In this document: piece by piece, positions 1 through 50,315 of the stretch
How positions within the stretch are numbered: the stretch's first letter is position 1
How the letters are laid out: each line of letters opens with the position of its first letter
Assembly (NCBI GenBank): GCA_051652685.1
Contig: JBOFUS010000149.1
Span: forward strand, 1 to 50,315
From: Beijerinckiaceae bacterium
GTDB taxonomy: Bacteria > Pseudomonadota > Alphaproteobacteria > Rhizobiales > Beijerinckiaceae
Reading direction: 5' to 3'
Length of the DNA: 50,315 bases
Notes under the pieces: generated by a model
The model's input: only the letters and a program-made list of their open reading frames with translations
Database searches by the model: none
What the model was told of the DNA's origin: nothing
Made by a program: the position numbers and the translations under genes

Positions 1-85
1 TGGTTGCCACGACAGGCAGCTGAAGCTGCACCATGCCCAGCACCACACCGTTCGGCGTCTTGTTCAAGCCTCCCAGAGCACTCAT
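1..85 (-). CDS. First 28 codons of a carbon-nitrogen hydrolase (AmiF-type formamidase / aliphatic amidase-like); gene runs off the left edge
   Basis: Own translation of the minus strand: AAGGAG (93-98), ATG at 85, MSALGGLNKTPNGVVLGMVQLQLPVVAT. Resembles nitrilase-superfamily formamidase N-termini from memory. Very short, so tentative. Confidence 0.4.
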   Translation of the reverse strand, partial: MSALGGLNKTPNGVVLGMVQLQLPVVAT

Positions 86-111
86 CGGGGGTCTCCTTCC
101 TGTGAAAAAAC

Positions 112-1035
112 TCAACGTGCCAGCGAAAGCTCGCCCGGCACATCCTTCAGCGCCTTCTTCGAGCCGGCGGAGCCGATCATCAGAAAGAGCGTCAGGATGT
201 AGGGGGCGGCGTTGAAGAAGTAGTAGCCCTGGGTAATACCGATGGACTGGAGCGCCGGGCCGATGGCACCCGCCGCACCGAAGAGCACCGCCGCGAAAAG
301 GCAGCGAATCGGATCCCAGCGGGCAAAGATCACCAGCGCCACGGCCATCAGGCCCTGGCCGGACGATAGGCCCTCGTTCCAGCTGCCGGGATAGTAGAGA
401 GACAGGAAAGCTCCGCCGACGCCCGCCAGAAAGCCGCCTGCCGCCGTGGCCAGCAGACGGATCAGCATGACAGGATGGCCAAGCGCACGGGCCGCCGCCT
501 CGCTGTCGCCGGTGACGCGCAGGATGAGCCCCATGCGCGTGTTCTTCAGCGCCCACGCAAGAAACACCGCCAGCGCCACGCCGACGAAGAACAGCGGATT
601 GACCTGCAAGGCCTGGGCGATATGCGCATTGCCCGTCCAGTCGCCGAGCGGAATGGACGGCAGGCGCGGCGCGGTGGGCTGGATGTAGGGCTTGCCGAAG
701 AAGAACGCGAGGCCGGTGCCGAACAGCATGAGCGCGATGCCGACCGCGATGTCGTTGACGCCGGGCAGCCGGCAGATTGTGGCGTGGAGCACGCCCATCA
801 TGAGCCCGAAGCAGCCGGCAGCAAGGACGCCGACCCAGGGTGATCCGGTCTGGAACGAAAAGGCGTAGGCCGTCATGGCGCCGAGCACAAGCGTGCCCTC
901 CAGGCCCAGATTGATGCGGCCCGAACGCTCCGTCAGCATTTCGCCCAGCGCCACGAACAGGAAGGGCGTCGTCACCCGGATGGCTCCGCCGATCATGGCG
1001 ATCAGCACGGTGGCGAAGGCGGTGGACGCATCCAT
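112..1035 (-). CDS. ABC transporter permease (BMP/nucleoside-sugar type, second membrane subunit)
   Basis: 307-aa hydrophobic ORF; motif ERSGRINLGLEGTLVLGA is typical of this permease family. Its ATG shares a base with the stop of the upstream permease (TGATG at 1033-1037). Confidence 0.85.
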   Translation of the reverse strand: MDASTAFATVLIAMIGGAIRVTTPFLFVALGEMLTERSGRINLGLEGTLVLGAMTAYAFSFQTGSPWVGVLAAGCFGLMMGVLHATICRLPGVNDIAVGIALMLFGTGLAFFFGKPYIQPTAPRLPSIPLGDWTGNAHIAQALQVNPLFFVGVALAVFLAWALKNTRMGLILRVTGDSEAAARALGHPVMLIRLLATAAGGFLAGVGGAFLSLYYPGSWNEGLSSGQGLMAVALVIFARWDPIRCLFAAVLFGAAGAIGPALQSIGITQGYYFFNAAPYILTLFLMIGSAGSKKALKDVPGELSLAR

Positions 1036-2153
1036 CAGGTGCGCTCCGCCGGAATCTCAGGGTTGAACAGCCTGAGCCGGCCATAGAGCGTCTCGCTTGC
1101 CAGCAGCACCACGAAGCTCAGGCCCTGCAGCAGAAGCACCGTGGCATCCGGCAGGCCCATGCGCCGCTGGATGATGCCGCCCGCCGCCGCGATGCCGCCA
1201 AACAGGATCGCGACCGGGATGATGGCCAGCGGGTGATGGCGGGCCAGAAACGCCACGAGGATGCCGGTGAAGCCATAGCCTGCGGCAAGCGATGCGTTGG
1301 CCTTGCCATGCACGGCGGCAACCTCGAAGAAGCCCGCCATTCCAGCGCAGGCCCCGGCGATCATGGAGGCCACGATGATCAGCCTGCCCACCGGCAAACC
1401 CTGCGCCAGCGCGGCACGCGCATTGCCGCCGGCCACCTTGCAGGCGAAACCAAATGTGGTGCGGAACATCAGCACATAGAGCAGCACACAGGAGCAGACC
1501 GCGAAGGCGAGCCCCCAGTGGACATCGATGCCCGGCAATTTGCCCACCATCTCCGGCGAACTCATGGCCCTGGTCGAGGGCTTGTTCGGATCCGCCGGAT
1601 CCCGCAGCAGCCCTTCCACGAAGAAGTTCATGATGGCGATGGCGATATAGGACAGCAGCAGTGTCGAGATCGTCTCGTTGACGCCCCGGTGGTGGCGCAG
1701 AGAGCCGGCGATGCCGAGCCAAGCCGCGCCAGCCGTTGTCGCCGCCAGAAACATCAGGCCATGCATCAGCCAGGGGTTGCCACCACCGATCATGGGAATG
1801 GCCACCGCCGCCGCCGCGAGGCCACCCAAGACCAGCGCGCCCTCCCCGCCGATCATCGTGAGGCCCAGCCGCGCCGGGATGGCCACGGCCAGTGCGGTCA
1901 GCATCAGGGGTGCTGCCCGCATCAGCGTGTTTGACCACGAAAACGCCGTGCCGAAGCCGCCAAGCCAGATCAGCTGGAAGAACTGGACGGGGGATTTGCC
2001 AAGCGCCAGCAGAAACAGTGAGAACAACGCTGCCGAGACGAGCAGCGCCATGACAGGAATGACGAATGCCTCGGCTCCCCGGCGGATGCGGATCATCCAG
2101 TCGGAGGCAAGGACGCTGCGCGCGGGATCGGATGAAACGCTTGCGAGGGTCAT
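1035..2153 (-). CDS. ABC transporter permease (BMP/nucleoside-sugar type, first membrane subunit)
   Basis: 372-aa multi-pass membrane ORF, ATG at 2151-2153, coupled to the next permease. Confidence 0.85.
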   Translation of the reverse strand: MTLASVSSDPARSVLASDWMIRIRRGAEAFVIPVMALLVSAALFSLFLLALGKSPVQFFQLIWLGGFGTAFSWSNTLMRAAPLMLTALAVAIPARLGLTMIGGEGALVLGGLAAAAVAIPMIGGGNPWLMHGLMFLAATTAGAAWLGIAGSLRHHRGVNETISTLLLSYIAIAIMNFFVEGLLRDPADPNKPSTRAMSSPEMVGKLPGIDVHWGLAFAVCSCVLLYVLMFRTTFGFACKVAGGNARAALAQGLPVGRLIIVASMIAGACAGMAGFFEVAAVHGKANASLAAGYGFTGILVAFLARHHPLAIIPVAILFGGIAAAGGIIQRRMGLPDATVLLLQGLSFVVLLASETLYGRLRLFNPEIPAERT

Positions 2154-2218
2154 TCTATGGCGCCGAAGAGCCTCCGTGGGCGAAGTTCCTGCAGTTCAGT
2201 GATGGCCCCCGGACCTCA

Positions 2219-2250
2219 TCACGCGGCCTGCCACAGGACAGGCCGCGTGA
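2219..2250 (-). promoter_or_regulatory. Intercistronic stem-loop between binding-protein and permease genes
   Basis: Perfect 12-bp arms tcacgcggcctg / caggccgcgtga around an 8-nt loop. No U-tract, so more likely an mRNA stabiliser or attenuator than a full terminator. Confidence 0.5.
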
Positions 2251-2272
2251 CGGGAGCAGTCAGGTCGCCACA

Positions 2273-3385
2273 TCAGGTCATGGAGCCGACCACACCGTCG
2301 GCGAGGAAGTTCATCCCGTCGAGCACACGGTCGAAGTTGTCATAGCTGGCGTTGGGCAACACCACCGCGCCCTTGTTGTCCTTTATCGGACCCTTGAGGA
2401 TCGGCTTGTTGGCCTTGAGATCGGCAATGGCCGCCTCCGCCGCCTTGCGTGATGCCTCTTCCGCGCCGGCACCAAAGGCGGTGTTGCGCACCATGTCCTT
2501 GTCATAGCCGCCAAACAGCACGTTGGGCACGGGCTGACCCTTGGCGATCGCGTCGGCGAAGGTCTTGTAGATCGTCTCCCACTTGTATTCAGCGCCGGTG
2601 ATGAAGCCCTTGGGGGCGAGGCTCGCCTGGCTGGCGTTGTGGCCAAGGCTCTTGACGCCACGGCGCTCGGCGGTCTCGATCACCACCTTCGGGCTGTCCA
2701 CATGGCAGGTAAGGATATCGCAACCTGCGCCGATCAGTGCGTTGGCGGCCTCCGCCTCGCGCACCGGCAGCGCCCAGTCACCGGTAAAGATCACCTGCAC
2801 GGTCGCGTTCGGGTTCACCGAGCGCGCGCCCCAGAGGACGGAGTTGATGTTGCGCAGGACAATCGAAATGGGCTTGGCCGCTACGAAACCGATCTTGTTG
2901 GATTTGGTCGCAAGGCCTGCGGCCACGCCATTCACGTAATGCGCCTGGTCGATGTAGCCGAAGTAGCTGCCGGCGTTTGCCGGGTGCTTGTCCTTGTCCC
3001 ACAGTGGCGCTGCGTGCCGGAAGGTGACCTTTGGATACTTCTTGGCGGCGTCCACCATGAACGGGTTGAAGTAGCCGAACGATGTGGCGAGGATCAGGTT
3101 CGCGCCTTCGAGATTGATCATGGATTCCATCGACTTCAGCACGGCGGCTGTCTCGGCGACATTCTCTTCTTCCACGATCTTGACGCCTGGCGTCGCCTTC
3201 AGCGCGTTGATGGACACCGCATGGGCCTGGTTCCAGCCGAAATCATCCTTCGGGCCGACATAGACGATGCCGATGGTGACGGCGGACTGTGCCAGTACGC
3301 CGGTGGGCAGGCCGAGCGCGGCGGCCGCGGCGCTGACGGATGCACCCTGCAACAGCATGCGGCGGGACAGGAGATCATGAGACAT
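2273..3385 (-). CDS. BMP-family ABC transporter substrate-binding protein (Tat-type signal)
   Basis: Internal ATG at 3385 of the 488-aa ORF gives MSHDLLSRRMLLQGASVSAAAAALG, followed by a BMP-like body (IGIVYVGPKDDFGWNQ). The upstream 118 codons are Arg/Ser-rich and non-protein-like. Confidence 0.85.
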   Translation of the reverse strand: MSHDLLSRRMLLQGASVSAAAAALGLPTGVLAQSAVTIGIVYVGPKDDFGWNQAHAVSINALKATPGVKIVEEENVAETAAVLKSMESMINLEGANLILATSFGYFNPFMVDAAKKYPKVTFRHAAPLWDKDKHPANAGSYFGYIDQAHYVNGVAAGLATKSNKIGFVAAKPISIVLRNINSVLWGARSVNPNATVQVIFTGDWALPVREAEAANALIGAGCDILTCHVDSPKVVIETAERRGVKSLGHNASQASLAPKGFITGAEYKWETIYKTFADAIAKGQPVPNVLFGGYDKDMVRNTAFGAGAEEASRKAAEAAIADLKANKPILKGPIKDNKGAVVLPNASYDNFDRVLDGMNFLADGVVGSMT

Positions 3386-3444
3386 GGCTTGCGCCTCCAG
3401 GGAGAAGGGTTCGCCAGCTCGCGCGACTGGCTTGCTGGACTGCG

Positions 3445-3460
3445 TGCAATCGACATGCCA
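3445..3460 (-). promoter_or_regulatory. sigma54 (-24/-12) promoter motif upstream of the BMP binding-protein gene
   Basis: Minus strand reads TGGCAT-GTCGA-TTGCA (consensus TGGCAC-N5-TTGCW), 60 nt upstream of the ATG at 3385. Confidence 0.6.
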
Positions 3461-3551
3461 TGCGCAGCTCGCTCCTCTGCGTTTGTCTCGCGAAACAACG
3501 GGTCGGATTGATATCCAGTGATTTTCCGGCCGCACAAACCGCATCTGTCGC

Positions 3552-3568
3552 TGCACAATAATTATGCA
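3552..3568. promoter_or_regulatory. 17-bp AT-rich near-palindrome, candidate enhancer/operator site
   Basis: TGCACAATAATTATGCA (arms TGCACAAT / ATTATGCA, one mismatch), about 95 nt upstream of the -24 element. The ends resemble an NtrC-type TGCAC...TGCA site. Confidence 0.35.
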
Positions 3569-3569
3569 A

Positions 3570-4511
3570 TCAACCTTCCCGGCGATGGGTGTATGTCGCG
3601 TCGAGCCGCTCCCTGAGATAGGCCGCGCCGGTGGTCGGTGGATAGCGCGCCGGACGCGTCTCCGACAGGCAGGTGGGAACAGCAATGACCGCAGCGTCAG
3701 GGTTGGGATCGAGGAAGAAGGCGAGCGAAAGCCGCTCACGCGGCGCGCGATGCGTCACGCGGTGGGGCGTGGAGACATAGACGTCGTTGGTCCAGCGCAT
3801 GAGGCAATCGCCAATATTGACGATGAAGGCCCCGGCGACATGGGGCACGGGCAGCCAGCGCCCGTCGCGCGTCTTCACTTCCAGTCCGCCGGCGTCATCG
3901 GTCATCAGCAGCGTCAGGTTGCCATAGTCCGTGTGCTCGCCCGCCCCGCTGATTGCGGCCGCGCCGGCGGGTGGATAGCGCAGGATGCGCAGCGTCGCGA
4001 GCGGCGCATCGAGAGAGGGCGCGAACCAGTTGGCATCAAGGCCAAGATCAACCGCGATGGGGCGGTGCAACGCTACGCCCAGTTGCCAGACCGCGTTGAA
4101 ATAGGCGAGCGAAACGTCGCAGAACGCCGGATCGGCAGGCCAGAGATTGACACCGCGAAACGGCTTGCCCGCCACGACGTCCGGGTGGTCGGCGGGAAGA
4201 TCAAGCCCGATGTTGAAGGCCTCTTTCACATCCGCGCCGGCCTTCGGGTCGAGCGCCTCTTCCGACAGTCCCACATAGCCCCGGTTATGCGGGGAGCGAC
4301 GGATGGAGAGCGCCGCCTTCTCGCTGACCGGCCGGGCAAAGAAGCCGCGAGCGGCGGCAAACATTCTGTCGATCAGCGCGGCAGGAACACTGTGGTTCAC
4401 GACCGTGAAGAAGCCCATGCCGCGTGCCGCGGCACCAATTTTGCCGGCGAGCCGACGGTCTGCGTCAGGCGTGCCCAGTTTGCCAAGATCGATGATCGGA
4501 ATAGCACTCAT
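3570..4511 (-). CDS. 2-oxoglutarate/Fe(II)-dependent oxygenase (isopenicillin N synthase-like family)
   Basis: Start taken at ATG 4511 (MSAIPIIDLGKL). Facial-triad motifs HTD (GEHTDYGNLTLL) and STPHRV, plus RLSLAFF, are present. Confidence 0.85.
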   Translation of the reverse strand: MSAIPIIDLGKLGTPDADRRLAGKIGAAARGMGFFTVVNHSVPAALIDRMFAAARGFFARPVSEKAALSIRRSPHNRGYVGLSEEALDPKAGADVKEAFNIGLDLPADHPDVVAGKPFRGVNLWPADPAFCDVSLAYFNAVWQLGVALHRPIAVDLGLDANWFAPSLDAPLATLRILRYPPAGAAAISGAGEHTDYGNLTLLMTDDAGGLEVKTRDGRWLPVPHVAGAFIVNIGDCLMRWTNDVYVSTPHRVTHRAPRERLSLAFFLDPNPDAAVIAVPTCLSETRPARYPPTTGAAYLRERLDATYTHRREG

Positions 4512-4565
4512 GGGCGGGAAAATCCTTGCAGCTGGCCGGCCGCGCCTTGTGGGACACAAGCCCTG

Positions 4566-5015
4566 TCAGCCGGTGATCACCTTCACATCGTCCGGCAGAA
4601 GCGGCACACGGAACCCGCTGCGCACGAGTTCAGCGAAGCCCTCGTTCGGCACCATCAACGTCAGGCAGTAGAGCTTCTCCGTGCCGGTATTGACGACCTC
4701 GTGGTCATTGCCCGGCCGCACGACGAAGCTTTCGCCCTTCTTCAGCGGGATTTCCTCGCCGTTGCAGACAGATTTGCCCTCGCCCGACAGCACGAAGAAC
4801 ATCTCGTGCGCGTGGCCATGGTGGTGCCAGGGCGTCTTGCCGCCGGGCTCGAACACCTCGAGAAACACCATGAACGGCACCTTGTCGCGGATCGGGTCCG
4901 CGATCAGCGCAAAGTAGTTCGTGTCGGTGTCGCTGATCTTGAAGGTCTCGAGATCGGGAAGCCGGCGAACGATCATGGGCTCTGCCGACACACTTTCCGC
5001 AGCTGCTGCGCTCAT
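4566..5015 (-). CDS. Cupin-domain protein
   Basis: Cupin motif 1 PGGKTPWHHHGHAHEMFFVLSGEG and motif 2 GESFVVRPGNDHEVVN. GGGGAGAA precedes the ATG at 5015; the longer start at 5051 is possible. Confidence 0.8.
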   Translation of the reverse strand: MSAAAAESVSAEPMIVRRLPDLETFKISDTDTNYFALIADPIRDKVPFMVFLEVFEPGGKTPWHHHGHAHEMFFVLSGEGKSVCNGEEIPLKKGESFVVRPGNDHEVVNTGTEKLYCLTLMVPNEGFAELVRSGFRVPLLPDDVKVITG

Positions 5016-5074
5016 TGCTTTTCTCCCCTGGGGTGAGAGGGGCCGGTGCACAACCCGCCCCTCGGCTTGCGACG

Positions 5075-6118
5075 TCAGTTGGTCATGACCTTCACGGCGC
5101 GCTCCGCCACCGGCGGCAGGAACGCGCGGTTGAACACCTGTGCCGGGGGTGGCAGCGTGGTCAGGCCATAGGCCTCGCCCACGAAGCCGATGGCCTTGGT
5201 CATGCGGTCATCCTTGATGTCGCCGAAGCCGATCTCGGCAGCTTCCTTGGTCAGCATCAGGTGCTTGAATGCGTAGAGCAGCCGGCGCTTCTCGACGTCG
5301 CGGTTGAGCAGCGGCTCGCGCTTCATCAGGGCGTCGATTGCGACGTCGGGATTGGCCACCGCGTCCATCAACGCCTTGTTCACAGCCTTGACCAGACCCG
5401 AAACCGCCTTCGGGTTCTCCTTGACGAGCTTTGGCGAGACCATGACGCCGTTGGAGTAGATATCGACGCCAAAGTCGCCGTAGTTCATCCAGCGAAAGTC
5501 CTTGTCGGGATCGAGCTTCATGCCAACAAGGTTCATGTAGCTCGTCGCCGTGAAGATCATGGAACCGTGCACCTGGTCCTGCACCAGCATCTGCTCCTGA
5601 AGGTTGGGTGCCATGTTCAGCACCTCCACCTTGGAAGCATCGATGCCGTTGAGCTTGGCGAAGACAGGAAAAAGGCGCGTGGTGGCGGAGCCGGTCGGCC
5701 CGCCGAGCTTCTTGCCCTCCAGATCCTTCGGTGTCTTGATCGGCGAGTTGGCCTTGAGCACGATGCCGAAGGGCGGCTGATTGTAGATCATGTAGACCAT
5801 CACCGGCGTATCGGCCGGCTTCGTCGCCGCGTTCTGGATGATGGCATTCACGTCGCCGAAGCCGGCATCATAAGCACCGGACATGATGCGGTTGACCGTG
5901 GCGGCGGAGCCTTCGCCCTGATCCACTGTCACCTCAAGCTTTTCGGCGGCGAAATAGCCCTTGTCGATGGCGAGATAGTACCAGGAATGCATGGCCTGGT
6001 ACTTCCAGTCGAGTGTGAACCTGATCTTGGTCACGTCCTGCGCAAGCGCGGAGGACGCACACGAAACGGTCAGGGCTGCGCCCATGAGCGCGGCAGTAAG
6101 TTGGCGGCGGTTGAACAT
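5075..6118 (-). CDS. NMT1/THI5-like ABC substrate-binding protein (NitT/TauT family), paralogue 1
   Basis: ATG at 6118 gives MFNRRQLTAALMGAALTVSCASSALAQ (signal peptide), then KIRFTLDWKYQAMHSWYY...DQGEGS. The rest of the 590-aa ORF upstream is a shadow extension. Confidence 0.85.
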   Translation of the reverse strand: MFNRRQLTAALMGAALTVSCASSALAQDVTKIRFTLDWKYQAMHSWYYLAIDKGYFAAEKLEVTVDQGEGSAATVNRIMSGAYDAGFGDVNAIIQNAATKPADTPVMVYMIYNQPPFGIVLKANSPIKTPKDLEGKKLGGPTGSATTRLFPVFAKLNGIDASKVEVLNMAPNLQEQMLVQDQVHGSMIFTATSYMNLVGMKLDPDKDFRWMNYGDFGVDIYSNGVMVSPKLVKENPKAVSGLVKAVNKALMDAVANPDVAIDALMKREPLLNRDVEKRRLLYAFKHLMLTKEAAEIGFGDIKDDRMTKAIGFVGEAYGLTTLPPPAQVFNRAFLPPVAERAVKVMTN

Positions 6119-6210
6119 GTGATGATACTCCCAGTTTGGGCTGCTCCCCGGCAACCCGTTGAAAAAATTCCTCGAAGGCGAATGCGCAGTTCTTTCAGGC
6201 CGCAATTCTC

Positions 6211-6993
6211 TCAGGCCATGGCCATGTCCTGCTTGCGCGTGGCCCAGCCGGTGACGCGCTGCTCGACGAGGGAAAACAGGACGTAGAGACCGACACCGAG
6301 GAACGCGAGGAGGAAGAGCCCCGCGAAAACCAGCGGAACGTTGAAGTTGGATGAGGCGATCATCATCAGGTTGCCGATGCCGCGGTTGGAGGCGACGGTT
6401 TCCGACAAGACCGTCCCGACAAAAGCGAGCGTGATTGCGACCTTCAGCGAGGCGAAGAAGTAGGGCATCGCGCGCGGCAGGCTGACATTCCAGAGAATGT
6501 CGAGCTTTTTGGCACCCAGCGCCTTCAGCACGTCCTCCAGTTCCGGTTCCGTGGTGGCCAGCCCAGTGGCCACGTTCACGACGATGGGGAAGACACAGAT
6601 GACCATCGACGTCAGGATGGCCGGCGTCGTTCCGGCCCCAAACCACAACACGAAGATCGGCACCACCGCGACCTTGGGGATCGACGAGAAGCCGACAAGC
6701 AGCGGATAGGCCGTGTCGTAGGCCGTGCGCGACACGCCGATCATAACGCCCAGCAGCACGCCGATGACGACTCCCAGCCCGAAGCCGACCAGCGTGGTGT
6801 AGAGCGTCTGGATGAGGTGCGGCCGGATGCCGGGGAAGAACTGCCACATCGCGGTCATGATGACCGTCGGGCGCGGCAACACGATCTCCTTCACGCTGAA
6901 GACGATGCAGGCCAACTCCCAGATCACGAAGAACAGAAGGATGAAGAGGCCGGACTTTGTCTTTTGCCAGCCGCGGTCGGACCTGATTGCCAT
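6211..6993 (-). CDS. ABC transporter permease (NitT/TauT family)
   Basis: 260-aa membrane ORF with a typical binding-protein-dependent permease core; 3-nt gap to the ATPase gene. Confidence 0.9.
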   Translation of the reverse strand: MAIRSDRGWQKTKSGLFILLFFVIWELACIVFSVKEIVLPRPTVIMTAMWQFFPGIRPHLIQTLYTTLVGFGLGVVIGVLLGVMIGVSRTAYDTAYPLLVGFSSIPKVAVVPIFVLWFGAGTTPAILTSMVICVFPIVVNVATGLATTEPELEDVLKALGAKKLDILWNVSLPRAMPYFFASLKVAITLAFVGTVLSETVASNRGIGNLMMIASSNFNVPLVFAGLFLLAFLGVGLYVLFSLVEQRVTGWATRKQDMAMA

Positions 6994-6996
6994 GGC

Positions 6997-7842
6997 TCAG
7001 GCCTTCCCCGCGCGGGCTTCGACGATGAGGTTGCGGAGCTGTTGCGTCAGCGCCACGAACTCCGGGGTAAAGGTCATGTCGAGCGTGCGCGGTCGCTGGA
7101 ACGGCACCGGATCGTCGGCGATGACGCGGCCGGGCCTGGCGCTCATCACGCAGATGCGCGTGGCAAGGAAAGCGCTTTCGCGCAGGTCATGGGTGACCAG
7201 AAGCACTGTTGGCCGCCGCTCCATCCAGAGCGCCTGAAGCACGCCCCAGAGCTCCTCACGCGTGAACTGGTCGAGCGCGCCGAAGGGCTCGTCCAGCAGC
7301 AGAAGCGCCGGCTCGTGGATCAGTGCGCGGCAGAGGTTCGCCCGCTGCAACATGCCGCCGGAGAGCTGCCAGGGATATTTGTCGCCAAAACCCTTGAGGC
7401 CGACGGTCTCAAGCAGCGCCTCGGCGCGGTCCCTGAACTCGCCCTTCTTCTTCGCCCGGTATTGCTGGCGAAATGGCTCGACAATCTTCAGCGGCAGCAT
7501 GACATTCTCGCGAATGCGCAACCACGGCAGCATCGTCGGGTTCTGGAAGGCCATGCCGATGCCGACCTTCTCCGCGCCCACCTCGCGGCCACCCACGAAG
7601 ACATGGCCGGTGGTGGCTGGAATCAGGTTGGCGACGAGTTTCAGGATCGTTGACTTGCCGCAGCCGGACGGGCCAACGAGAGCCACGAAATCGCCCTTGG
7701 CGATCTTCAGTGTCGTCGGCGAAAGAGCGAGCACGCTGTTGTCGCCCCGACCATAGGTGATCGACACGTCCTCGAGCGCGATGATCGTGCGTTCGAGAGT
7801 TTCGACTGATCGCAAGTCGCTGGGGCGGGCCACCATGTTCAT
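6997..7842 (-). CDS. ABC transporter ATP-binding protein (NitT/TauT family)
   Basis: Walker A GPSGCGKST, signature LSGGMLQR, Walker B LLLLDEPF. Start at 7842, or at the second ATG 7836. Confidence 0.9.
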   Translation of the reverse strand: MNMVARPSDLRSVETLERTIIALEDVSITYGRGDNSVLALSPTTLKIAKGDFVALVGPSGCGKSTILKLVANLIPATTGHVFVGGREVGAEKVGIGMAFQNPTMLPWLRIRENVMLPLKIVEPFRQQYRAKKKGEFRDRAEALLETVGLKGFGDKYPWQLSGGMLQRANLCRALIHEPALLLLDEPFGALDQFTREELWGVLQALWMERRPTVLLVTHDLRESAFLATRICVMSARPGRVIADDPVPFQRPRTLDMTFTPEFVALTQQLRNLIVEARAGKA

Positions 7843-7853
7843 GCCTTCAACTA

Positions 7854-7869
7854 AGCAATCGATGTGCCA
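7854..7869 (-). promoter_or_regulatory. sigma54 (-24/-12) promoter motif, perfect consensus, upstream of the ABC ATPase gene
   Basis: Minus strand reads TGGCAC-ATCGA-TTGCT, only 12-18 nt from the ATGs at 7842/7836. An 8-bp palindrome TGTGCACA lies at 7956-7963, upstream. Confidence 0.6.
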
Positions 7870-7963
7870 GTCACCCGCTTTGCGATGACGGGTGCAGTGA
7901 AGTGGTGGATTTCCCCCGCCGCGATTCTAGGCAGATATGATCTGTGGATTCAGATTGTGCACA

Positions 7964-9091
7964 TTACAGGGTCACTGCCCGCGCCAGAGGCAGAAGCTCC
8001 CGCGCAATGATGACAGCGACTGGACCGCCGCCGTCCGGGCCTTGATGTTCCGCACCGCCGGAGACGAAGATTTCTGCGTGCCCCACGAGCCCCGCAAGCG
8101 CGCCTGCCACAAAGGCGCGGGCATGACGCGTGGCGGAAACATCGCTGTCATCCAGCATGGTGTGGCGATGGCCGCGCAGTTGCCCGGTCGTCGAGGGTTC
8201 CGCCTTGGCCAGCACGGCCACAAGCCGTTCACGGCTTGCCCCGGACAACTGCCCCGCGGTCGGCAGGCCAAGCCGGGCCATGGCCGCGCGCACGGGCTCA
8301 ATGTCGATACTGTCTGCCATGACCGCGTGATCCACTGCCAGCAACCCCGACCATGCGGGCGACATGCCGAGCACGACAATCTCGTTGTCCATGAGTTCGA
8401 TGCCGGCGGAGGTGGAGGCGCGGTCTGACCACAACGAAAGATCCGTGCCGATCACAGCATCGGACAATTGGTCCTCCGTGAGTTCGCCAAGCGCCAGCGC
8501 AACGCCAAGGGCTGACGCCCCCCGCGAAATGCCCATGGACTTGAGCGTATCGCGCACCGCCGTTGTCTGGCCGCGTGCCGCCGCATCGCCCATGCGGGCA
8601 GCAGTCAGCAGCGGGCACTTGATCTGGACGAAATGCACCTCGTCGGCTTGCGAGATGCCGGCGTCCGCCATGGCGTCCCGCACGGCTGCGGCCACAGCTT
8701 CCACCTGTTCCATGCGGCCGATTTCCTCCGGCAGGAGCGTGCGGCTGCGGGCACGGCCCATGGCGAGCGCCGGCGAGGTGCCCGCCCCGACCGCCTCGCG
8801 GCGCTCCAGCAACAGCCAATGCGGCGAAAGCCCGCCCTCCGTGCCGCCGGACATGACGCAGCACACCGCACGCGCCTGCGCGTCCGGCAGATGCCGCTTC
8901 AGCTCCAGCATCAGCGACTGTACGGCGAAGGCGCGCGTGAAATCGTTCACGCAGCCATTTCCCTCGGTCTTGCCAAGGATGGCAACAATGCCGTGCGGAT
9001 CGATGAGACCATCGGCGATGGCAGCGGCAAGCCCTGATACATCATTGGGCGCAGCTGCGGGAATGCGGTGGACGAAGGCGCGGCGTTTCAT
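7964..9091 (-). CDS. Ring-opening amidohydrolase of the cyanuric acid hydrolase / barbiturase (AtzD/TrzD) family
   Basis: ATG at 9091 (MKRRAFVHRIP). Family motifs GKTEGNGCVNDFTRA, MSGGTEGGLSPH, VHFVQIKCPLLT, SRGASALGVALA and VSGGAEHQGPDGGGPVAV are present. 375 aa, full length. Confidence 0.85.
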   Translation of the reverse strand: MKRRAFVHRIPAAAPNDVSGLAAAIADGLIDPHGIVAILGKTEGNGCVNDFTRAFAVQSLMLELKRHLPDAQARAVCCVMSGGTEGGLSPHWLLLERREAVGAGTSPALAMGRARSRTLLPEEIGRMEQVEAVAAAVRDAMADAGISQADEVHFVQIKCPLLTAARMGDAAARGQTTAVRDTLKSMGISRGASALGVALALGELTEDQLSDAVIGTDLSLWSDRASTSAGIELMDNEIVVLGMSPAWSGLLAVDHAVMADSIDIEPVRAAMARLGLPTAGQLSGASRERLVAVLAKAEPSTTGQLRGHRHTMLDDSDVSATRHARAFVAGALAGLVGHAEIFVSGGAEHQGPDGGGPVAVIIARELLPLARAVTL

Positions 9092-9092
9092 G

Positions 9093-10109
9093 TCAGCGCA
9101 GATAGACCTCGGGTTCGCCATGCTCGGCCAGCAACGCGGCGAGGCGCTTGCGCATGAGCATGCCAGGTTTATCGGAGGGCATGTGCGCCTCGACCTTGCG
9201 CCCCATGTCCACGGGCGTGTCGGGATCGGTCGATTCGAGGATATCGCGGTCCTCCTCCAGGATTGCCGCATCCCAGGCGCGCAGCTCTTCCGTGGAGCAA
9301 TCCTCCTCCCGGTCGTTGCGGAAGAGCACCTGCGCGAGGCTGATCGTGCCGTCATCGACGGGTGTGGCGCAGTTCATGATGATATGGCGAAGGCCCGACG
9401 GATAGGCCATGTCGAGTCGCCGGCAGAAAGGCATGTACCATTTGTTGCGCATATGGCGCTGCGTCGTGGGCGCCGTGCTGCCGGTCACACGGTGCGCCTT
9501 CGGCGGGTTGTTGATGTCGATGATCGTCTCGGCCTCGAAGCCGTAGTCCGTCTCCTCGATCTCGTACTTGGAGGGCTTGGGCGCATTCAGCTGGCCGAAG
9601 GTCGCCTTGTGCACAAAAGAGAAATGGGCGTTGTCGAAGGAGTTCTCCATCATGCGTAAGGGCGCGGTCTTCCACGTCTGATGGAACTGCATGATGCGGC
9701 GGTATGCGGGGTCCTCGTCCTCCGGAAAGGCCGGAATATCCGTCGCGGGCTCGCCGAGACAGACCCAGACATAGCCGTATTTCGCTTGTGCCCGGAACGC
9801 CTTGACGCCCAGCCGCGGCACGATCTGGTCCGGCGTGAACTGCGGAATTTTGATCAGCGTGCCCTGCCGGTCATAGGTCCAGCCATGGTAACCGCAGGTG
9901 ATCAGGCCATCTTCCACCCAGCCCTTGGAGAGCTTCGCCGTGCGGTGGCAACAGCGGTCTTCCAGCGCGGCGGGGTTTCCCTCACCATCGATGAAAAGCA
10001 CGATCTGCTCGCCCATGAGCGTGAAGGCCTTCGGCCCGTCGGCGAGGCTCGATAGCTGGTGAGTCGCGTACCAGTAGTTGCGGAAAACCTTCTGTTTCGT
10101 CGTCAGCAT
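9093..10109 (-). CDS. Rieske [2Fe-2S] non-haem-iron oxygenase, catalytic subunit (class IA/VanA-PaO-like size)
   Basis: ATG at 10109 (MLTTKQKVFRNYWY). Rieske motif CCHRTAKLS...CGYHGW; mononuclear iron motif DNAHFSFVH. The stop is 1 nt from the AtzD-family start. Confidence 0.85.
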   Translation of the reverse strand: MLTTKQKVFRNYWYATHQLSSLADGPKAFTLMGEQIVLFIDGEGNPAALEDRCCHRTAKLSKGWVEDGLITCGYHGWTYDRQGTLIKIPQFTPDQIVPRLGVKAFRAQAKYGYVWVCLGEPATDIPAFPEDEDPAYRRIMQFHQTWKTAPLRMMENSFDNAHFSFVHKATFGQLNAPKPSKYEIEETDYGFEAETIIDINNPPKAHRVTGSTAPTTQRHMRNKWYMPFCRRLDMAYPSGLRHIIMNCATPVDDGTISLAQVLFRNDREEDCSTEELRAWDAAILEEDRDILESTDPDTPVDMGRKVEAHMPSDKPGMLMRKRLAALLAEHGEPEVYLR

Positions 10110-10148
10110 GGTGGTCGCTCGCTGATGTGGTTTGGGTGAATTGCCGAT

Positions 10149-10169
10149 GCGTCTCGAAGCACCCACAAC
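10149..10169. repeat. Solo terminal half-arm of the ~120-bp palindromic intergenic repeat
   Basis: gcgtctcgaagcacccacaac matches the outer arm (cgtctcgaagcacgcacaac) of the elements at 14909, 19307 and 25119. Confidence 0.45.
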
Positions 10170-10197
10170 GCCAATGCCAGGGACCCCGCCACCCATC

Positions 10198-11541
10198 TCA
10201 GCAACAGCCGATGCGGTCGCGGTAGTAGGCGATCAGCGCCTGATCTAGATGCGGCCAGGCAGCAAGGAAGGGCTCGCGCGTCGGCATCTGGCGGCGGTAG
10301 CGCGCGCGCATCTCCGCCTCGATTCCCGGCAGATCGACACCCAGAACGCGGCCATCCTCGACGATCACTTTCCCGTCCGCCGTCACGCGCCTGACATGCG
10401 CCTGCGTTGCGCGGGCAAAAATGTAGTCGATCGGCGCGACTGGCATGATGGCGTCGCGGTCAAGCGCGTTCATGTCAATTTCGACGCTGTCGTCACTCTC
10501 GGCTGCACCGTTGGCGACCCTGCCGTGGCGAATGGAGCCAGCCAGATAGGCCTCGCGGCCGACATTATCCTCGTAGCCCCAGCCCGCATGCAGGAAATGC
10601 CCGAGCCTGATCTCGCGCAGCATGTCGTCGTCCTCGTCGAGCGCCGAGCCATCGAGCCCGACTGCCACCTTGCAGCCCATGCGGATCGCCTTGCCGATGG
10701 GGGCGACGCCGGAGCGCAGGTGCAGATTGGAGCTGGCGTTGGTGGCGATGGTCGTGCCGCTCTCGGCGATGAGTTCCAGATCGCTGTCGCTGGCGTAAAC
10801 GCAATGGGCCAGCGTCAGGCGCGGCGACAGCAGGCCGATGTCCTTGAGATACTGCGCGGCACCTTGCGGGCAGTTCGCATCCGCCCAATCGCGCTGATAG
10901 CGCGTTTCGAGGAAATGCATGTGCACGCGCCGGCCTGTGTGGGCGGAGGCTTCCGCGATCTGTTCAAGCAGCGGACGCGAGCACCATTGCAGGCCGCTTG
11001 GGCCATATTGCACGTTGAAGCGCGGGCCATGGGCGGCGGCGGCCACCGCCGCGACGAGCTCCATCTGGGTGTCGATGGAGAGCATCGGCGCGCCAAAGAT
11101 CGCCATGATCGCGTCGCGCGCCGCATCCGGCAGGCGCGCGGCCATTGCAGAATGATCGCCATAGACCAGCGGGTTCATGTCCCGCATGGCGATGGCAAAC
11201 GCCACCTGCACGCCGACATCCGCACCCGCTTTCGCCACGAGGACGGCCTCGTCGACGTAGGACATCGGTCCGTGCGCGCGGGTGTAATGCGCCATGATCG
11301 ATGTGCAGCCGGATCGCGCCGCGCGGGCGAAAGGGGCTGCAGCGGCGTTGTACGGATCCTGCGGCGTCATGGCCGCGAGCCGCAACAGCCAGCCCTCGAG
11401 CGGCCGGTTGGCCGCGCCGAACGAGGTCGGTGACAGCGGCCGCGCGTGGTCATGCGCGTTGGCAAAGCCCGGAAGCGTGAGAACGCCCGGCGCGAAACCG
11501 GTGTCCGCGCCGGGCATCAATCCTTCAAGACCCGCTGTCAT
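10198..11541 (-). CDS. Metal-dependent amidohydrolase (deaminase/chlorohydrolase-like, TRZ/ATZ-type superfamily member)
   Basis: 447 aa. N-terminal HxH metal motif in PGFANAHDHAR, followed by LEGWLLRL. ATG at 11541, 3 nt after the stop of binding protein 2. Confidence 0.75.
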   Translation of the reverse strand: MTAGLEGLMPGADTGFAPGVLTLPGFANAHDHARPLSPTSFGAANRPLEGWLLRLAAMTPQDPYNAAAAPFARAARSGCTSIMAHYTRAHGPMSYVDEAVLVAKAGADVGVQVAFAIAMRDMNPLVYGDHSAMAARLPDAARDAIMAIFGAPMLSIDTQMELVAAVAAAAHGPRFNVQYGPSGLQWCSRPLLEQIAEASAHTGRRVHMHFLETRYQRDWADANCPQGAAQYLKDIGLLSPRLTLAHCVYASDSDLELIAESGTTIATNASSNLHLRSGVAPIGKAIRMGCKVAVGLDGSALDEDDDMLREIRLGHFLHAGWGYEDNVGREAYLAGSIRHGRVANGAAESDDSVEIDMNALDRDAIMPVAPIDYIFARATQAHVRRVTADGKVIVEDGRVLGVDLPGIEAEMRARYRRQMPTREPFLAAWPHLDQALIAYYRDRIGCC

Positions 11542-11544
11542 CGC

Positions 11545-12588
11545 TCAGTTCGTGACCAGCTTGATCATGCGTTCGGCTGGCGGCGGGAGCGCCACGCGGC
11601 TGAAGACTTCCGCAATTTCCGGCTTCCTTGGCAGCGAGAAGGCGGCGGCGACCGTGTCGATGGTTGCGGTCAGGCGCTTGTCGTCGATATCGCCAAGACC
11701 CTTGGCGGCGGATTCCGGCGTCAGCATCTGCTTGTTGAAGGCGAGCATCATGCGGCGCTTCTCGATCTCCTTGTTGATCAGCGGCTCCGCCTTGACCAGC
11801 GAGTCGATGCAGGCATCGGGCGTGGCCGCACAGTCGCGGATGGCGCGGTTGACGGCGCGCACCAGCCTCTTCACGGCGTCAGGCTGCTCCTTCATCATCT
11901 TCTGCGACACCATCACACCGTTGGAATAGAGATCAAGCCCATAGTCGCCGAAGTAGAAGCAGCGGAAATCCTTGTCGGGATCCAGCTTCTGCGCGACGAT
12001 GTTCATGTAGCTGGTGACAGAAAAACCGGCGATGATATCGACTTGGTTCTGCAGCAGCATGGTCTCCTGCATGTTGGGAGCCATGTTGAGGATCTTCACC
12101 TTGTCCGGATCGAGGTTGTTGATCTTCATCAGCGGTGCGAACAACCGCAGCGCGATGGAGCCTGCTGGCGATCCCAGCGTCTTTCCCTCAATGTCCTTCA
12201 GCGAATTGATGCCGCTGGTGTTCCTCGTCACCAGCGCGAAGGGCGGCTGGTTGTAGATCTGGTAGACCATCACCGGCTGCTCGCCGGGCTTCTGCGCCGC
12301 GTTCTGGAGAATGGCACCCAAGTCCCCAAAGCCCGCATCATAGGCCCCGCTCATGATGCGGCTGACGGTCACGCCGGAGCCCTCGCCCTGATCGATGGCG
12401 ACATCGAGCTTCTCGGCGGCGAAATAACCCTTGTCCTGCGCATGATAGTACCAGGCGTGGATGCCCTGGATCTTCCAGTCGAGCGTGAACCTGATCTTTG
12501 TCGGGGCCTGCGCGGTAGCGCTGCCTATCGTGGCGGCTCCGATGGCGGCGGCAGCGAGAAGGCGCTGGGCAATGGCGCGGAAAAGCAT
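11545..12588 (-). CDS. NMT1/THI5-like ABC substrate-binding protein, paralogue 2
   Basis: ATG at 12588 (MLFRAIAQRLLAAAAIGAATIGSATAQ), then KIRFTLDWKIQGIHAWYY...DQGEGSG. Clearly paralogous to 5075-6118. Confidence 0.85.
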   Translation of the reverse strand: MLFRAIAQRLLAAAAIGAATIGSATAQAPTKIRFTLDWKIQGIHAWYYHAQDKGYFAAEKLDVAIDQGEGSGVTVSRIMSGAYDAGFGDLGAILQNAAQKPGEQPVMVYQIYNQPPFALVTRNTSGINSLKDIEGKTLGSPAGSIALRLFAPLMKINNLDPDKVKILNMAPNMQETMLLQNQVDIIAGFSVTSYMNIVAQKLDPDKDFRCFYFGDYGLDLYSNGVMVSQKMMKEQPDAVKRLVRAVNRAIRDCAATPDACIDSLVKAEPLINKEIEKRRMMLAFNKQMLTPESAAKGLGDIDDKRLTATIDTVAAAFSLPRKPEIAEVFSRVALPPPAERMIKLVTN

Positions 12589-12618
12589 GGCGGACCTCCG
12601 TGAGTTTGCGGCGGATGC

Positions 12619-12634
12619 AGCAAGCTCCATGCCA
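12619..12634 (-). promoter_or_regulatory. sigma54 (-24/-12) promoter motif upstream of binding-protein paralogue 2
   Basis: Minus strand reads TGGCAT-GGAGC-TTGCT, 31 nt upstream of ATG 12588, inside a 52-nt intergenic gap. Confidence 0.6.
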
Positions 12635-12640
12635 GTCTCT

Positions 12641-14059
12641 TCAGCCGGCCAGAACGGCAGCGAGGCTCTCATCGATGCGCCGGGGCGCAGGCGCTGGCAT
12701 CCGCTGTACCGCGTGAACCGACCGGCCAGTCCCTCGCGCCTCCTCCACCAGCTTGCGGGCCTTCATGACGAAACGCCCGCGGGAAAGCGTGTGGATGGGC
12801 AACCCTTTCACCCGGACGCCATGAAACGGCGTCACGCGCGCGCGAACCGAGTGCAGCCTCGCCTCGTCGATGACATCCTCGGCGGACAGGTCGATGATCG
12901 CAAGATCGGCATGCGCGCCAACAGCGATACGCCCCTTCGCAGCCAGCAAGCCGAAGGTATTGGCCGGATTGAAGGCGGAGATCCGCACGTAGTGTTCAAG
13001 GCTGAGGCGACCCTCGTTCACCGTCGTCAGCATCAGCGGCATCTGCGTCTCGACACCGGGAAAGCCTGCTGCCGCCTCCCAGATATCAAGGTTGCGCTTC
13101 TCCTCCGGCGTGTGCGGTGCGTGGTCAGTCGCGATGCAGCCGATGGTTCCGTCGATGAGCGCCCGCCAGAGCTCCGCCTTGTGATGCGGCTCGCGCACGG
13201 GCGGGTTCACCTTGATGATCGGCCCAAGCCGCGCATAGTCGTCACTGTCGAGCATCAGATAGCAGGGGCAGGTCTCGCCCGTGACATCGACACCGCGCGC
13301 CTGCGCCTCGCGCAATGGACGAAGCTCGTCTGCCGATGAAATATGCAGCACATGGATGCGCGCGCCCGTCCATTCCGCGAGCACTGCCGCGCGGCTGACA
13401 GCCTCGACCGCGACAACCGCGGGCCGCGCTGCGAGGTGATCGAGCGGCGCACTCCTGCCCGCCGCCATCAGGCGTGCCTGCCGCCAGGCCATGATCGAGG
13501 CGGTTTCCGCATGCAGCGCGATGCGATGGCCATGCTTCGCAATGATCTCGAAACCTTCCAGCATCGCGCCCGTGGAGGGCGACGGCAGGTTGCCGGTGGT
13601 GTTGCCCATGAAGCACTTGAATGCCGCCGCCCCGCCGGTGATCAGAGCTTCCAGATGCTGGATATTGTCTTCCGCCAGCAGGCCATAGAGGCCGAAGTCG
13701 ATGCGCGCCGTCTTCGCCCGCGCGAACTTGTCGGCCAGCATCTCCGGCGTTCCTGTGGGCGGAAAGGTGTTAGGCATCTCGAACACGGTGGTCACCCCGC
13801 CCATCGCGGCTGCCGCCGTGCCGGTGTCCCAGTCTTCCTTGTGCGCCATGCCGGGATCGCGGAAATGCACATGGACATCGATGGCACCGGGCAGGATGTG
13901 CAGGCCTGCCGCATCAAGCGTCTCGCGTGCCGGCCCCAGCGTCCCGGGCGATGTGATGGCGGCGATGGTTTCGCCGCGCACACCGATATCGGCCGGGTAT
14001 CGTCCTTCATGCGTGACGACGGTACCGTTCAGGATGGCGAGATCGAAGGGTGAGGTCAT
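12641..14059 (-). CDS. Cyclic amidohydrolase (allantoinase / dihydroorotase / hydantoinase-like)
   Basis: ATG at 14059 (MTSPFDLAILNG). Motifs DVHVHFRDPG, MPNT, AAFKCFMG (carboxylated-Lys context), ALHAE, HVLHISS and ATDHAPH. The 769-aa track ORF is a shadow-extended artefact. Confidence 0.85.
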   Translation of the reverse strand: MTSPFDLAILNGTVVTHEGRYPADIGVRGETIAAITSPGTLGPARETLDAAGLHILPGAIDVHVHFRDPGMAHKEDWDTGTAAAAMGGVTTVFEMPNTFPPTGTPEMLADKFARAKTARIDFGLYGLLAEDNIQHLEALITGGAAAFKCFMGNTTGNLPSPSTGAMLEGFEIIAKHGHRIALHAETASIMAWRQARLMAAGRSAPLDHLAARPAVVAVEAVSRAAVLAEWTGARIHVLHISSADELRPLREAQARGVDVTGETCPCYLMLDSDDYARLGPIIKVNPPVREPHHKAELWRALIDGTIGCIATDHAPHTPEEKRNLDIWEAAAGFPGVETQMPLMLTTVNEGRLSLEHYVRISAFNPANTFGLLAAKGRIAVGAHADLAIIDLSAEDVIDEARLHSVRARVTPFHGVRVKGLPIHTLSRGRFVMKARKLVEEARGTGRSVHAVQRMPAPAPRRIDESLAAVLAG

Positions 14060-14070
14060 GGGATTGTCGC

Positions 14071-14862
14071 TCACAGCGCGGCCCAGCCGCCATCGACAGG
14101 CAGATCGACGCCGGTGATCTGGCGAGAGACATCGGACGCCATGAACAGGCAGGCGTTCGCCACGTCCTCGTCCAGCGTGATGCGCTTCAGCGCGTAATCT
14201 CCCGCGTGCCGCGCGGCGGCTTCGTCGTGGCTGATGCCGAGTTTCTTCGCCATGGTCGGCACCACCTTGTCGCGGAAGCGCGGCCCATCCACCATGCCCG
14301 GCGCCACGCAATTGACGTTGATGTTGTGCTCGCCCATCTCCAGCGCAAAGCTCTTGGTGATGCCGCGCAGCCCCCACTTCGAGGCGGAATACGCCATGCG
14401 GCCGGCGCGCCCGCGCATGCCGAAGGTGCCACCGACGTTGACGATCTTGCCATGGCGCTGCGCGATCATGGCGGGAGCCACCGCGCGCATGGTGTGAAAG
14501 CAGCCGTTCATATTGAGCGTCACGATCTCGTCGAATTCTTCCGGGCTGGTTTCCCAGCCGGTCTTGCCCATGGGGCCGGAACCGCCAGCGACGTTGACCA
14601 GGATATCGATGCGGCCAAAGGCCGTGATCACGGCCTTCGCCATGGCATCGCAGGCGACGGCGTCCGTCAGATCGCAGGGTATCACGATGGCCTTTCGGCC
14701 CATGGCAATCACCTCGGCTGCCACCGGCTCGATGGCGGCGGTGTCCCGCCCGACGAGCGCGAGATCGCAGCCCTCGACGGCGAAAGCGCGCGAGATCGCC
14801 GCGCCCATGCCCTTGGCGGGTCCGGTGATGACGGCAATCTTGCCGGTGAGGTCGAGATTCAT
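14071..14862 (-). CDS. Short-chain dehydrogenase/reductase (SDR)
   Basis: 263 aa. Cofactor motif ITGPAKGMG; catalytic YSASK; NVNCVAPG. Confidence 0.85.
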   Translation of the reverse strand: MNLDLTGKIAVITGPAKGMGAAISRAFAVEGCDLALVGRDTAAIEPVAAEVIAMGRKAIVIPCDLTDAVACDAMAKAVITAFGRIDILVNVAGGSGPMGKTGWETSPEEFDEIVTLNMNGCFHTMRAVAPAMIAQRHGKIVNVGGTFGMRGRAGRMAYSASKWGLRGITKSFALEMGEHNINVNCVAPGMVDGPRFRDKVVPTMAKKLGISHDEAAARHAGDYALKRITLDEDVANACLFMASDVSRQITGVDLPVDGGWAAL

Positions 14863-14908
14863 AGGTTGCTCTGTTCGTGCGGGGGTCGCTGATCGGATTG
14901 GGGCTGGC

Positions 14909-15029
14909 GTTGTGCGTGCTTCGAGACGCGCCTTTGGCGCTCCTCAGCATGAGGAATGTTCGCGCATTCCACTTTCAACATTCCTCATGCTGGGGAGGCG
15001 CAGTAGCGCCGTCTCGAAGCACGCACAAC
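14909..15029. repeat. ~120-bp imperfect palindromic intergenic repeat (REP/RIME-like), copy A
   Basis: Arms gttgtgcgtgcttcgagacgcgcctttggcgctcctcagcatgagg ... cctcatgctggggaggcgcagtagcgccgtctcgaagcacgcacaac. Nested sub-palindromes gcgcc-ttt-ggcgc and cctca-gca-tgagg. Confidence 0.8.
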
Positions 15030-15059
15030 ACCCCGGCTTTTCGTGCACCAGGCCGAAGG

Positions 15060-16100
15060 TCAGACCCCCAGCGTCCTGATCCGCTCCGCCGCCGTCGGAA
15101 GAAACTGGCGCGTGAAGATCTCTTCAGGAGCCGGCACGCGTGGCAACTGGTTCGCCTCCGCCACGATGGCGATGCCGCGCTTGAAGCGCGCATCGTCCAC
15201 GTCGCCGATGCCGATTGTCTTCGCCTCGGGATGGCTCATCTCGGCCTTGAGCGTCGCGATCAGCCGCGCCTTCTCCACATCCTTCTTGATCAGGGGCTCG
15301 CGTTTCGCCACCGCGTCCACCGCCTTGTCGAGATCTTTCAGTGTCTCGACCAACCCCCGGTTGAAGGCCCGCACGATGCCCGAAACCGCCTTCGGGTTGT
15401 CCTTCGCCAGCTTGCGGCTGACGACAAGCGTGTTCGAGTACAGGTCCATCCTGTGATCGACGTAGTTGATGAAGCGGAAGTCCTTGTCCGCATCGATGCC
15501 GGCGAGTTTCGCCGAGAAGGTGATGGTGTTGACGAAGCCGAAGACGCCATCAACCTGGCCGCGCTGCAGCATCTGCTCGCGCAGGTTGGGCTGCATGTTG
15601 GTGATCGTCACCTTCGAGGCGTCGATGCCGGCGAGTTTCGCGAAAGCGGGAAACAGCTTCAGCGCCGCATCGTTGGCCGGCCCGCCGATGGTCTTGCCCT
15701 CCAGATCCTTCGCCGTCCTGATCGGGCTGTCCGCTTTGACCGCGATGGTGAAGGGCGGGTTGTTGAACATGGCATAGACGGCGATGGGCGCGTCGGCAGG
15801 GTTCTTCGACGCCAGATCGATCAGCGCGTTCATGTCGCCGAAGCCGACGTCATAGGCCCCTTGCGCCACCTTGGTGATCGCGGCGGCCGAACCCTCGCCC
15901 TGGTCGATATCGAGCTCGACGCCTTCGTCCTTCAGGAAGCCCAGGTCCTGCGCCTGGAAGAACCAGCTCTGCGGACCTTGGTAGCGCCAGTTGAGGATCA
16001 TCTTGAGCTTCGTCATTTGCGCGGAGGCCGGAAATGGCAGCAATTGCGCGGCCCCGGCGGCGAGGCCAGCAGCGATCATGGAACGACGGGACAGGTTCAT
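15060..16100 (-). CDS. NMT1/THI5-like ABC substrate-binding protein, paralogue 3 (Tat-like signal)
   Basis: ATG at 16100 (MNLSRRSMIAAGLAAGAAQLLPFPASAQ), then KLKMILNWRYQGPQSWFF...DQGEGSA. More divergent paralogue of the other two. Confidence 0.85.
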   Translation of the reverse strand: MNLSRRSMIAAGLAAGAAQLLPFPASAQMTKLKMILNWRYQGPQSWFFQAQDLGFLKDEGVELDIDQGEGSAAAITKVAQGAYDVGFGDMNALIDLASKNPADAPIAVYAMFNNPPFTIAVKADSPIRTAKDLEGKTIGGPANDAALKLFPAFAKLAGIDASKVTITNMQPNLREQMLQRGQVDGVFGFVNTITFSAKLAGIDADKDFRFINYVDHRMDLYSNTLVVSRKLAKDNPKAVSGIVRAFNRGLVETLKDLDKAVDAVAKREPLIKKDVEKARLIATLKAEMSHPEAKTIGIGDVDDARFKRGIAIVAEANQLPRVPAPEEIFTRQFLPTAAERIRTLGV

Positions 16101-16185
16101 TGCAATGGCTCCCGGCACGGTTGATGTCCGCGTTCGCGCGCGGCGTGCCCGGAACCGCGCGTGCTGGATTGGTGGTCCAGAACGA

Positions 16186-16201
16186 TGCAATACCCGTGCC
16201 T
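16186..16201 (-). promoter_or_regulatory. sigma54 (-24/-12) promoter motif upstream of binding-protein paralogue 3
   Basis: Minus strand reads AGGCAC-GGGTA-TTGCA, with GG-N10-GC spacing intact, 86 nt upstream of ATG 16100. Confidence 0.5.
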
Positions 16202-16209
16202 AACCGCCG

Positions 16210-16947
16210 TCAGTGGTGTTCTTGCGGGGCACCGAGCAGCCGCCGGAGTTCCTGCGAAAGCCCGACCGAGTCGACGGGCCTGGGCTGCGGGCCAACCTGA
16301 ACGGTTCGCGCACTCGCGACCACGGCTTCGAGCCCCGCCATGACGGAACAGATGACATCGACGCCGGCAAGACGTCCGACAGGTTCGGCGAGGCCGAGCA
16401 TCCCGACGCCGCCCAGAATCACCGCATCCGCGCCGTCCTCGCGCACGCAGGCGAGGCACGCTTGCGCCAGCAAGGCGATCGCGCCATCGGGATCGTGCGC
16501 AATCATGCTACCATCAGGCGCGACTGTGCGGATCGACGCGAGATACTCCGTCAGGCCGCGCACCACCAGGCTCTCCCGCAGCATCGGCTCCCAGAGAACG
16601 CCCCCTGTTACGATCGAGAAGCGCCGCCCGCCGCGCGATGCTTGCCTTGCAGACGCTTCCACAAGGCCGATCACGGGAACCTCAGCCACTTCGCGAAGGG
16701 CATCGAGCCCCGGATCGCCAAAGCACGCGAGAAGGACAATGTCCGCGCCGCCACCATGGGCCGCGAACGCATCGAGCGCCGCGTGCCCCGCGACGGCAAA
16801 GGCGGCCCGGCTGGCGATGTAGCGCGGACCAAAGCTGCCACTGAACGCGCTGATGGTCCAGGACATTGGCAGGAAAGTCTCCGACGCCTGCCGGACCTTC
16901 TCCGTCATCGCGTCGGTCGTGTTGGGATTGATGATCAGGAGTCGCAT
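16210..16947 (-). CDS. Asp/Glu/hydantoin racemase-superfamily protein lacking the second catalytic cysteine
   Basis: ATG at 16947 (MRLLIINPNTTD). First thiol motif LLACFGDPGL is present. The second motif reads ILGGVGM where the in-window paralogue (38193-38843) has VMGCAGM. Confidence 0.8.
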   Translation of the reverse strand: MRLLIINPNTTDAMTEKVRQASETFLPMSWTISAFSGSFGPRYIASRAAFAVAGHAALDAFAAHGGGADIVLLACFGDPGLDALREVAEVPVIGLVEASARQASRGGRRFSIVTGGVLWEPMLRESLVVRGLTEYLASIRTVAPDGSMIAHDPDGAIALLAQACLACVREDGADAVILGGVGMLGLAEPVGRLAGVDVICSVMAGLEAVVASARTVQVGPQPRPVDSVGLSQELRRLLGAPQEHH

Positions 16948-17026
16948 CTGTCGCCCAGCGGTCAGGAAGCGCCGCATCGACACTGTCACCCGGCCGGTTC
17001 GCCGCGCGCAAGGGGACATTCGATTC

Positions 17027-17042
17027 TGGCATGCAGGTTGCT
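17027..17042 (+). promoter_or_regulatory. Orphan sigma54-type motif on the plus strand
   Basis: TGGCAT-GCAGG-TTGCT. It points into a gene remnant and antisense to atzH/atzE; no intact plus-strand gene lies downstream. Confidence 0.4.
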
Positions 17043-17062
17043 GGTATTGAACCAACCGGTGA

Positions 17063-17275
17063 AGTACCGCCGATGAAGCACTGCCGATGGCGGTGATGTA
17101 TGCCGGCCAGTTCGTCGAAACGGGCGCAATCCGCGATCCGCTTTATCCCTAAACGAAGGGTCTGCTCGCCGCGAACCTGCATGGCGCGGTGAAGGGTGCG
17201 CGGCTCGATTCCATCCCTGGTGCTCCACCGGCACTCGACACCGCGCGATGCCGTCAGGAGGCCGGCGTCTCCATC
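17063..17275 (+). pseudogene. Remnant of the C-terminal part of an oligopeptide/dipeptide-type ABC ATPase (DppD/OppD-like), with an in-frame stop
   Basis: Own translation: STADEALPMAVMYAGQFVETGAIRDPLYP*TKGLLAANLHGAVKGARLDSIPGAPPALDTARC. It matches the conserved tail VMYAG..VE......P.HPYT.GLL.......L..IPG.PP.L. It has no N-terminal ABC domain, and TAA replaces the Tyr of HPYT. Confidence 0.6.
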
Positions 17276-17658
17276 ATCAGGCTTACATGGGCGGCGACCA
17301 CGCGCCAGCCCAGCGCCGTGCGCATCCAGACCTGGCTCTGCCGGCCTATCTTGCCTGCCATCGCGGGCCGGCGAAACAGCGTCCAGGCGGTTGCCATGTC
17401 GCGTCCGTAAGTTGTGATGACCGTCCGTTCCAGCGTGCGTTCCAGCCCGACGGAGGGTCGCGCGGCGCGGAAGGCCGCGATCTCGGCGTAGCCGTAAAGG
17501 TTCTCGCCGACCCCGTAGCGCACGGTGGTGGGCGCATCCAGAAACAGCCAGTCGAGTGTCGCCACATCGTTGTTGGTCAGCGCGGTCTCGTATTCCGCGA
17601 AGGCCGCCTCCACCTCGGCCTTCACATCCGGCAAATCGATCTCGGGCATCGTCATCAT
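17254..17658 (-). CDS. atzH: AtzH-like NTF2/SnoaL-fold protein (DUF3225; 1,3-dicarboxyurea amidohydrolase family)
   Basis: About 131-134 aa: [36 protein letters not shown]...[12 protein letters not shown]. Three candidate ATGs at 17658, 17655 and 17649; AAAGGA favours 17649. It follows the AtzE-like gene by 4-13 nt. Confidence 0.75.
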
Positions 17659-17662
17659 CCTT

Positions 17663-19081
17663 TCACGCCACGCGCGACACGGCCGCGCCATCCTTTTCAA
17701 GTGCCGCCGCAATGCGCAGCGCGATATCCTCGCGGCCAGGTGCCGCCACGATCTGCACGCCGATGGGCAGGCCCTGCGCGGTCCATGTGGGCACAACGAC
17801 CACCGGCCAACCGATGAACGAGATCGGCTGCGTGTAGAGCCCGAGGTTGGCGCGCACCGGCAGCATCTGGCCGTCGATCTCGAACATCGTCTGATCGACA
17901 AGCGGCGCGACGGTAGGGGTGGCGGGAGCAAGGAAAGCATCGACATGGTCGAAAATCTTCAGGCTTTCCCGCTGGAACCAGCGGCGGAAGAGCTGCGCCT
18001 TGGCGTACCAGCCACCCGGCAGCAGATTGCCGGCAATCAGCCGGTCGCGCACCTCCGGGTCGAAGTCGCCCGCCCGTTCACGCAACCGGTCGGCATGCAG
18101 CGCGCCGCCCTCGATCATTGTAATAATGAATGCGGCAGCGCGTGCCCGATGCGCCTCGGGCATCTCGATGGTCGCGGTCGCGCCAAGATGCGCAGCGAGG
18201 GTATCAACCGCAGCGAAAGCCTCAGCTGTTCCCACGCGGCGGAAATAGCCTCCCGCAACGCCGATCCTAAGGCTGCCAAGCCCCTTTGCGAGCTCTGGCA
18301 TCACGGGCGAAGCCGGCGTCCTGCGGCAGACGGGATCAGCCGCATCCGGCCCCGCCATGGCGTCGAAGGCCAGCGCCAGATCGATGGCCGAGCGGGCCAG
18401 CGGCCCCAGGTGATCGAAACTCGCGACGAAGGGGAAGGTCCGCGCCCGCGACAACGCGCCATACGTCGGTTTCAGGCCGAAAAGCCCCGAGAGCGACGCC
18501 GGCACGCGGATGGAACCATTGGTATCCGAGCCAAGCGTGATCGCCGCAAGCCCGCCCGCTGCGGCGGCACCCGAGCCGCCCGACGATCCGCCGGTCATCC
18601 GCGTCGTGTCATGCGGGTTGCGCGCGTGGCCGTCGTGGGCGTTCCGGCCGGTGAAATCATAGGCATATTCGCCCATGTTCAGCGCGCCCAGCAGCACCGC
18701 GCCGGCCGCCTCCATGCGTGTGATGAGCGTCGCATCCCTCGTCGCCGGCGCGCGCTCACGGTTGATCAGCGATCCCGCCCGCGTCGGCAGTCCCACAACA
18801 TCGAACAGGTTCTTGACAGCGAAAGGCACGCCCGCAAGCGGCGGCAGCGCCTCGCCCTTCGCATGGGCCGCGTCGATGGCGGCGGCCTTCGTGAGGGCGC
18901 GGCTGGCGGTGATGTCGGTGTAGGCGACCAACTCCGGGTTGCGCGCTGCGATGGCCGCCAGATGCGCGTTGGTCACGGCCATGGCGCTTGTCTGGCCAGC
19001 GCGGATGGCAGCCGCGATGGCATGGGCGGGTTCTCTGGTCCAGTCGGTCATGGCTGTATTGTTCATGGCCCTATCGTTCAT
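17663..19081 (-). CDS. atzE: AtzE-family amidase-signature amidohydrolase (1-carboxybiuret hydrolase-like)
   Basis: 472 aa. Motifs [22 protein letters not shown] and [12 protein letters not shown]. The start codon overlaps the stop of the small upstream ORF (ATGA at 19078-19081). Confidence 0.8.
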
Positions 19082-19278
19082 GGCTTGGCCTCGCAGGCGT
19101 CGAACACCGGCGCGGGCTCCGCCTCGTCATCGAGGGGAAAGGACAGGAAAAGCGGGGCGAGGCGGAAGGCCACCGCGACATTGGCCGCCACCGCCGCCGG
19201 ATCAGCCGCGTCGAGCGGCAGATCGAGCGCCTTGGCCATGGCGTGGGTATAGGCTTGAGGGTCAAAGGGTTCGGTCAT
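19078..19278 (-). CDS. atzG: AtzG-like small subunit (DUF4089, GatC-like partner of AtzE)
   Basis: 66 aa: MTEPFDPQAYTHAMAKALDLPLDAADPAAVAANVAVAFRLAPLFLSFPLDDEAEPAPVF. Size, position and translational coupling to the AtzE-like gene fit. Confidence 0.65.
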   Translation of the reverse strand: MTEPFDPQAYTHAMAKALDLPLDAADPAAVAANVAVAFRLAPLFLSFPLDDEAEPAPVFDACEAKP

Positions 19279-19306
19279 TGCTCCAGTTCCTCCATGCGGC
19301 TCTGGC

Positions 19307-19415
19307 GTTGTGCGTGCTTCGAGACGGCGCTTTGCGCCTCCTCAGCATGAGGACCGTTGTTGCAACGGCCCTCATGCTGAGGAGCGCCAAAGGCGCGTCT
19401 CGAAGCACACACCAC
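19307..19415. repeat. ~110-bp palindromic intergenic repeat, copy B (inverted relative to copy A)
   Basis: gttgtgcgtgcttcgagacggcgctttgcgcctcctcagcatgagg ... cctcatgctgaggagcgccaaaggcgcgtctcgaagcacacaccac. It fills the atzF-atzG spacer almost exactly. Confidence 0.8.
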
Positions 19416-19417
19416 AC

Positions 19418-21223
19418 TCACGCCAGTGACTTGATGTAGGCCCGCCAGCCGCCATGGCGCGAGATAGCCTCGGCCCCCTTCAGGCCCTCGGGCTCGACGA
19501 GAAAGCCCTTGGGCGTGGTGCCATCGGCCAGCCGCAGCGTGCCGATGCCGAGCGGCGACGGGATGCCCTGCACGAAGCGGCCGAAGCCTTCGGGCGGCAA
19601 CGCCCAGACCTCGGTGAGCACCGGCGCACCGGTGCCGTCCGCCACGCGCAGCAGCCCCGGCCGCTTGGGCGGGCCGCCGGCGAGCGCGTGAAAGCGGTAG
19701 TCGGCAGTGGTCGCGACCGCACGGCGGCAGACGCCGCCGTTGCCGGTGAGCTCATGGTTCAGCGGCATGCCGGAAAGATGCGCGCCGACCACGACGATCT
19801 CGATCAGGCCGTCGTTGCCGGCGGTCGTCAGCGGCGACAGCGCCGGCGTCTCCGTCGCGCTGCCGCCCAGTCCCACACCGGAAGCCGCGTGGAACATCTG
19901 GCCGAAGGCCGCGAGCCTGCCATCATGTCCCGAAGGCGCAATGAAGGTCAGCCCCGCCGCGCGTCCATCTGATCGGAATGGCCCCGGCACGGCGAGTGCC
20001 GCCAGATCGAGCAGGTTGACGAAGTTGGTGTAGGTGCCGCAGCGGCTGTTGGGCGTGATCGGGTCGGCGTCGAGATCGGCCAGCGTCGGCGAGACGGGTG
20101 TGGTCGGCACGGCGAGCATCGAGATCGATTTCCACACCGGCGCGGTGAGGCGCTTCAGTTCCTGCAGCCGGTACTGCGCCCTGAACAGCGCACTTGCCGA
20201 GAAACCATCCGCACCCGCGATGATCTTTCGTGTCACCGGATGGACGATGTCGGGATCGCGCGCCAGCACATGGGCGATGGCCGCGTGGCGTTCCGCCACC
20301 CATGGGCCTTCGTAGAGGAGCGCCGCGACCTCGAAGAAGGGCGTCAGGTCGACGGGCTTGAGAGTGGCGCCCAAGCGCTCAAGCTGAGCGACACCGGCGC
20401 GCCACGCCGCTTCCTGCATGGCATCGCCGAAGAAGCGGAGATCTTCCTCGCGCGGAATGCCGATCACAGGTGTCGGCTCGGCCGCCGCCGCTCTGGGCGG
20501 AATGGCGCGGCTGTAGGGATCGGCAGGGTCATGGCCGGCCATGACGGTATAGGCCTGCCACGCATCGTCAACGGTCAGCGCGAAGACCGAGACGCAATCG
20601 AGCGTGCGGCAGGCGGGCAGCACGCCCGCCATCGAGACGGCACCGACGCTGGGCTTCAGCCCGACGATGTTGTTGAGCGCCGCCGGCACGCGGCCGGAGC
20701 CTGCCGTATCCGTGCCGAGCGCAAAGCTGACCAGCCCCTGCGCCACCGCGACCGCCGAGCCAGACGATGAGCCACCGGGAACGAGCGCCGGATCGATGGC
20801 GTTTTTCGGCACCGGATAGGGCGTGCGCACGCCGACGAGGCCCGTCGCGAACTGGTCGAGGTTCGTCTTGCCGATCAGGATCGCGCCCGCAGCACGGAGT
20901 TTGTCCACCACAGTCGCGGAGACCTCCGGAACATGGGCGAAGCCGGGACAGCAGGCGGTCGTTGGCAACCCCGCCACGTCAATGTTGTCCTTGACCGCGA
21001 AAGGGACGCCCCAGAGCGGCAGCGAGGCAACGCGGGGCGGCAAGGCCGCTGCCGCCGCCAACGCGTCCGCCTCGGGCAGAAGTGTGATGAAAACGCCCGG
21101 ATCGTCGAGCGCCGCGATGCGTCGATAGACCTGCGCCACGATGTCGTGCGGCGTGCCGCCCTCATCGTAGAAGGAGGCAAGCGCGGGCAGCGTTGGCATT
21201 GCGGGGAGGATGGGAACGGTCAT
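19418..21223 (-). CDS. atzF: Allophanate hydrolase (amidase-signature N-domain plus C-terminal domain)
   Basis: ATG at 21223 (MTVPILPAMPTL), 601 aa. Motifs GVPFAVKDNID, GGSSSGSAVAVA and GTDTAGSGRVPA. The start overlaps the stop of the upstream ABC ATPase (ATGA). Confidence 0.8.
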   Translation of the reverse strand: MTVPILPAMPTLPALASFYDEGGTPHDIVAQVYRRIAALDDPGVFITLLPEADALAAAAALPPRVASLPLWGVPFAVKDNIDVAGLPTTACCPGFAHVPEVSATVVDKLRAAGAILIGKTNLDQFATGLVGVRTPYPVPKNAIDPALVPGGSSSGSAVAVAQGLVSFALGTDTAGSGRVPAALNNIVGLKPSVGAVSMAGVLPACRTLDCVSVFALTVDDAWQAYTVMAGHDPADPYSRAIPPRAAAAEPTPVIGIPREEDLRFFGDAMQEAAWRAGVAQLERLGATLKPVDLTPFFEVAALLYEGPWVAERHAAIAHVLARDPDIVHPVTRKIIAGADGFSASALFRAQYRLQELKRLTAPVWKSISMLAVPTTPVSPTLADLDADPITPNSRCGTYTNFVNLLDLAALAVPGPFRSDGRAAGLTFIAPSGHDGRLAAFGQMFHAASGVGLGGSATETPALSPLTTAGNDGLIEIVVVGAHLSGMPLNHELTGNGGVCRRAVATTADYRFHALAGGPPKRPGLLRVADGTGAPVLTEVWALPPEGFGRFVQGIPSPLGIGTLRLADGTTPKGFLVEPEGLKGAEAISRHGGWRAYIKSLA

Positions 21224-22245
21224 GTCGTGCTGATGTCCATGGCGAAATGGCAGGCGGCGTGGCGGTTGGGCGTGATCGGCGCGAGCGTGGGCATCGCCTT
21301 GCCGCACAGCGCCTCGCCGCGTGGGCAACGCCCGAAGAAGCGGCAGGCGTCGGGATCGGGATCGACGGGGCTGCGGATTTCGCCCTTGAGGCGAATGCGG
21401 TTTTCGGCTGGCCGGGCGGCATCCGGCACGGCGTCCACCAGCGCGCGGGTATAGGGATGCTGCGGATTGGCGAAAACCTCCCGCGCGGGGCCGCTCTCCA
21501 CGATCTTGCCGAGATACATCACCAGCACGCGGTCGCAAAGCAGGCGCACCACGTTGAGATCATGGCTGACGAAGAGATAGCTCATGCCAAGCTCGCGCTT
21601 GAGCTGATCCAGCAGCTGGAGGATCACCACCTGCACCGAGACATCGAGCGCCGCTGTCGGCTCATCCAGAATGAGCAACTCCGGCTCCACCGCGACAGCG
21701 CGCGCGATGCCGACGCGGGCGCGCTGGCCGCCTGACAGCTGGTGCGGGAAGCGCGACAGCAACTCATACGGCAATCCGCAGCGTTCCGCCGCCTCCTCCA
21801 CCTTCGCCGTCAGCGCCGCGCCCCGCAGGCCGCGCAACCGCTTCAGCGGATCGGCAATGGCGGCGAAGGCCGTGTAGCGCGGGTTGATGCTCTCGCCCGC
21901 GTCCTGGAACACCATCTGCACGCGGGCGCGGTCTGGCGAAGCAGCGAAGCGTTTGGCCGGTGTGTGGGTCAGCTCGCGGCCGGAAAGCCGGATGCTGCCC
22001 TCGCCGTCGATCAGCCGCGAAACGAGGCGCACCAGCGTGGACTTGCCGCAGCCGCTCTCGCCGACGAGTCCAACGGTCTCGCCCTTGCCGATGGTGAAGC
22101 TGACGTCATCGACCGCGTGCAGGCGCGGCGCGGCCTTCGGGCCTTCGCGAAAACGCCGGACAAGCTGCATCGCCGCGTTTCCCGGTTGCGGCAGCACGTA
22201 GCGCTTCGACAGTTCCGCCACATCGAGGAGGGGTTCGGGCCTCAT
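21220..22245 (-). CDS. Peptide/opine/nickel-type ABC transporter ATP-binding protein (DppF/OppF-like)
   Basis: ATG at 22245 (MRPEPLLDVAEL). Walker A GESGCGKST, LSGGQRARV, ILDEPT. Confidence 0.9.
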   Translation of the reverse strand: MRPEPLLDVAELSKRYVLPQPGNAAMQLVRRFREGPKAAPRLHAVDDVSFTIGKGETVGLVGESGCGKSTLVRLVSRLIDGEGSIRLSGRELTHTPAKRFAASPDRARVQMVFQDAGESINPRYTAFAAIADPLKRLRGLRGAALTAKVEEAAERCGLPYELLSRFPHQLSGGQRARVGIARAVAVEPELLILDEPTAALDVSVQVVILQLLDQLKRELGMSYLFVSHDLNVVRLLCDRVLVMYLGKIVESGPAREVFANPQHPYTRALVDAVPDAARPAENRIRLKGEIRSPVDPDPDACRFFGRCPRGEALCGKAMPTLAPITPNRHAACHFAMDISTT

Positions 22246-23228
22246 GCCGCGACGCGCTCCCCGCCTGACGGATTGCAGCAGGCAACGGCGCTCTCGTGGA
22301 GTGGATCGACATGGGGCAGCGCGCCCTCGCACTGTCCAAGCCTGCGCGGGCAACGACCGATGTAGCGGCAGTTGGGTAACGCGGCCTGTCGCAGGTCCGG
22401 CAAGCCGCCGCCGATGGTGGTGAGATCGGCAAGCCGGCTGGAGTGACCAGGCGTCGCGGCGATCAGCTCGGCCGTGTAGGGATGGCGCGGATTGGCGAAG
22501 AGCGCCGCCGTTGGCTGGCACTCCACCACATGACCGGCATGCATCACCACGATCCGGTCGGCGCGCTCCGCCGCCAGCCCCAGATCATGGGTGATGAACA
22601 CGGTTGCCATGCCGGTGGCTTTCGCCCGCTCGGCGATGATGTCCATGATGATGGCCTGTGTCGTGACATCAAGGCCTGTCGTCGGCTCGTCGGCAATGAG
22701 CAGCGAGGGCCGGGCAGCGAGCGCAATCGCGATCATCACACGCTGGCACATGCCGCCCGACAGCTCGAAAGGATAGGCCATGGCGCGGCGCGCCGGATCG
22801 GTGATGCCGACGCTTTCCAGCAGCTTCACCGCCTCGCCGGGCGCGGCATTCGGCGTCACGTTGGCGTGGCGGCGCAGCACGTCTGCGATCTGTCGTCCCA
22901 CACGGCGGATGGGGTTGAGCGCGGTGCGCGGGTTCTGGAAGATCATCGCGATCTCGCGGCCGCGCACGCCAGCCAGCACCTCGTTGGGAGCTCCCAACAG
23001 ATCGAGCCCGCCGAGCATCGCCCGGCCGCCGGTCACCTTTCCGGCAGCATCGAGGATGCCCATGATCGCATAGGCCGTGACGCTCTTGCCCGAGCCGGAT
23101 TCGCCGACGACCGCCACCGTCTCGCCCTTGGCCACACGGAAGGAGACACGCTCCAGCGCCTTCACCACGCCGGAGCGGGTGCGGAATGCGACGGAAAGCC
23201 CGTCGACGAGGAGCGCAGGCGCCGCCAT
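22242..23228 (-). CDS. Peptide/opine/nickel-type ABC transporter ATP-binding protein (DppD/OppD-like)
   Basis: ATG at 23228 (MAAPALLVDGLS). Walker A GESGSGKSV, LSGGMCQRV, IADEPT, and the C-terminal HPYT motif. Confidence 0.9.
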   Translation of the reverse strand: MAAPALLVDGLSVAFRTRSGVVKALERVSFRVAKGETVAVVGESGSGKSVTAYAIMGILDAAGKVTGGRAMLGGLDLLGAPNEVLAGVRGREIAMIFQNPRTALNPIRRVGRQIADVLRRHANVTPNAAPGEAVKLLESVGITDPARRAMAYPFELSGGMCQRVMIAIALAARPSLLIADEPTTGLDVTTQAIIMDIIAERAKATGMATVFITHDLGLAAERADRIVVMHAGHVVECQPTAALFANPRHPYTAELIAATPGHSSRLADLTTIGGGLPDLRQAALPNCRYIGRCPRRLGQCEGALPHVDPLHESAVACCNPSGGERVAA

Positions 23229-24088
23229 CAGGTCCGCTTTCTCGGATCGACGATATCGCGCAAGCCATCGCCCAGCAGGTTGAAGCAGAAGACAGCCAGC
23301 ATCAGTGCCACGCCGGGAAAGAAGGCGATCCACCATTCCCCCGACACCATGAAGGCCGCACCCTCCGCCACCATGATGCCCCACTCCGGCGTCGGCGGGC
23401 GAACGCCAAGGCCGATGAAGGACAGCCCAGCCGCATTGAGGATGGCGTAGCCCATGGTCAGCGACATCTGCACCACCATGATGGGAAAGACGTTCGGCAG
23501 GATCTGGGTGAGCACAATGCGCATGTCGCCGTTGCCGGAAAGCCGCGCGGCTTCGACATAGCCTGCCTCGCGGCGGATGTTCGCCTCGGAGCGGGCGACG
23601 CGGGCGTAGAGCGGAAAGTTCACGATGGCTGTGGCGATGATGATGTTGATCACGGAATTGCCGAGCGCCGCCACGATGCCCATGGCCAGCACGAACAGCG
23701 GAAAGGCCATGATCGTGTCGGCGATGCGCATGACGATCCGGTCGATCCAGCCGCCGAAGTAGCCGGCGGCAACGCCGGACAGGCCGCCAAGCGCAAACAC
23801 CAGTGCCACGGAGGCGACCGCGATGGTGAGGTCGAGCCGCGTCGCCACCACCACCCGGCTGAAGATGTCGCGGCCCAGCTGGTCCGTGCCAAACCAGTGG
23901 CGGGCGGACGGCCCCTGCAGGGCGCTCGTCGTGTTGCTCGCCAGCGGATCATAGGGAACGATCAGCGGCCCAAAGATGGCCGCCAGCAGGATCAGCAGGA
24001 ACAGCCCGAAGGCAAAGCCCGTCACGGGATTCTCGCCGATGACGTAGCGGGCATGGGCGAAACCGCCGGAGGAAGTGACCACGCTCAC
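23228..24088 (-). CDS. ABC transporter permease (DppC-like)
   Basis: 286-aa membrane ORF. GTG start overlaps the upstream stop (GTGA); its stop overlaps the next ATG. Confidence 0.9.
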   Translation of the reverse strand: MSVVTSSGGFAHARYVIGENPVTGFAFGLFLLILLAAIFGPLIVPYDPLASNTTSALQGPSARHWFGTDQLGRDIFSRVVVATRLDLTIAVASVALVFALGGLSGVAAGYFGGWIDRIVMRIADTIMAFPLFVLAMGIVAALGNSVINIIIATAIVNFPLYARVARSEANIRREAGYVEAARLSGNGDMRIVLTQILPNVFPIMVVQMSLTMGYAILNAAGLSFIGLGVRPPTPEWGIMVAEGAAFMVSGEWWIAFFPGVALMLAVFCFNLLGDGLRDIVDPRKRT

Positions 24089-25098
24089 GATTCGATCCTG
24101 ACGCGCGGATCAATCAGCCCATAGGCGACATCGATGGCAAGGTTGAGCGCCACATAGAGCGCCGCCATGGTCAGAACGAAGCCTTGCACCGGCGCATAGT
24201 CCGAGGCGATGAGCGCCTCCACCGCGAAGGAGCCGACGCCCGGCCAGGCGAAGACCTTCTCGACCAGCACATTCGCGCCGAGCAGAAAGGAGAGGACCAT
24301 GCCGAGCGTGGTGATGACCGGGAGCACGGCGTTCCGGAAGGCATAGGTGACGACGACCGTGTGTGAGGATAGCCCGCTCGCCCGCGCCGTGCGGACGAAA
24401 TCGGATGACAACACCGCGAGCATCGACGCCCGCGTCATGCGCGCGATGGGGGCGAGAGCGAAGATCGCGAGTGTGAGCGCCGGCAGGATGAGCTGCTTCA
24501 GCGCGCCGATGAACACCTCGCCGTCCCGCGCCAGTACGGCATCGATGAGGTAAAATCCGGTGATCTGGTTGGGCGCGGACAAAAAGACATCGAGCCGCCC
24601 CACGGGCGAAGGCGACCAGCCGAGCCGGTAGTAGAAGAAGTAGATCAGCAGCAGGCCGGTGAAGAACACCGGCAGCGAAACGCCCGCCGTGGAGACAATG
24701 CGCGTTGCGTGGTCGATGGCGGAGTTGGGCTTGGTGGCGGCAAGAATGCCCATGGGCACCGCCACCAGCACCGCCAGAAGCAAGCCAATCAGCGTCAGTT
24801 CAGCGGAGGCCGGCAGGCGCTCGACGATCTCCTTCGCCACCGGTCGCCCTGTCGTGAGCGAGTTCCCCAACTCGCCGCGCGCCAGCTCGCTGACATAGCG
24901 GCCGAACTGCTCGATCAGCGGCCGGTCGGTTCCCAGCTTGGCGCGGATCTCCGCGATCGCCTGCTCCGTCGCGGCAGGACCGGCGAAATACGCCGCCGGA
25001 TCGCCCGGCAGCGCGCGGGTGAGCAGGAAGGTGACGATCACCACGCCGATCAGGCTCGGGATCGCCAGCATCAGCCGGTTGAGGATGAGGGTGAGCAT
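24085..25098 (-). CDS. ABC transporter permease (DppB-like)
   Basis: 337-aa membrane ORF, ATG at 25098. Confidence 0.9.
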   Translation of the reverse strand: MLTLILNRLMLAIPSLIGVVIVTFLLTRALPGDPAAYFAGPAATEQAIAEIRAKLGTDRPLIEQFGRYVSELARGELGNSLTTGRPVAKEIVERLPASAELTLIGLLLAVLVAVPMGILAATKPNSAIDHATRIVSTAGVSLPVFFTGLLLIYFFYYRLGWSPSPVGRLDVFLSAPNQITGFYLIDAVLARDGEVFIGALKQLILPALTLAIFALAPIARMTRASMLAVLSSDFVRTARASGLSSHTVVVTYAFRNAVLPVITTLGMVLSFLLGANVLVEKVFAWPGVGSFAVEALIASDYAPVQGFVLTMAALYVALNLAIDVAYGLIDPRVRIES

Positions 25099-25118
25099 GG
25101 CGTTTTCTGTTGTTGAGC

Positions 25119-25237
25119 GTTGTACGTGCTTCGAGACGGCGCGTTCCTCGCCTCCTCAGCATGAGGAATGTTGGCGAATTCTATCCCCAACGGCCCTCAT
25201 GCCGAGGAGCGCCAGAGGCGCGTCTCGAAGCACGCAC
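25119..25237. repeat. ~120-bp palindromic intergenic repeat, copy C
   Basis: gttgtacgtgcttcgagacggcgcgttcctcgcctcctcagcatgagg ... cctcatgccgaggagcgccagaggcgcgtctcgaagcacgcac. It lies between the binding-protein and first permease genes of the operon. Confidence 0.8.
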
Positions 25238-25245
25238 CCGACGGC

Positions 25246-26862
25246 TCAGGCCTTCGCCAGCTGGCGATAATCGAGCTGCCGGTGGAACCAGTAGCGATAA
25301 CCGGTGATGCCCTTCTGCATCGCGACGTTGAGCAGCGGCTGGTAGAGCGGGATGCGCGGCACCTCGTCGAAGGAGAGATCGACGAAGCCCTTCACCGCCG
25401 CTTCATAGGCGGCCTTGTCGGCGTTGGCGCCTGCCGTGCGGGCCGCGTCGATGAAGCCGTCCATCTTCGCGTTCTGGTATGCCATCGTGTTGAACACGGC
25501 GTTCTGGCCGTGATAGGCCCAGAAGAAGAAGTATTCCGGATAGTTCAGCCAGCCGCCGAAGGTGTTGGTGATCATCGGCATGTTCTTCTTGAGTAGCTCG
25601 TTGCGCCAGTTCGCGCCCGGCACCTTGTTGATGGTGAGGCGGATGCCGATCTGGGCGAGGCTTTCCTGCACGAGGATCGCCAGAGGCTCGTTGACGCTGG
25701 CAAGACCCAGATCGAAGGACAGTGTCGTCTCGAAGCCGTTGGGCACGCCGGCTTCCGCCATCAGCGCCTTGGCCTTGGCGATATCTGTTGTGTAGCCGTG
25801 CTTCTGCGGCCACTCGAAGCCGGTGGTCACGTTGTCGGCGTCGCCGAACATCGGGTTGGCCTGGCCAAAGAGCACCGCCTCCATGATCTTCTGGTAGGGG
25901 ATGGCGAAGGCCACCGCCTGCCGCACCTTTGGATTGGTGAAGGGGCCTTCCTTGGCGTTCATGCCGATGTACTGGAGCGCGTTCTCGACCGGCGTGCCGA
26001 TGACGGTCAGCGCGCGGGCCGCCTTCAGCTCCTGGAAGTCCTTGTTGGGCAGATCGAAGGAGATGTCGGCATCGCCCCGCTCCAGCAGCGCCCGGCGGTT
26101 GCCTGCGGAGGGTATCGTGCGCCAGATGACGCGGCGGAGCTTGGGCATCGGCCCGCCCTTCCAGTCGTCGAAACGCTCGTAGACGACTTCCGTGCCCGGC
26201 TGCCAGCGGGTCACCTTGTAGGCCCCGCCGCCCGCGCCATTGGCCTTGGTGAACTCCATGGCCCAGGGATCCTGCGCCGTGACGTTCTTCTTGCAGAGTT
26301 CCGCATTGTAGATCGCCGGCACAGGCACGGCGAGATCGGGGATGGTCATATGGTCCTTGCGCAGCAGGTCGATGCGGAACGTGTTGTCATCGACGACGAC
26401 GAACTGCTCCGGCTTCTCCAGGCTGCCGGCCTTCATCTGGAAGGTCGGGAAGCCGCCGACGGTGACCGCGCGGTCAAAGGACCACTTCACGTCCTTCGCC
26501 GTCACCGGCGCGCCGTCGTGGAACTTCGCGCCGCGCTTGAGTTTGAAGGTGATGCTGTTCGCGCCGACGTTCATGTCCTCGGCGAGTTCCGCCTCGATCT
26601 TCGTGTAGTCGTAGTGATCGTTGCCGTTCGCGTCCTTCTTGACGCCATAGGTCATCAGCCGGTCGTAGCTGTTCCACGACACCTCGTAGGCCGGTCGGTT
26701 GGCACCGACGCCGTGGATGTCCTGGCTGTTGGGCGCGTTCTCCGAGATCGCGAGCAGGGTCTCGTTGCGCGCCTGGGCGGCGGCATCGCGCGACCAAACG
26801 GCGGGGGCTGTGACGCCGGCAGCGGCAGCAGCGGTGGACTTCAGGAATTCGCGACGGCGCAT
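25246..26862 (-). CDS. Family-5 (peptide/nickel-type) ABC substrate-binding protein with Tat signal
   Basis: ATG at 26862 preceded by AGGAGG. MRRREFLKSTAAAAAGVTAPAVWS, 538 aa. Confidence 0.9.
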   Translation of the reverse strand: MRRREFLKSTAAAAAGVTAPAVWSRDAAAQARNETLLAISENAPNSQDIHGVGANRPAYEVSWNSYDRLMTYGVKKDANGNDHYDYTKIEAELAEDMNVGANSITFKLKRGAKFHDGAPVTAKDVKWSFDRAVTVGGFPTFQMKAGSLEKPEQFVVVDDNTFRIDLLRKDHMTIPDLAVPVPAIYNAELCKKNVTAQDPWAMEFTKANGAGGGAYKVTRWQPGTEVVYERFDDWKGGPMPKLRRVIWRTIPSAGNRRALLERGDADISFDLPNKDFQELKAARALTVIGTPVENALQYIGMNAKEGPFTNPKVRQAVAFAIPYQKIMEAVLFGQANPMFGDADNVTTGFEWPQKHGYTTDIAKAKALMAEAGVPNGFETTLSFDLGLASVNEPLAILVQESLAQIGIRLTINKVPGANWRNELLKKNMPMITNTFGGWLNYPEYFFFWAYHGQNAVFNTMAYQNAKMDGFIDAARTAGANADKAAYEAAVKGFVDLSFDEVPRIPLYQPLLNVAMQKGITGYRYWFHRQLDYRQLAKA

Positions 26863-26899
26863 GGTTAGCCCTCCTGGTGATTGATCTGCCGGAATTGAA

Positions 26900-26915
26900 A
26901 GCGAGGACCATGCCA
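26900..26915 (-). promoter_or_regulatory. sigma54 (-24/-12) promoter motif upstream of the Dpp-like operon
   Basis: Minus strand reads TGGCAT-GGTCC-TCGCT (the -12 element is TCGC rather than TTGC), 38 nt upstream of ATG 26862. Confidence 0.5.
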
Positions 26916-27005
26916 AGCGGGCTGTTGCAGCCGCAATCGACCCAAATGCAGATATGGGCATCAGAATTGCATACAAACCTGTCGAATATGCCTAATAATA
27001 AGGCG

Positions 27006-27034
27006 TTGATTGCCTCTCGCATGCACAGTATCCG
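27006..27034 (+). promoter_or_regulatory. sigma70-like promoter for the GntR gene
   Basis: TTGATT-N17-TATCCG ends 6 nt before ATG 27041. There is no Shine-Dalgarno, so the mRNA may be leaderless. Confidence 0.35.
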
Positions 27035-27040
27035 CTGCCC

Positions 27041-27673
27041 ATGACGCAGGCCGAACGCATCCGCTCCGAACTGGCGCGCGAGATCCTCAGCGGCGACCGG
27101 CAGCCCGGTTCTGCACTGGACGAGCACGGTCTGGCGGCCCGTTTCGGCGTGTCGCGCACGCCCATCCGCGAGGCGCTGCGGCTGCTGGCTGCCGGCGGAT
27201 TGATCCACCATCGGCCGCGCCAGGGGGCCGAGGTCGCGGCCCTGTCGGACGTGAAGCTCGGCGAACTCTTTCAGGTGATGGCAGAGCTGGAGGCGCTTTG
27301 CGCGGGCTATGCAGCCGAGCAGATGACGCCGGCGGAGCGTGACGCGCTGGCCCGCGCCCATGCCGCGATGGCAACGCTGGTGCGCGCTGGCGACATGGAG
27401 ACCTACACCACCGCCAATGACGCGTTCCACAACCAAATCTACGCCGGCGCGAAGAACAGCTTCCTTGCCGACCTGACGAAGGAAACGCGGCTCAGGCTAC
27501 AGCCTTTCCGCCGCGCGCAGTTCCGCTCGCTCGGCCGCCTGGCGGCGTCGCATGCCGAGCACGAGGGCATCGTCCAGGCTGCACTCAAAGGCGACCGCGC
27601 GGGAGCGCAGACAGCGATGCTTCGCCACATCTTCGGCGTGCGTGACGCCTTCAGCGCATTGCCGCGCGGCTAG
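27041..27673 (+). CDS. GntR-family transcriptional regulator (FadR/FCD subfamily)
   Basis: 210 aa. N-terminal winged-helix (LAARFGVSRTPIREALRLLAAGGLI) and all-helical FCD-type C-domain. Divergent from the Dpp-like operon. Confidence 0.9.
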   Translation: MTQAERIRSELAREILSGDRQPGSALDEHGLAARFGVSRTPIREALRLLAAGGLIHHRPRQGAEVAALSDVKLGELFQVMAELEALCAGYAAEQMTPAERDALARAHAAMATLVRAGDMETYTTANDAFHNQIYAGAKNSFLADLTKETRLRLQPFRRAQFRSLGRLAASHAEHEGIVQAALKGDRAGAQTAMLRHIFGVRDAFSALPRG

Positions 27674-27847
27674 CAGGCTGTTGAAAAACAAATCCGTTCC
27701 CGTCATTGCGAGCAAAGCGAAGCAATCCAGACGACGTTTCCAGCAAAAAACCATGCGCTTCCGCAGGTTTAAGCGTGGTTTCTGGATTGCTTCGTCGCTT
27801 CGCTCCTCGCAATGACGATCAGCCTGGAGTTTTTCAACAGCCTGCTA
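27671..27847. repeat. 177-bp nested inverted-repeat element (MITE/REP-like) spanning stop codon to stop codon of two convergent genes
   Basis: Outer arms tagcaggctgttgaaaaac (27671-27689) and gtttttcaacagcctgcta (27829-27847). Inner arms cgtcattgcgagcaaagcgaagcaatccaga and tctggattgcttcgtcgcttcgctcctcgcaatgacg. The core cattgcgag..aagcaatcc is a widespread alphaproteobacterial repeat, from memory. Confidence 0.75.
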
Positions 27848-28780
27848 GGCGAAAAGCGACTTCGGAAGCATGCCATGCACGCCCTTGGACGTGTTCACGG
27901 TCTGCGTCACATGGAAATCCACGCCGACGGAGCAAAGCGTATAGGCGTCGATGGGCGCGATGTTACGGGTCTCGACGATGTAGTCGATCATCTCCTTCAG
28001 CGCGATCTCCATGGCGCGGTCTAGGCTGGCGTCGAAACCCATGGTGATGATGTGGGTCGCCGTCTCGGCGCGCGGCTGGACGAGCTTCATGTCCTTGCGG
28101 ACGATGAGTTCAAATGTTCCCTGCAGAGCCGTTTCGATGGCCGTGAGGCAGACCTCGCCGTCGCCCTGTGCGCCATGCCCGTCGCCGCAGGAGAAGTTGG
28201 CACCGGCCACATGCACCGGCAGATAAAGCGTCGTGCCCGCCACCAGCTGCTTGTTGTCGATGTTGCCGCCGAAAGCACGCGGGATGACCGAGGTGCAGCG
28301 CCCCCAGGATCTGGGCGGCGAGACACCCATGATGCCGAAGAATGGCTTCAACGGGATGTCGACGCCAAACGGCAGGCGGCCCAGCATCTTCTCGTGATCC
28401 AGCGGAATGTTGAGGATGCGCCCCTCCGGAAACGCATCCGGCAGCGTGCCGCCCAGCGGACGGATGAAGTTGAAGCCCCAGTCCTGCCTGAGCTTCACGT
28501 CAAGGATGCGCACTTCCAGCACATCGCCGGGCTCTGCCCCTTCCACCGCAACAGGCCCGGTGAGGATATGCGGCGCGCCGGCGAAGCGCTCGCAATGCTT
28601 GTGGACGTCAAACAGCTCCGGCGGCGTATGAAACGGCGCGGGCGGCACCATTTCGGGCGCTCCCGTCAATGTGTCGATCATCACCGTGTCACCGCTCCGG
28701 ATGGTCAGGCGCGGACCGCGCGCTGCCTCGAAATATCCCCAATGGCAATTGGCGGCGCTGGCGTCGAGGTAGTGATGCAT
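27845..28780 (-). CDS. Acetamidase/formamidase-family amidohydrolase (FmdA/AmdA)
   Basis: 311 aa. MHHYLDASAANCHWGYF..., HILTGPVAVEGAEPGDVLEV, GGNIDNKQL and SCGDGHGAQGDGEV are typical of the family. Confidence 0.85.
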   Translation of the reverse strand: MHHYLDASAANCHWGYFEAARGPRLTIRSGDTVMIDTLTGAPEMVPPAPFHTPPELFDVHKHCERFAGAPHILTGPVAVEGAEPGDVLEVRILDVKLRQDWGFNFIRPLGGTLPDAFPEGRILNIPLDHEKMLGRLPFGVDIPLKPFFGIMGVSPPRSWGRCTSVIPRAFGGNIDNKQLVAGTTLYLPVHVAGANFSCGDGHGAQGDGEVCLTAIETALQGTFELIVRKDMKLVQPRAETATHIITMGFDASLDRAMEIALKEMIDYIVETRNIAPIDAYTLCSVGVDFHVTQTVNTSKGVHGMLPKSLFA

Positions 28781-28839
28781 CGGTGGGGCCTTTCGGAGAT
28801 GCCTGTTCTTGCTGTGACAATCAGCTTGCTTCAGAAAAT

Positions 28840-28855
28840 AGCAAGGATCGCGCCA
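28840..28855 (-). promoter_or_regulatory. sigma54 (-24/-12) promoter motif upstream of the acetamidase gene
   Basis: Minus strand reads TGGCGC-GATCC-TTGCT, 60 nt upstream of ATG 28780. Confidence 0.5.
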
Positions 28856-29114
28856 TGGTGTCGCCGTCCCTGTTTGACCGCATGCCGCAAGGCTCCAGAC
28901 ACCCGATCACGCAGACGCGCGATTTGCGGAGTGCCGCCGATAACGTTGAGATCAACTACCCGCAGATTTCGACATTTCCCAAAGCGGTTCAAGCCAGCGG
29001 GAACAGGGTGATGCAGCGTTGGCCCGACCGGAAATCCCTGCGCCGGCTTTACAGCTAGCCTTGGCGCGGCCGTCGTGCATAAATTGCAGATCAAGCAGGC
29101 AGGGAGGGGATGTC

Positions 29115-30683
29115 ATGGCATTTTGGCGGATGGGTGCGGCGGCGGCCGCGATACTGGGAGTGCTCGCGGTCGGCGCGGAGGCTCGGACGCTGAAATGGTC
29201 GTCGCAGGGCGATATCGCGACCATGGACCCCTACGCGCATACGGAGAGCTTCACCTCCAACATGCATCACCACATCTATGATCCGCTGGTCCGGCGCGGC
29301 CGCGATCTGCAGATCCAGTCGGGGCTGGCGACGGCATGGCGCATCGTGGAGCCGAATCGCTGGCGCTTCACGCTCAGGCCGGGCGTGAAGTTCCACAACG
29401 GCAATGCCTTCACCGCCGATGACGTGGTGGCCTCCGTCACCCGCCTGCTGCATCCGGACGCGCGGGCGCGCGGCAACCTCTCCAACGTCGAGAAGGCCGA
29501 AAAGGTCGATGATCTCACCGTCGATTTCGTCCTCAAGGGGCCCTATCCGCTGCTGCTGAACGATCTCACCGGCATCTTCATCATGGACAGGGAATGGCTG
29601 GAGGCAAACAACGCCGTCACGCCCGGCAACATGACGCGCAACCTCACCACCTTCGCGTCCACCAACGCCAACGGCACCGGCCCTTTCATGCTGGAGAGCT
29701 ACCGCCCGGATCAGGGCACCAATCTCGTCGTCAATCCGAACTGGTGGGACAAGGCGGAGCACAATCTCACCCGCATCGAGTTCCGGCCGATCCGATCCGA
29801 CGCCACGCGCGTGGCAGCCCTTCTGTCGGGCGAGATCGACATGATGGCACCTGCGCCCTTGCAGGATCTGGCGCGCATCGGCGCTGCTGACGGTTTCAAG
29901 GTGGTCGAGGAGCCGAGCCTGCGCCTGATCTTCCTCGGCTTCAACTACCGCGACGAACTGCATGGCGACCCCGGCAAGCCGAACCCGATGAAGGACAAGC
30001 GCGTGCGCCAGGCGTTCTCGCATGCCGTCGATCTCGCCACGATCCAGTCGCGGATCATGCGCGGCAAGTCGCGCACCGTGGGCACCATGGTTGCGCCGCC
30101 AATCCCCGGCTATGTCGCGGCACTCGATGCGCCGCTCGCCTTCGACGCTGGCAAGGCCCGCGCGCTGCTGGCGGAGGCCGGGTTCCCGAATGGTTTCAAG
30201 ACCAGGCTCGACTGCTCGAACGACCGCTACATCGCCGACGAACAGACCTGCGTGGCCATCGCCGCCATGTGGACGCGCATCGGCGTGCAGGTGGAGCTGA
30301 AGAGCCAGACGCGCTCGTCGTATTTCGCCATGGTCGACAAGGGTGAGGCGGATGTCTACATGCTCGGGTGGGCAACGCTTCCGCCGATGGACGGTTATTC
30401 GGTGCTCTCCGCCCTCATGCACACCAAGGCCGGCGCGATGGGCGGCAACAATCCCAACGGCCTGTCGGACCCAAGGCTTGACCGCATCACCCAGCAGGTC
30501 GCGGTGGAACTGGACGAGCCGAAGCGCCTCAGCCTGATGCAGGAAGCCTTCCGCATCAGCCGGGAAGAGACCTACTTCCTGCCGCTGCATCAGCAGCCTG
30601 TCTCCTGGGCGATGAAGCGCAACATCGAGGTGCCGGTCTTTGCCGATGAATACGTGCGGCTCTGGTATGCGAAGGTGAACTGA
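29115..30683 (+). CDS. Family-5 (peptide/nickel-type) ABC substrate-binding protein
   Basis: ATG at 29115 preceded by GGGAGGGGA. MAFWRMGAAAAAILGVLAVGAEA signal, 522 aa. Confidence 0.9.
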   Translation: MAFWRMGAAAAAILGVLAVGAEARTLKWSSQGDIATMDPYAHTESFTSNMHHHIYDPLVRRGRDLQIQSGLATAWRIVEPNRWRFTLRPGVKFHNGNAFTADDVVASVTRLLHPDARARGNLSNVEKAEKVDDLTVDFVLKGPYPLLLNDLTGIFIMDREWLEANNAVTPGNMTRNLTTFASTNANGTGPFMLESYRPDQGTNLVVNPNWWDKAEHNLTRIEFRPIRSDATRVAALLSGEIDMMAPAPLQDLARIGAADGFKVVEEPSLRLIFLGFNYRDELHGDPGKPNPMKDKRVRQAFSHAVDLATIQSRIMRGKSRTVGTMVAPPIPGYVAALDAPLAFDAGKARALLAEAGFPNGFKTRLDCSNDRYIADEQTCVAIAAMWTRIGVQVELKSQTRSSYFAMVDKGEADVYMLGWATLPPMDGYSVLSALMHTKAGAMGGNNPNGLSDPRLDRITQQVAVELDEPKRLSLMQEAFRISREETYFLPLHQQPVSWAMKRNIEVPVFADEYVRLWYAKVN

Positions 30684-30702
30684 CAGGGCGCGGCGCGCCG
30701 CG

Positions 30703-31668
30703 ATGTTTCGCGTTCTCCTCTCGCGCCTGTCGCAGGCGCTGCTGGTGATGCTGGCCGTCACAGCGGTCGCCTTTGTGATCTTCCGCTTCGTCGGCGATCC
30801 CGTGCGCTCCATGGCGCGCGAGGATTCGACAGTTGCAGAACGGGCGGAGATGCGCGAGGCGCTGGGCCTTGATCGGCCCATCGTCGTGCAATACGCACAG
30901 TTCGTCGGCCGCGCGGCGACGGGCCAGCTTGGCGTCTCCTACCGCAACCAGCGCCCGGTTGCTGGCCTGATCGCGGAGCGGCTGCCGGCGACGCTGGAGC
31001 TGGTGCTGGTGGCGACGATCCTGTCGCTCGGCATCGGCATTCCATTGGGCGTTTATTCTGCGCTGAAGCCGAATGGCCTGCTGACAAGGCTGATCCAGAG
31101 CCTCACGCTCGTCGGCATCTCGACGCCCACCTTTGTCACCGGCATTGTGCTGATCCTGATCTTTGCGGTCACGCTGAAATGGCTGCCGTCCTTCGGCCGC
31201 GGCGACGTGGTGCAGATCGGCTGGTGGTCAACCGGGTTCCTGACCGCCAGCGGCTGGCGCTCGCTGGTGCTGCCCGCCGTGACGCTGTCGCTGTTCCAGC
31301 TGACGCTGATCATGCGTCTGGTGCGCTCCGAAATGCTGGATGTGCTGTCGTCCGACTACATCCGCTATGCCCGTGCACGTGGCCTGCCGGCGGGGCATGT
31401 GCATTTCCGGCTGGCCCTGAGAAATGCGCTGATGCCCGTCATCACGGTGACGGGCCTGCAGATCGGCTCGCTCATCGCCTTCGCCATCGTCACCGAGACG
31501 GTGTTTCAATGGCCGGGCATGGGCCTGCTGTTCATCCAGGCGGTGTCGTTTGTCGATCTGCCGGTGATGTCGGCCTATCTGCTGTTCGTCGGGCTGATCT
31601 TCGTGGCGATCAACATGGCGGTGGACGTGGTCTATGCGCTGGTCGATCCGCGCCTGAGGGCGGCGTGA
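30703..31668 (+). CDS. ABC transporter permease (DppB-like)
   Basis: 321-aa membrane ORF. Its stop shares a base with the next start (TGATG). Confidence 0.9.
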   Translation: MFRVLLSRLSQALLVMLAVTAVAFVIFRFVGDPVRSMAREDSTVAERAEMREALGLDRPIVVQYAQFVGRAATGQLGVSYRNQRPVAGLIAERLPATLELVLVATILSLGIGIPLGVYSALKPNGLLTRLIQSLTLVGISTPTFVTGIVLILIFAVTLKWLPSFGRGDVVQIGWWSTGFLTASGWRSLVLPAVTLSLFQLTLIMRLVRSEMLDVLSSDYIRYARARGLPAGHVHFRLALRNALMPVITVTGLQIGSLIAFAIVTETVFQWPGMGLLFIQAVSFVDLPVMSAYLLFVGLIFVAINMAVDVVYALVDPRLRAA

Positions 31669-32561
31669 TGGCACGGACAGATGGCCACCGCTGGCCTCTC
31701 GCGGCGCTGTTGGGGCTGGGCGTCGCCCTTGCGCTGATCCTCGCGGCGCTGCTGGCCCCGCTGATCTCGCCGGCCAATCCGCTGGATCTCGCGAGCTACA
31801 ACCTGCTGGACAGCGAAATCCCGCCACGCTGGGCAGCGGGCGGCGATCCGCGCTTTCTGCTTGGCACGGACAACCAGGGCCGCGACATGCTCTCGGCCAT
31901 TCTCTATGGTCTGCGCGTCTCGCTCCTGATCGGCATCGGTGCGGTGCTCTGCGCCGCCACGCTCGGCGTATGTCTCGGACTCGCGGCCGGCTATCTTGGC
32001 GGCAGGGTCGATGCCGCGATCATGCGGCTGGGCGACGTGATCCTCTCCTTTCCGACAATCCTGCTGGCGCTGCTGGTCGCCGGGCTTGCCCGCGCGCTGG
32101 TTCCCGATGCGGCCGATCCGCGATACGCGACGCTGATCCTGATCGCCGCCATCGCCATCCATGACTGGGTGCAATATGCCCGCACAGTCCGCGCCGCCGC
32201 CATGGTGGAAAGCGCGCGCGACTATGTGAAGGCTGCGCGCGTCATCGGCTTCTCGCGCCCGCGCATCATGTTCCGGCATATCCTGCCCAATGTGATCAGC
32301 CCCGTGCTGGTGATCGCAACGATCCATCTTGCGGGGGCTGTGCTGACCGAGGCGACGCTGTCGTTTCTCGGCGTCGGCATGCCGCCAACCTATCCGTCGC
32401 TGGGCACGCTCATCCGCATCGGCAACGAGTTTGTCTTCTCCGGCATCTGGTGGATCGCGCTGTTTCCCGCGCTGACCTTGGTGATTCTCGTGCTCGCCGT
32501 GAACCTGCTGGGCGATCATCTGCGCGACCGCTTCAATCCCAAGCTGAGGGCGCGCCAATGA
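31668..32561 (+). CDS. ABC transporter permease (DppC-like)
   Basis: ATG at 31668 (MARTDGHRWPLAALLGLG), 297 aa. The stop overlaps the next start (ATGA). Confidence 0.9.
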   Translation: MARTDGHRWPLAALLGLGVALALILAALLAPLISPANPLDLASYNLLDSEIPPRWAAGGDPRFLLGTDNQGRDMLSAILYGLRVSLLIGIGAVLCAATLGVCLGLAAGYLGGRVDAAIMRLGDVILSFPTILLALLVAGLARALVPDAADPRYATLILIAAIAIHDWVQYARTVRAAAMVESARDYVKAARVIGFSRPRIMFRHILPNVISPVLVIATIHLAGAVLTEATLSFLGVGMPPTYPSLGTLIRIGNEFVFSGIWWIALFPALTLVILVLAVNLLGDHLRDRFNPKLRARQ

Positions 32562-34309
32562 ACGGCGCGCCCATGGGTGATGTGCCCGCCCTCGAAATCC
32601 GCGATCTTCGTGTCGAATATCCGCAGGCGGGTGCAGCGCTCGTGGCGGTCGATGGTGTGTCGCTCACCATTGCGCCCGGCGAAATCCATGCCGTGGTCGG
32701 CGAGTCCGGTGCAGGAAAGACAACGGTGGCCAACGCGCTGATCGGGTTGATCGAGAAGCCCGGCCGGATCACGCAAGGCGAGATCCTGATCGCCGGACGC
32801 CGGCTCGATCCGTTGACAGGCAAGGGCTATGGCCTGGCGCTCGGCCGCGATATCGGCGTGATCTTCCAGGACCCGATGACGAGCCTCAATCCGCTCTTCA
32901 CGATTCAAGCGCAGCTGACCGAAACGATGCGCCATCATCTGGGGTTGAGCGCGGCTGAGGCGCGGCAACGGGCCATCGCGTTGCTCACCGACGTCGGCAT
33001 TCCGGAGCCGGAGCGGCGCCTTTCGGCCTATCCGCACCAGCTCTCGGGCGGCCAGCGGCAGCGCGTGGTCATCGCCTGCGCGCTTTCCTGTGCGCCGAAG
33101 CTGCTGGTCGCCGACGAGCCGACGACGGCGCTCGACGTGTCGATCCAGGCGCAGATCCTCGATCTGATCCGCAGGCTCACCGCCGCGCGCGGCCTCGGCG
33201 TCATGCTGGTGACGCACAACATGGGCGTCGTGGCGGAATGCGCGGACCGCGTCACCGTCATGCAGCGTGGCAGGGCAGTCGAGCAGGGACGCGTCGCAGA
33301 CGTGCTCACCGCACCGGAGCACACCTACACCCGCAACCTCATGGCAGCCGTGCCAAGGCTCGGCGCGCGGCTGGCCCGCTTTGCCGTCGTCGATGACAGC
33401 GAGGGCAGAGCGGCATCAGAGGCGCGCCGCGCGGTGGCCGCGCGTGCGCCCGTCGCCAGCAAGGCAGAGGCAGGGCCGATCCTCGAACTCCGGAACATCA
33501 CGGTCGACTATGTGACGCGCGGCTGGATCCCCGGCCGTGCGGGCCACGCCTTCCGGGCGGTGGAAGATGTCTCGCTTGCAGTCCGGCGCGGCGAGACGCT
33601 CGGCATCGTGGGAGAGAGCGGCTCCGGCAAGAGCACGCTCGCCAACGTCATCGCCGGCCTCGTGAAGCCGACGGCTGGCGAGTTGCTGTTCGAGGGCCGC
33701 ACTGTCACCGGCACGGGCGGGCGGCGGTCCACCCGGCAGGCTTTGCAGATGATCTTCCAGGACCCCTACGCTTCGCTCAACTCGCGCATGCGCGTGGGCA
33801 GCATCCTCGCCGAGCCGGTGCTGTTCTACGATCTCGCCACGAACCGCCAGGAAGCCGATGCGGACGCGAGGCTGCTGCTGGAGGCGGTCGGCCTCGATCC
33901 CGCCCATGCCGGGCGCTTTCCCTTCGCCTTCTCCGGCGGGCAGCGCCAGCGTATTTCGATTGCCCGTGCGCTCGCCGCAAGGCCCCGGCTGCTGATCTGC
34001 GACGAGCCGACCTCCTCGCTCGACGTGTCGGTGCAGGCGCAGATCCTCAACCTGATCAGGGATCTTTCGGCAAGCAACGGCCTGACGGTGCTGCTGATCA
34101 GCCACGATCTCGCGGTGATCCGCCAGATGTGCGACCGCGTTGCCGTCATGAAGCAGGGCAAGGTCGTCGAGCTTGCCGATGCAGAAACGCTTTTTGCCGC
34201 GCCCACCCATCCCTATACCCGCGAACTCATTGACCTTGTGCCCCGCGTCGATCGCATCGGGGCGCGCATTCCTGCCGGAGGACACCCATGGCCGACATCG
34301 ATCTCCTGA
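32558..34309 (+). CDS. Fused double ABC ATPase (DppD-DppF fusion)
   Basis: ATG at 32558, 583 aa. Two Walker A sites (GESGAGKTT, GESGSGKST) and two signature motifs (LSGGQRQRV, FSGGQRQRI). Confidence 0.9.
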   Translation: MNGAPMGDVPALEIRDLRVEYPQAGAALVAVDGVSLTIAPGEIHAVVGESGAGKTTVANALIGLIEKPGRITQGEILIAGRRLDPLTGKGYGLALGRDIGVIFQDPMTSLNPLFTIQAQLTETMRHHLGLSAAEARQRAIALLTDVGIPEPERRLSAYPHQLSGGQRQRVVIACALSCAPKLLVADEPTTALDVSIQAQILDLIRRLTAARGLGVMLVTHNMGVVAECADRVTVMQRGRAVEQGRVADVLTAPEHTYTRNLMAAVPRLGARLARFAVVDDSEGRAASEARRAVAARAPVASKAEAGPILELRNITVDYVTRGWIPGRAGHAFRAVEDVSLAVRRGETLGIVGESGSGKSTLANVIAGLVKPTAGELLFEGRTVTGTGGRRSTRQALQMIFQDPYASLNSRMRVGSILAEPVLFYDLATNRQEADADARLLLEAVGLDPAHAGRFPFAFSGGQRQRISIARALAARPRLLICDEPTSSLDVSVQAQILNLIRDLSASNGLTVLLISHDLAVIRQMCDRVAVMKQGKVVELADAETLFAAPTHPYTRELIDLVPRVDRIGARIPAGGHPWPTSIS

Positions 34310-35718
34310 TCATCCACGGAACCGTCGTGACGATGGATGGCAAGCGCCGCGTCATCGACGATGGCGCGGTGGCCATCGCGAAAGACCGCATCGTCGATGT
34401 CGGAACCACGACGGCGCTTGCGGCCCGGCACAGCGCGAAGAAGACCATCGACGCCACCGGACAGGCGGTGATGCCGGGGTTGGTCGATGTCCATGCCCAT
34501 GCCGGCCACGGCTTCATCAAGACGCTGGGCGGCGGTGATTCCAAGGCCTGGTACGACGCCTGCGGCTGGGCCTACACCGTGGGTTCGACGCCGGAATTCT
34601 GGCGGGCGGAGGCGCAGCTTGCGGCGCTTGAACGACTCAGGTTCGGCGTGACGACCGGCGTGTCGCTGCTGGGTGGTGGCGACACGATCATGCGGACGGA
34701 TGACCCGATCTATGGCGACGCACATTTCGATGGCGTCGCCGAAGTGGGCACCCGCTCCATCGTCGCCATCGGACCCACGCGGCCGCCGCATCCGCGCACC
34801 TATGCCAAGTGGAGCGGCGAGAAGGCCAAGAGCTTTCCCGTGAGCTACGAGCAGCAGCTTGCCACCTGCAGGACGCTGATCGACAGCTGGCACGGCAAAC
34901 AGGGCCAGCGCCTCAACGTGGCCCTGATCACGCCGACGCTGCGCGACGAGCACAAGCGCGAGCTTTCCGCCGATGACATGGCGAAGGCGCGGGCGCAGGC
35001 CGTGGAGGTGAGCCGGCTTGCGCGCGAGCGCGGGCTGGTCTTCACGCAGGACGGCCATTCGAAGGGCTCGGTCGCCTATGCCCATGAGATGGGCATCCTC
35101 GGCCCCGAGGCGCTGCTGTCGCATTCCACGGACCTGACGGACGACGAGATCCGCATCTGCGCCGAAACCGACACGAAGATCGCGCATAACCCCAGCGCCA
35201 TCGCCTCGGTGCTCGGCCGCTGCCCGGCCCCGGAGCTGATCGCCGCCGGCGTCACCGTCGGCCTCGGCTCGGACGCGACCGCGCCTGACCGTTCCGGCGA
35301 CATGTTCCGCCACATGCAGCAATGCATGCACTACCACCGCAGGCATTTCCGCGATCCGAAGGTGCTGCCGCCGGGCAAGGTGCTGGCGATGGCGACGATT
35401 GACGCGGCCAGGGCGGTCGGCATGGAGAAGGACATCGGCTCGCTGGAGAAGGGCAAGAAGGCCGACGTGATCCTCGTCGATCTCGCCCGCCCCCACACCT
35501 ACCCGCCGCATATGCCGGTCTTCCGTCTTGTCTATTTCTGCAACGGCAACGACGTGACGACGGTGATCTGCGACGGGCGGATCGCGATGCGCGACCGCAA
35601 GCCGGCCTTCGTCAAGGAGGCGGAGGTGCTGGAGAATGCGCGCATCGAGGCCGACCACATGATCCGGCGCGGCAAGTTCGGGAAGTTGCTGGAGATTCCC
35701 GATGGTTTCTGGGGCTGA
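34288..35718 (+). CDS. Metal-dependent amidohydrolase (deaminase/chlorohydrolase-like, TRZ/ATZ-type superfamily member)
   Basis: 476 aa. GGAGGA precedes the ATG. HxH motif in PGLVDVHAHAGHG; later GSDATAPD. Overlaps the ATPase gene by 22 nt. Confidence 0.8.
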   Translation: MADIDLLIIHGTVVTMDGKRRVIDDGAVAIAKDRIVDVGTTTALAARHSAKKTIDATGQAVMPGLVDVHAHAGHGFIKTLGGGDSKAWYDACGWAYTVGSTPEFWRAEAQLAALERLRFGVTTGVSLLGGGDTIMRTDDPIYGDAHFDGVAEVGTRSIVAIGPTRPPHPRTYAKWSGEKAKSFPVSYEQQLATCRTLIDSWHGKQGQRLNVALITPTLRDEHKRELSADDMAKARAQAVEVSRLARERGLVFTQDGHSKGSVAYAHEMGILGPEALLSHSTDLTDDEIRICAETDTKIAHNPSAIASVLGRCPAPELIAAGVTVGLGSDATAPDRSGDMFRHMQQCMHYHRRHFRDPKVLPPGKVLAMATIDAARAVGMEKDIGSLEKGKKADVILVDLARPHTYPPHMPVFRLVYFCNGNDVTTVICDGRIAMRDRKPAFVKEAEVLENARIEADHMIRRGKFGKLLEIPDGFWG

Positions 35719-35737
35719 GCAGGGCGGGTTCTACCCG

Positions 35738-35825
35738 AGGGCAATCGCTTGAATCGCCAACCGGACTCCCTTCCCCGCAAGGAGGAGGGAAATAGTCCTA
35801 CACTCGGTCTTCAAGCGATTGCCCT
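35738..35825. repeat. 88-bp hairpin-forming element with 16-bp perfect terminal inverted repeats between convergent genes
   Basis: agggcaatcgcttgaa (35738-35753) and ttcaagcgattgccct (35810-35825), with an inner imperfect hairpin around ccttccccgcaaggaggaggg. Candidate bidirectional terminator or miniature repeat. Confidence 0.6.
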
Positions 35826-35830
35826 GGTTT

Positions 35831-36496
35831 CTAACCTCCCGCAGTCTCACTCTTTGCCGCCGCCCATTCCGCATAGCTGTCGCGGACAAGGTCGAAGCGG
35901 TCGTTCTGGCGGGCGTAGCCGTTGGCGAACATGCGGCCCACCGGCTTGTAGTCGGTGAGGCTCACGCGCAAGGTCTTCGGATCGACCAGCCCTGCGCGCG
36001 CATGGATATGGACCACCTCGCCAATCACCAGCTCGCGCGTCGGGCTGAAGCTCAGCGTCGTGTGCTTGCGGCATTCGAAGGCGAAGGGCGCTTCCGCGAT
36101 GCGCGGAACGGGAAGCGCGGCACCCGCCCTCAGCGTGAAGCCGGCCGGGTTGATCTCGCTGAGATCAGGCGGGAATTCCATGGCCGTGATGTTCATGCCG
36201 GCAGCCAGATCCTCATCCACCATGTTGACGACGAAGACGCCGGAACGCTGGATGTTCCGGCTCGTGTCCTTCGGCGTGACGCCGCCCTCGGCATTCGTGC
36301 GGTGCTGCAATCCCAGCACGATCAGCGCGGGGGCCTCCGAGAACACGTTGAAGAAGCTGAAGGGCGCGGCATTCACCACGCCCGTCTCCGAGACAGAGGT
36401 GACAAGCGCGATCGGGCGCGGGCAGATCGCGGCGCACAGCAGCTTGTAGCGCTCGATGGGTGCCAGATCGGCGAAGCTGGCGGACAAGGGGGTCAT
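35831..36496 (-). CDS. Flavin reductase-domain protein (FMN-binding split barrel)
   Basis: 221 aa. CPRPIALVTSVSETGVVNAAPFSFFNVFS is typical of the flavin_reduct family. Confidence 0.8.
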   Translation of the reverse strand: MTPLSASFADLAPIERYKLLCAAICPRPIALVTSVSETGVVNAAPFSFFNVFSEAPALIVLGLQHRTNAEGGVTPKDTSRNIQRSGVFVVNMVDEDLAAGMNITAMEFPPDLSEINPAGFTLRAGAALPVPRIAEAPFAFECRKHTTLSFSPTRELVIGEVVHIHARAGLVDPKTLRVSLTDYKPVGRMFANGYARQNDRFDLVRDSYAEWAAAKSETAGG

Positions 36497-36602
36497 GTGT
36501 TGTTGTCCATGGAATTGCGCACGGATGGTGCGGGTTCAAAATGGCAGTGGCTTGGGTCAAGTGCGTGGTGGAAACCATCTGTTCCAGCCTGTTGACGGCG
36601 CG

Positions 36603-38066
36603 TCAGGTCAGCTTTGCGCCAAAGTTCAGCGCCGGTATCCATTCCGGCTGCCGCCGGCCCGTGGGCTCTGCGGCGGCTCCCGCCTTGCGCGGCAGGAACG
36701 CGCCGCTGCCCGGAGCGGCGTTGCAGACACCGTCCTCGACGATGATCTCGCCCCGGCGAATGACAAGGACAGGCCAGCCCTTCACGCGGCGGCCGGAATA
36801 GGGCGTGTAGCGCGTGTTGTCCGCCACATCGGCGTCGGCAAGCGTCACCGTCTTTTTCGTGTCCCAGATGCAGATATCGGCGTCTCCGCCGATGGCGAGC
36901 GAGCCCTTGCGGGGATGCAGGCCATAGATTTTCGCTGGCTCCGTGCAATTGAGCGCCACGAAATCCTGCAATGTTCCGCGCCCCTTGCTGACCAGCGCGT
37001 CGAACAGCAGCGGCAGGCGCTGGGTCAGGCCGGGCAACCCGTTCGCCATCTGCTTGAAGGTGGCGTCCGGGCCAGCCGAAAGCTTGCCCGTCGCATCATA
37101 GGCATAGGGCGCGTGGTCGGACGAGACGACCTGAAGATCGCGCCTGAGCAGCGCCGCCCAGAGCGCGTCCTGATCGGCGATGGTGCGGGGTGGCGGGCTG
37201 CACATCCATTTCGCGCCATGGGTTCCCGGCTTGTCGAGGTCCTTTGCCGTCAGGAACAGGTACTGCGGGCAGGTCTCGGCAAACACCTTAACCCCACGCC
37301 CCTGCGCCTGCCGGATCAGGGCCGCGCCTTCGGCTGTCGAGACATGAAAGATCATGATCGGCTGGTCGAGGAACTCCGCAATGGCGATCAGGCGCTGGAA
37401 CGCCTCGATCTCCGACAGTCGCGGATGGGACACCGCGTGGTATTTCGGCGCGGTGTAGCCCCTCGCGATGAGTTTCTTCGACATCCAGGCGATCAGGCCG
37501 TGGTTTTCGGCATGGACGCAGATCATGGCCTTCAGCTCCCGCGCGCGGGCGAGCACATCGATCAGCTTGTCGTCGTCCACCTTCAGCTTGTCATAGGTCA
37601 TGAACAGCTTGATCGAGGCGTGACCCTCGCGGACCAGCGCCGGCAGGTCCGTTTCCAGCGCCTCCTCCGTCGGATCAGCCACGATCATGTGGAAACAATG
37701 GTCGATGATCGCGCCCTTTCCTGCGAGCAGGGCGTAGTCGTCGACCACTTTCCGCAACCGTATCCCGACATGCTGGGCCGCAAACGAGATGACCGTCGTC
37801 GTGCCGCCAAGCGCAGCTGCGCGGGTGGCGCTCTCGAAGGTGTCGGCGTTCATGATGCCGGCGGCGGACAGCTGCTCGATATGGGCGTGGCTGTCGACGC
37901 CGCCCGGAAGAACCAGCCTGCCTTTCGCACCGATCACGCGTTTTGCCGCGCCGAGATCGCGGCCAATCGCGGCGATGCGGCCATCGCGGATGCCGATATC
38001 GGCCAGCATGACATCGACGGCAGTGGCAATGGTTCCGCCGGCGATGACCAGATCAAACGGCTGCAT
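36603..38066 (-). CDS. D-hydantoinase / dihydropyrimidinase
   Basis: Start taken at ATG 38066 (MQPFDLVIAGG). Motifs GGVDSHAHIEQ, IKLFMTY (carboxylated Lys), VHAENH, FHVST and SSDHAP. Confidence 0.85.
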   Translation of the reverse strand: MQPFDLVIAGGTIATAVDVMLADIGIRDGRIAAIGRDLGAAKRVIGAKGRLVLPGGVDSHAHIEQLSAAGIMNADTFESATRAAALGGTTTVISFAAQHVGIRLRKVVDDYALLAGKGAIIDHCFHMIVADPTEEALETDLPALVREGHASIKLFMTYDKLKVDDDKLIDVLARARELKAMICVHAENHGLIAWMSKKLIARGYTAPKYHAVSHPRLSEIEAFQRLIAIAEFLDQPIMIFHVSTAEGAALIRQAQGRGVKVFAETCPQYLFLTAKDLDKPGTHGAKWMCSPPPRTIADQDALWAALLRRDLQVVSSDHAPYAYDATGKLSAGPDATFKQMANGLPGLTQRLPLLFDALVSKGRGTLQDFVALNCTEPAKIYGLHPRKGSLAIGGDADICIWDTKKTVTLADADVADNTRYTPYSGRRVKGWPVLVIRRGEIIVEDGVCNAAPGSGAFLPRKAGAAAEPTGRRQPEWIPALNFGAKLT

Positions 38067-38192
38067 CCTGTCCCGCCCCCCCGCGCGCACATCCCGAACG
38101 CAAGCGTATTGCGCCTTCTCTCGAAGAGCCTAGTTTGTGCAGCCACTCCTGTGAAGCCTCGCCCCGTTTGAAGATTTGCCGCGAAAGCGATC

Positions 38193-38843
38193 ATGAACCC
38201 GATCATCGTCATCAACCCCAATTCCAACCCGGCTGTCACCAAAGGCTTCGACGAGGCGCTGGAGCCGCTGCGCCGGCCGGGCGCACCGCCCATCCTGTGC
38301 GAGACGCTTGCCGAGGGGCCGTTCGGCGTGGAAACGCAGGCCCATGTGGAGCAGGTGGCGCTGCCTCTGGCGCGTTTCGTCGCAGGCCGGCCGGATGCGG
38401 GGGCCTTCGTCATCGCCTGCTATTCCGATCCCGGCCTCTTCGTCTGCCGCGAGGCGACGCCACGCCCGGTCTTCGGCATCGCCGAATGCGGATTGCTGAC
38501 GGCGCTGGCGCGGGGTGGGCGTTTCGGCGTCATCGCCATCGCGAAACGCTCCATTCCCCGCCACATCCGCATGATGCGCCAGATGGGCATCATGGAAAGG
38601 CTGGCCGGAGAGCGACCGCTGGAGATGAGCGTGGCCGAGACCGCGTCTGGCGATGGCACGCTCGCCCGCATGATCACGGTGGGCGCGGAACTCAGGGATA
38701 TCGAAGGCGCGGACGTCATCGTCATGGGCTGCGCCGGCATGGCGCGCCACCGCAGGGCGCTGGAGGAAGCGCTCGGCGTTCCGGTCATCGACCCCGTGCA
38801 GGCGGCGGTTGCCATGGCTCTGGGGACGGTGAGTTTCGGGTAG
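38193..38843 (+). CDS. Hydantoin/allantoin racemase-family protein with both catalytic cysteines
   Basis: 216 aa. MNPIIVINPNSN; IACYSDPGL and VMGCAGM motifs both present. Confidence 0.85.
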   Translation: MNPIIVINPNSNPAVTKGFDEALEPLRRPGAPPILCETLAEGPFGVETQAHVEQVALPLARFVAGRPDAGAFVIACYSDPGLFVCREATPRPVFGIAECGLLTALARGGRFGVIAIAKRSIPRHIRMMRQMGIMERLAGERPLEMSVAETASGDGTLARMITVGAELRDIEGADVIVMGCAGMARHRRALEEALGVPVIDPVQAAVAMALGTVSFG

Positions 38844-38864
38844 AAGCCCTGCTCCGCGTTCGCC

Positions 38865-39560
38865 TCACACGCTCATCAGCCGACGGATTTCCGTCTCGTT
38901 CATGGTGGCGCGGTCGCCTGCGAGCGCGATTTCGCCGCGCTCCATCACATGCCAGACGTCGGCAAGTTCCCTGGCAAAGTCGAAGTATTGCTCGACGAGA
39001 ATAATCGCCATGCCGCCCTTGTTGCGCAGGTAGGAGATGGTCCGGCCGATATCCTTGATGATGGAGGGCTGGATGCCCTCCGTCGGCTCGTCCAGCACCA
39101 GCACCTTGGGCCGCATCACGAGCGCGCGCGCGATGGAGAGTTGCTGCTGTTGCCCGCCGGAGAGATCGCCACCGCGCCGGCCGAGCATGGATTTCAGCAC
39201 GGGAAACAGATCGAAGAGTTCGTCCGGTATGTGGCGTTCGGCGCGGGGCAGCGGCGCAAAGCCCGTCTCGAGATTTTCCCTGACCGTCAGCAGCGGGAAG
39301 ATCTCGCGGCCCTGCGGCACGAAGGCGATGCCGCGCCGCGCCCGGTCCTCCGGCTTCAGGGCGTCGATGCGCTCGCTGCCAAGGCTGATCGTGCCCGCGC
39401 TGATTGGCTGATGCCCGACGATCGCCCGCATCAGCGAGGTCTTGCCGACGCCGTTGCGGCCAAGCACGCAGGTGACCTCGCCGGGCTTTGCAGTGAGCGA
39501 CACGGATTTCAGCGCCTGCGCCGCGCCGTAGTGGAGATTGATGGCGTCAACGGTCAGCAT
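38865..39560 (-). CDS. urtE: Urea ABC transporter ATP-binding subunit UrtE
   Basis: ATG at 39560 (MLTVDAINLHYG). GRNGVGKTS, LSGGQQQQL, VLDEPTEGIQPSI. Last gene of the urtABCDE order. Confidence 0.9.
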   Translation of the reverse strand: MLTVDAINLHYGAAQALKSVSLTAKPGEVTCVLGRNGVGKTSLMRAIVGHQPISAGTISLGSERIDALKPEDRARRGIAFVPQGREIFPLLTVRENLETGFAPLPRAERHIPDELFDLFPVLKSMLGRRGGDLSGGQQQQLSIARALVMRPKVLVLDEPTEGIQPSIIKDIGRTISYLRNKGGMAIILVEQYFDFARELADVWHVMERGEIALAGDRATMNETEIRRLMSV

Positions 39561-39561
39561 G

Positions 39562-40314
39562 TCAGCGGCCAAGATAGACTTCGATCACGCGCGGATCGGC
39601 CGCGACGGCATCGAGTGACCCTTCAGACAGGACCGCGCCTTCGTGCAGGCAGGTGACCTTGCAGTCGAGCGCGCGCACGAACTGCATGTCGTGCTCGACG
39701 ACGATGACCGAATGGTCCCGGTTGATCTCCTTGAGAAGTTCGGCCGTCGCCTCCGTCTCTGCGTCGGTCATGCCGGCGACAGGTTCGTCGACAAGCAGCA
39801 ACTTGGGATCCTGCGCCAGCAGCATGGCAATCTCCAGCCATTGCTTCTGCCCGTGGCTCAGGTCGCCCGCCAGGCGCTCCCGGTGAGCGATGAGCCGGAC
39901 CTTTGAAAGGATCGCATCGATCCGCTCCGGGGGCACCCGGTTGCGCGCGCCAAAAAGGGCGGAGAACGGCCCGCGCGCGCCCTGGAGTGCCAGCAGCACA
40001 TTGTCGGCCACAGTGTGGCTTTCGAACACCGTCGGCTTCTGGAACTTGCGGCCGATGCCAAGCTCGGCGATCGCCGCCTCGTCGTAGCGGGTCAGGTCGA
40101 TCCTGCCGTTGTCAAACAGCACGTCGCCCGCATCCGCCCTGGTCTTGCCTGTGATGATATCCATCATCGTGGTCTTGCCGGCCCCGTTCGGGCCGATGAT
40201 GGCCCGCATCTCGCCGGTCTCCAGCGCGAGGCTGAGCCCCCGGATCGCCCTGAAGCCGTCAAACGAGACGCTGACCCCGTCAAGGTAGAGGATCGATTGC
40301 GTGACGGCGCTCAT
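39562..40314 (-). CDS. urtD: Urea ABC transporter ATP-binding subunit UrtD
   Basis: ATG at 40314 (MSAVTQSILYLDGVSVSFDGF). GPNGAGKTT, LSHGQKQWLEI. ATGA overlap with urtC. Confidence 0.9.
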   Translation of the reverse strand: MSAVTQSILYLDGVSVSFDGFRAIRGLSLALETGEMRAIIGPNGAGKTTMMDIITGKTRADAGDVLFDNGRIDLTRYDEAAIAELGIGRKFQKPTVFESHTVADNVLLALQGARGPFSALFGARNRVPPERIDAILSKVRLIAHRERLAGDLSHGQKQWLEIAMLLAQDPKLLLVDEPVAGMTDAETEATAELLKEINRDHSVIVVEHDMQFVRALDCKVTCLHEGAVLSEGSLDAVAADPRVIEVYLGR

Positions 40315-41450
40315 GGGGCGGCTTTCGTTGCCTGCACGCCGGTGGGCGGCTTCGGCCGCAATCTGGCGCTGACCTGATCCCACAGGCCGAGGATGCCCTT
40401 CGGCATGGCGAGCGTGACCAGCACGAACAGGCCGCCCAGCGCAAACAGCCAGTAGGCGGCAAGCCAGCCGGTGGTGAAGATCGTCTTCAGGTAGTTGACG
40501 ACAACCGCACCCAAAGCCGCGCCAACCAGCGTGCCGCGCCCGCCCACCGCGACCCAGACGACCGCTTCGATGGAGTTGGCCGGCGAGAATTCCGACGGGT
40601 TGATGATACCGACCTGCGGCACATAGAGCGCGCCGGCCACGCCCGCGATCATGGCGGAGAGGGTGAAAACGAGCAGCTTGTGGTGCTCGACGCGGTAGCC
40701 GAGAAAGCGCGTGCGGCTCTCGGCATCGCGGATGGCGACGAGCACCTTGCCATAGGTCGAGGAGACGACGACACGGCAGAGGAGAAACGTCAGCATCAGC
40801 ATCAGGCAGGTCAGCATGAAGAGCGTCACGCGCGTGCCTTGCGACTGGATGTTGAAGCCGAGGATATCCTTGAAATCGGTCAGCCCGTTGTTGCCGCCAA
40901 AGCCCATGTCGTTGCGGAAGAAGGCGAGGAAGAGCGCGTAGGTGAGCGCCTGCGTGATGATGGACAGATAGACGCCGGTGACACGGCTGCGAAAGGTCAG
41001 CCAGCCGAAGACGAAGGCCAGCAGCCCCGGCACCAGCAGCGCCATCGTCATGGCATAGGGGAAGTGCTGGAAGCCCCACCAGGTGACGGGCAGGTCCTTG
41101 TAGTTCAGAAACACCATGAAATCGGGCAGCACCGGATGGCCATAGACGCCGCGCGGGCCGATCTGGCGCATCAGGTACATGCCCATGGCATAGCCGCCGA
41201 GCGCGAAGAATGCGCCATGGCCGAGGCTGAGGATGCCGCAATAGCCCCAGGCCAGATCAAGCGCGATGGCCAGCATGGCATAGCAGAGATACTTGCCGAG
41301 CAGCACCACCGTGCCGGTCGGGATATGCAACGGCGACGACGGCGGAACCAGCATGTTGCAGACCGGCACGAGGATCATCGCCGCAGCAATGATGGCGAGG
41401 AAGATCGCGCCGCGTCCCTCGCTCAGCCTCAGGAAGCGCATGGTCAGCAT
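40311..41450 (-). CDS. urtC: Urea ABC transporter permease UrtC
   Basis: 379-aa LivM-like membrane protein with a typical UrtC core (GYCGILSLGHGAFFALGGY). Confidence 0.9.
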   Translation of the reverse strand: MLTMRFLRLSEGRGAIFLAIIAAAMILVPVCNMLVPPSSPLHIPTGTVVLLGKYLCYAMLAIALDLAWGYCGILSLGHGAFFALGGYAMGMYLMRQIGPRGVYGHPVLPDFMVFLNYKDLPVTWWGFQHFPYAMTMALLVPGLLAFVFGWLTFRSRVTGVYLSIITQALTYALFLAFFRNDMGFGGNNGLTDFKDILGFNIQSQGTRVTLFMLTCLMLMLTFLLCRVVVSSTYGKVLVAIRDAESRTRFLGYRVEHHKLLVFTLSAMIAGVAGALYVPQVGIINPSEFSPANSIEAVVWVAVGGRGTLVGAALGAVVVNYLKTIFTTGWLAAYWLFALGGLFVLVTLAMPKGILGLWDQVSARLRPKPPTGVQATKAAP

Positions 41451-41451
41451 C

Positions 41452-43068
41452 TCACTGCTCCACCGCCCGGCCCTTGAGAGCGAAGAGGCCGCGCGGCCGC
41501 TTCTGGATGAAGAGGATGAGGAGCACGAGAATGGCGATCTTGCCGAGCACCGCGCCGGCGAAGGGTTCCAGCAGCTTGTTGGCGATGCCCAGCGAGAAGG
41601 CCGATATCAGCGTTCCCCAGAGGTTGCCGACGCCGCCGAAAACCACGACCATGAAGCTGTCGATGATGTAGTTCTGCCCGAGGTTGGGCGACACGTTGTC
41701 GATCTGGCTGAGCGCCACGCCGGCGATGCCGGCGATGCCGGAGCCCAGCCCGAAGGTCATCGCATCCACGAACCGCGTGCGGATGCCCATCGACGCGGCC
41801 ATGCGGCGGTTCTGCGTGACGGCGCGCATCTGGAGGCCAAGTGATGTTGCCTTGAGCACGAACAGCAGCAGCGCGAACACGGCGAGCGTGAAGACGACGA
41901 TCCAGAGCCGGCCGTAGGTGATCTGCATGCCCAGAAACTCGAAGGAGCCCGCCATGTAGGACGGTGCCGAAACCTCGCGGTTTGTCGGACCGAACCAGGT
42001 GCGCACCGCCTGCTGGAGGATGAGGCTGACGCCGAAGGTGGCGAGCAGCGTCTCGAGCGGCCGGCCATAGAGGAAGCGGATCAGGCCGCGCTCGATCAGC
42101 ACGCCGATGAAGCCCGTGACAAGGAACGCGAGGGGAATGGCGAGCGGCAGCGACCAGTCGAGCAATCCGGGATAACGCGTTCGGAAGAACTCCTGCGTCA
42201 CGAAGGTTACATAGGCCCCGATCATCACCATCTCGCCATGGGCCATGTTGATAACGCCCATGACGCCGAAGGTGATGGCGAGGCCGATGGCCGCCAGCAG
42301 CAGCACCGAGCCCAGCGAGATGCCGAACCAGACCGTCTGGCCCGCCTGACGGAACTTCTGCGCGCTCTCGATCCGCGCGATGCCCTGGTCGATGATGGTC
42401 CTCAGCGCACCGGAAGACTCCGGCGCGAACTGGCGCAGGAGGGCGAGATTGTCCTGGTTGGCACCATCGGAGATCACGGTGGCGGCGGCCATCCGTTGCG
42501 CTGCTGCCTGGGATGGATCGGCGAGGATCGCGGCTGCGCGGGCTTCTTCCAGCGCGCGTTTCACGCGCGGCACTGTTTCCTTCTGGATGGCCTCGGCCAG
42601 CGCTGGCAGCGCCGTGGCGTCGCGGGAACGGAACACGGCCTGTGCCGCGCGCAATCTTTGCTGCGGATCCGGCGACAACAGCGTGAGAGACCCGATGGCC
42701 GCCTGCACGGCACTGCGCAGGCGGTTGTTGAGCCGCACGGCAGATGCATCGCCCGGCACGTCGGCAGGTTGCCCCGTCTTGGCGTCGAAACCGGCGCCCG
42801 CCGCGTTTTTCCAGTACACGGCCTTTGCCGAGGCGCTTGTGAAGAGCCGGCGATCACCAAGCGCCTGCAGCATGGCTGCGGCATGGGGCACGCCGGAAGA
42901 CGCGGTGGCGGCGATCGCGGCCTCGGTGTCTGCAAAGCTGTCGGCAAGGAAACGCGCAACCACCTCGTCGGGAAGCTGTTGCGCATGCATCGGCAGGACA
43001 GTGGCGACAAGCACAACCGCCAGGAGCAACACACGCCGGAGAAGTCCAAGGATGCTGGTCATGGTCAC
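41452..43068 (-). CDS. urtB: Urea ABC transporter permease UrtB with a ~245-aa N-terminal extracytoplasmic extension
   Basis: 538 aa: signal-like N-terminus, Ala-rich soluble region, then a LivH-like core (GVINMAHGEMVMIGAY). GTG at 43068 or ATG at 43062. Confidence 0.9.
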   Translation of the reverse strand: MTMTSILGLLRRVLLLAVVLVATVLPMHAQQLPDEVVARFLADSFADTEAAIAATASSGVPHAAAMLQALGDRRLFTSASAKAVYWKNAAGAGFDAKTGQPADVPGDASAVRLNNRLRSAVQAAIGSLTLLSPDPQQRLRAAQAVFRSRDATALPALAEAIQKETVPRVKRALEEARAAAILADPSQAAAQRMAAATVISDGANQDNLALLRQFAPESSGALRTIIDQGIARIESAQKFRQAGQTVWFGISLGSVLLLAAIGLAITFGVMGVINMAHGEMVMIGAYVTFVTQEFFRTRYPGLLDWSLPLAIPLAFLVTGFIGVLIERGLIRFLYGRPLETLLATFGVSLILQQAVRTWFGPTNREVSAPSYMAGSFEFLGMQITYGRLWIVVFTLAVFALLLFVLKATSLGLQMRAVTQNRRMAASMGIRTRFVDAMTFGLGSGIAGIAGVALSQIDNVSPNLGQNYIIDSFMVVVFGGVGNLWGTLISAFSLGIANKLLEPFAGAVLGKIAILVLLILFIQKRPRGLFALKGRAVEQ

Positions 43069-43091
43069 CGGCGATATATGTCAAGAGAAGA

Positions 43092-43110
43092 GCGGCGCAA
43101 GCTGCGCCGC
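43092..43110 (-). terminator. Short GC hairpin after urtA (partial terminator or attenuator)
   Basis: gcggcgca-agc-tgcgccgc (8-bp stem), followed on the minus strand by a T-rich tract (ttctcttgacatatat). Confidence 0.4.
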
Positions 43111-43153
43111 CCCGGTGATGCGCCTCGGGAGGAGGTGAGGCGCGCGTTGGGTC

Positions 43154-44440
43154 TCAGCCGCACTTTTTCAGGACGGTGTTGTAGTTGCCGCACTTGAGGT
43201 TGACCCAGTCGGCTTCGAGATCCTTCGAGCCAGGCAGGTGGTCGGTCCAGGCGTCGCCCGCCACCAGATCCTTCGTCTGCCACACGACATCGAACTGGCC
43301 ATCGCCGCGCACTTCGCCGATCAGGACCGGCTTGGTGATGTGGTGGTTGGCGAGCATCTTCGACATGCCGCCAGTCAGATTCGGTGCCTCGATGCCCGGC
43401 AGCGCCTCGATGACCGCATCGGGAGCGACGGACTTCGCCTTCTCGATGGCCTTGATCCACATGTTGAAGCCGATCACATGGGCTTCCATGGGATCATTGG
43501 TCACGGCCTTCGGGTTCTTCTTGTAGGCCTGCCAGGCCTTGATGAAGGCCTCGTTGGTCGGGTTCTTGACCGACTGGAAGTAGTTCCAGGCGGCAAGATG
43601 GCCGACAAGCGGCTTCGTGTCGATGCCGGCGAGTTCTTCCTCGCCTACCGAGAAGGCGACGACCGGGATGTCGGTCGCCTTGACGCCCTGGTTGCCGAGT
43701 TCCTTGTAGAAAGGAACGTTGGCATCCCCGTTGATGGTGGAGACCACGGCCGTCTTCTTGCCGGCGGAACCGAAGCGCTTGATGTCGGAGACGATGGTCT
43801 GCCAATCGGAATGGCCGAATGGCGTGTAATTGATCAGGATGTCTTCCTGCGCCACGCCCTTGGACTTGAGATAGGCCTCGAGAATGCGGTTCGTCGTGCG
43901 CGGATAGACGTAGTCGGTGCCTGCGAGCACCCAGCGCTTCGCCTCGCCGCCATCCTTGCTCATCAGGTAATCGACGGCGGGGATGGCCTGCTGGTTCGGG
44001 GCGGCACCGGTGTAGAACACGTTGCGCTCGCTCTCCTCGCCTTCATATTGCACGGGGTAGAACAGGATGTTGTTCAGTTCCTTGAACACCGGCAGCACGG
44101 ACTTGCGCGACACCGAGGTCCAGCAACCGAAGACGGCGGACGAGCCGCCGGTGATGAGTTCACGCGCCTTTTCGGCGAACAGCGGCCAGTTCGATGCAGG
44201 GTCGACCACGACCGGCTCGAGCCTGCGGCCAAGCACGCCGCCCTTGGCATTCTGCTGCTCGATAAGCATCAGCATGACGTCTTTCAGCGTCGTCTCGGAA
44301 ATTGCCATGGTGCCCGAAAGCGAATGAAGAATACCAACCTTGATCGGCGCGCCCTGCGCGAAAGACGGACGCATGCCCATGGATAAGGCGGCAGCTCCGC
44401 CAGCGGCGGTGCCAAGGAGTGAACGGCGTGTCAGAGACAT
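43154..44440 (-). CDS. urtA: Urea ABC transporter substrate-binding protein UrtA (Tat-type signal)
   Basis: ATG at 44440 with GAGG 9 nt upstream. MSLTRRSLLGTAAGGAAALSMG, then IKVGILHSLSGTMAISE, 428 aa. Confidence 0.9.
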   Translation of the reverse strand: MSLTRRSLLGTAAGGAAALSMGMRPSFAQGAPIKVGILHSLSGTMAISETTLKDVMLMLIEQQNAKGGVLGRRLEPVVVDPASNWPLFAEKARELITGGSSAVFGCWTSVSRKSVLPVFKELNNILFYPVQYEGEESERNVFYTGAAPNQQAIPAVDYLMSKDGGEAKRWVLAGTDYVYPRTTNRILEAYLKSKGVAQEDILINYTPFGHSDWQTIVSDIKRFGSAGKKTAVVSTINGDANVPFYKELGNQGVKATDIPVVAFSVGEEELAGIDTKPLVGHLAAWNYFQSVKNPTNEAFIKAWQAYKKNPKAVTNDPMEAHVIGFNMWIKAIEKAKSVAPDAVIEALPGIEAPNLTGGMSKMLANHHITKPVLIGEVRGDGQFDVVWQTKDLVAGDAWTDHLPGSKDLEADWVNLKCGNYNTVLKKCG

Positions 44441-44482
44441 CGGATGAACCTCGGGTTTGGTGCGCGATTGCAACCTGAGCCT

Positions 44483-44498
44483 TGCAAGTCCCTTGCCA
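44483..44498 (-). promoter_or_regulatory. sigma54 (-24/-12) promoter motif upstream of urtA
   Basis: Minus strand reads TGGCAA-GGGAC-TTGCA, 43 nt upstream of ATG 44440. This fits the known nitrogen control of urt operons. Confidence 0.6.
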
Positions 44499-44894
44499 AA
44501 TGGCAGGTCCGTTGGCCTGGTCATGAATTCCGCGCTGTTGGTTATGCGGGAAAGCCCAGCCACCTGGCGCAACCGGATGCTGCGATCCTGCCGTTCGCAA
44601 CGGGTGCGGATGACATCATCGACGCGTTGTCGCAGCTCGCCGATGTCGTGGGTGCAACGCTCAAGGATGCGCCGCATGACTGGCTTCAACTCACGGGCGG
44701 CTCCATCGGCCTGCCGCTGGCACTGGTTGCGGCTGTCGCCTTCCCCCTTCCGGCGCTTCACGCTAACCTTCCGCAAGGGGGAGGCATGGAGTGCGCGCTA
44801 ACCGGAGTTCAGCACCACGACACGGAAGAATGGCACATCCGGAGAGCGGCGACAGCGGGCTCGGCCCTATGGTTCGCAATGGCGGCACTGGCTT

Positions 44895-44910
44895 GTTGGG
44901 AGCTCCCAAC
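44895..44910. other. parS-like 16-bp perfect palindrome upstream of repA
   Basis: GTTGGGAGCTCCCAAC. An identical copy lies at 46452-46467. It has the GTT...AAC 16-bp palindrome format of repABC centromere sites. Confidence 0.6.
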
Positions 44911-45076
44911 GCTTAAAGTCATTGACTAGGAATATATCCCATTGACTCCCCGTCGCATCGGGTTAACCTCCCATTAACGAAAAACCGTTTGTGAGAATCG
45001 ACGACAGGGCTCATGTTAACGGCGTGATGTGTGCGAGCGGTGTTCGAGCGTTAACAGCTCAGAACGGGTGGAGGCA

Positions 45077-46351
45077 ATGGTGGCGTCCGTGGGACGAGTG
45101 GCGGAAGAGGCAGCCGGAAAGCGTGCGGTGATGGATGATTCGCGCGCCATCGCGCGGCATGCCCATGACCTGTCTGCGCAGCTTCGCGCCATGAGCGAGG
45201 CGCTGTTTCCGCCCGAGGCCGCCAAGGCGCTCCGCCGTTTCACCTCTGGAGAGGCGGCACGCTGGATCGGCGTCTCGGATTCGCGGTTGCGCCAGCTGGC
45301 GCTGGCCGGCGAAGGCCCGCAGCCGCAGACCGGCCCTGGCGGCCGCAGGCTCTACACGCTGTCCGAGATCAACGCCGTGCGGCGCGTGCTGGCGGCTTCC
45401 GCCAAGGGCGCGGACCGCCGGGCCTATCTTCCGCACCGCACGCCGGATGAGAAACTCCAGGTTCTCGCCGTCACCAATTTCAAGGGCGGCTCCGGCAAGA
45501 CGACAACGGCGGCACATCTGGCGCAATATCTGGCGCTCAGGGGCTACCGGGTGCTGGCGATCGATCTTGATCCGCAGGCTTCGCTCTCGGCCCTTTACGG
45601 CACGCAGCCGGAGCTGGATGTGGCGGCAAACCAGACGCTGTTTGCCGCGCTCCGCTATGATGATCAGCGCCGGCCGCTCCGCGCGGTCATTCGCAAGACC
45701 TATGTCGAGGGGCTCGATCTCGTGCCGGGCAATCTCGAGCTGATGGAGTTCGAGCACGAGACCCCTCGCCTGCTCGCCCGTGGCCTCGCCGGGGCGCAAT
45801 CGCTGTTTTATGCCCGCGTCGCGGAGGCGCTGGACAGCGTGTCGGCGGACTATGACGTGGTGGTGCTGGATTGCCCGCCGCAGCTCGGCTTCCTGACGCT
45901 TGCCGCGCTGTGTGCGGCCACCGGCGTCATGGTGACGGTGCATCCGCAGATGCTGGACGTTGCGTCCATGAGCCAGTTCCTGCTGATGACGGATGATCTG
46001 CTGGAGGTCGTGCGCGAGGCCGGCGGCAGGCTGCAGTTCGATTTCTATCGCTATCTTGTCACCCGCCACGAGCCGCAGGACGGACCGCAGACCAAGGTGG
46101 TGGCGCTGTTGCGCAATCTCTTCGGCGATCATGTGCTGACCTCGCCGATGCTGAAATCCGCCGCCATCGCCGATGCGGGGCTCACCAAGCAGACGCTCTA
46201 CGAGATCGGCCGCGAAAGCATGACGCGCCAGACTTATGATCGCGCAGCCGAGGCGCTTGATCTTGTCAACAGCGAGATCGAGCGGCTGCTGCTCACGGTC
46301 TGGGGCCGCGACGTTTCCCATGTGCCGCAACCGGGGAGTGAAGCCCGATGA
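45077..46351 (+). CDS. repA: Partitioning ATPase RepA (ParA family)
   Basis: Deviant Walker A KGGSGKTTT; LAIDLDPQASLS. Start uncertain: ATG 45077, ATG 45131 or GTG 45029. The stop overlaps the repB start (ATGA). Confidence 0.9.
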   Translation: MVASVGRVAEEAAGKRAVMDDSRAIARHAHDLSAQLRAMSEALFPPEAAKALRRFTSGEAARWIGVSDSRLRQLALAGEGPQPQTGPGGRRLYTLSEINAVRRVLAASAKGADRRAYLPHRTPDEKLQVLAVTNFKGGSGKTTTAAHLAQYLALRGYRVLAIDLDPQASLSALYGTQPELDVAANQTLFAALRYDDQRRPLRAVIRKTYVEGLDLVPGNLELMEFEHETPRLLARGLAGAQSLFYARVAEALDSVSADYDVVVLDCPPQLGFLTLAALCAATGVMVTVHPQMLDVASMSQFLLMTDDLLEVVREAGGRLQFDFYRYLVTRHEPQDGPQTKVVALLRNLFGDHVLTSPMLKSAAIADAGLTKQTLYEIGRESMTRQTYDRAAEALDLVNSEIERLLLTVWGRDVSHVPQPGSEAR

Positions 46352-47508
46352 GCCGCAAAGCAACGCTTGATGCGCTTTTTGCGCCCAGACCTTCGGCGAA
46401 ACCCGAGGCCGCGCCGGAGCTGAAGTCTGCTGGCGAAGAGTTCCATAATGTGTTGGGAGCTCCCAACACGTCCGCGCCGGCCGAATCGCGCGCGTCGGCG
46501 GTGGCTGCCGTCGTGGCCGCCATGCCCGAGCAGCGCATGAACGCCGAGCAGCGCATGAATCCCGAGCGGATCCGTTCCGGCGCCATCGGGGCCATGGGTG
46601 CCAGCCTGCAGCAACTGAAGGCGAGTGCCGGCGAGGCAGAAGATCTTCGCCGGTCGCTCGCTGCCGGCGAGCATGTGCTGGAGATCGATCCGGCGTTGAT
46701 TGACCCGGCACCGGTGGCCGATCGGTTTCACACCGACGATGATGTTGCGCTCGCCGAGCTTGTCCATTCCATGCGGGAGAGCGGCCAGCAGGTGCCGGTG
46801 CTGGTCCGGCCACATCCCGCCACCGAGGGCCGCTGGCAGGCGGCCTATGGCCATCGCCGCATCCGCGCCGCGACAGCGCTTGGCATCCCCGTCAAGGCGA
46901 TTGTCCGGCAGCTTTCGGACGAGGCGCTGGCCATTGCCCAGGGCAAGGAGAACCTCGACCGGCGCGACCTCACCTATATCGAGAAGGCCTTCTTTGCCGC
47001 GGGTCTGGAGCGCGCGGGCTTCAGCCGTGCGACGCTCGGCCAGGCGCTCTCTGCCGACAAGGCGGATGTCTCGCGCTACCTCGCCATCGCGCGGGAGACG
47101 CCGGAGATGCTGGCGCGTCTGGTCGGCCCTGCGCCAAGGGTTGGCCGCGCCCGCTGGGCGGAACTGGCGGAAGCGTCGAAAGCCGCCGGCCCGCGGCTGG
47201 GTGATGTGATCGAGTTGCTGCCGCAGCTTCAGGTCTTCCAGCGGGCCGACAGCGATGTGCGTTTCCGTATTGCGCTGGCCAGGCTGGTTCAGAAACCGCT
47301 GGTGCGCACGGCCGCGCCTGCATTGGTGGCGGATGCGGAAGGCCGCGTCGTCGCTGTGCTGAACGGGGAGGGCCCAAAGCGGCGGATCGAGATGAATGAG
47401 GCACTTGCACCGGGTTTCGCGCGCTTCGTCGCGGATATGATGCCTGTGCTTTATGATCGCTGGCGGACGGCAAACGCCGACGCTGAACCCAAACCCCAAC
47501 CGGAGTGA
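46348..47508 (+). CDS. repB: Partitioning protein RepB (ParB family)
   Basis: 386 aa. ParB-box region PVLVRPHP...YQAAYGHRRIRAA and GKENLDRRDLTYIEKA. Lies between repA and repC. Confidence 0.9.
   Translation: MSRKATLDALFAPRPSAKPEAAPELKSAGEEFHNVLGAPNTSAPAESRASAVAAVVAAMPEQRMNAEQRMNPERIRSGAIGAMGASLQQLKASAGEAEDLRRSLAAGEHVLEIDPALIDPAPVADRFHTDDDVALAELVHSMRESGQQVPVLVRPHPATEGRWQAAYGHRRIRAATALGIPVKAIVRQLSDEALAIAQGKENLDRRDLTYIEKAFFAAGLERAGFSRATLGQALSADKADVSRYLAIARETPEMLARLVGPAPRVGRARWAELAEASKAAGPRLGDVIELLPQLQVFQRADSDVRFRIALARLVQKPLVRTAAPALVADAEGRVVAVLNGEGPKRRIEMNEALAPGFARFVADMMPVLYDRWRTANADAEPKPQPE
46452..46467. other. Second parS-like palindrome, inside the 5' part of repB
   Basis: GTTGGGAGCTCCCAAC, extendable to the 20-bp palindrome gtgttgggagctcccaacac (46450-46469). 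Confidence 0.6.
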
Positions 47509-47513
47509 TCCCG

Positions 47514-47569
47514 CAAAAGGAAAAAGGCCCCCAAACGTCTCCGTCCGGAAGCCCTTCTCTGGTGTAAGC
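47514..47569 (-). ncRNA. Predicted repABC counter-transcribed RNA (ctRNA, incA/repE-type) in the repB-repC spacer
   Basis: Minus strand has CTTGAC (47600-47605), 17 nt, then GATTCT (47576-47581). Downstream is an 11-bp stem with G-U pairs, ggcuuccggac/guuugggggcc (47526-47553), plus UUUUUCCUUUU. The predicted RNA is about 55 nt, as in characterised repABC systems. Confidence 0.55.
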
Positions 47570-47663
47570 AGCAAGAGAATCACACTTCCGCAAATCGCTG
47601 TCAAGAGTCGGTCGTCGTTCTGACGGGTCAAAGTCCCTTTGCCTCAAGGAAGGCAGTAGACCC

Positions 47664-49058
47664 ATGCACCAGCACCTTGTCACGACGCCCTTCGGGCGGC
47701 GGCCAGCCTCGCTTGCCCAGATCGCAGCCCATGCCGCGCTGCGCGACAGCATCGCTGAAGCCGCAGAGCCCGGCTCCAACCGGCCGGAAGCGGTCGAGAA
47801 ATGGCGGCTGTTCCGCACGTTGACGGAGGTGCGCGCCGCACTTGGCGTTTCGGACCGCGCGCTTGGTGTGCTCAACGCGCTGCTCAGCTTTCATCCCGAG
47901 ACGGCGCTGACGCTGCCGCAACCCGACGAGCCTGATCCCATCGGGCTGGTGGTCTTTCCGTCCAACCGGCAGCTGGCGCTCAGGGCGCATGGCATGTCCG
48001 AGGCGACGCTGCGGCGTCATCTGGCAGCTCTCGTCGAAGCCGGACTGATCGCGCGGCGGGACAGCCCCAACGGCAAGCGCTACGCCCGCAAGGGCGGACG
48101 CGGCGCAGCGGGCGAAATCACAAAAGGGACAATCACACATGCCTTCGGGTTCGACCTGACGCCTCTGGTGGCGCGCGCGCCGGAGTTCGAGGCGCTGGCA
48201 GAGGAGGCAGCCTGCAACCGCCGCCGCGTGCAGGCGCTGAAGGAGGCGATTTCGCTGCGCCGCCGCGACATCGAGAAACTGCTGGCACTGGCGCTCGATG
48301 AACTCGACGGCGCGCAGCTTTCTGCGGACTGGGAGGCCCGCCGCCTGCGGTTCATGGGCCTGATGATGCCGATCCGCCGCATCAGCGACGAGGCTTTGCT
48401 GGCGAGGCTCGGCGCAACACTGGCTGCGTTGCGCGCCGAGATCGTCAGTGCTCTGGAATCTTTCGCTTCTTCTCAAAATTCAAGCGGCAATGACGCCCGG
48501 ATTGCGCGGCTCCAATCTAATACAAATGCAGATGCCTACAACGATCTTGAACCTGCCTCAAAAACGAAAGGGGGCGACGCTTGCGTTCCTCCCGCATCCA
48601 CAGCTTTTCTGGACAGCAAAGCGCCGGAAACGAAGGCGTTTCCCGAAACCAAATCCTGTTCGCTGGGGCTGGTGATGGAGGCGTGTCCTGACGTGGCCGA
48701 TTACGCCCCTTCCGGCCGGGTGAAGACCTGGAGCGATTTCCTGGAGGCGACCGCCGCGATCCGATCCATGATCGGCATCAGCCCCGATGCTTTCGCGGAA
48801 GCGCAGCAGGCGTTGGGCCGAACCGAGGCCCATGTGGCCGTGGCGACGATCCTGCAACGCTCGATCCATTCCACCGAAGCGCTGCGATCCCCCGGATCGG
48901 CCCATGTGACGGTGAATGGCTCGCCCGCGATCCAGTCGGCCGGAGGCTATCTGCGGGCCCTGACCGGGAAAGCGAGGGCAGGGGAGTTTGCGCTGGGGCC
49001 GGTGCTGATGGCGCTGATCGGCCAGCGGCTGAAGGCGAAGCGGGGGCGGGGGGCGTGA
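47664..49058 (+). CDS. repC: Replication initiator RepC
   Basis: 464 aa. MHQHLVTTPFGRRP...WRLFRTLTEVRAALGVSDRALGVLNALLSFHPE...FPSNRQLALRAHGMSEATLRRHLAALVEAGLI is typical of RepC. AAGGAAGG precedes the ATG. Confidence 0.9.
   Translation: MHQHLVTTPFGRRPASLAQIAAHAALRDSIAEAAEPGSNRPEAVEKWRLFRTLTEVRAALGVSDRALGVLNALLSFHPETALTLPQPDEPDPIGLVVFPSNRQLALRAHGMSEATLRRHLAALVEAGLIARRDSPNGKRYARKGGRGAAGEITKGTITHAFGFDLTPLVARAPEFEALAEEAACNRRRVQALKEAISLRRRDIEKLLALALDELDGAQLSADWEARRLRFMGLMMPIRRISDEALLARLGATLAALRAEIVSALESFASSQNSSGNDARIARLQSNTNADAYNDLEPASKTKGGDACVPPASTAFLDSKAPETKAFPETKSCSLGLVMEACPDVADYAPSGRVKTWSDFLEATAAIRSMIGISPDAFAEAQQALGRTEAHVAVATILQRSIHSTEALRSPGSAHVTVNGSPAIQSAGGYLRALTGKARAGEFALGPVLMALIGQRLKAKRGRGA
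48455..48660. other. Lower-GC stretch inside repC, candidate oriV
   Basis: Visibly AT-enriched (tctttcgcttcttctcaaaattcaagc...ctccaatctaatacaaatgcagatgcctacaacgatcttgaacctgcctcaaaaacgaaag). In studied repABC plasmids the origin lies within repC in an A+T-rich segment. Confidence 0.45.
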
Positions 49059-50144
49059 GAGCGTCGGCCGCCGTCATCAACTCAGATTGGATATGTTTTC
49101 AAGGTCTGAGTTTTAGGTCTGAGGACGGCATTCGCGATGGTGATGAGCTTTCGCATGACGGCGACGAGAGCGACTATTGGTTTCTTGCCTTTGGCGATGA
49201 GGCGGTCGTGGAAGGGCTTGAGCTGAGGGTTGTATCGCGAGGCCGAGAGGGCAGCCATGAAGAGGGTTGGTCTGACCTTTTCCCTGCCGCCTCTGACCTT
49301 GCGATAAGCATCCCGCTCCCCGCTCTGTTTGGGGTGAGGGGCAAGGCCGGCGAGGCTTGCGGCGCTTCGCCGGTTGAGGGTGCCGAGTTCGGGCATGGTT
49401 GCGAGAAGCTCGCTGGCTGTAGTGGTGCCGATGCCCTTGATAGTGGCGAGGGTCTTGAGGTCCCGGGACAAGGTCCGATGCTCCTTGATCAGGGTTGCGA
49501 TGTCCTTCTCGAGGCTGGCGAGCTCGGCCTCGAGGGTTCTGACGACGGTCTCTATCGTGCGTTCGGCCGGGTGTACGCCAGGCATGGCGCGGCGGTTTTT
49601 CCAGCTGGCGAGGGTTTGGACGAGGTCACGCCTTGTGGAGACAAGGGATTGAAGTTTCAGGCGTTCAGGATCCCTGGCTTGCCAGGGCTCGAGCTCCTCG
49701 CGCCGATCCCTGGCGAAGCGGGCAAGCCATTTTGCGTCGATGGCGTCGGTCTTGGCGATGCCCCCATGGGAGCGGATAAAGGCCTTGACCTTGCGGGCAT
49801 CGGCCCGATGGACAAGGACACCCGCTTCCAGCATGGCCGCGAGCAAGGGAGCTTCATACCCGCCGGTCGCCTCGCACAGGACGAGGCAATCGCCATCCAG
49901 GCTTCGGGCAAAAGCACCCAGCGCCTCGAGGTGATTGACGAGCGTGCGGGTCTTGCCTGAAGCACTGTCGAAGACGACGATCTCCTTCTTGCCGACATCG
50001 CAGCCGATGAAGCGGGTGGCGGAACTGGGCAGGCACACCATGGGCTGATATCCTTCTACAAGCTTGCGATTGTCTGCGGACATGCCCACGACGGGAGAGG
50101 TCCATGCAACTCATCAAGCGATTGCGGAAAGCGACCGGTCGATC
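49059..50144 (-). mobile_element. IS110-family insertion sequence (ends not defined)
   Basis: A single DEDD-type transposase gene immediately after the repC stop. No terminal inverted repeats are obvious, as is usual for IS110. The right boundary is only a guess. Confidence 0.4.
49082..50041 (-). CDS. IS110-family transposase
   Basis: Start taken at ATG 50041, with GAAGGA 9 nt upstream (MVCLPSSATRFIGCDVGKKEIVV). C-terminal LATIKGIGTTTASELLATMPELG...ASLAGLAPHPKQSG is typical. The longer GTG start at 50089 is possible. Confidence 0.85.
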   Translation of the reverse strand: MVCLPSSATRFIGCDVGKKEIVVFDSASGKTRTLVNHLEALGAFARSLDGDCLVLCEATGGYEAPLLAAMLEAGVLVHRADARKVKAFIRSHGGIAKTDAIDAKWLARFARDRREELEPWQARDPERLKLQSLVSTRRDLVQTLASWKNRRAMPGVHPAERTIETVVRTLEAELASLEKDIATLIKEHRTLSRDLKTLATIKGIGTTTASELLATMPELGTLNRRSAASLAGLAPHPKQSGERDAYRKVRGGREKVRPTLFMAALSASRYNPQLKPFHDRLIAKGKKPIVALVAVMRKLITIANAVLRPKTQTLKTYPI

Positions 50145-50315
50145 ATGATGACGACGGGTTTTGCCCGATTGCGAGACGATCTGGCCGAGATCCTCTGCCT
50201 GCAGGAGGAGCGCAAGGTGGGCCAGGACAACTGCGTCTCCTTCAACACCCTCAAGCTCCAGATCCCCGAAAGTCCGCTGAGAGCCCACTTCGTCAAAGCC
50301 ACCGTCAAGGTCCGC
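50145..50315 (+). pseudogene. 3' fragment of an integrase-type (rve, ISNCY-like) transposase gene running off the right edge
   Basis: Own translation: MMTTGFARLRDDLAEILCLQEERKVGQDNCVSFNTLKLQIPESPLRAHFVKATVKVR. It resembles C-terminal regions of ISNCY-type transposases from memory. No N-terminal part is present in the window. Confidence 0.35.

Follow-up and report, generated by a model that had tools for sequence, protein, structure and literature searches.

The question raised by this locus is why genes for the breakdown of cyanuric acid lie among additional amidohydrolases, oxygenases and transporters, and which ring the encoded enzymes open. The window, i.e. the whole stretch of 50,315 nucleotides analyzed from a Beijerinckiaceae bacterium contig, carries all of the cluster genes listed in an earlier note on this DNA on its minus strand. 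They were found where that note had placed them, the spacers of 3, 88 and 1 nt between the SBP1, amidohydrolase, Rieske and atzD genes were correct, and the physical tie of the ring-mineralisation genes to the extra amidohydrolases, oxygenases and transporters was confirmed (Table 1). With about even confidence, we regard the region as part of a nitrogen-scavenging island in which putative feeder enzymes make cyanuric acid or (carboxy)biuret from N-heterocycles taken up by the cell. The presence of feeder genes and the textbook cyanuric acid pathway in one island may reveal a natural source of cyanuric acid. The note knew of no described pathway with this gene combination, and no published account was found in the searchable literature.

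Table 1. Features of the window and the basis of their assignment
Feature	Position	Strand	Basis or remark
Two permeases of Bmp-type transporter	1035-2153, 112-1035	-
Bmp-family binding protein	~2273-3385	-	Bmp-type cluster spans 112-3400, reaches window edge
Sigma54-type motif	3445-3460	-	Ahead of Bmp-type genes
2OG-Fe(II) oxygenase	3570-4559	-	Pfam; contiguous with cupin/SBP0
Cupin_2 protein	4566-5051	-	Pfam; contiguous with SBP0
NMT1 binding protein SBP0	5075-6112	-	Third NMT1 binding protein
Permease of NitT/TauT-type importer	6211-6993	-
ABC ATPase	6997-7842	-	Part of the cassette's NitT/TauT-type importer
Perfect sigma54-type motif	7854-7869	-	Before ABC ATPase gene
atzD, cyanuric acid amidohydrolase, 375 aa	7964-9091	-	PF09663, 486 bits
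Rieske non-haem iron oxygenase alpha subunit, VanA_C-type catalytic domain, 338 aa	9093-10109	-	Pfam Rieske + VanA_C
Amidohydrolase/Rieske spacer, 88 nt	10110-10197	-	Palindromic intergenic repeat fragment, 10149-10184
TRZ/ATZ-superfamily metal amidohydrolase, deaminase-type, 447 aa	10198-11541	-	Amidohydro_1
NMT1/THI5-type periplasmic binding protein SBP1	11545-12588	-	PF09084
Sigma54-type -24/-12 motif TGGCATGGAGCTTGCT	12619-12634	-	One mismatch; 31 nt upstream of SBP1
Allantoinase/L-hydantoinase-like cyclic amidohydrolase, 472 aa	12641-14059	-	TIGR03178 allantoinase, 364 bits (cut-off 358)
SDR oxidoreductase, 263 aa	14071-14862	-	adh_short; 11 nt upstream of allantoinase-like gene
NMT1-type binding protein SBP2	15060-16100	-	PF09084; first gene of conserved cassette
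Sigma54-type motif	16186-16201	-	Ahead of SBP2
Asp/Glu/hydantoin-racemase-family protein	16210-16947	-	PF01177, 150 bits
atzH-like, 1,3-dicarboxyurea decarboxylase family	17254-17658	-	PF11533, 186 bits
atzE (atzG-atzE, 1-carboxybiuret hydrolase family)	17663-19081	-	NCBIfam, 670 bits (cut-off 461)
atzG-like	19078-19278	-	PF13318, 45 bits; ATGA overlap with atzE
atzF, allophanate hydrolase, 601 aa	19418-21223	-	TIGR02713, 775 bits (cut-off 511)
FmdA/AmdA-family amidase	27845-28780	-	PF03069
Sigma54-type motif	28840-28855	-	Ahead of FmdA/AmdA-family gene

AtzD scored 557 bits against the NCBIfam cyanuric acid amidohydrolase equivalog (cut-off 360) and shares approximately 70% identity with the solved enzyme from Azorhizobium. 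The match to the Azorhizobium chain 4NQ3 was 464 bits versus 247 bits to barbiturase, and the segments GKTEGNG, SGGTEGG, KCPLL, SRGAS, AKAEP and SGGAEHQG all align with 4NQ3, the Ser/Lys motifs being kept. Judged by sequence, this is a canonical cyanuric acid hydrolase and, because of these scores and motifs, the ring which it opens is most likely cyanuric acid itself and not a substituted ring. The earlier note had favored a substituted or related cyclic compound over free cyanuric acid as the physiological substrate, a view that these results do not support; any unusual substrate would first become cyanuric acid.

In known chemistry, AtzD converts cyanuric acid to 1-carboxybiuret, from which AtzEG, AtzH and AtzF release NH3 and CO2 by way of 1,3-dicarboxyurea and allophanate. 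AtzG/E/H and AtzF clearly belong to their families. AtzE gave 466 bits to the solved chain 6C62, while AtzH scored 193 bits against the HpxZ equivalog (cut-off 135) and equally 147 bits to 6BJT and to 2RCD; sequence does not separate the AtzEGH set of the window from the oxalurate-type HpxXYZ. The start of atzF overlaps the stop codon of the upstream Dpp-type ABC ATPase gene, and atzF therefore closes the Dpp-type ABC transporter operon (21220-26976). As the note had remarked, no isochorismatase gene was found in the window. This may be just an effect of the window edge, since the BiuH-type isochorismatases of relatives adjoin the Bmp-type transporter, which the edge cuts. In these relatives the transporter genes are interleaved with BiuH/TrtA-like isochorismatases, atzD and atzGEH. 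The Bmp-type genes are the start of a triuret/biuret-type transporter cluster, and the module probably continues past the edge.

The TRZ-type amidohydrolase gene serves as the signature of the conserved cassette, and more than 2600 homologues of it were found. The protein fell below every NCBIfam equivalog cut-off (best scores 90-115 bits, cut-offs 522-609), and among solved structures it comes closest to 8-oxoguanine, MTA/SAH and triazine deaminases or dechlorinases. Residues H30/H32, H207/H209-x-x-E212, H246 and D297 were invariant among 13 homologues; the pattern usual for metal-dependent deaminases (HxH, HxxE, H and D) is thus retained. The recurring unit consists of genes for a binding protein, SDR, allantoinase-like enzyme, ABC transporter, binding protein and TRZ amidohydrolase, followed by a variable partner. 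Among the 73 informative loci, i.e. those with enough sequence downstream of the amidohydrolase, the partner was AtzD in 18 (directly in 13, with the Rieske gene in between in five), a 2OG oxygenase beside atzGEH/biuH in 10 and FmdA in three.

The tie between the two enzymes is kept far beyond the window: in the amidohydrolase tree the AtzD-linked loci fall into two clades that are deeply separated, 44-48% and 71-85% identical to the window protein. Nine AtzD-linked cassettes have 7 kb or more of upstream sequence, and every one of them, including that of the cultured Rhodoplanes roseus, carries the same SDR, allantoinase-like and NMT1-ABC genes. In a third clade (Methylocapsa sp. S129, Roseiarcus fermentans and eight metagenome loci), the amidohydrolase gene comes next after atzG-atzE-(5-FTHF-cyclo-ligase-like)-atzH and is followed by a 2OG oxygenase gene, all within a Bmp/BiuH/AtzD cluster. 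In Azospirillum and in some of the metagenome loci the same cassette has FmdA at its end instead of AtzD, and roughly half of the homologues of the amidohydrolase lack both partners; the family thus has no exclusive tie to cyanuric acid.

The amidohydrolase-Rieske-AtzD triplet, whose conservation as a neighborhood the note had set as a test, is not the conserved unit. Sister cassettes have the amidohydrolase gene directly against atzD without a Rieske gene, and among 80 species-level genome loci of this Rieske family AtzD adjoins the Rieske gene in only the two closest relatives. An AtzD-family gene lies within 10 kb in five of the 80, two of these five being divergent members beside a Mo-hydroxylase/amidase set or ATP-dependent hydantoinase genes. 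Overall, the two genes adjoin only in the window, L001, L002, L081, L088 and, truncated, L168. Confined to one subclade, the Rieske gene represents an accessory insertion that separates the amidohydrolase gene from atzD. The repeat fragment in the 88-nt spacer belongs to repeat family D14 (81% identical to 19395-19430) and is possibly a scar of this insertion. The start of the Rieske gene is backed by homologue alignment, and the homologues all share C53/H55/C72/H75 and D159/H162/H167. The closest solved structures are SxtDIOX, SxtT, NdmA and NdmB. No reductase partner was found among the window ORFs covered by a non-exhaustive annotation.

AtzD, described in the note as the last gene of its own sigma54-driven unit, does not end the cluster: after a perfect sigma54 motif, an importer, the cupin, the 2OG-Fe(II) oxygenase and the Bmp-type transporter continue on the same strand to the window edge. 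Importer homologues, 83-93% identical, lie inside the cassette of L081-84 and L088. Based on tblastn, the cupin is 52% identical to that after AtzD in L083, and the 2OG-Fe(II) oxygenase, whose best match among solved structures is the EFE-like chain 9OVH (218 bits), is 57% identical to the oxygenase after the amidohydrolase in Methylocapsa L085. Genes of one amidohydrolase family are thus flanked by two unrelated oxygenase types, each of which is represented in the window. The FmdA/AmdA-family gene belongs to the conserved gene set: the window protein is 84% identical to that ending the cassette in L083/L084, and FmdA directly follows the amidohydrolase in L137, L142 and an Azospirillum plasmid. 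The earlier note had overlooked FmdA and the ABC transporter belonging to the cassette, as well as the cupin and the 2OG oxygenase.

SBP1 weakly resembles the ThiY/THI5 pyrimidine binders and is a recent paralogue of SBP0 (60% protein identity; 81% nucleotide identity over 277 nt). SDR homologues, 75-90% identical, occupy the equivalent position in L001, L081-84, L088, L131, L141 and L157. The allantoinase-like protein scored 398 bits against dihydroorotase NF006559 (cut-off 482), its closest solved structures being L-hydantoinase 1GKR (284 bits) and allantoinase 3HM7 (275 bits). The racemase-like protein is indeed a one-cysteine protein in translation, with the first catalytic Cys kept (LLACFGDPG) and the second replaced (ILGGVGM). 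Its gene had been counted as part of the pathway; no related cassette has a homologue, and the gene is outside the conserved set.

The window is enriched in sigma54-type motifs when up to one mismatch is allowed (seven observed, 1.85 expected; none of 100 shuffles reached seven). Six, on the minus strand, stand 30-90 nt upstream of the gene that opens a unit, urtA included. The note had called the unit that ends in AtzD sigma54-driven. The positions of the motifs are kept in relatives: ahead of the ATPase gene in L001, L081-83, L088 and L168, of SBP2 in L001, L131 and L141, and of SBP1 in L088. The island is probably under sigma54 control and would respond to nitrogen limitation (NtrC-type control). 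The several separate promoter motifs, together with at least five different binding proteins in the window, would fit the handling of several substrates equally well as a single pathway.

In the proposed pathway, the NMT1-type binding proteins and the NitT/TauT-type ABC importer would take up a pyrimidine- or triazine-like N-heterocycle. The deaminase-type amidohydrolase would replace an exocyclic amino, imino or amidino group with oxygen, the SDR and the allantoinase/hydantoinase-like enzyme would carry out dehydrogenation and cyclic-amide hydrolysis, and the Rieske oxygenase, the 2OG-Fe(II) oxygenase or both, depending on lineage, would perform hydroxylation or oxidative N-dealkylation. What results would join the established route at the level of cyanuric acid (AtzD), of carboxybiuret/biuret (AtzEG, BiuH) or of a small acyl-urea (FmdA). 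The analysis shows gene identities, synteny, conservation and promoter motifs, whereas the substrate class, the deaminase chemistry and the sequence of the steps are inferred; each assigned step comes from family chemistry, since no feeder enzyme has a characterised close homologue. Candidate substrates from established chemistry are ammelide, 5-azacytosine or 5-azauracil, oxonate and amidino-ureas. Triuret and cyanuric acid are products of uric acid oxidation (PMC7948467), and a carboxamidine that is a precursor to cyanuric acid and is formed from a guanine lesion appears as an entry in the reference list of PMC12623156. The replicon has repABC, and the island is plasmid- or chromid-borne.

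Every gene that bears on the main finding was located on the minus strand of the window, which has a G+C content of approximately 65%. ORF listing, translation and Pfam/NCBIfam scans bore out the coordinates of the earlier note, its spacers of 3, 88 and 1 nt, the ATGA overlap between atzG and atzE and the length of 601 aa for AtzF. That note had made atzD the last gene of its sigma54-driven unit; the cluster does not end there, as genes for an ABC ATPase, a permease, the NMT1-type binding protein SBP0, a cupin and a 2OG oxygenase continue on the same strand. The start of atzF and the stop codon of the ATPase gene before it overlap.

Coordinates of the genes and gene groups in the window
Feature	Position	Strand	Remarks
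Bmp-family binding protein and two permeases	112-3400	-	reaching the window edge
2OG-Fe(II) oxygenase	3570-4559	-	directly after the cupin gene
Cupin_2 protein	4566-5051	-	
SBP0, third NMT1 binding protein	5075-6112	-	
Permease	6211-6993	-	
ABC ATPase	6997-7842	-	121 nt downstream of atzD
atzD	7964-9091	-	NCBIfam NF052395
Rieske/VanA_C oxygenase	9093-10109	-	Pfam Rieske and VanA_C
TRZ/ATZ-superfamily amidohydrolase	10198-11541	-	
SBP1, NMT1 binding protein	11545-12588	-	
Allantoinase/hydantoinase-like gene	12641-14059	-	
SDR	14071-14862	-	
SBP2, NMT1 binding protein	15060-16100	-	
Asp/Glu/hydantoin-racemase-family gene	16210-16947	-	Pfam, 150 bits
atzH	17254-17658	-	HpxZ equivalog
atzE	17663-19081	-	NF006631
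atzG	19078-19278	-	PF13318; ATGA overlap with atzE
atzF, allophanate hydrolase, 601 aa	19418-21223	-	TIGR02713
Dpp-type ABC operon (SBP_5, two permeases, two ATPases, atzF last)	SBP_5 at 25246-26976	-	
FmdA/AmdA-family amidase	27845-28780	-	
Second ureide-type module	29019-38843		SBP_5 ABC transporter included
Second TRZ-like amidohydrolase	34288-35718		in second ureide-type module
Flavin reductase	35831-36496		in second ureide-type module
Dihydropyrimidinase	36603-38090		in second ureide-type module; NCBIfam 707 bits, cut-off 647
Hydantoin racemase family gene, two-Cys type	38193-38843		in second ureide-type module
urtABCDE-type urea ABC transporter	38865-44776	-	sigma54-type motif 44483-44498
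repA (ParA-like), repB, repC	45029-49058	+	replication/partition genes

The presence of repABC assigns the island to an alphaproteobacterial plasmid or chromid of the repABC type, and the urt transporter with its predicted sigma54 motif is a further mark of a nitrogen-scavenging replicon. Between operons a palindromic intergenic repeat of about 110 nt was found at 14904-15009, 19302-19415 and 25152-25238; its arms of about 53 nt are 83-96% complementary, and spurious ORFs arise from it.

Cyanuric acid is broken down to NH3 and CO2 via AtzD, AtzEG, AtzH and AtzF; biuret and triuret are handled by BiuH, TrtA and TrtB. AtzD of the window passed the cyanuric acid hydrolase equivalog NF052395 (557 bits, cut-off 360) and scored 464, 373, 360, 358 and 331 bits against five solved cyanuric acid hydrolases, as against 247 bits for barbiturase. 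The chain giving 464 bits is the enzyme of Azorhizobium caulinodans ORS 571 (PDB 4NQ3; PMC4051656), to which AtzD is approximately 70% identical over its full length, with the Ser/Lys regions GKTEGNG, SGGTEGG, KCPLL, SRGAS, AKAEP and SGGAEHQG all kept in the alignment. Based on its sequence, AtzD is predicted to be a canonical cyanuric acid hydrolase. The curated-model scores and the ranking against solved structures ruled out a barbiturase or an enzyme of novel specificity.

AtzE passed NF006631 (670 bits, cut-off 461) and scored 466 bits against AtzE of Pseudomonas sp. ADP (6C62), and the AtzG-like ORF of 66 aa matched PF13318 with 45 bits against 24. The AtzH-like protein passed the HpxZ equivalog (193 bits, cut-off 135) and scored 147 bits against AtzH (6BJT), a score equal to that of the Pectobacterium protein 2RCD; a carboxybiuret and an oxalurate (HpxXY-type) role are therefore inseparable by sequence alone, and the neighbouring allophanate hydrolase would favor the carboxybiuret route. 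AtzF matched TIGR02713 with 775 bits (cut-off 511) over residues 43-597, which takes in the amidase and the C-terminal domain. A tblastn search with BiuH-type queries gave no match within the window; in relatives the BiuH-type gene adjoins the Bmp-type transporter, the one that is cut here by the window edge.

All five functions of the atzDGEHF operon of Pseudomonas sp. ADP (Esquirol et al. 2018, PMC6219798) are thus represented with strong family scores, and the order of atzG overlapping atzE, followed by atzH, is common to both. Unlike in that operon, atzD is 8.6 kb away from atzGEH and belongs to another conserved cassette, atzF is the last gene of a Dpp-type transporter operon, and the units carry their own sigma54-type motifs in place of a single operon. 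The host is an alphaproteobacterium, and the closest loci are from Hyphomicrobiales/Beijerinckiaceae genome bins. Esquirol et al. (2018, PMC6219798) described, among other arrangements, an allophanate hydrolase gene that precedes atzGEH on the same strand and has ABC transporter genes in its vicinity. The downstream pathway and the atzF-atzGEH arrangement are, therefore, already known.

What appears to be new, from sequence comparison, is a conserved, putative feeder cassette linked to atzD, atzGEH and biuH, whose signature gene encodes the 447-aa amidohydrolase. This protein has more than 2600 homologues, and in an alignment of 13 homologues H30, H32, H207, H209, E212, H246 and D297 (metal ligands and HxxE) are invariant; the N-terminus is short in the clade of the window protein (443-447 aa versus 475-485). 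Its scores fell below every NCBIfam equivalog cut-off (the best being 115 against 609, 114 against 532 and 99 against 522), so that membership is assigned at the superfamily level only. Compared with COG0402-type deaminases and dechlorinases of N-heterocycles (8-oxoguanine deaminase 3HPA, MTA/SAH deaminases, AtzA, AtzB, TrzN), it belongs to the same fold family and has the metal and acid-base residues HxH, HxxE, H and D in common, but its scores against the solved members were only 43-83 bits, and it fell far under all NCBIfam equivalog cut-offs.

To compare the genomic contexts of the amidohydrolase, nine look-ups of its neighborhood, one scan of metagenomes and two plasmid regions with annotation were analyzed by tblastn and a neighbor-joining tree. 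Sequence downstream was sufficient in 73 loci, and the next gene was AtzD in 13, a 2OG-Fe(II) oxygenase in 10 and FmdA in three, and in five a Rieske gene was followed by AtzD. The AtzD-linked loci fall into two deeply separated clades, with 71-85% and 44-48% identity to the window protein. All nine of them with at least 7 kb of upstream sequence have the order binding protein, SDR, allantoinase-like, ABC ATPase, permease, binding protein, amidohydrolase, AtzD, often followed by cupin and FmdA genes. Rhodoplanes roseus, a cultured species, is one of the carriers of this layout. Plasmid p3 of Azospirillum argentinense Az39 has the order binding protein, SDR, ABC, binding protein, amidohydrolase, FmdA, with a convergent allantoinase-like gene and no AtzD; this FmdA variant came from the plasmid collection, in which homologues reached at most 46% identity and no close annotated relative of the cassette was found. 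In a further type of context, limited to importer and amidohydrolase, the accompanying genes are those of a GntR regulator and a divergent Amidohydro_3 protein, and no conserved partner gene lies downstream.

The 2OG-linked clade comprises Methylocapsa sp. S129, Roseiarcus fermentans and eight metagenome loci. Its order is Bmp, permeases, isochorismatase, (AtzD), ATPase, isochorismatase, AtzG, AtzE, (5-FTHF-cyclo-ligase-like), AtzH, with the amidohydrolase at the end, and one of its isochorismatases passed the BiuH equivalog. Apart from the genes added to it, this is the triuret/biuret cluster published as bmpA-nupABC-trtA-biuH-trtB-atzF (Tassoulas et al. 2020, PMC7948467; for the layout, see the summary in PMC12625717). 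The window ends with a Bmp-type binding protein and permeases and has no isochorismatase, whereas its relatives interleave the Bmp transporter with the BiuH equivalog, a second BiuH-like isochorismatase and a 5-FTHF-cyclo-ligase-family gene. The atzD, atzGEH, TRZ amidohydrolase and 2OG oxygenase genes added in these relatives go unmentioned in the accessible descriptions of the published cluster.

Sigma54-type motifs (TGGCAC-N5-TTGCW, allowing one mismatch) were found seven times in the window against 1.85 expected, a number reached in none of 100 shuffles. On the minus strand, six of them precede the first genes of units by 30-90 nt, namely those for the Bmp binding protein, the ABC ATPase, SBP1, SBP2, FmdA and urtA; the motif ahead of the ABC ATPase gene (7854-7869) is perfect. 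Equivalent motifs precede the same genes in the related loci L001, L081-83, L088, L131, L141 and L168. The conservation of these predicted motifs supports sigma54-dependent control of the units, and control by nitrogen limitation (NtrC-type) may be inferred; no activator gene was identified among the annotated ORFs of the window. The four-gene unit driven by sigma54 in the earlier note, from SBP1 to atzD, is plausible and has its motif, but it is one of several such units. Scans for sigma70-like promoters and terminator-like structures gave nothing above chance. Between atzH and the racemase-like gene, one sigma54-type motif with one mismatch (17027-17042) is present on the plus strand, and no obvious plus-strand gene follows it.

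Such separate motifs for each unit would also be expected of a mosaic of independent nitrogen-scavenging modules, which are neighbors because nitrogen-regulated genes cluster on this replicon. AtzD, AtzGEH and AtzF would then serve to mineralise cyanuric acid, triuret or biuret imported in free form, and the SDR, allantoinase-like, TRZ and oxygenase proteins would degrade an unrelated ureide or hydantoin (e.g. allantoin-like), never via cyanuric acid. The window holds at least five binding proteins of three families, as well as urtABCDE, a dihydropyrimidinase with a hydantoin racemase and another TRZ-like amidohydrolase; the allantoinase-like protein is barely above the AllB equivalog cut-off; the Azospirillum cassette does without AtzD; and none of AtzD, 2OG and FmdA comes immediately after the amidohydrolase in 37 of its 73 loci. 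Against this, the gap between amidohydrolase and AtzD is only 5-17 nt in three related loci (L082, L083 and L169), their adjacency recurs in two distant clades, a third clade has the amidohydrolase within the atzGEH/BiuH operon (a recurrent atzH-amidohydrolase junction), and the gene set is retained among the window, L001 and L088 although its order varies. A mosaic is a rather unlikely account. In the preferred reading the NMT1-ABC importer, amidohydrolase, SDR and allantoinase-like gene, with or without oxygenases, would feed the cyanuric acid or (carboxy)biuret pathway.

The Rieske gene is a variable part of this cassette. Species-representative genomes were scanned with a Rieske alignment query, giving more than 565 confirmed loci of which the best 80 were analyzed. 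The family is a very large one of Hyphomicrobiales with more than 2600 homologues, and in an alignment of homologues C53, H55, C72, H75, D159, H162 and H167 are invariant. Its members usually occur with an NMT1-ABC importer, another amidohydrolase (PRK12393-type) and an FAD-linked oxidase. Among the best 80 loci, only the two nearest relatives (87-88% identity) had AtzD beside the Rieske gene, and the amidohydrolase-Rieske-AtzD triplet of the earlier note was therefore rejected as a conserved unit. An AtzD-family gene was present within 10 kb in five of these 80 loci, two of the five being divergent members; thus, the family is loosely but really associated with trioxo-ring-opening enzymes. 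The Rieske gene was next to the amidohydrolase in one subclade only, made up of the window, L001, L002, L081, L088 and L168. In L168 it is truncated and two further genes come ahead of atzD; L082 is without it, yet is nested within this subclade in the neighbor-joining tree. The 88-nt spacer between amidohydrolase and Rieske genes holds a fragment of the palindromic repeat (10149-10184), consistent with its being the scar of a Rieske insertion.

The restriction of the triplet to the window and five related loci, and the existence of sister cassettes without a Rieske gene, argue against the reading of the earlier note, with the triplet as functional core, in which the AtzD-family enzyme itself would open a substituted or related ring (such as that of a substituted cyanurate or barbiturate) once the amidohydrolase and the Rieske oxygenase have trimmed it. 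The tight spacing of the four-gene unit with its sigma54-type motif, and divergent AtzD-family members near the Rieske family in loci L047 and L054, speak for this idea; the equivalog score of AtzD, its identity to the Azorhizobium enzyme and its Ser/Lys motifs speak against it, and it is very improbable.

The best solved matches of the Rieske protein were the methylxanthine N-demethylases NdmA and NdmB and the saxitoxin hydroxylases SxtT and SxtDIOX (E-values 1e-27 to 1e-38), all of which act on N-rich heterocycles. It is, like them, of the single alpha-subunit type and combines a Rieske domain with a VanA_C-like catalytic one, but it is distant in sequence and no reductase gene is seen nearby. 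No reductase or ferredoxin partner was found among the annotated ORFs of the window, the annotation of which is non-exhaustive, and the partner may be encoded elsewhere; the flavin-reductase-like gene at 35831-36496 is the only candidate. For the 2OG oxygenase the EFE-like enzyme was nearest among solved structures, and thymine dioxygenase was also among the matches.

The earlier note was right that the racemase-like protein has one cysteine: the first Cys motif is present and ILGGVGM occupies the second Cys position of hydantoin racemases, so that it lacks the second of the two catalytic cysteines; it does belong to the Pfam family (150 bits). Its gene had no counterpart in any related cassette compared and was, therefore, excluded from the conserved core.

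The gene identities, the synteny and the conservation of the motifs were directly observed; the function built on them would be as follows. The amidohydrolase most likely exchanges an amino, imino or amidino group for oxygen on an imported pyrimidine- or triazine-like compound, because the deaminase residues HxH, HxxE, H and D are kept and its nearest solved relatives are deaminases and dechlorinases. Two unrelated oxygenases, of Rieske and 2OG type, flank the amidohydrolase, which suggests an oxygenase step, either hydroxylation or oxidative N-dealkylation, supplied differently in each lineage. Since the end of the cassette alternates between AtzD and FmdA, two outlets are suggested, a trioxo-triazine ring or a small acyl-urea. 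With respect to the substrate, the binding protein, amidohydrolase, allantoinase-like protein and 2OG oxygenase match solved structures only distantly or generically, and the NMT1 binding proteins are distantly related to the ThiY/THI5 pyrimidine binders. The genes of SBP0, SBP1 and SBP2 are paralogues (5767-6043, 12237-12513 and 15749-16025), and from the 81% nucleotide identity over 277 nt between SBP1 and SBP0 the former looks like a recent duplicate placed before the amidohydrolase.

This duplicate, the repeat fragment at the amidohydrolase/Rieske junction and the location on a repABC replicon could indicate a xenobiotic pathway of recent assembly that handles synthetic s-triazines or isocyanurates (melamine/ammeline/ammelide, N-alkyl isocyanurates). 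In that case the TRZ enzyme would be an ammelide-type deaminase, in keeping with its weak matches to triazine hydrolases and to AtzA/AtzB, and the Rieske protein, with N-demethylases NdmA and NdmB among its nearest solved relatives, an N-dealkylase yielding cyanuric acid. However, the cassette is widespread and deeply diverged (amidohydrolase identity from 44% to 85%), and its carriers are many environmental metagenome contigs, uncultured-genome assemblies and cultured Rhodoplanes, Methylocapsa, Roseiarcus and Azospirillum. In addition, no triazine-enzyme equivalog cut-off was reached, and the SDR and allantoinase-like genes are not known to take part in any triazine pathway. A xenobiotic origin is, therefore, quite unlikely.

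Under the preferred feeder reading, the cassette may tentatively be seen as a natural enzymatic route from oxidised purine or azapyrimidine debris to cyanuric acid or carboxybiuret, a proposal that we regard as rather unlikely in this specific form. If it were true, cyanuric acid would rank among the ordinary metabolites of the soil nitrogen cycle, which would explain why cyanuric acid hydrolases are widespread despite there being no known biological source of the compound. These hydrolases occur in many soil and plant-associated bacteria. Cyanuric acid is treated as having no known natural source in PMC4051656, and abiotic oxidation products of urate or guanine have been proposed as its natural sources in PMC7948467 and in the reference list of PMC12623156. 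No description of the gene combination was found in the searchable full-text literature, which left out Aukema 2020 and Seffernick 2012. By tying a deaminase-type amidohydrolase, a dehydrogenase, a cyclic amidohydrolase, oxygenases and an importer to atzD/atzGEH/biuH across Hyphomicrobiales, with the FmdA variant in Azospirillum, the cassette offers a tractable handle on the long-standing question of the natural origin of cyanuric acid, triuret and biuret. Confirmation would identify natural precursors, add unnamed enzymes to soil nitrogen cycling and provide new catalysts for triazine/ureide bioremediation; if the modules are independent, this is an ordinary nitrogen-scavenging plasmid region.

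Several minor observations were made in the related loci. The Rieske/NMT1/amidohydrolase module adjoins divergent AtzD-family genes (50% and 41% identity) in L054 of Bradyrhizobium rifense (11044-17960) and in L047 (11155-18597). In B. rifense the AtzD-like gene is part of a set with Mo-hydroxylase, FAD monooxygenase, glyoxalase and amidase genes (in the order Mo-hydroxylase, AtzD-like, FAD monooxygenase, glyoxalase, amidase), which may represent an oxidative pyrimidine (barbiturate) pathway; the other divergent gene comes after genes for ATP-dependent hydantoinase A/B.

The 5-formyltetrahydrofolate cyclo-ligase-family gene was consistently present within the atzGEH/BiuH clusters of relatives (L085, L086, L081 and L082), between atzE and atzH or beside the isochorismatase. 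An NCBIfam scan of it gave no match; its position is consistent with the spot expected for the published carboxybiuret decarboxylase trtB, for which it is a candidate only.

Assembly GCA_036704275.1 bears three versions of the cassette (L081, L082 and L168). One has frameshifted SDR and AtzD calls, another has no Rieske gene, and in one a truncated Rieske gene comes before genes for an FAD_binding_4 oxidase and an additional binding protein. This trio may represent a mixed assembly or an actively changing cassette.
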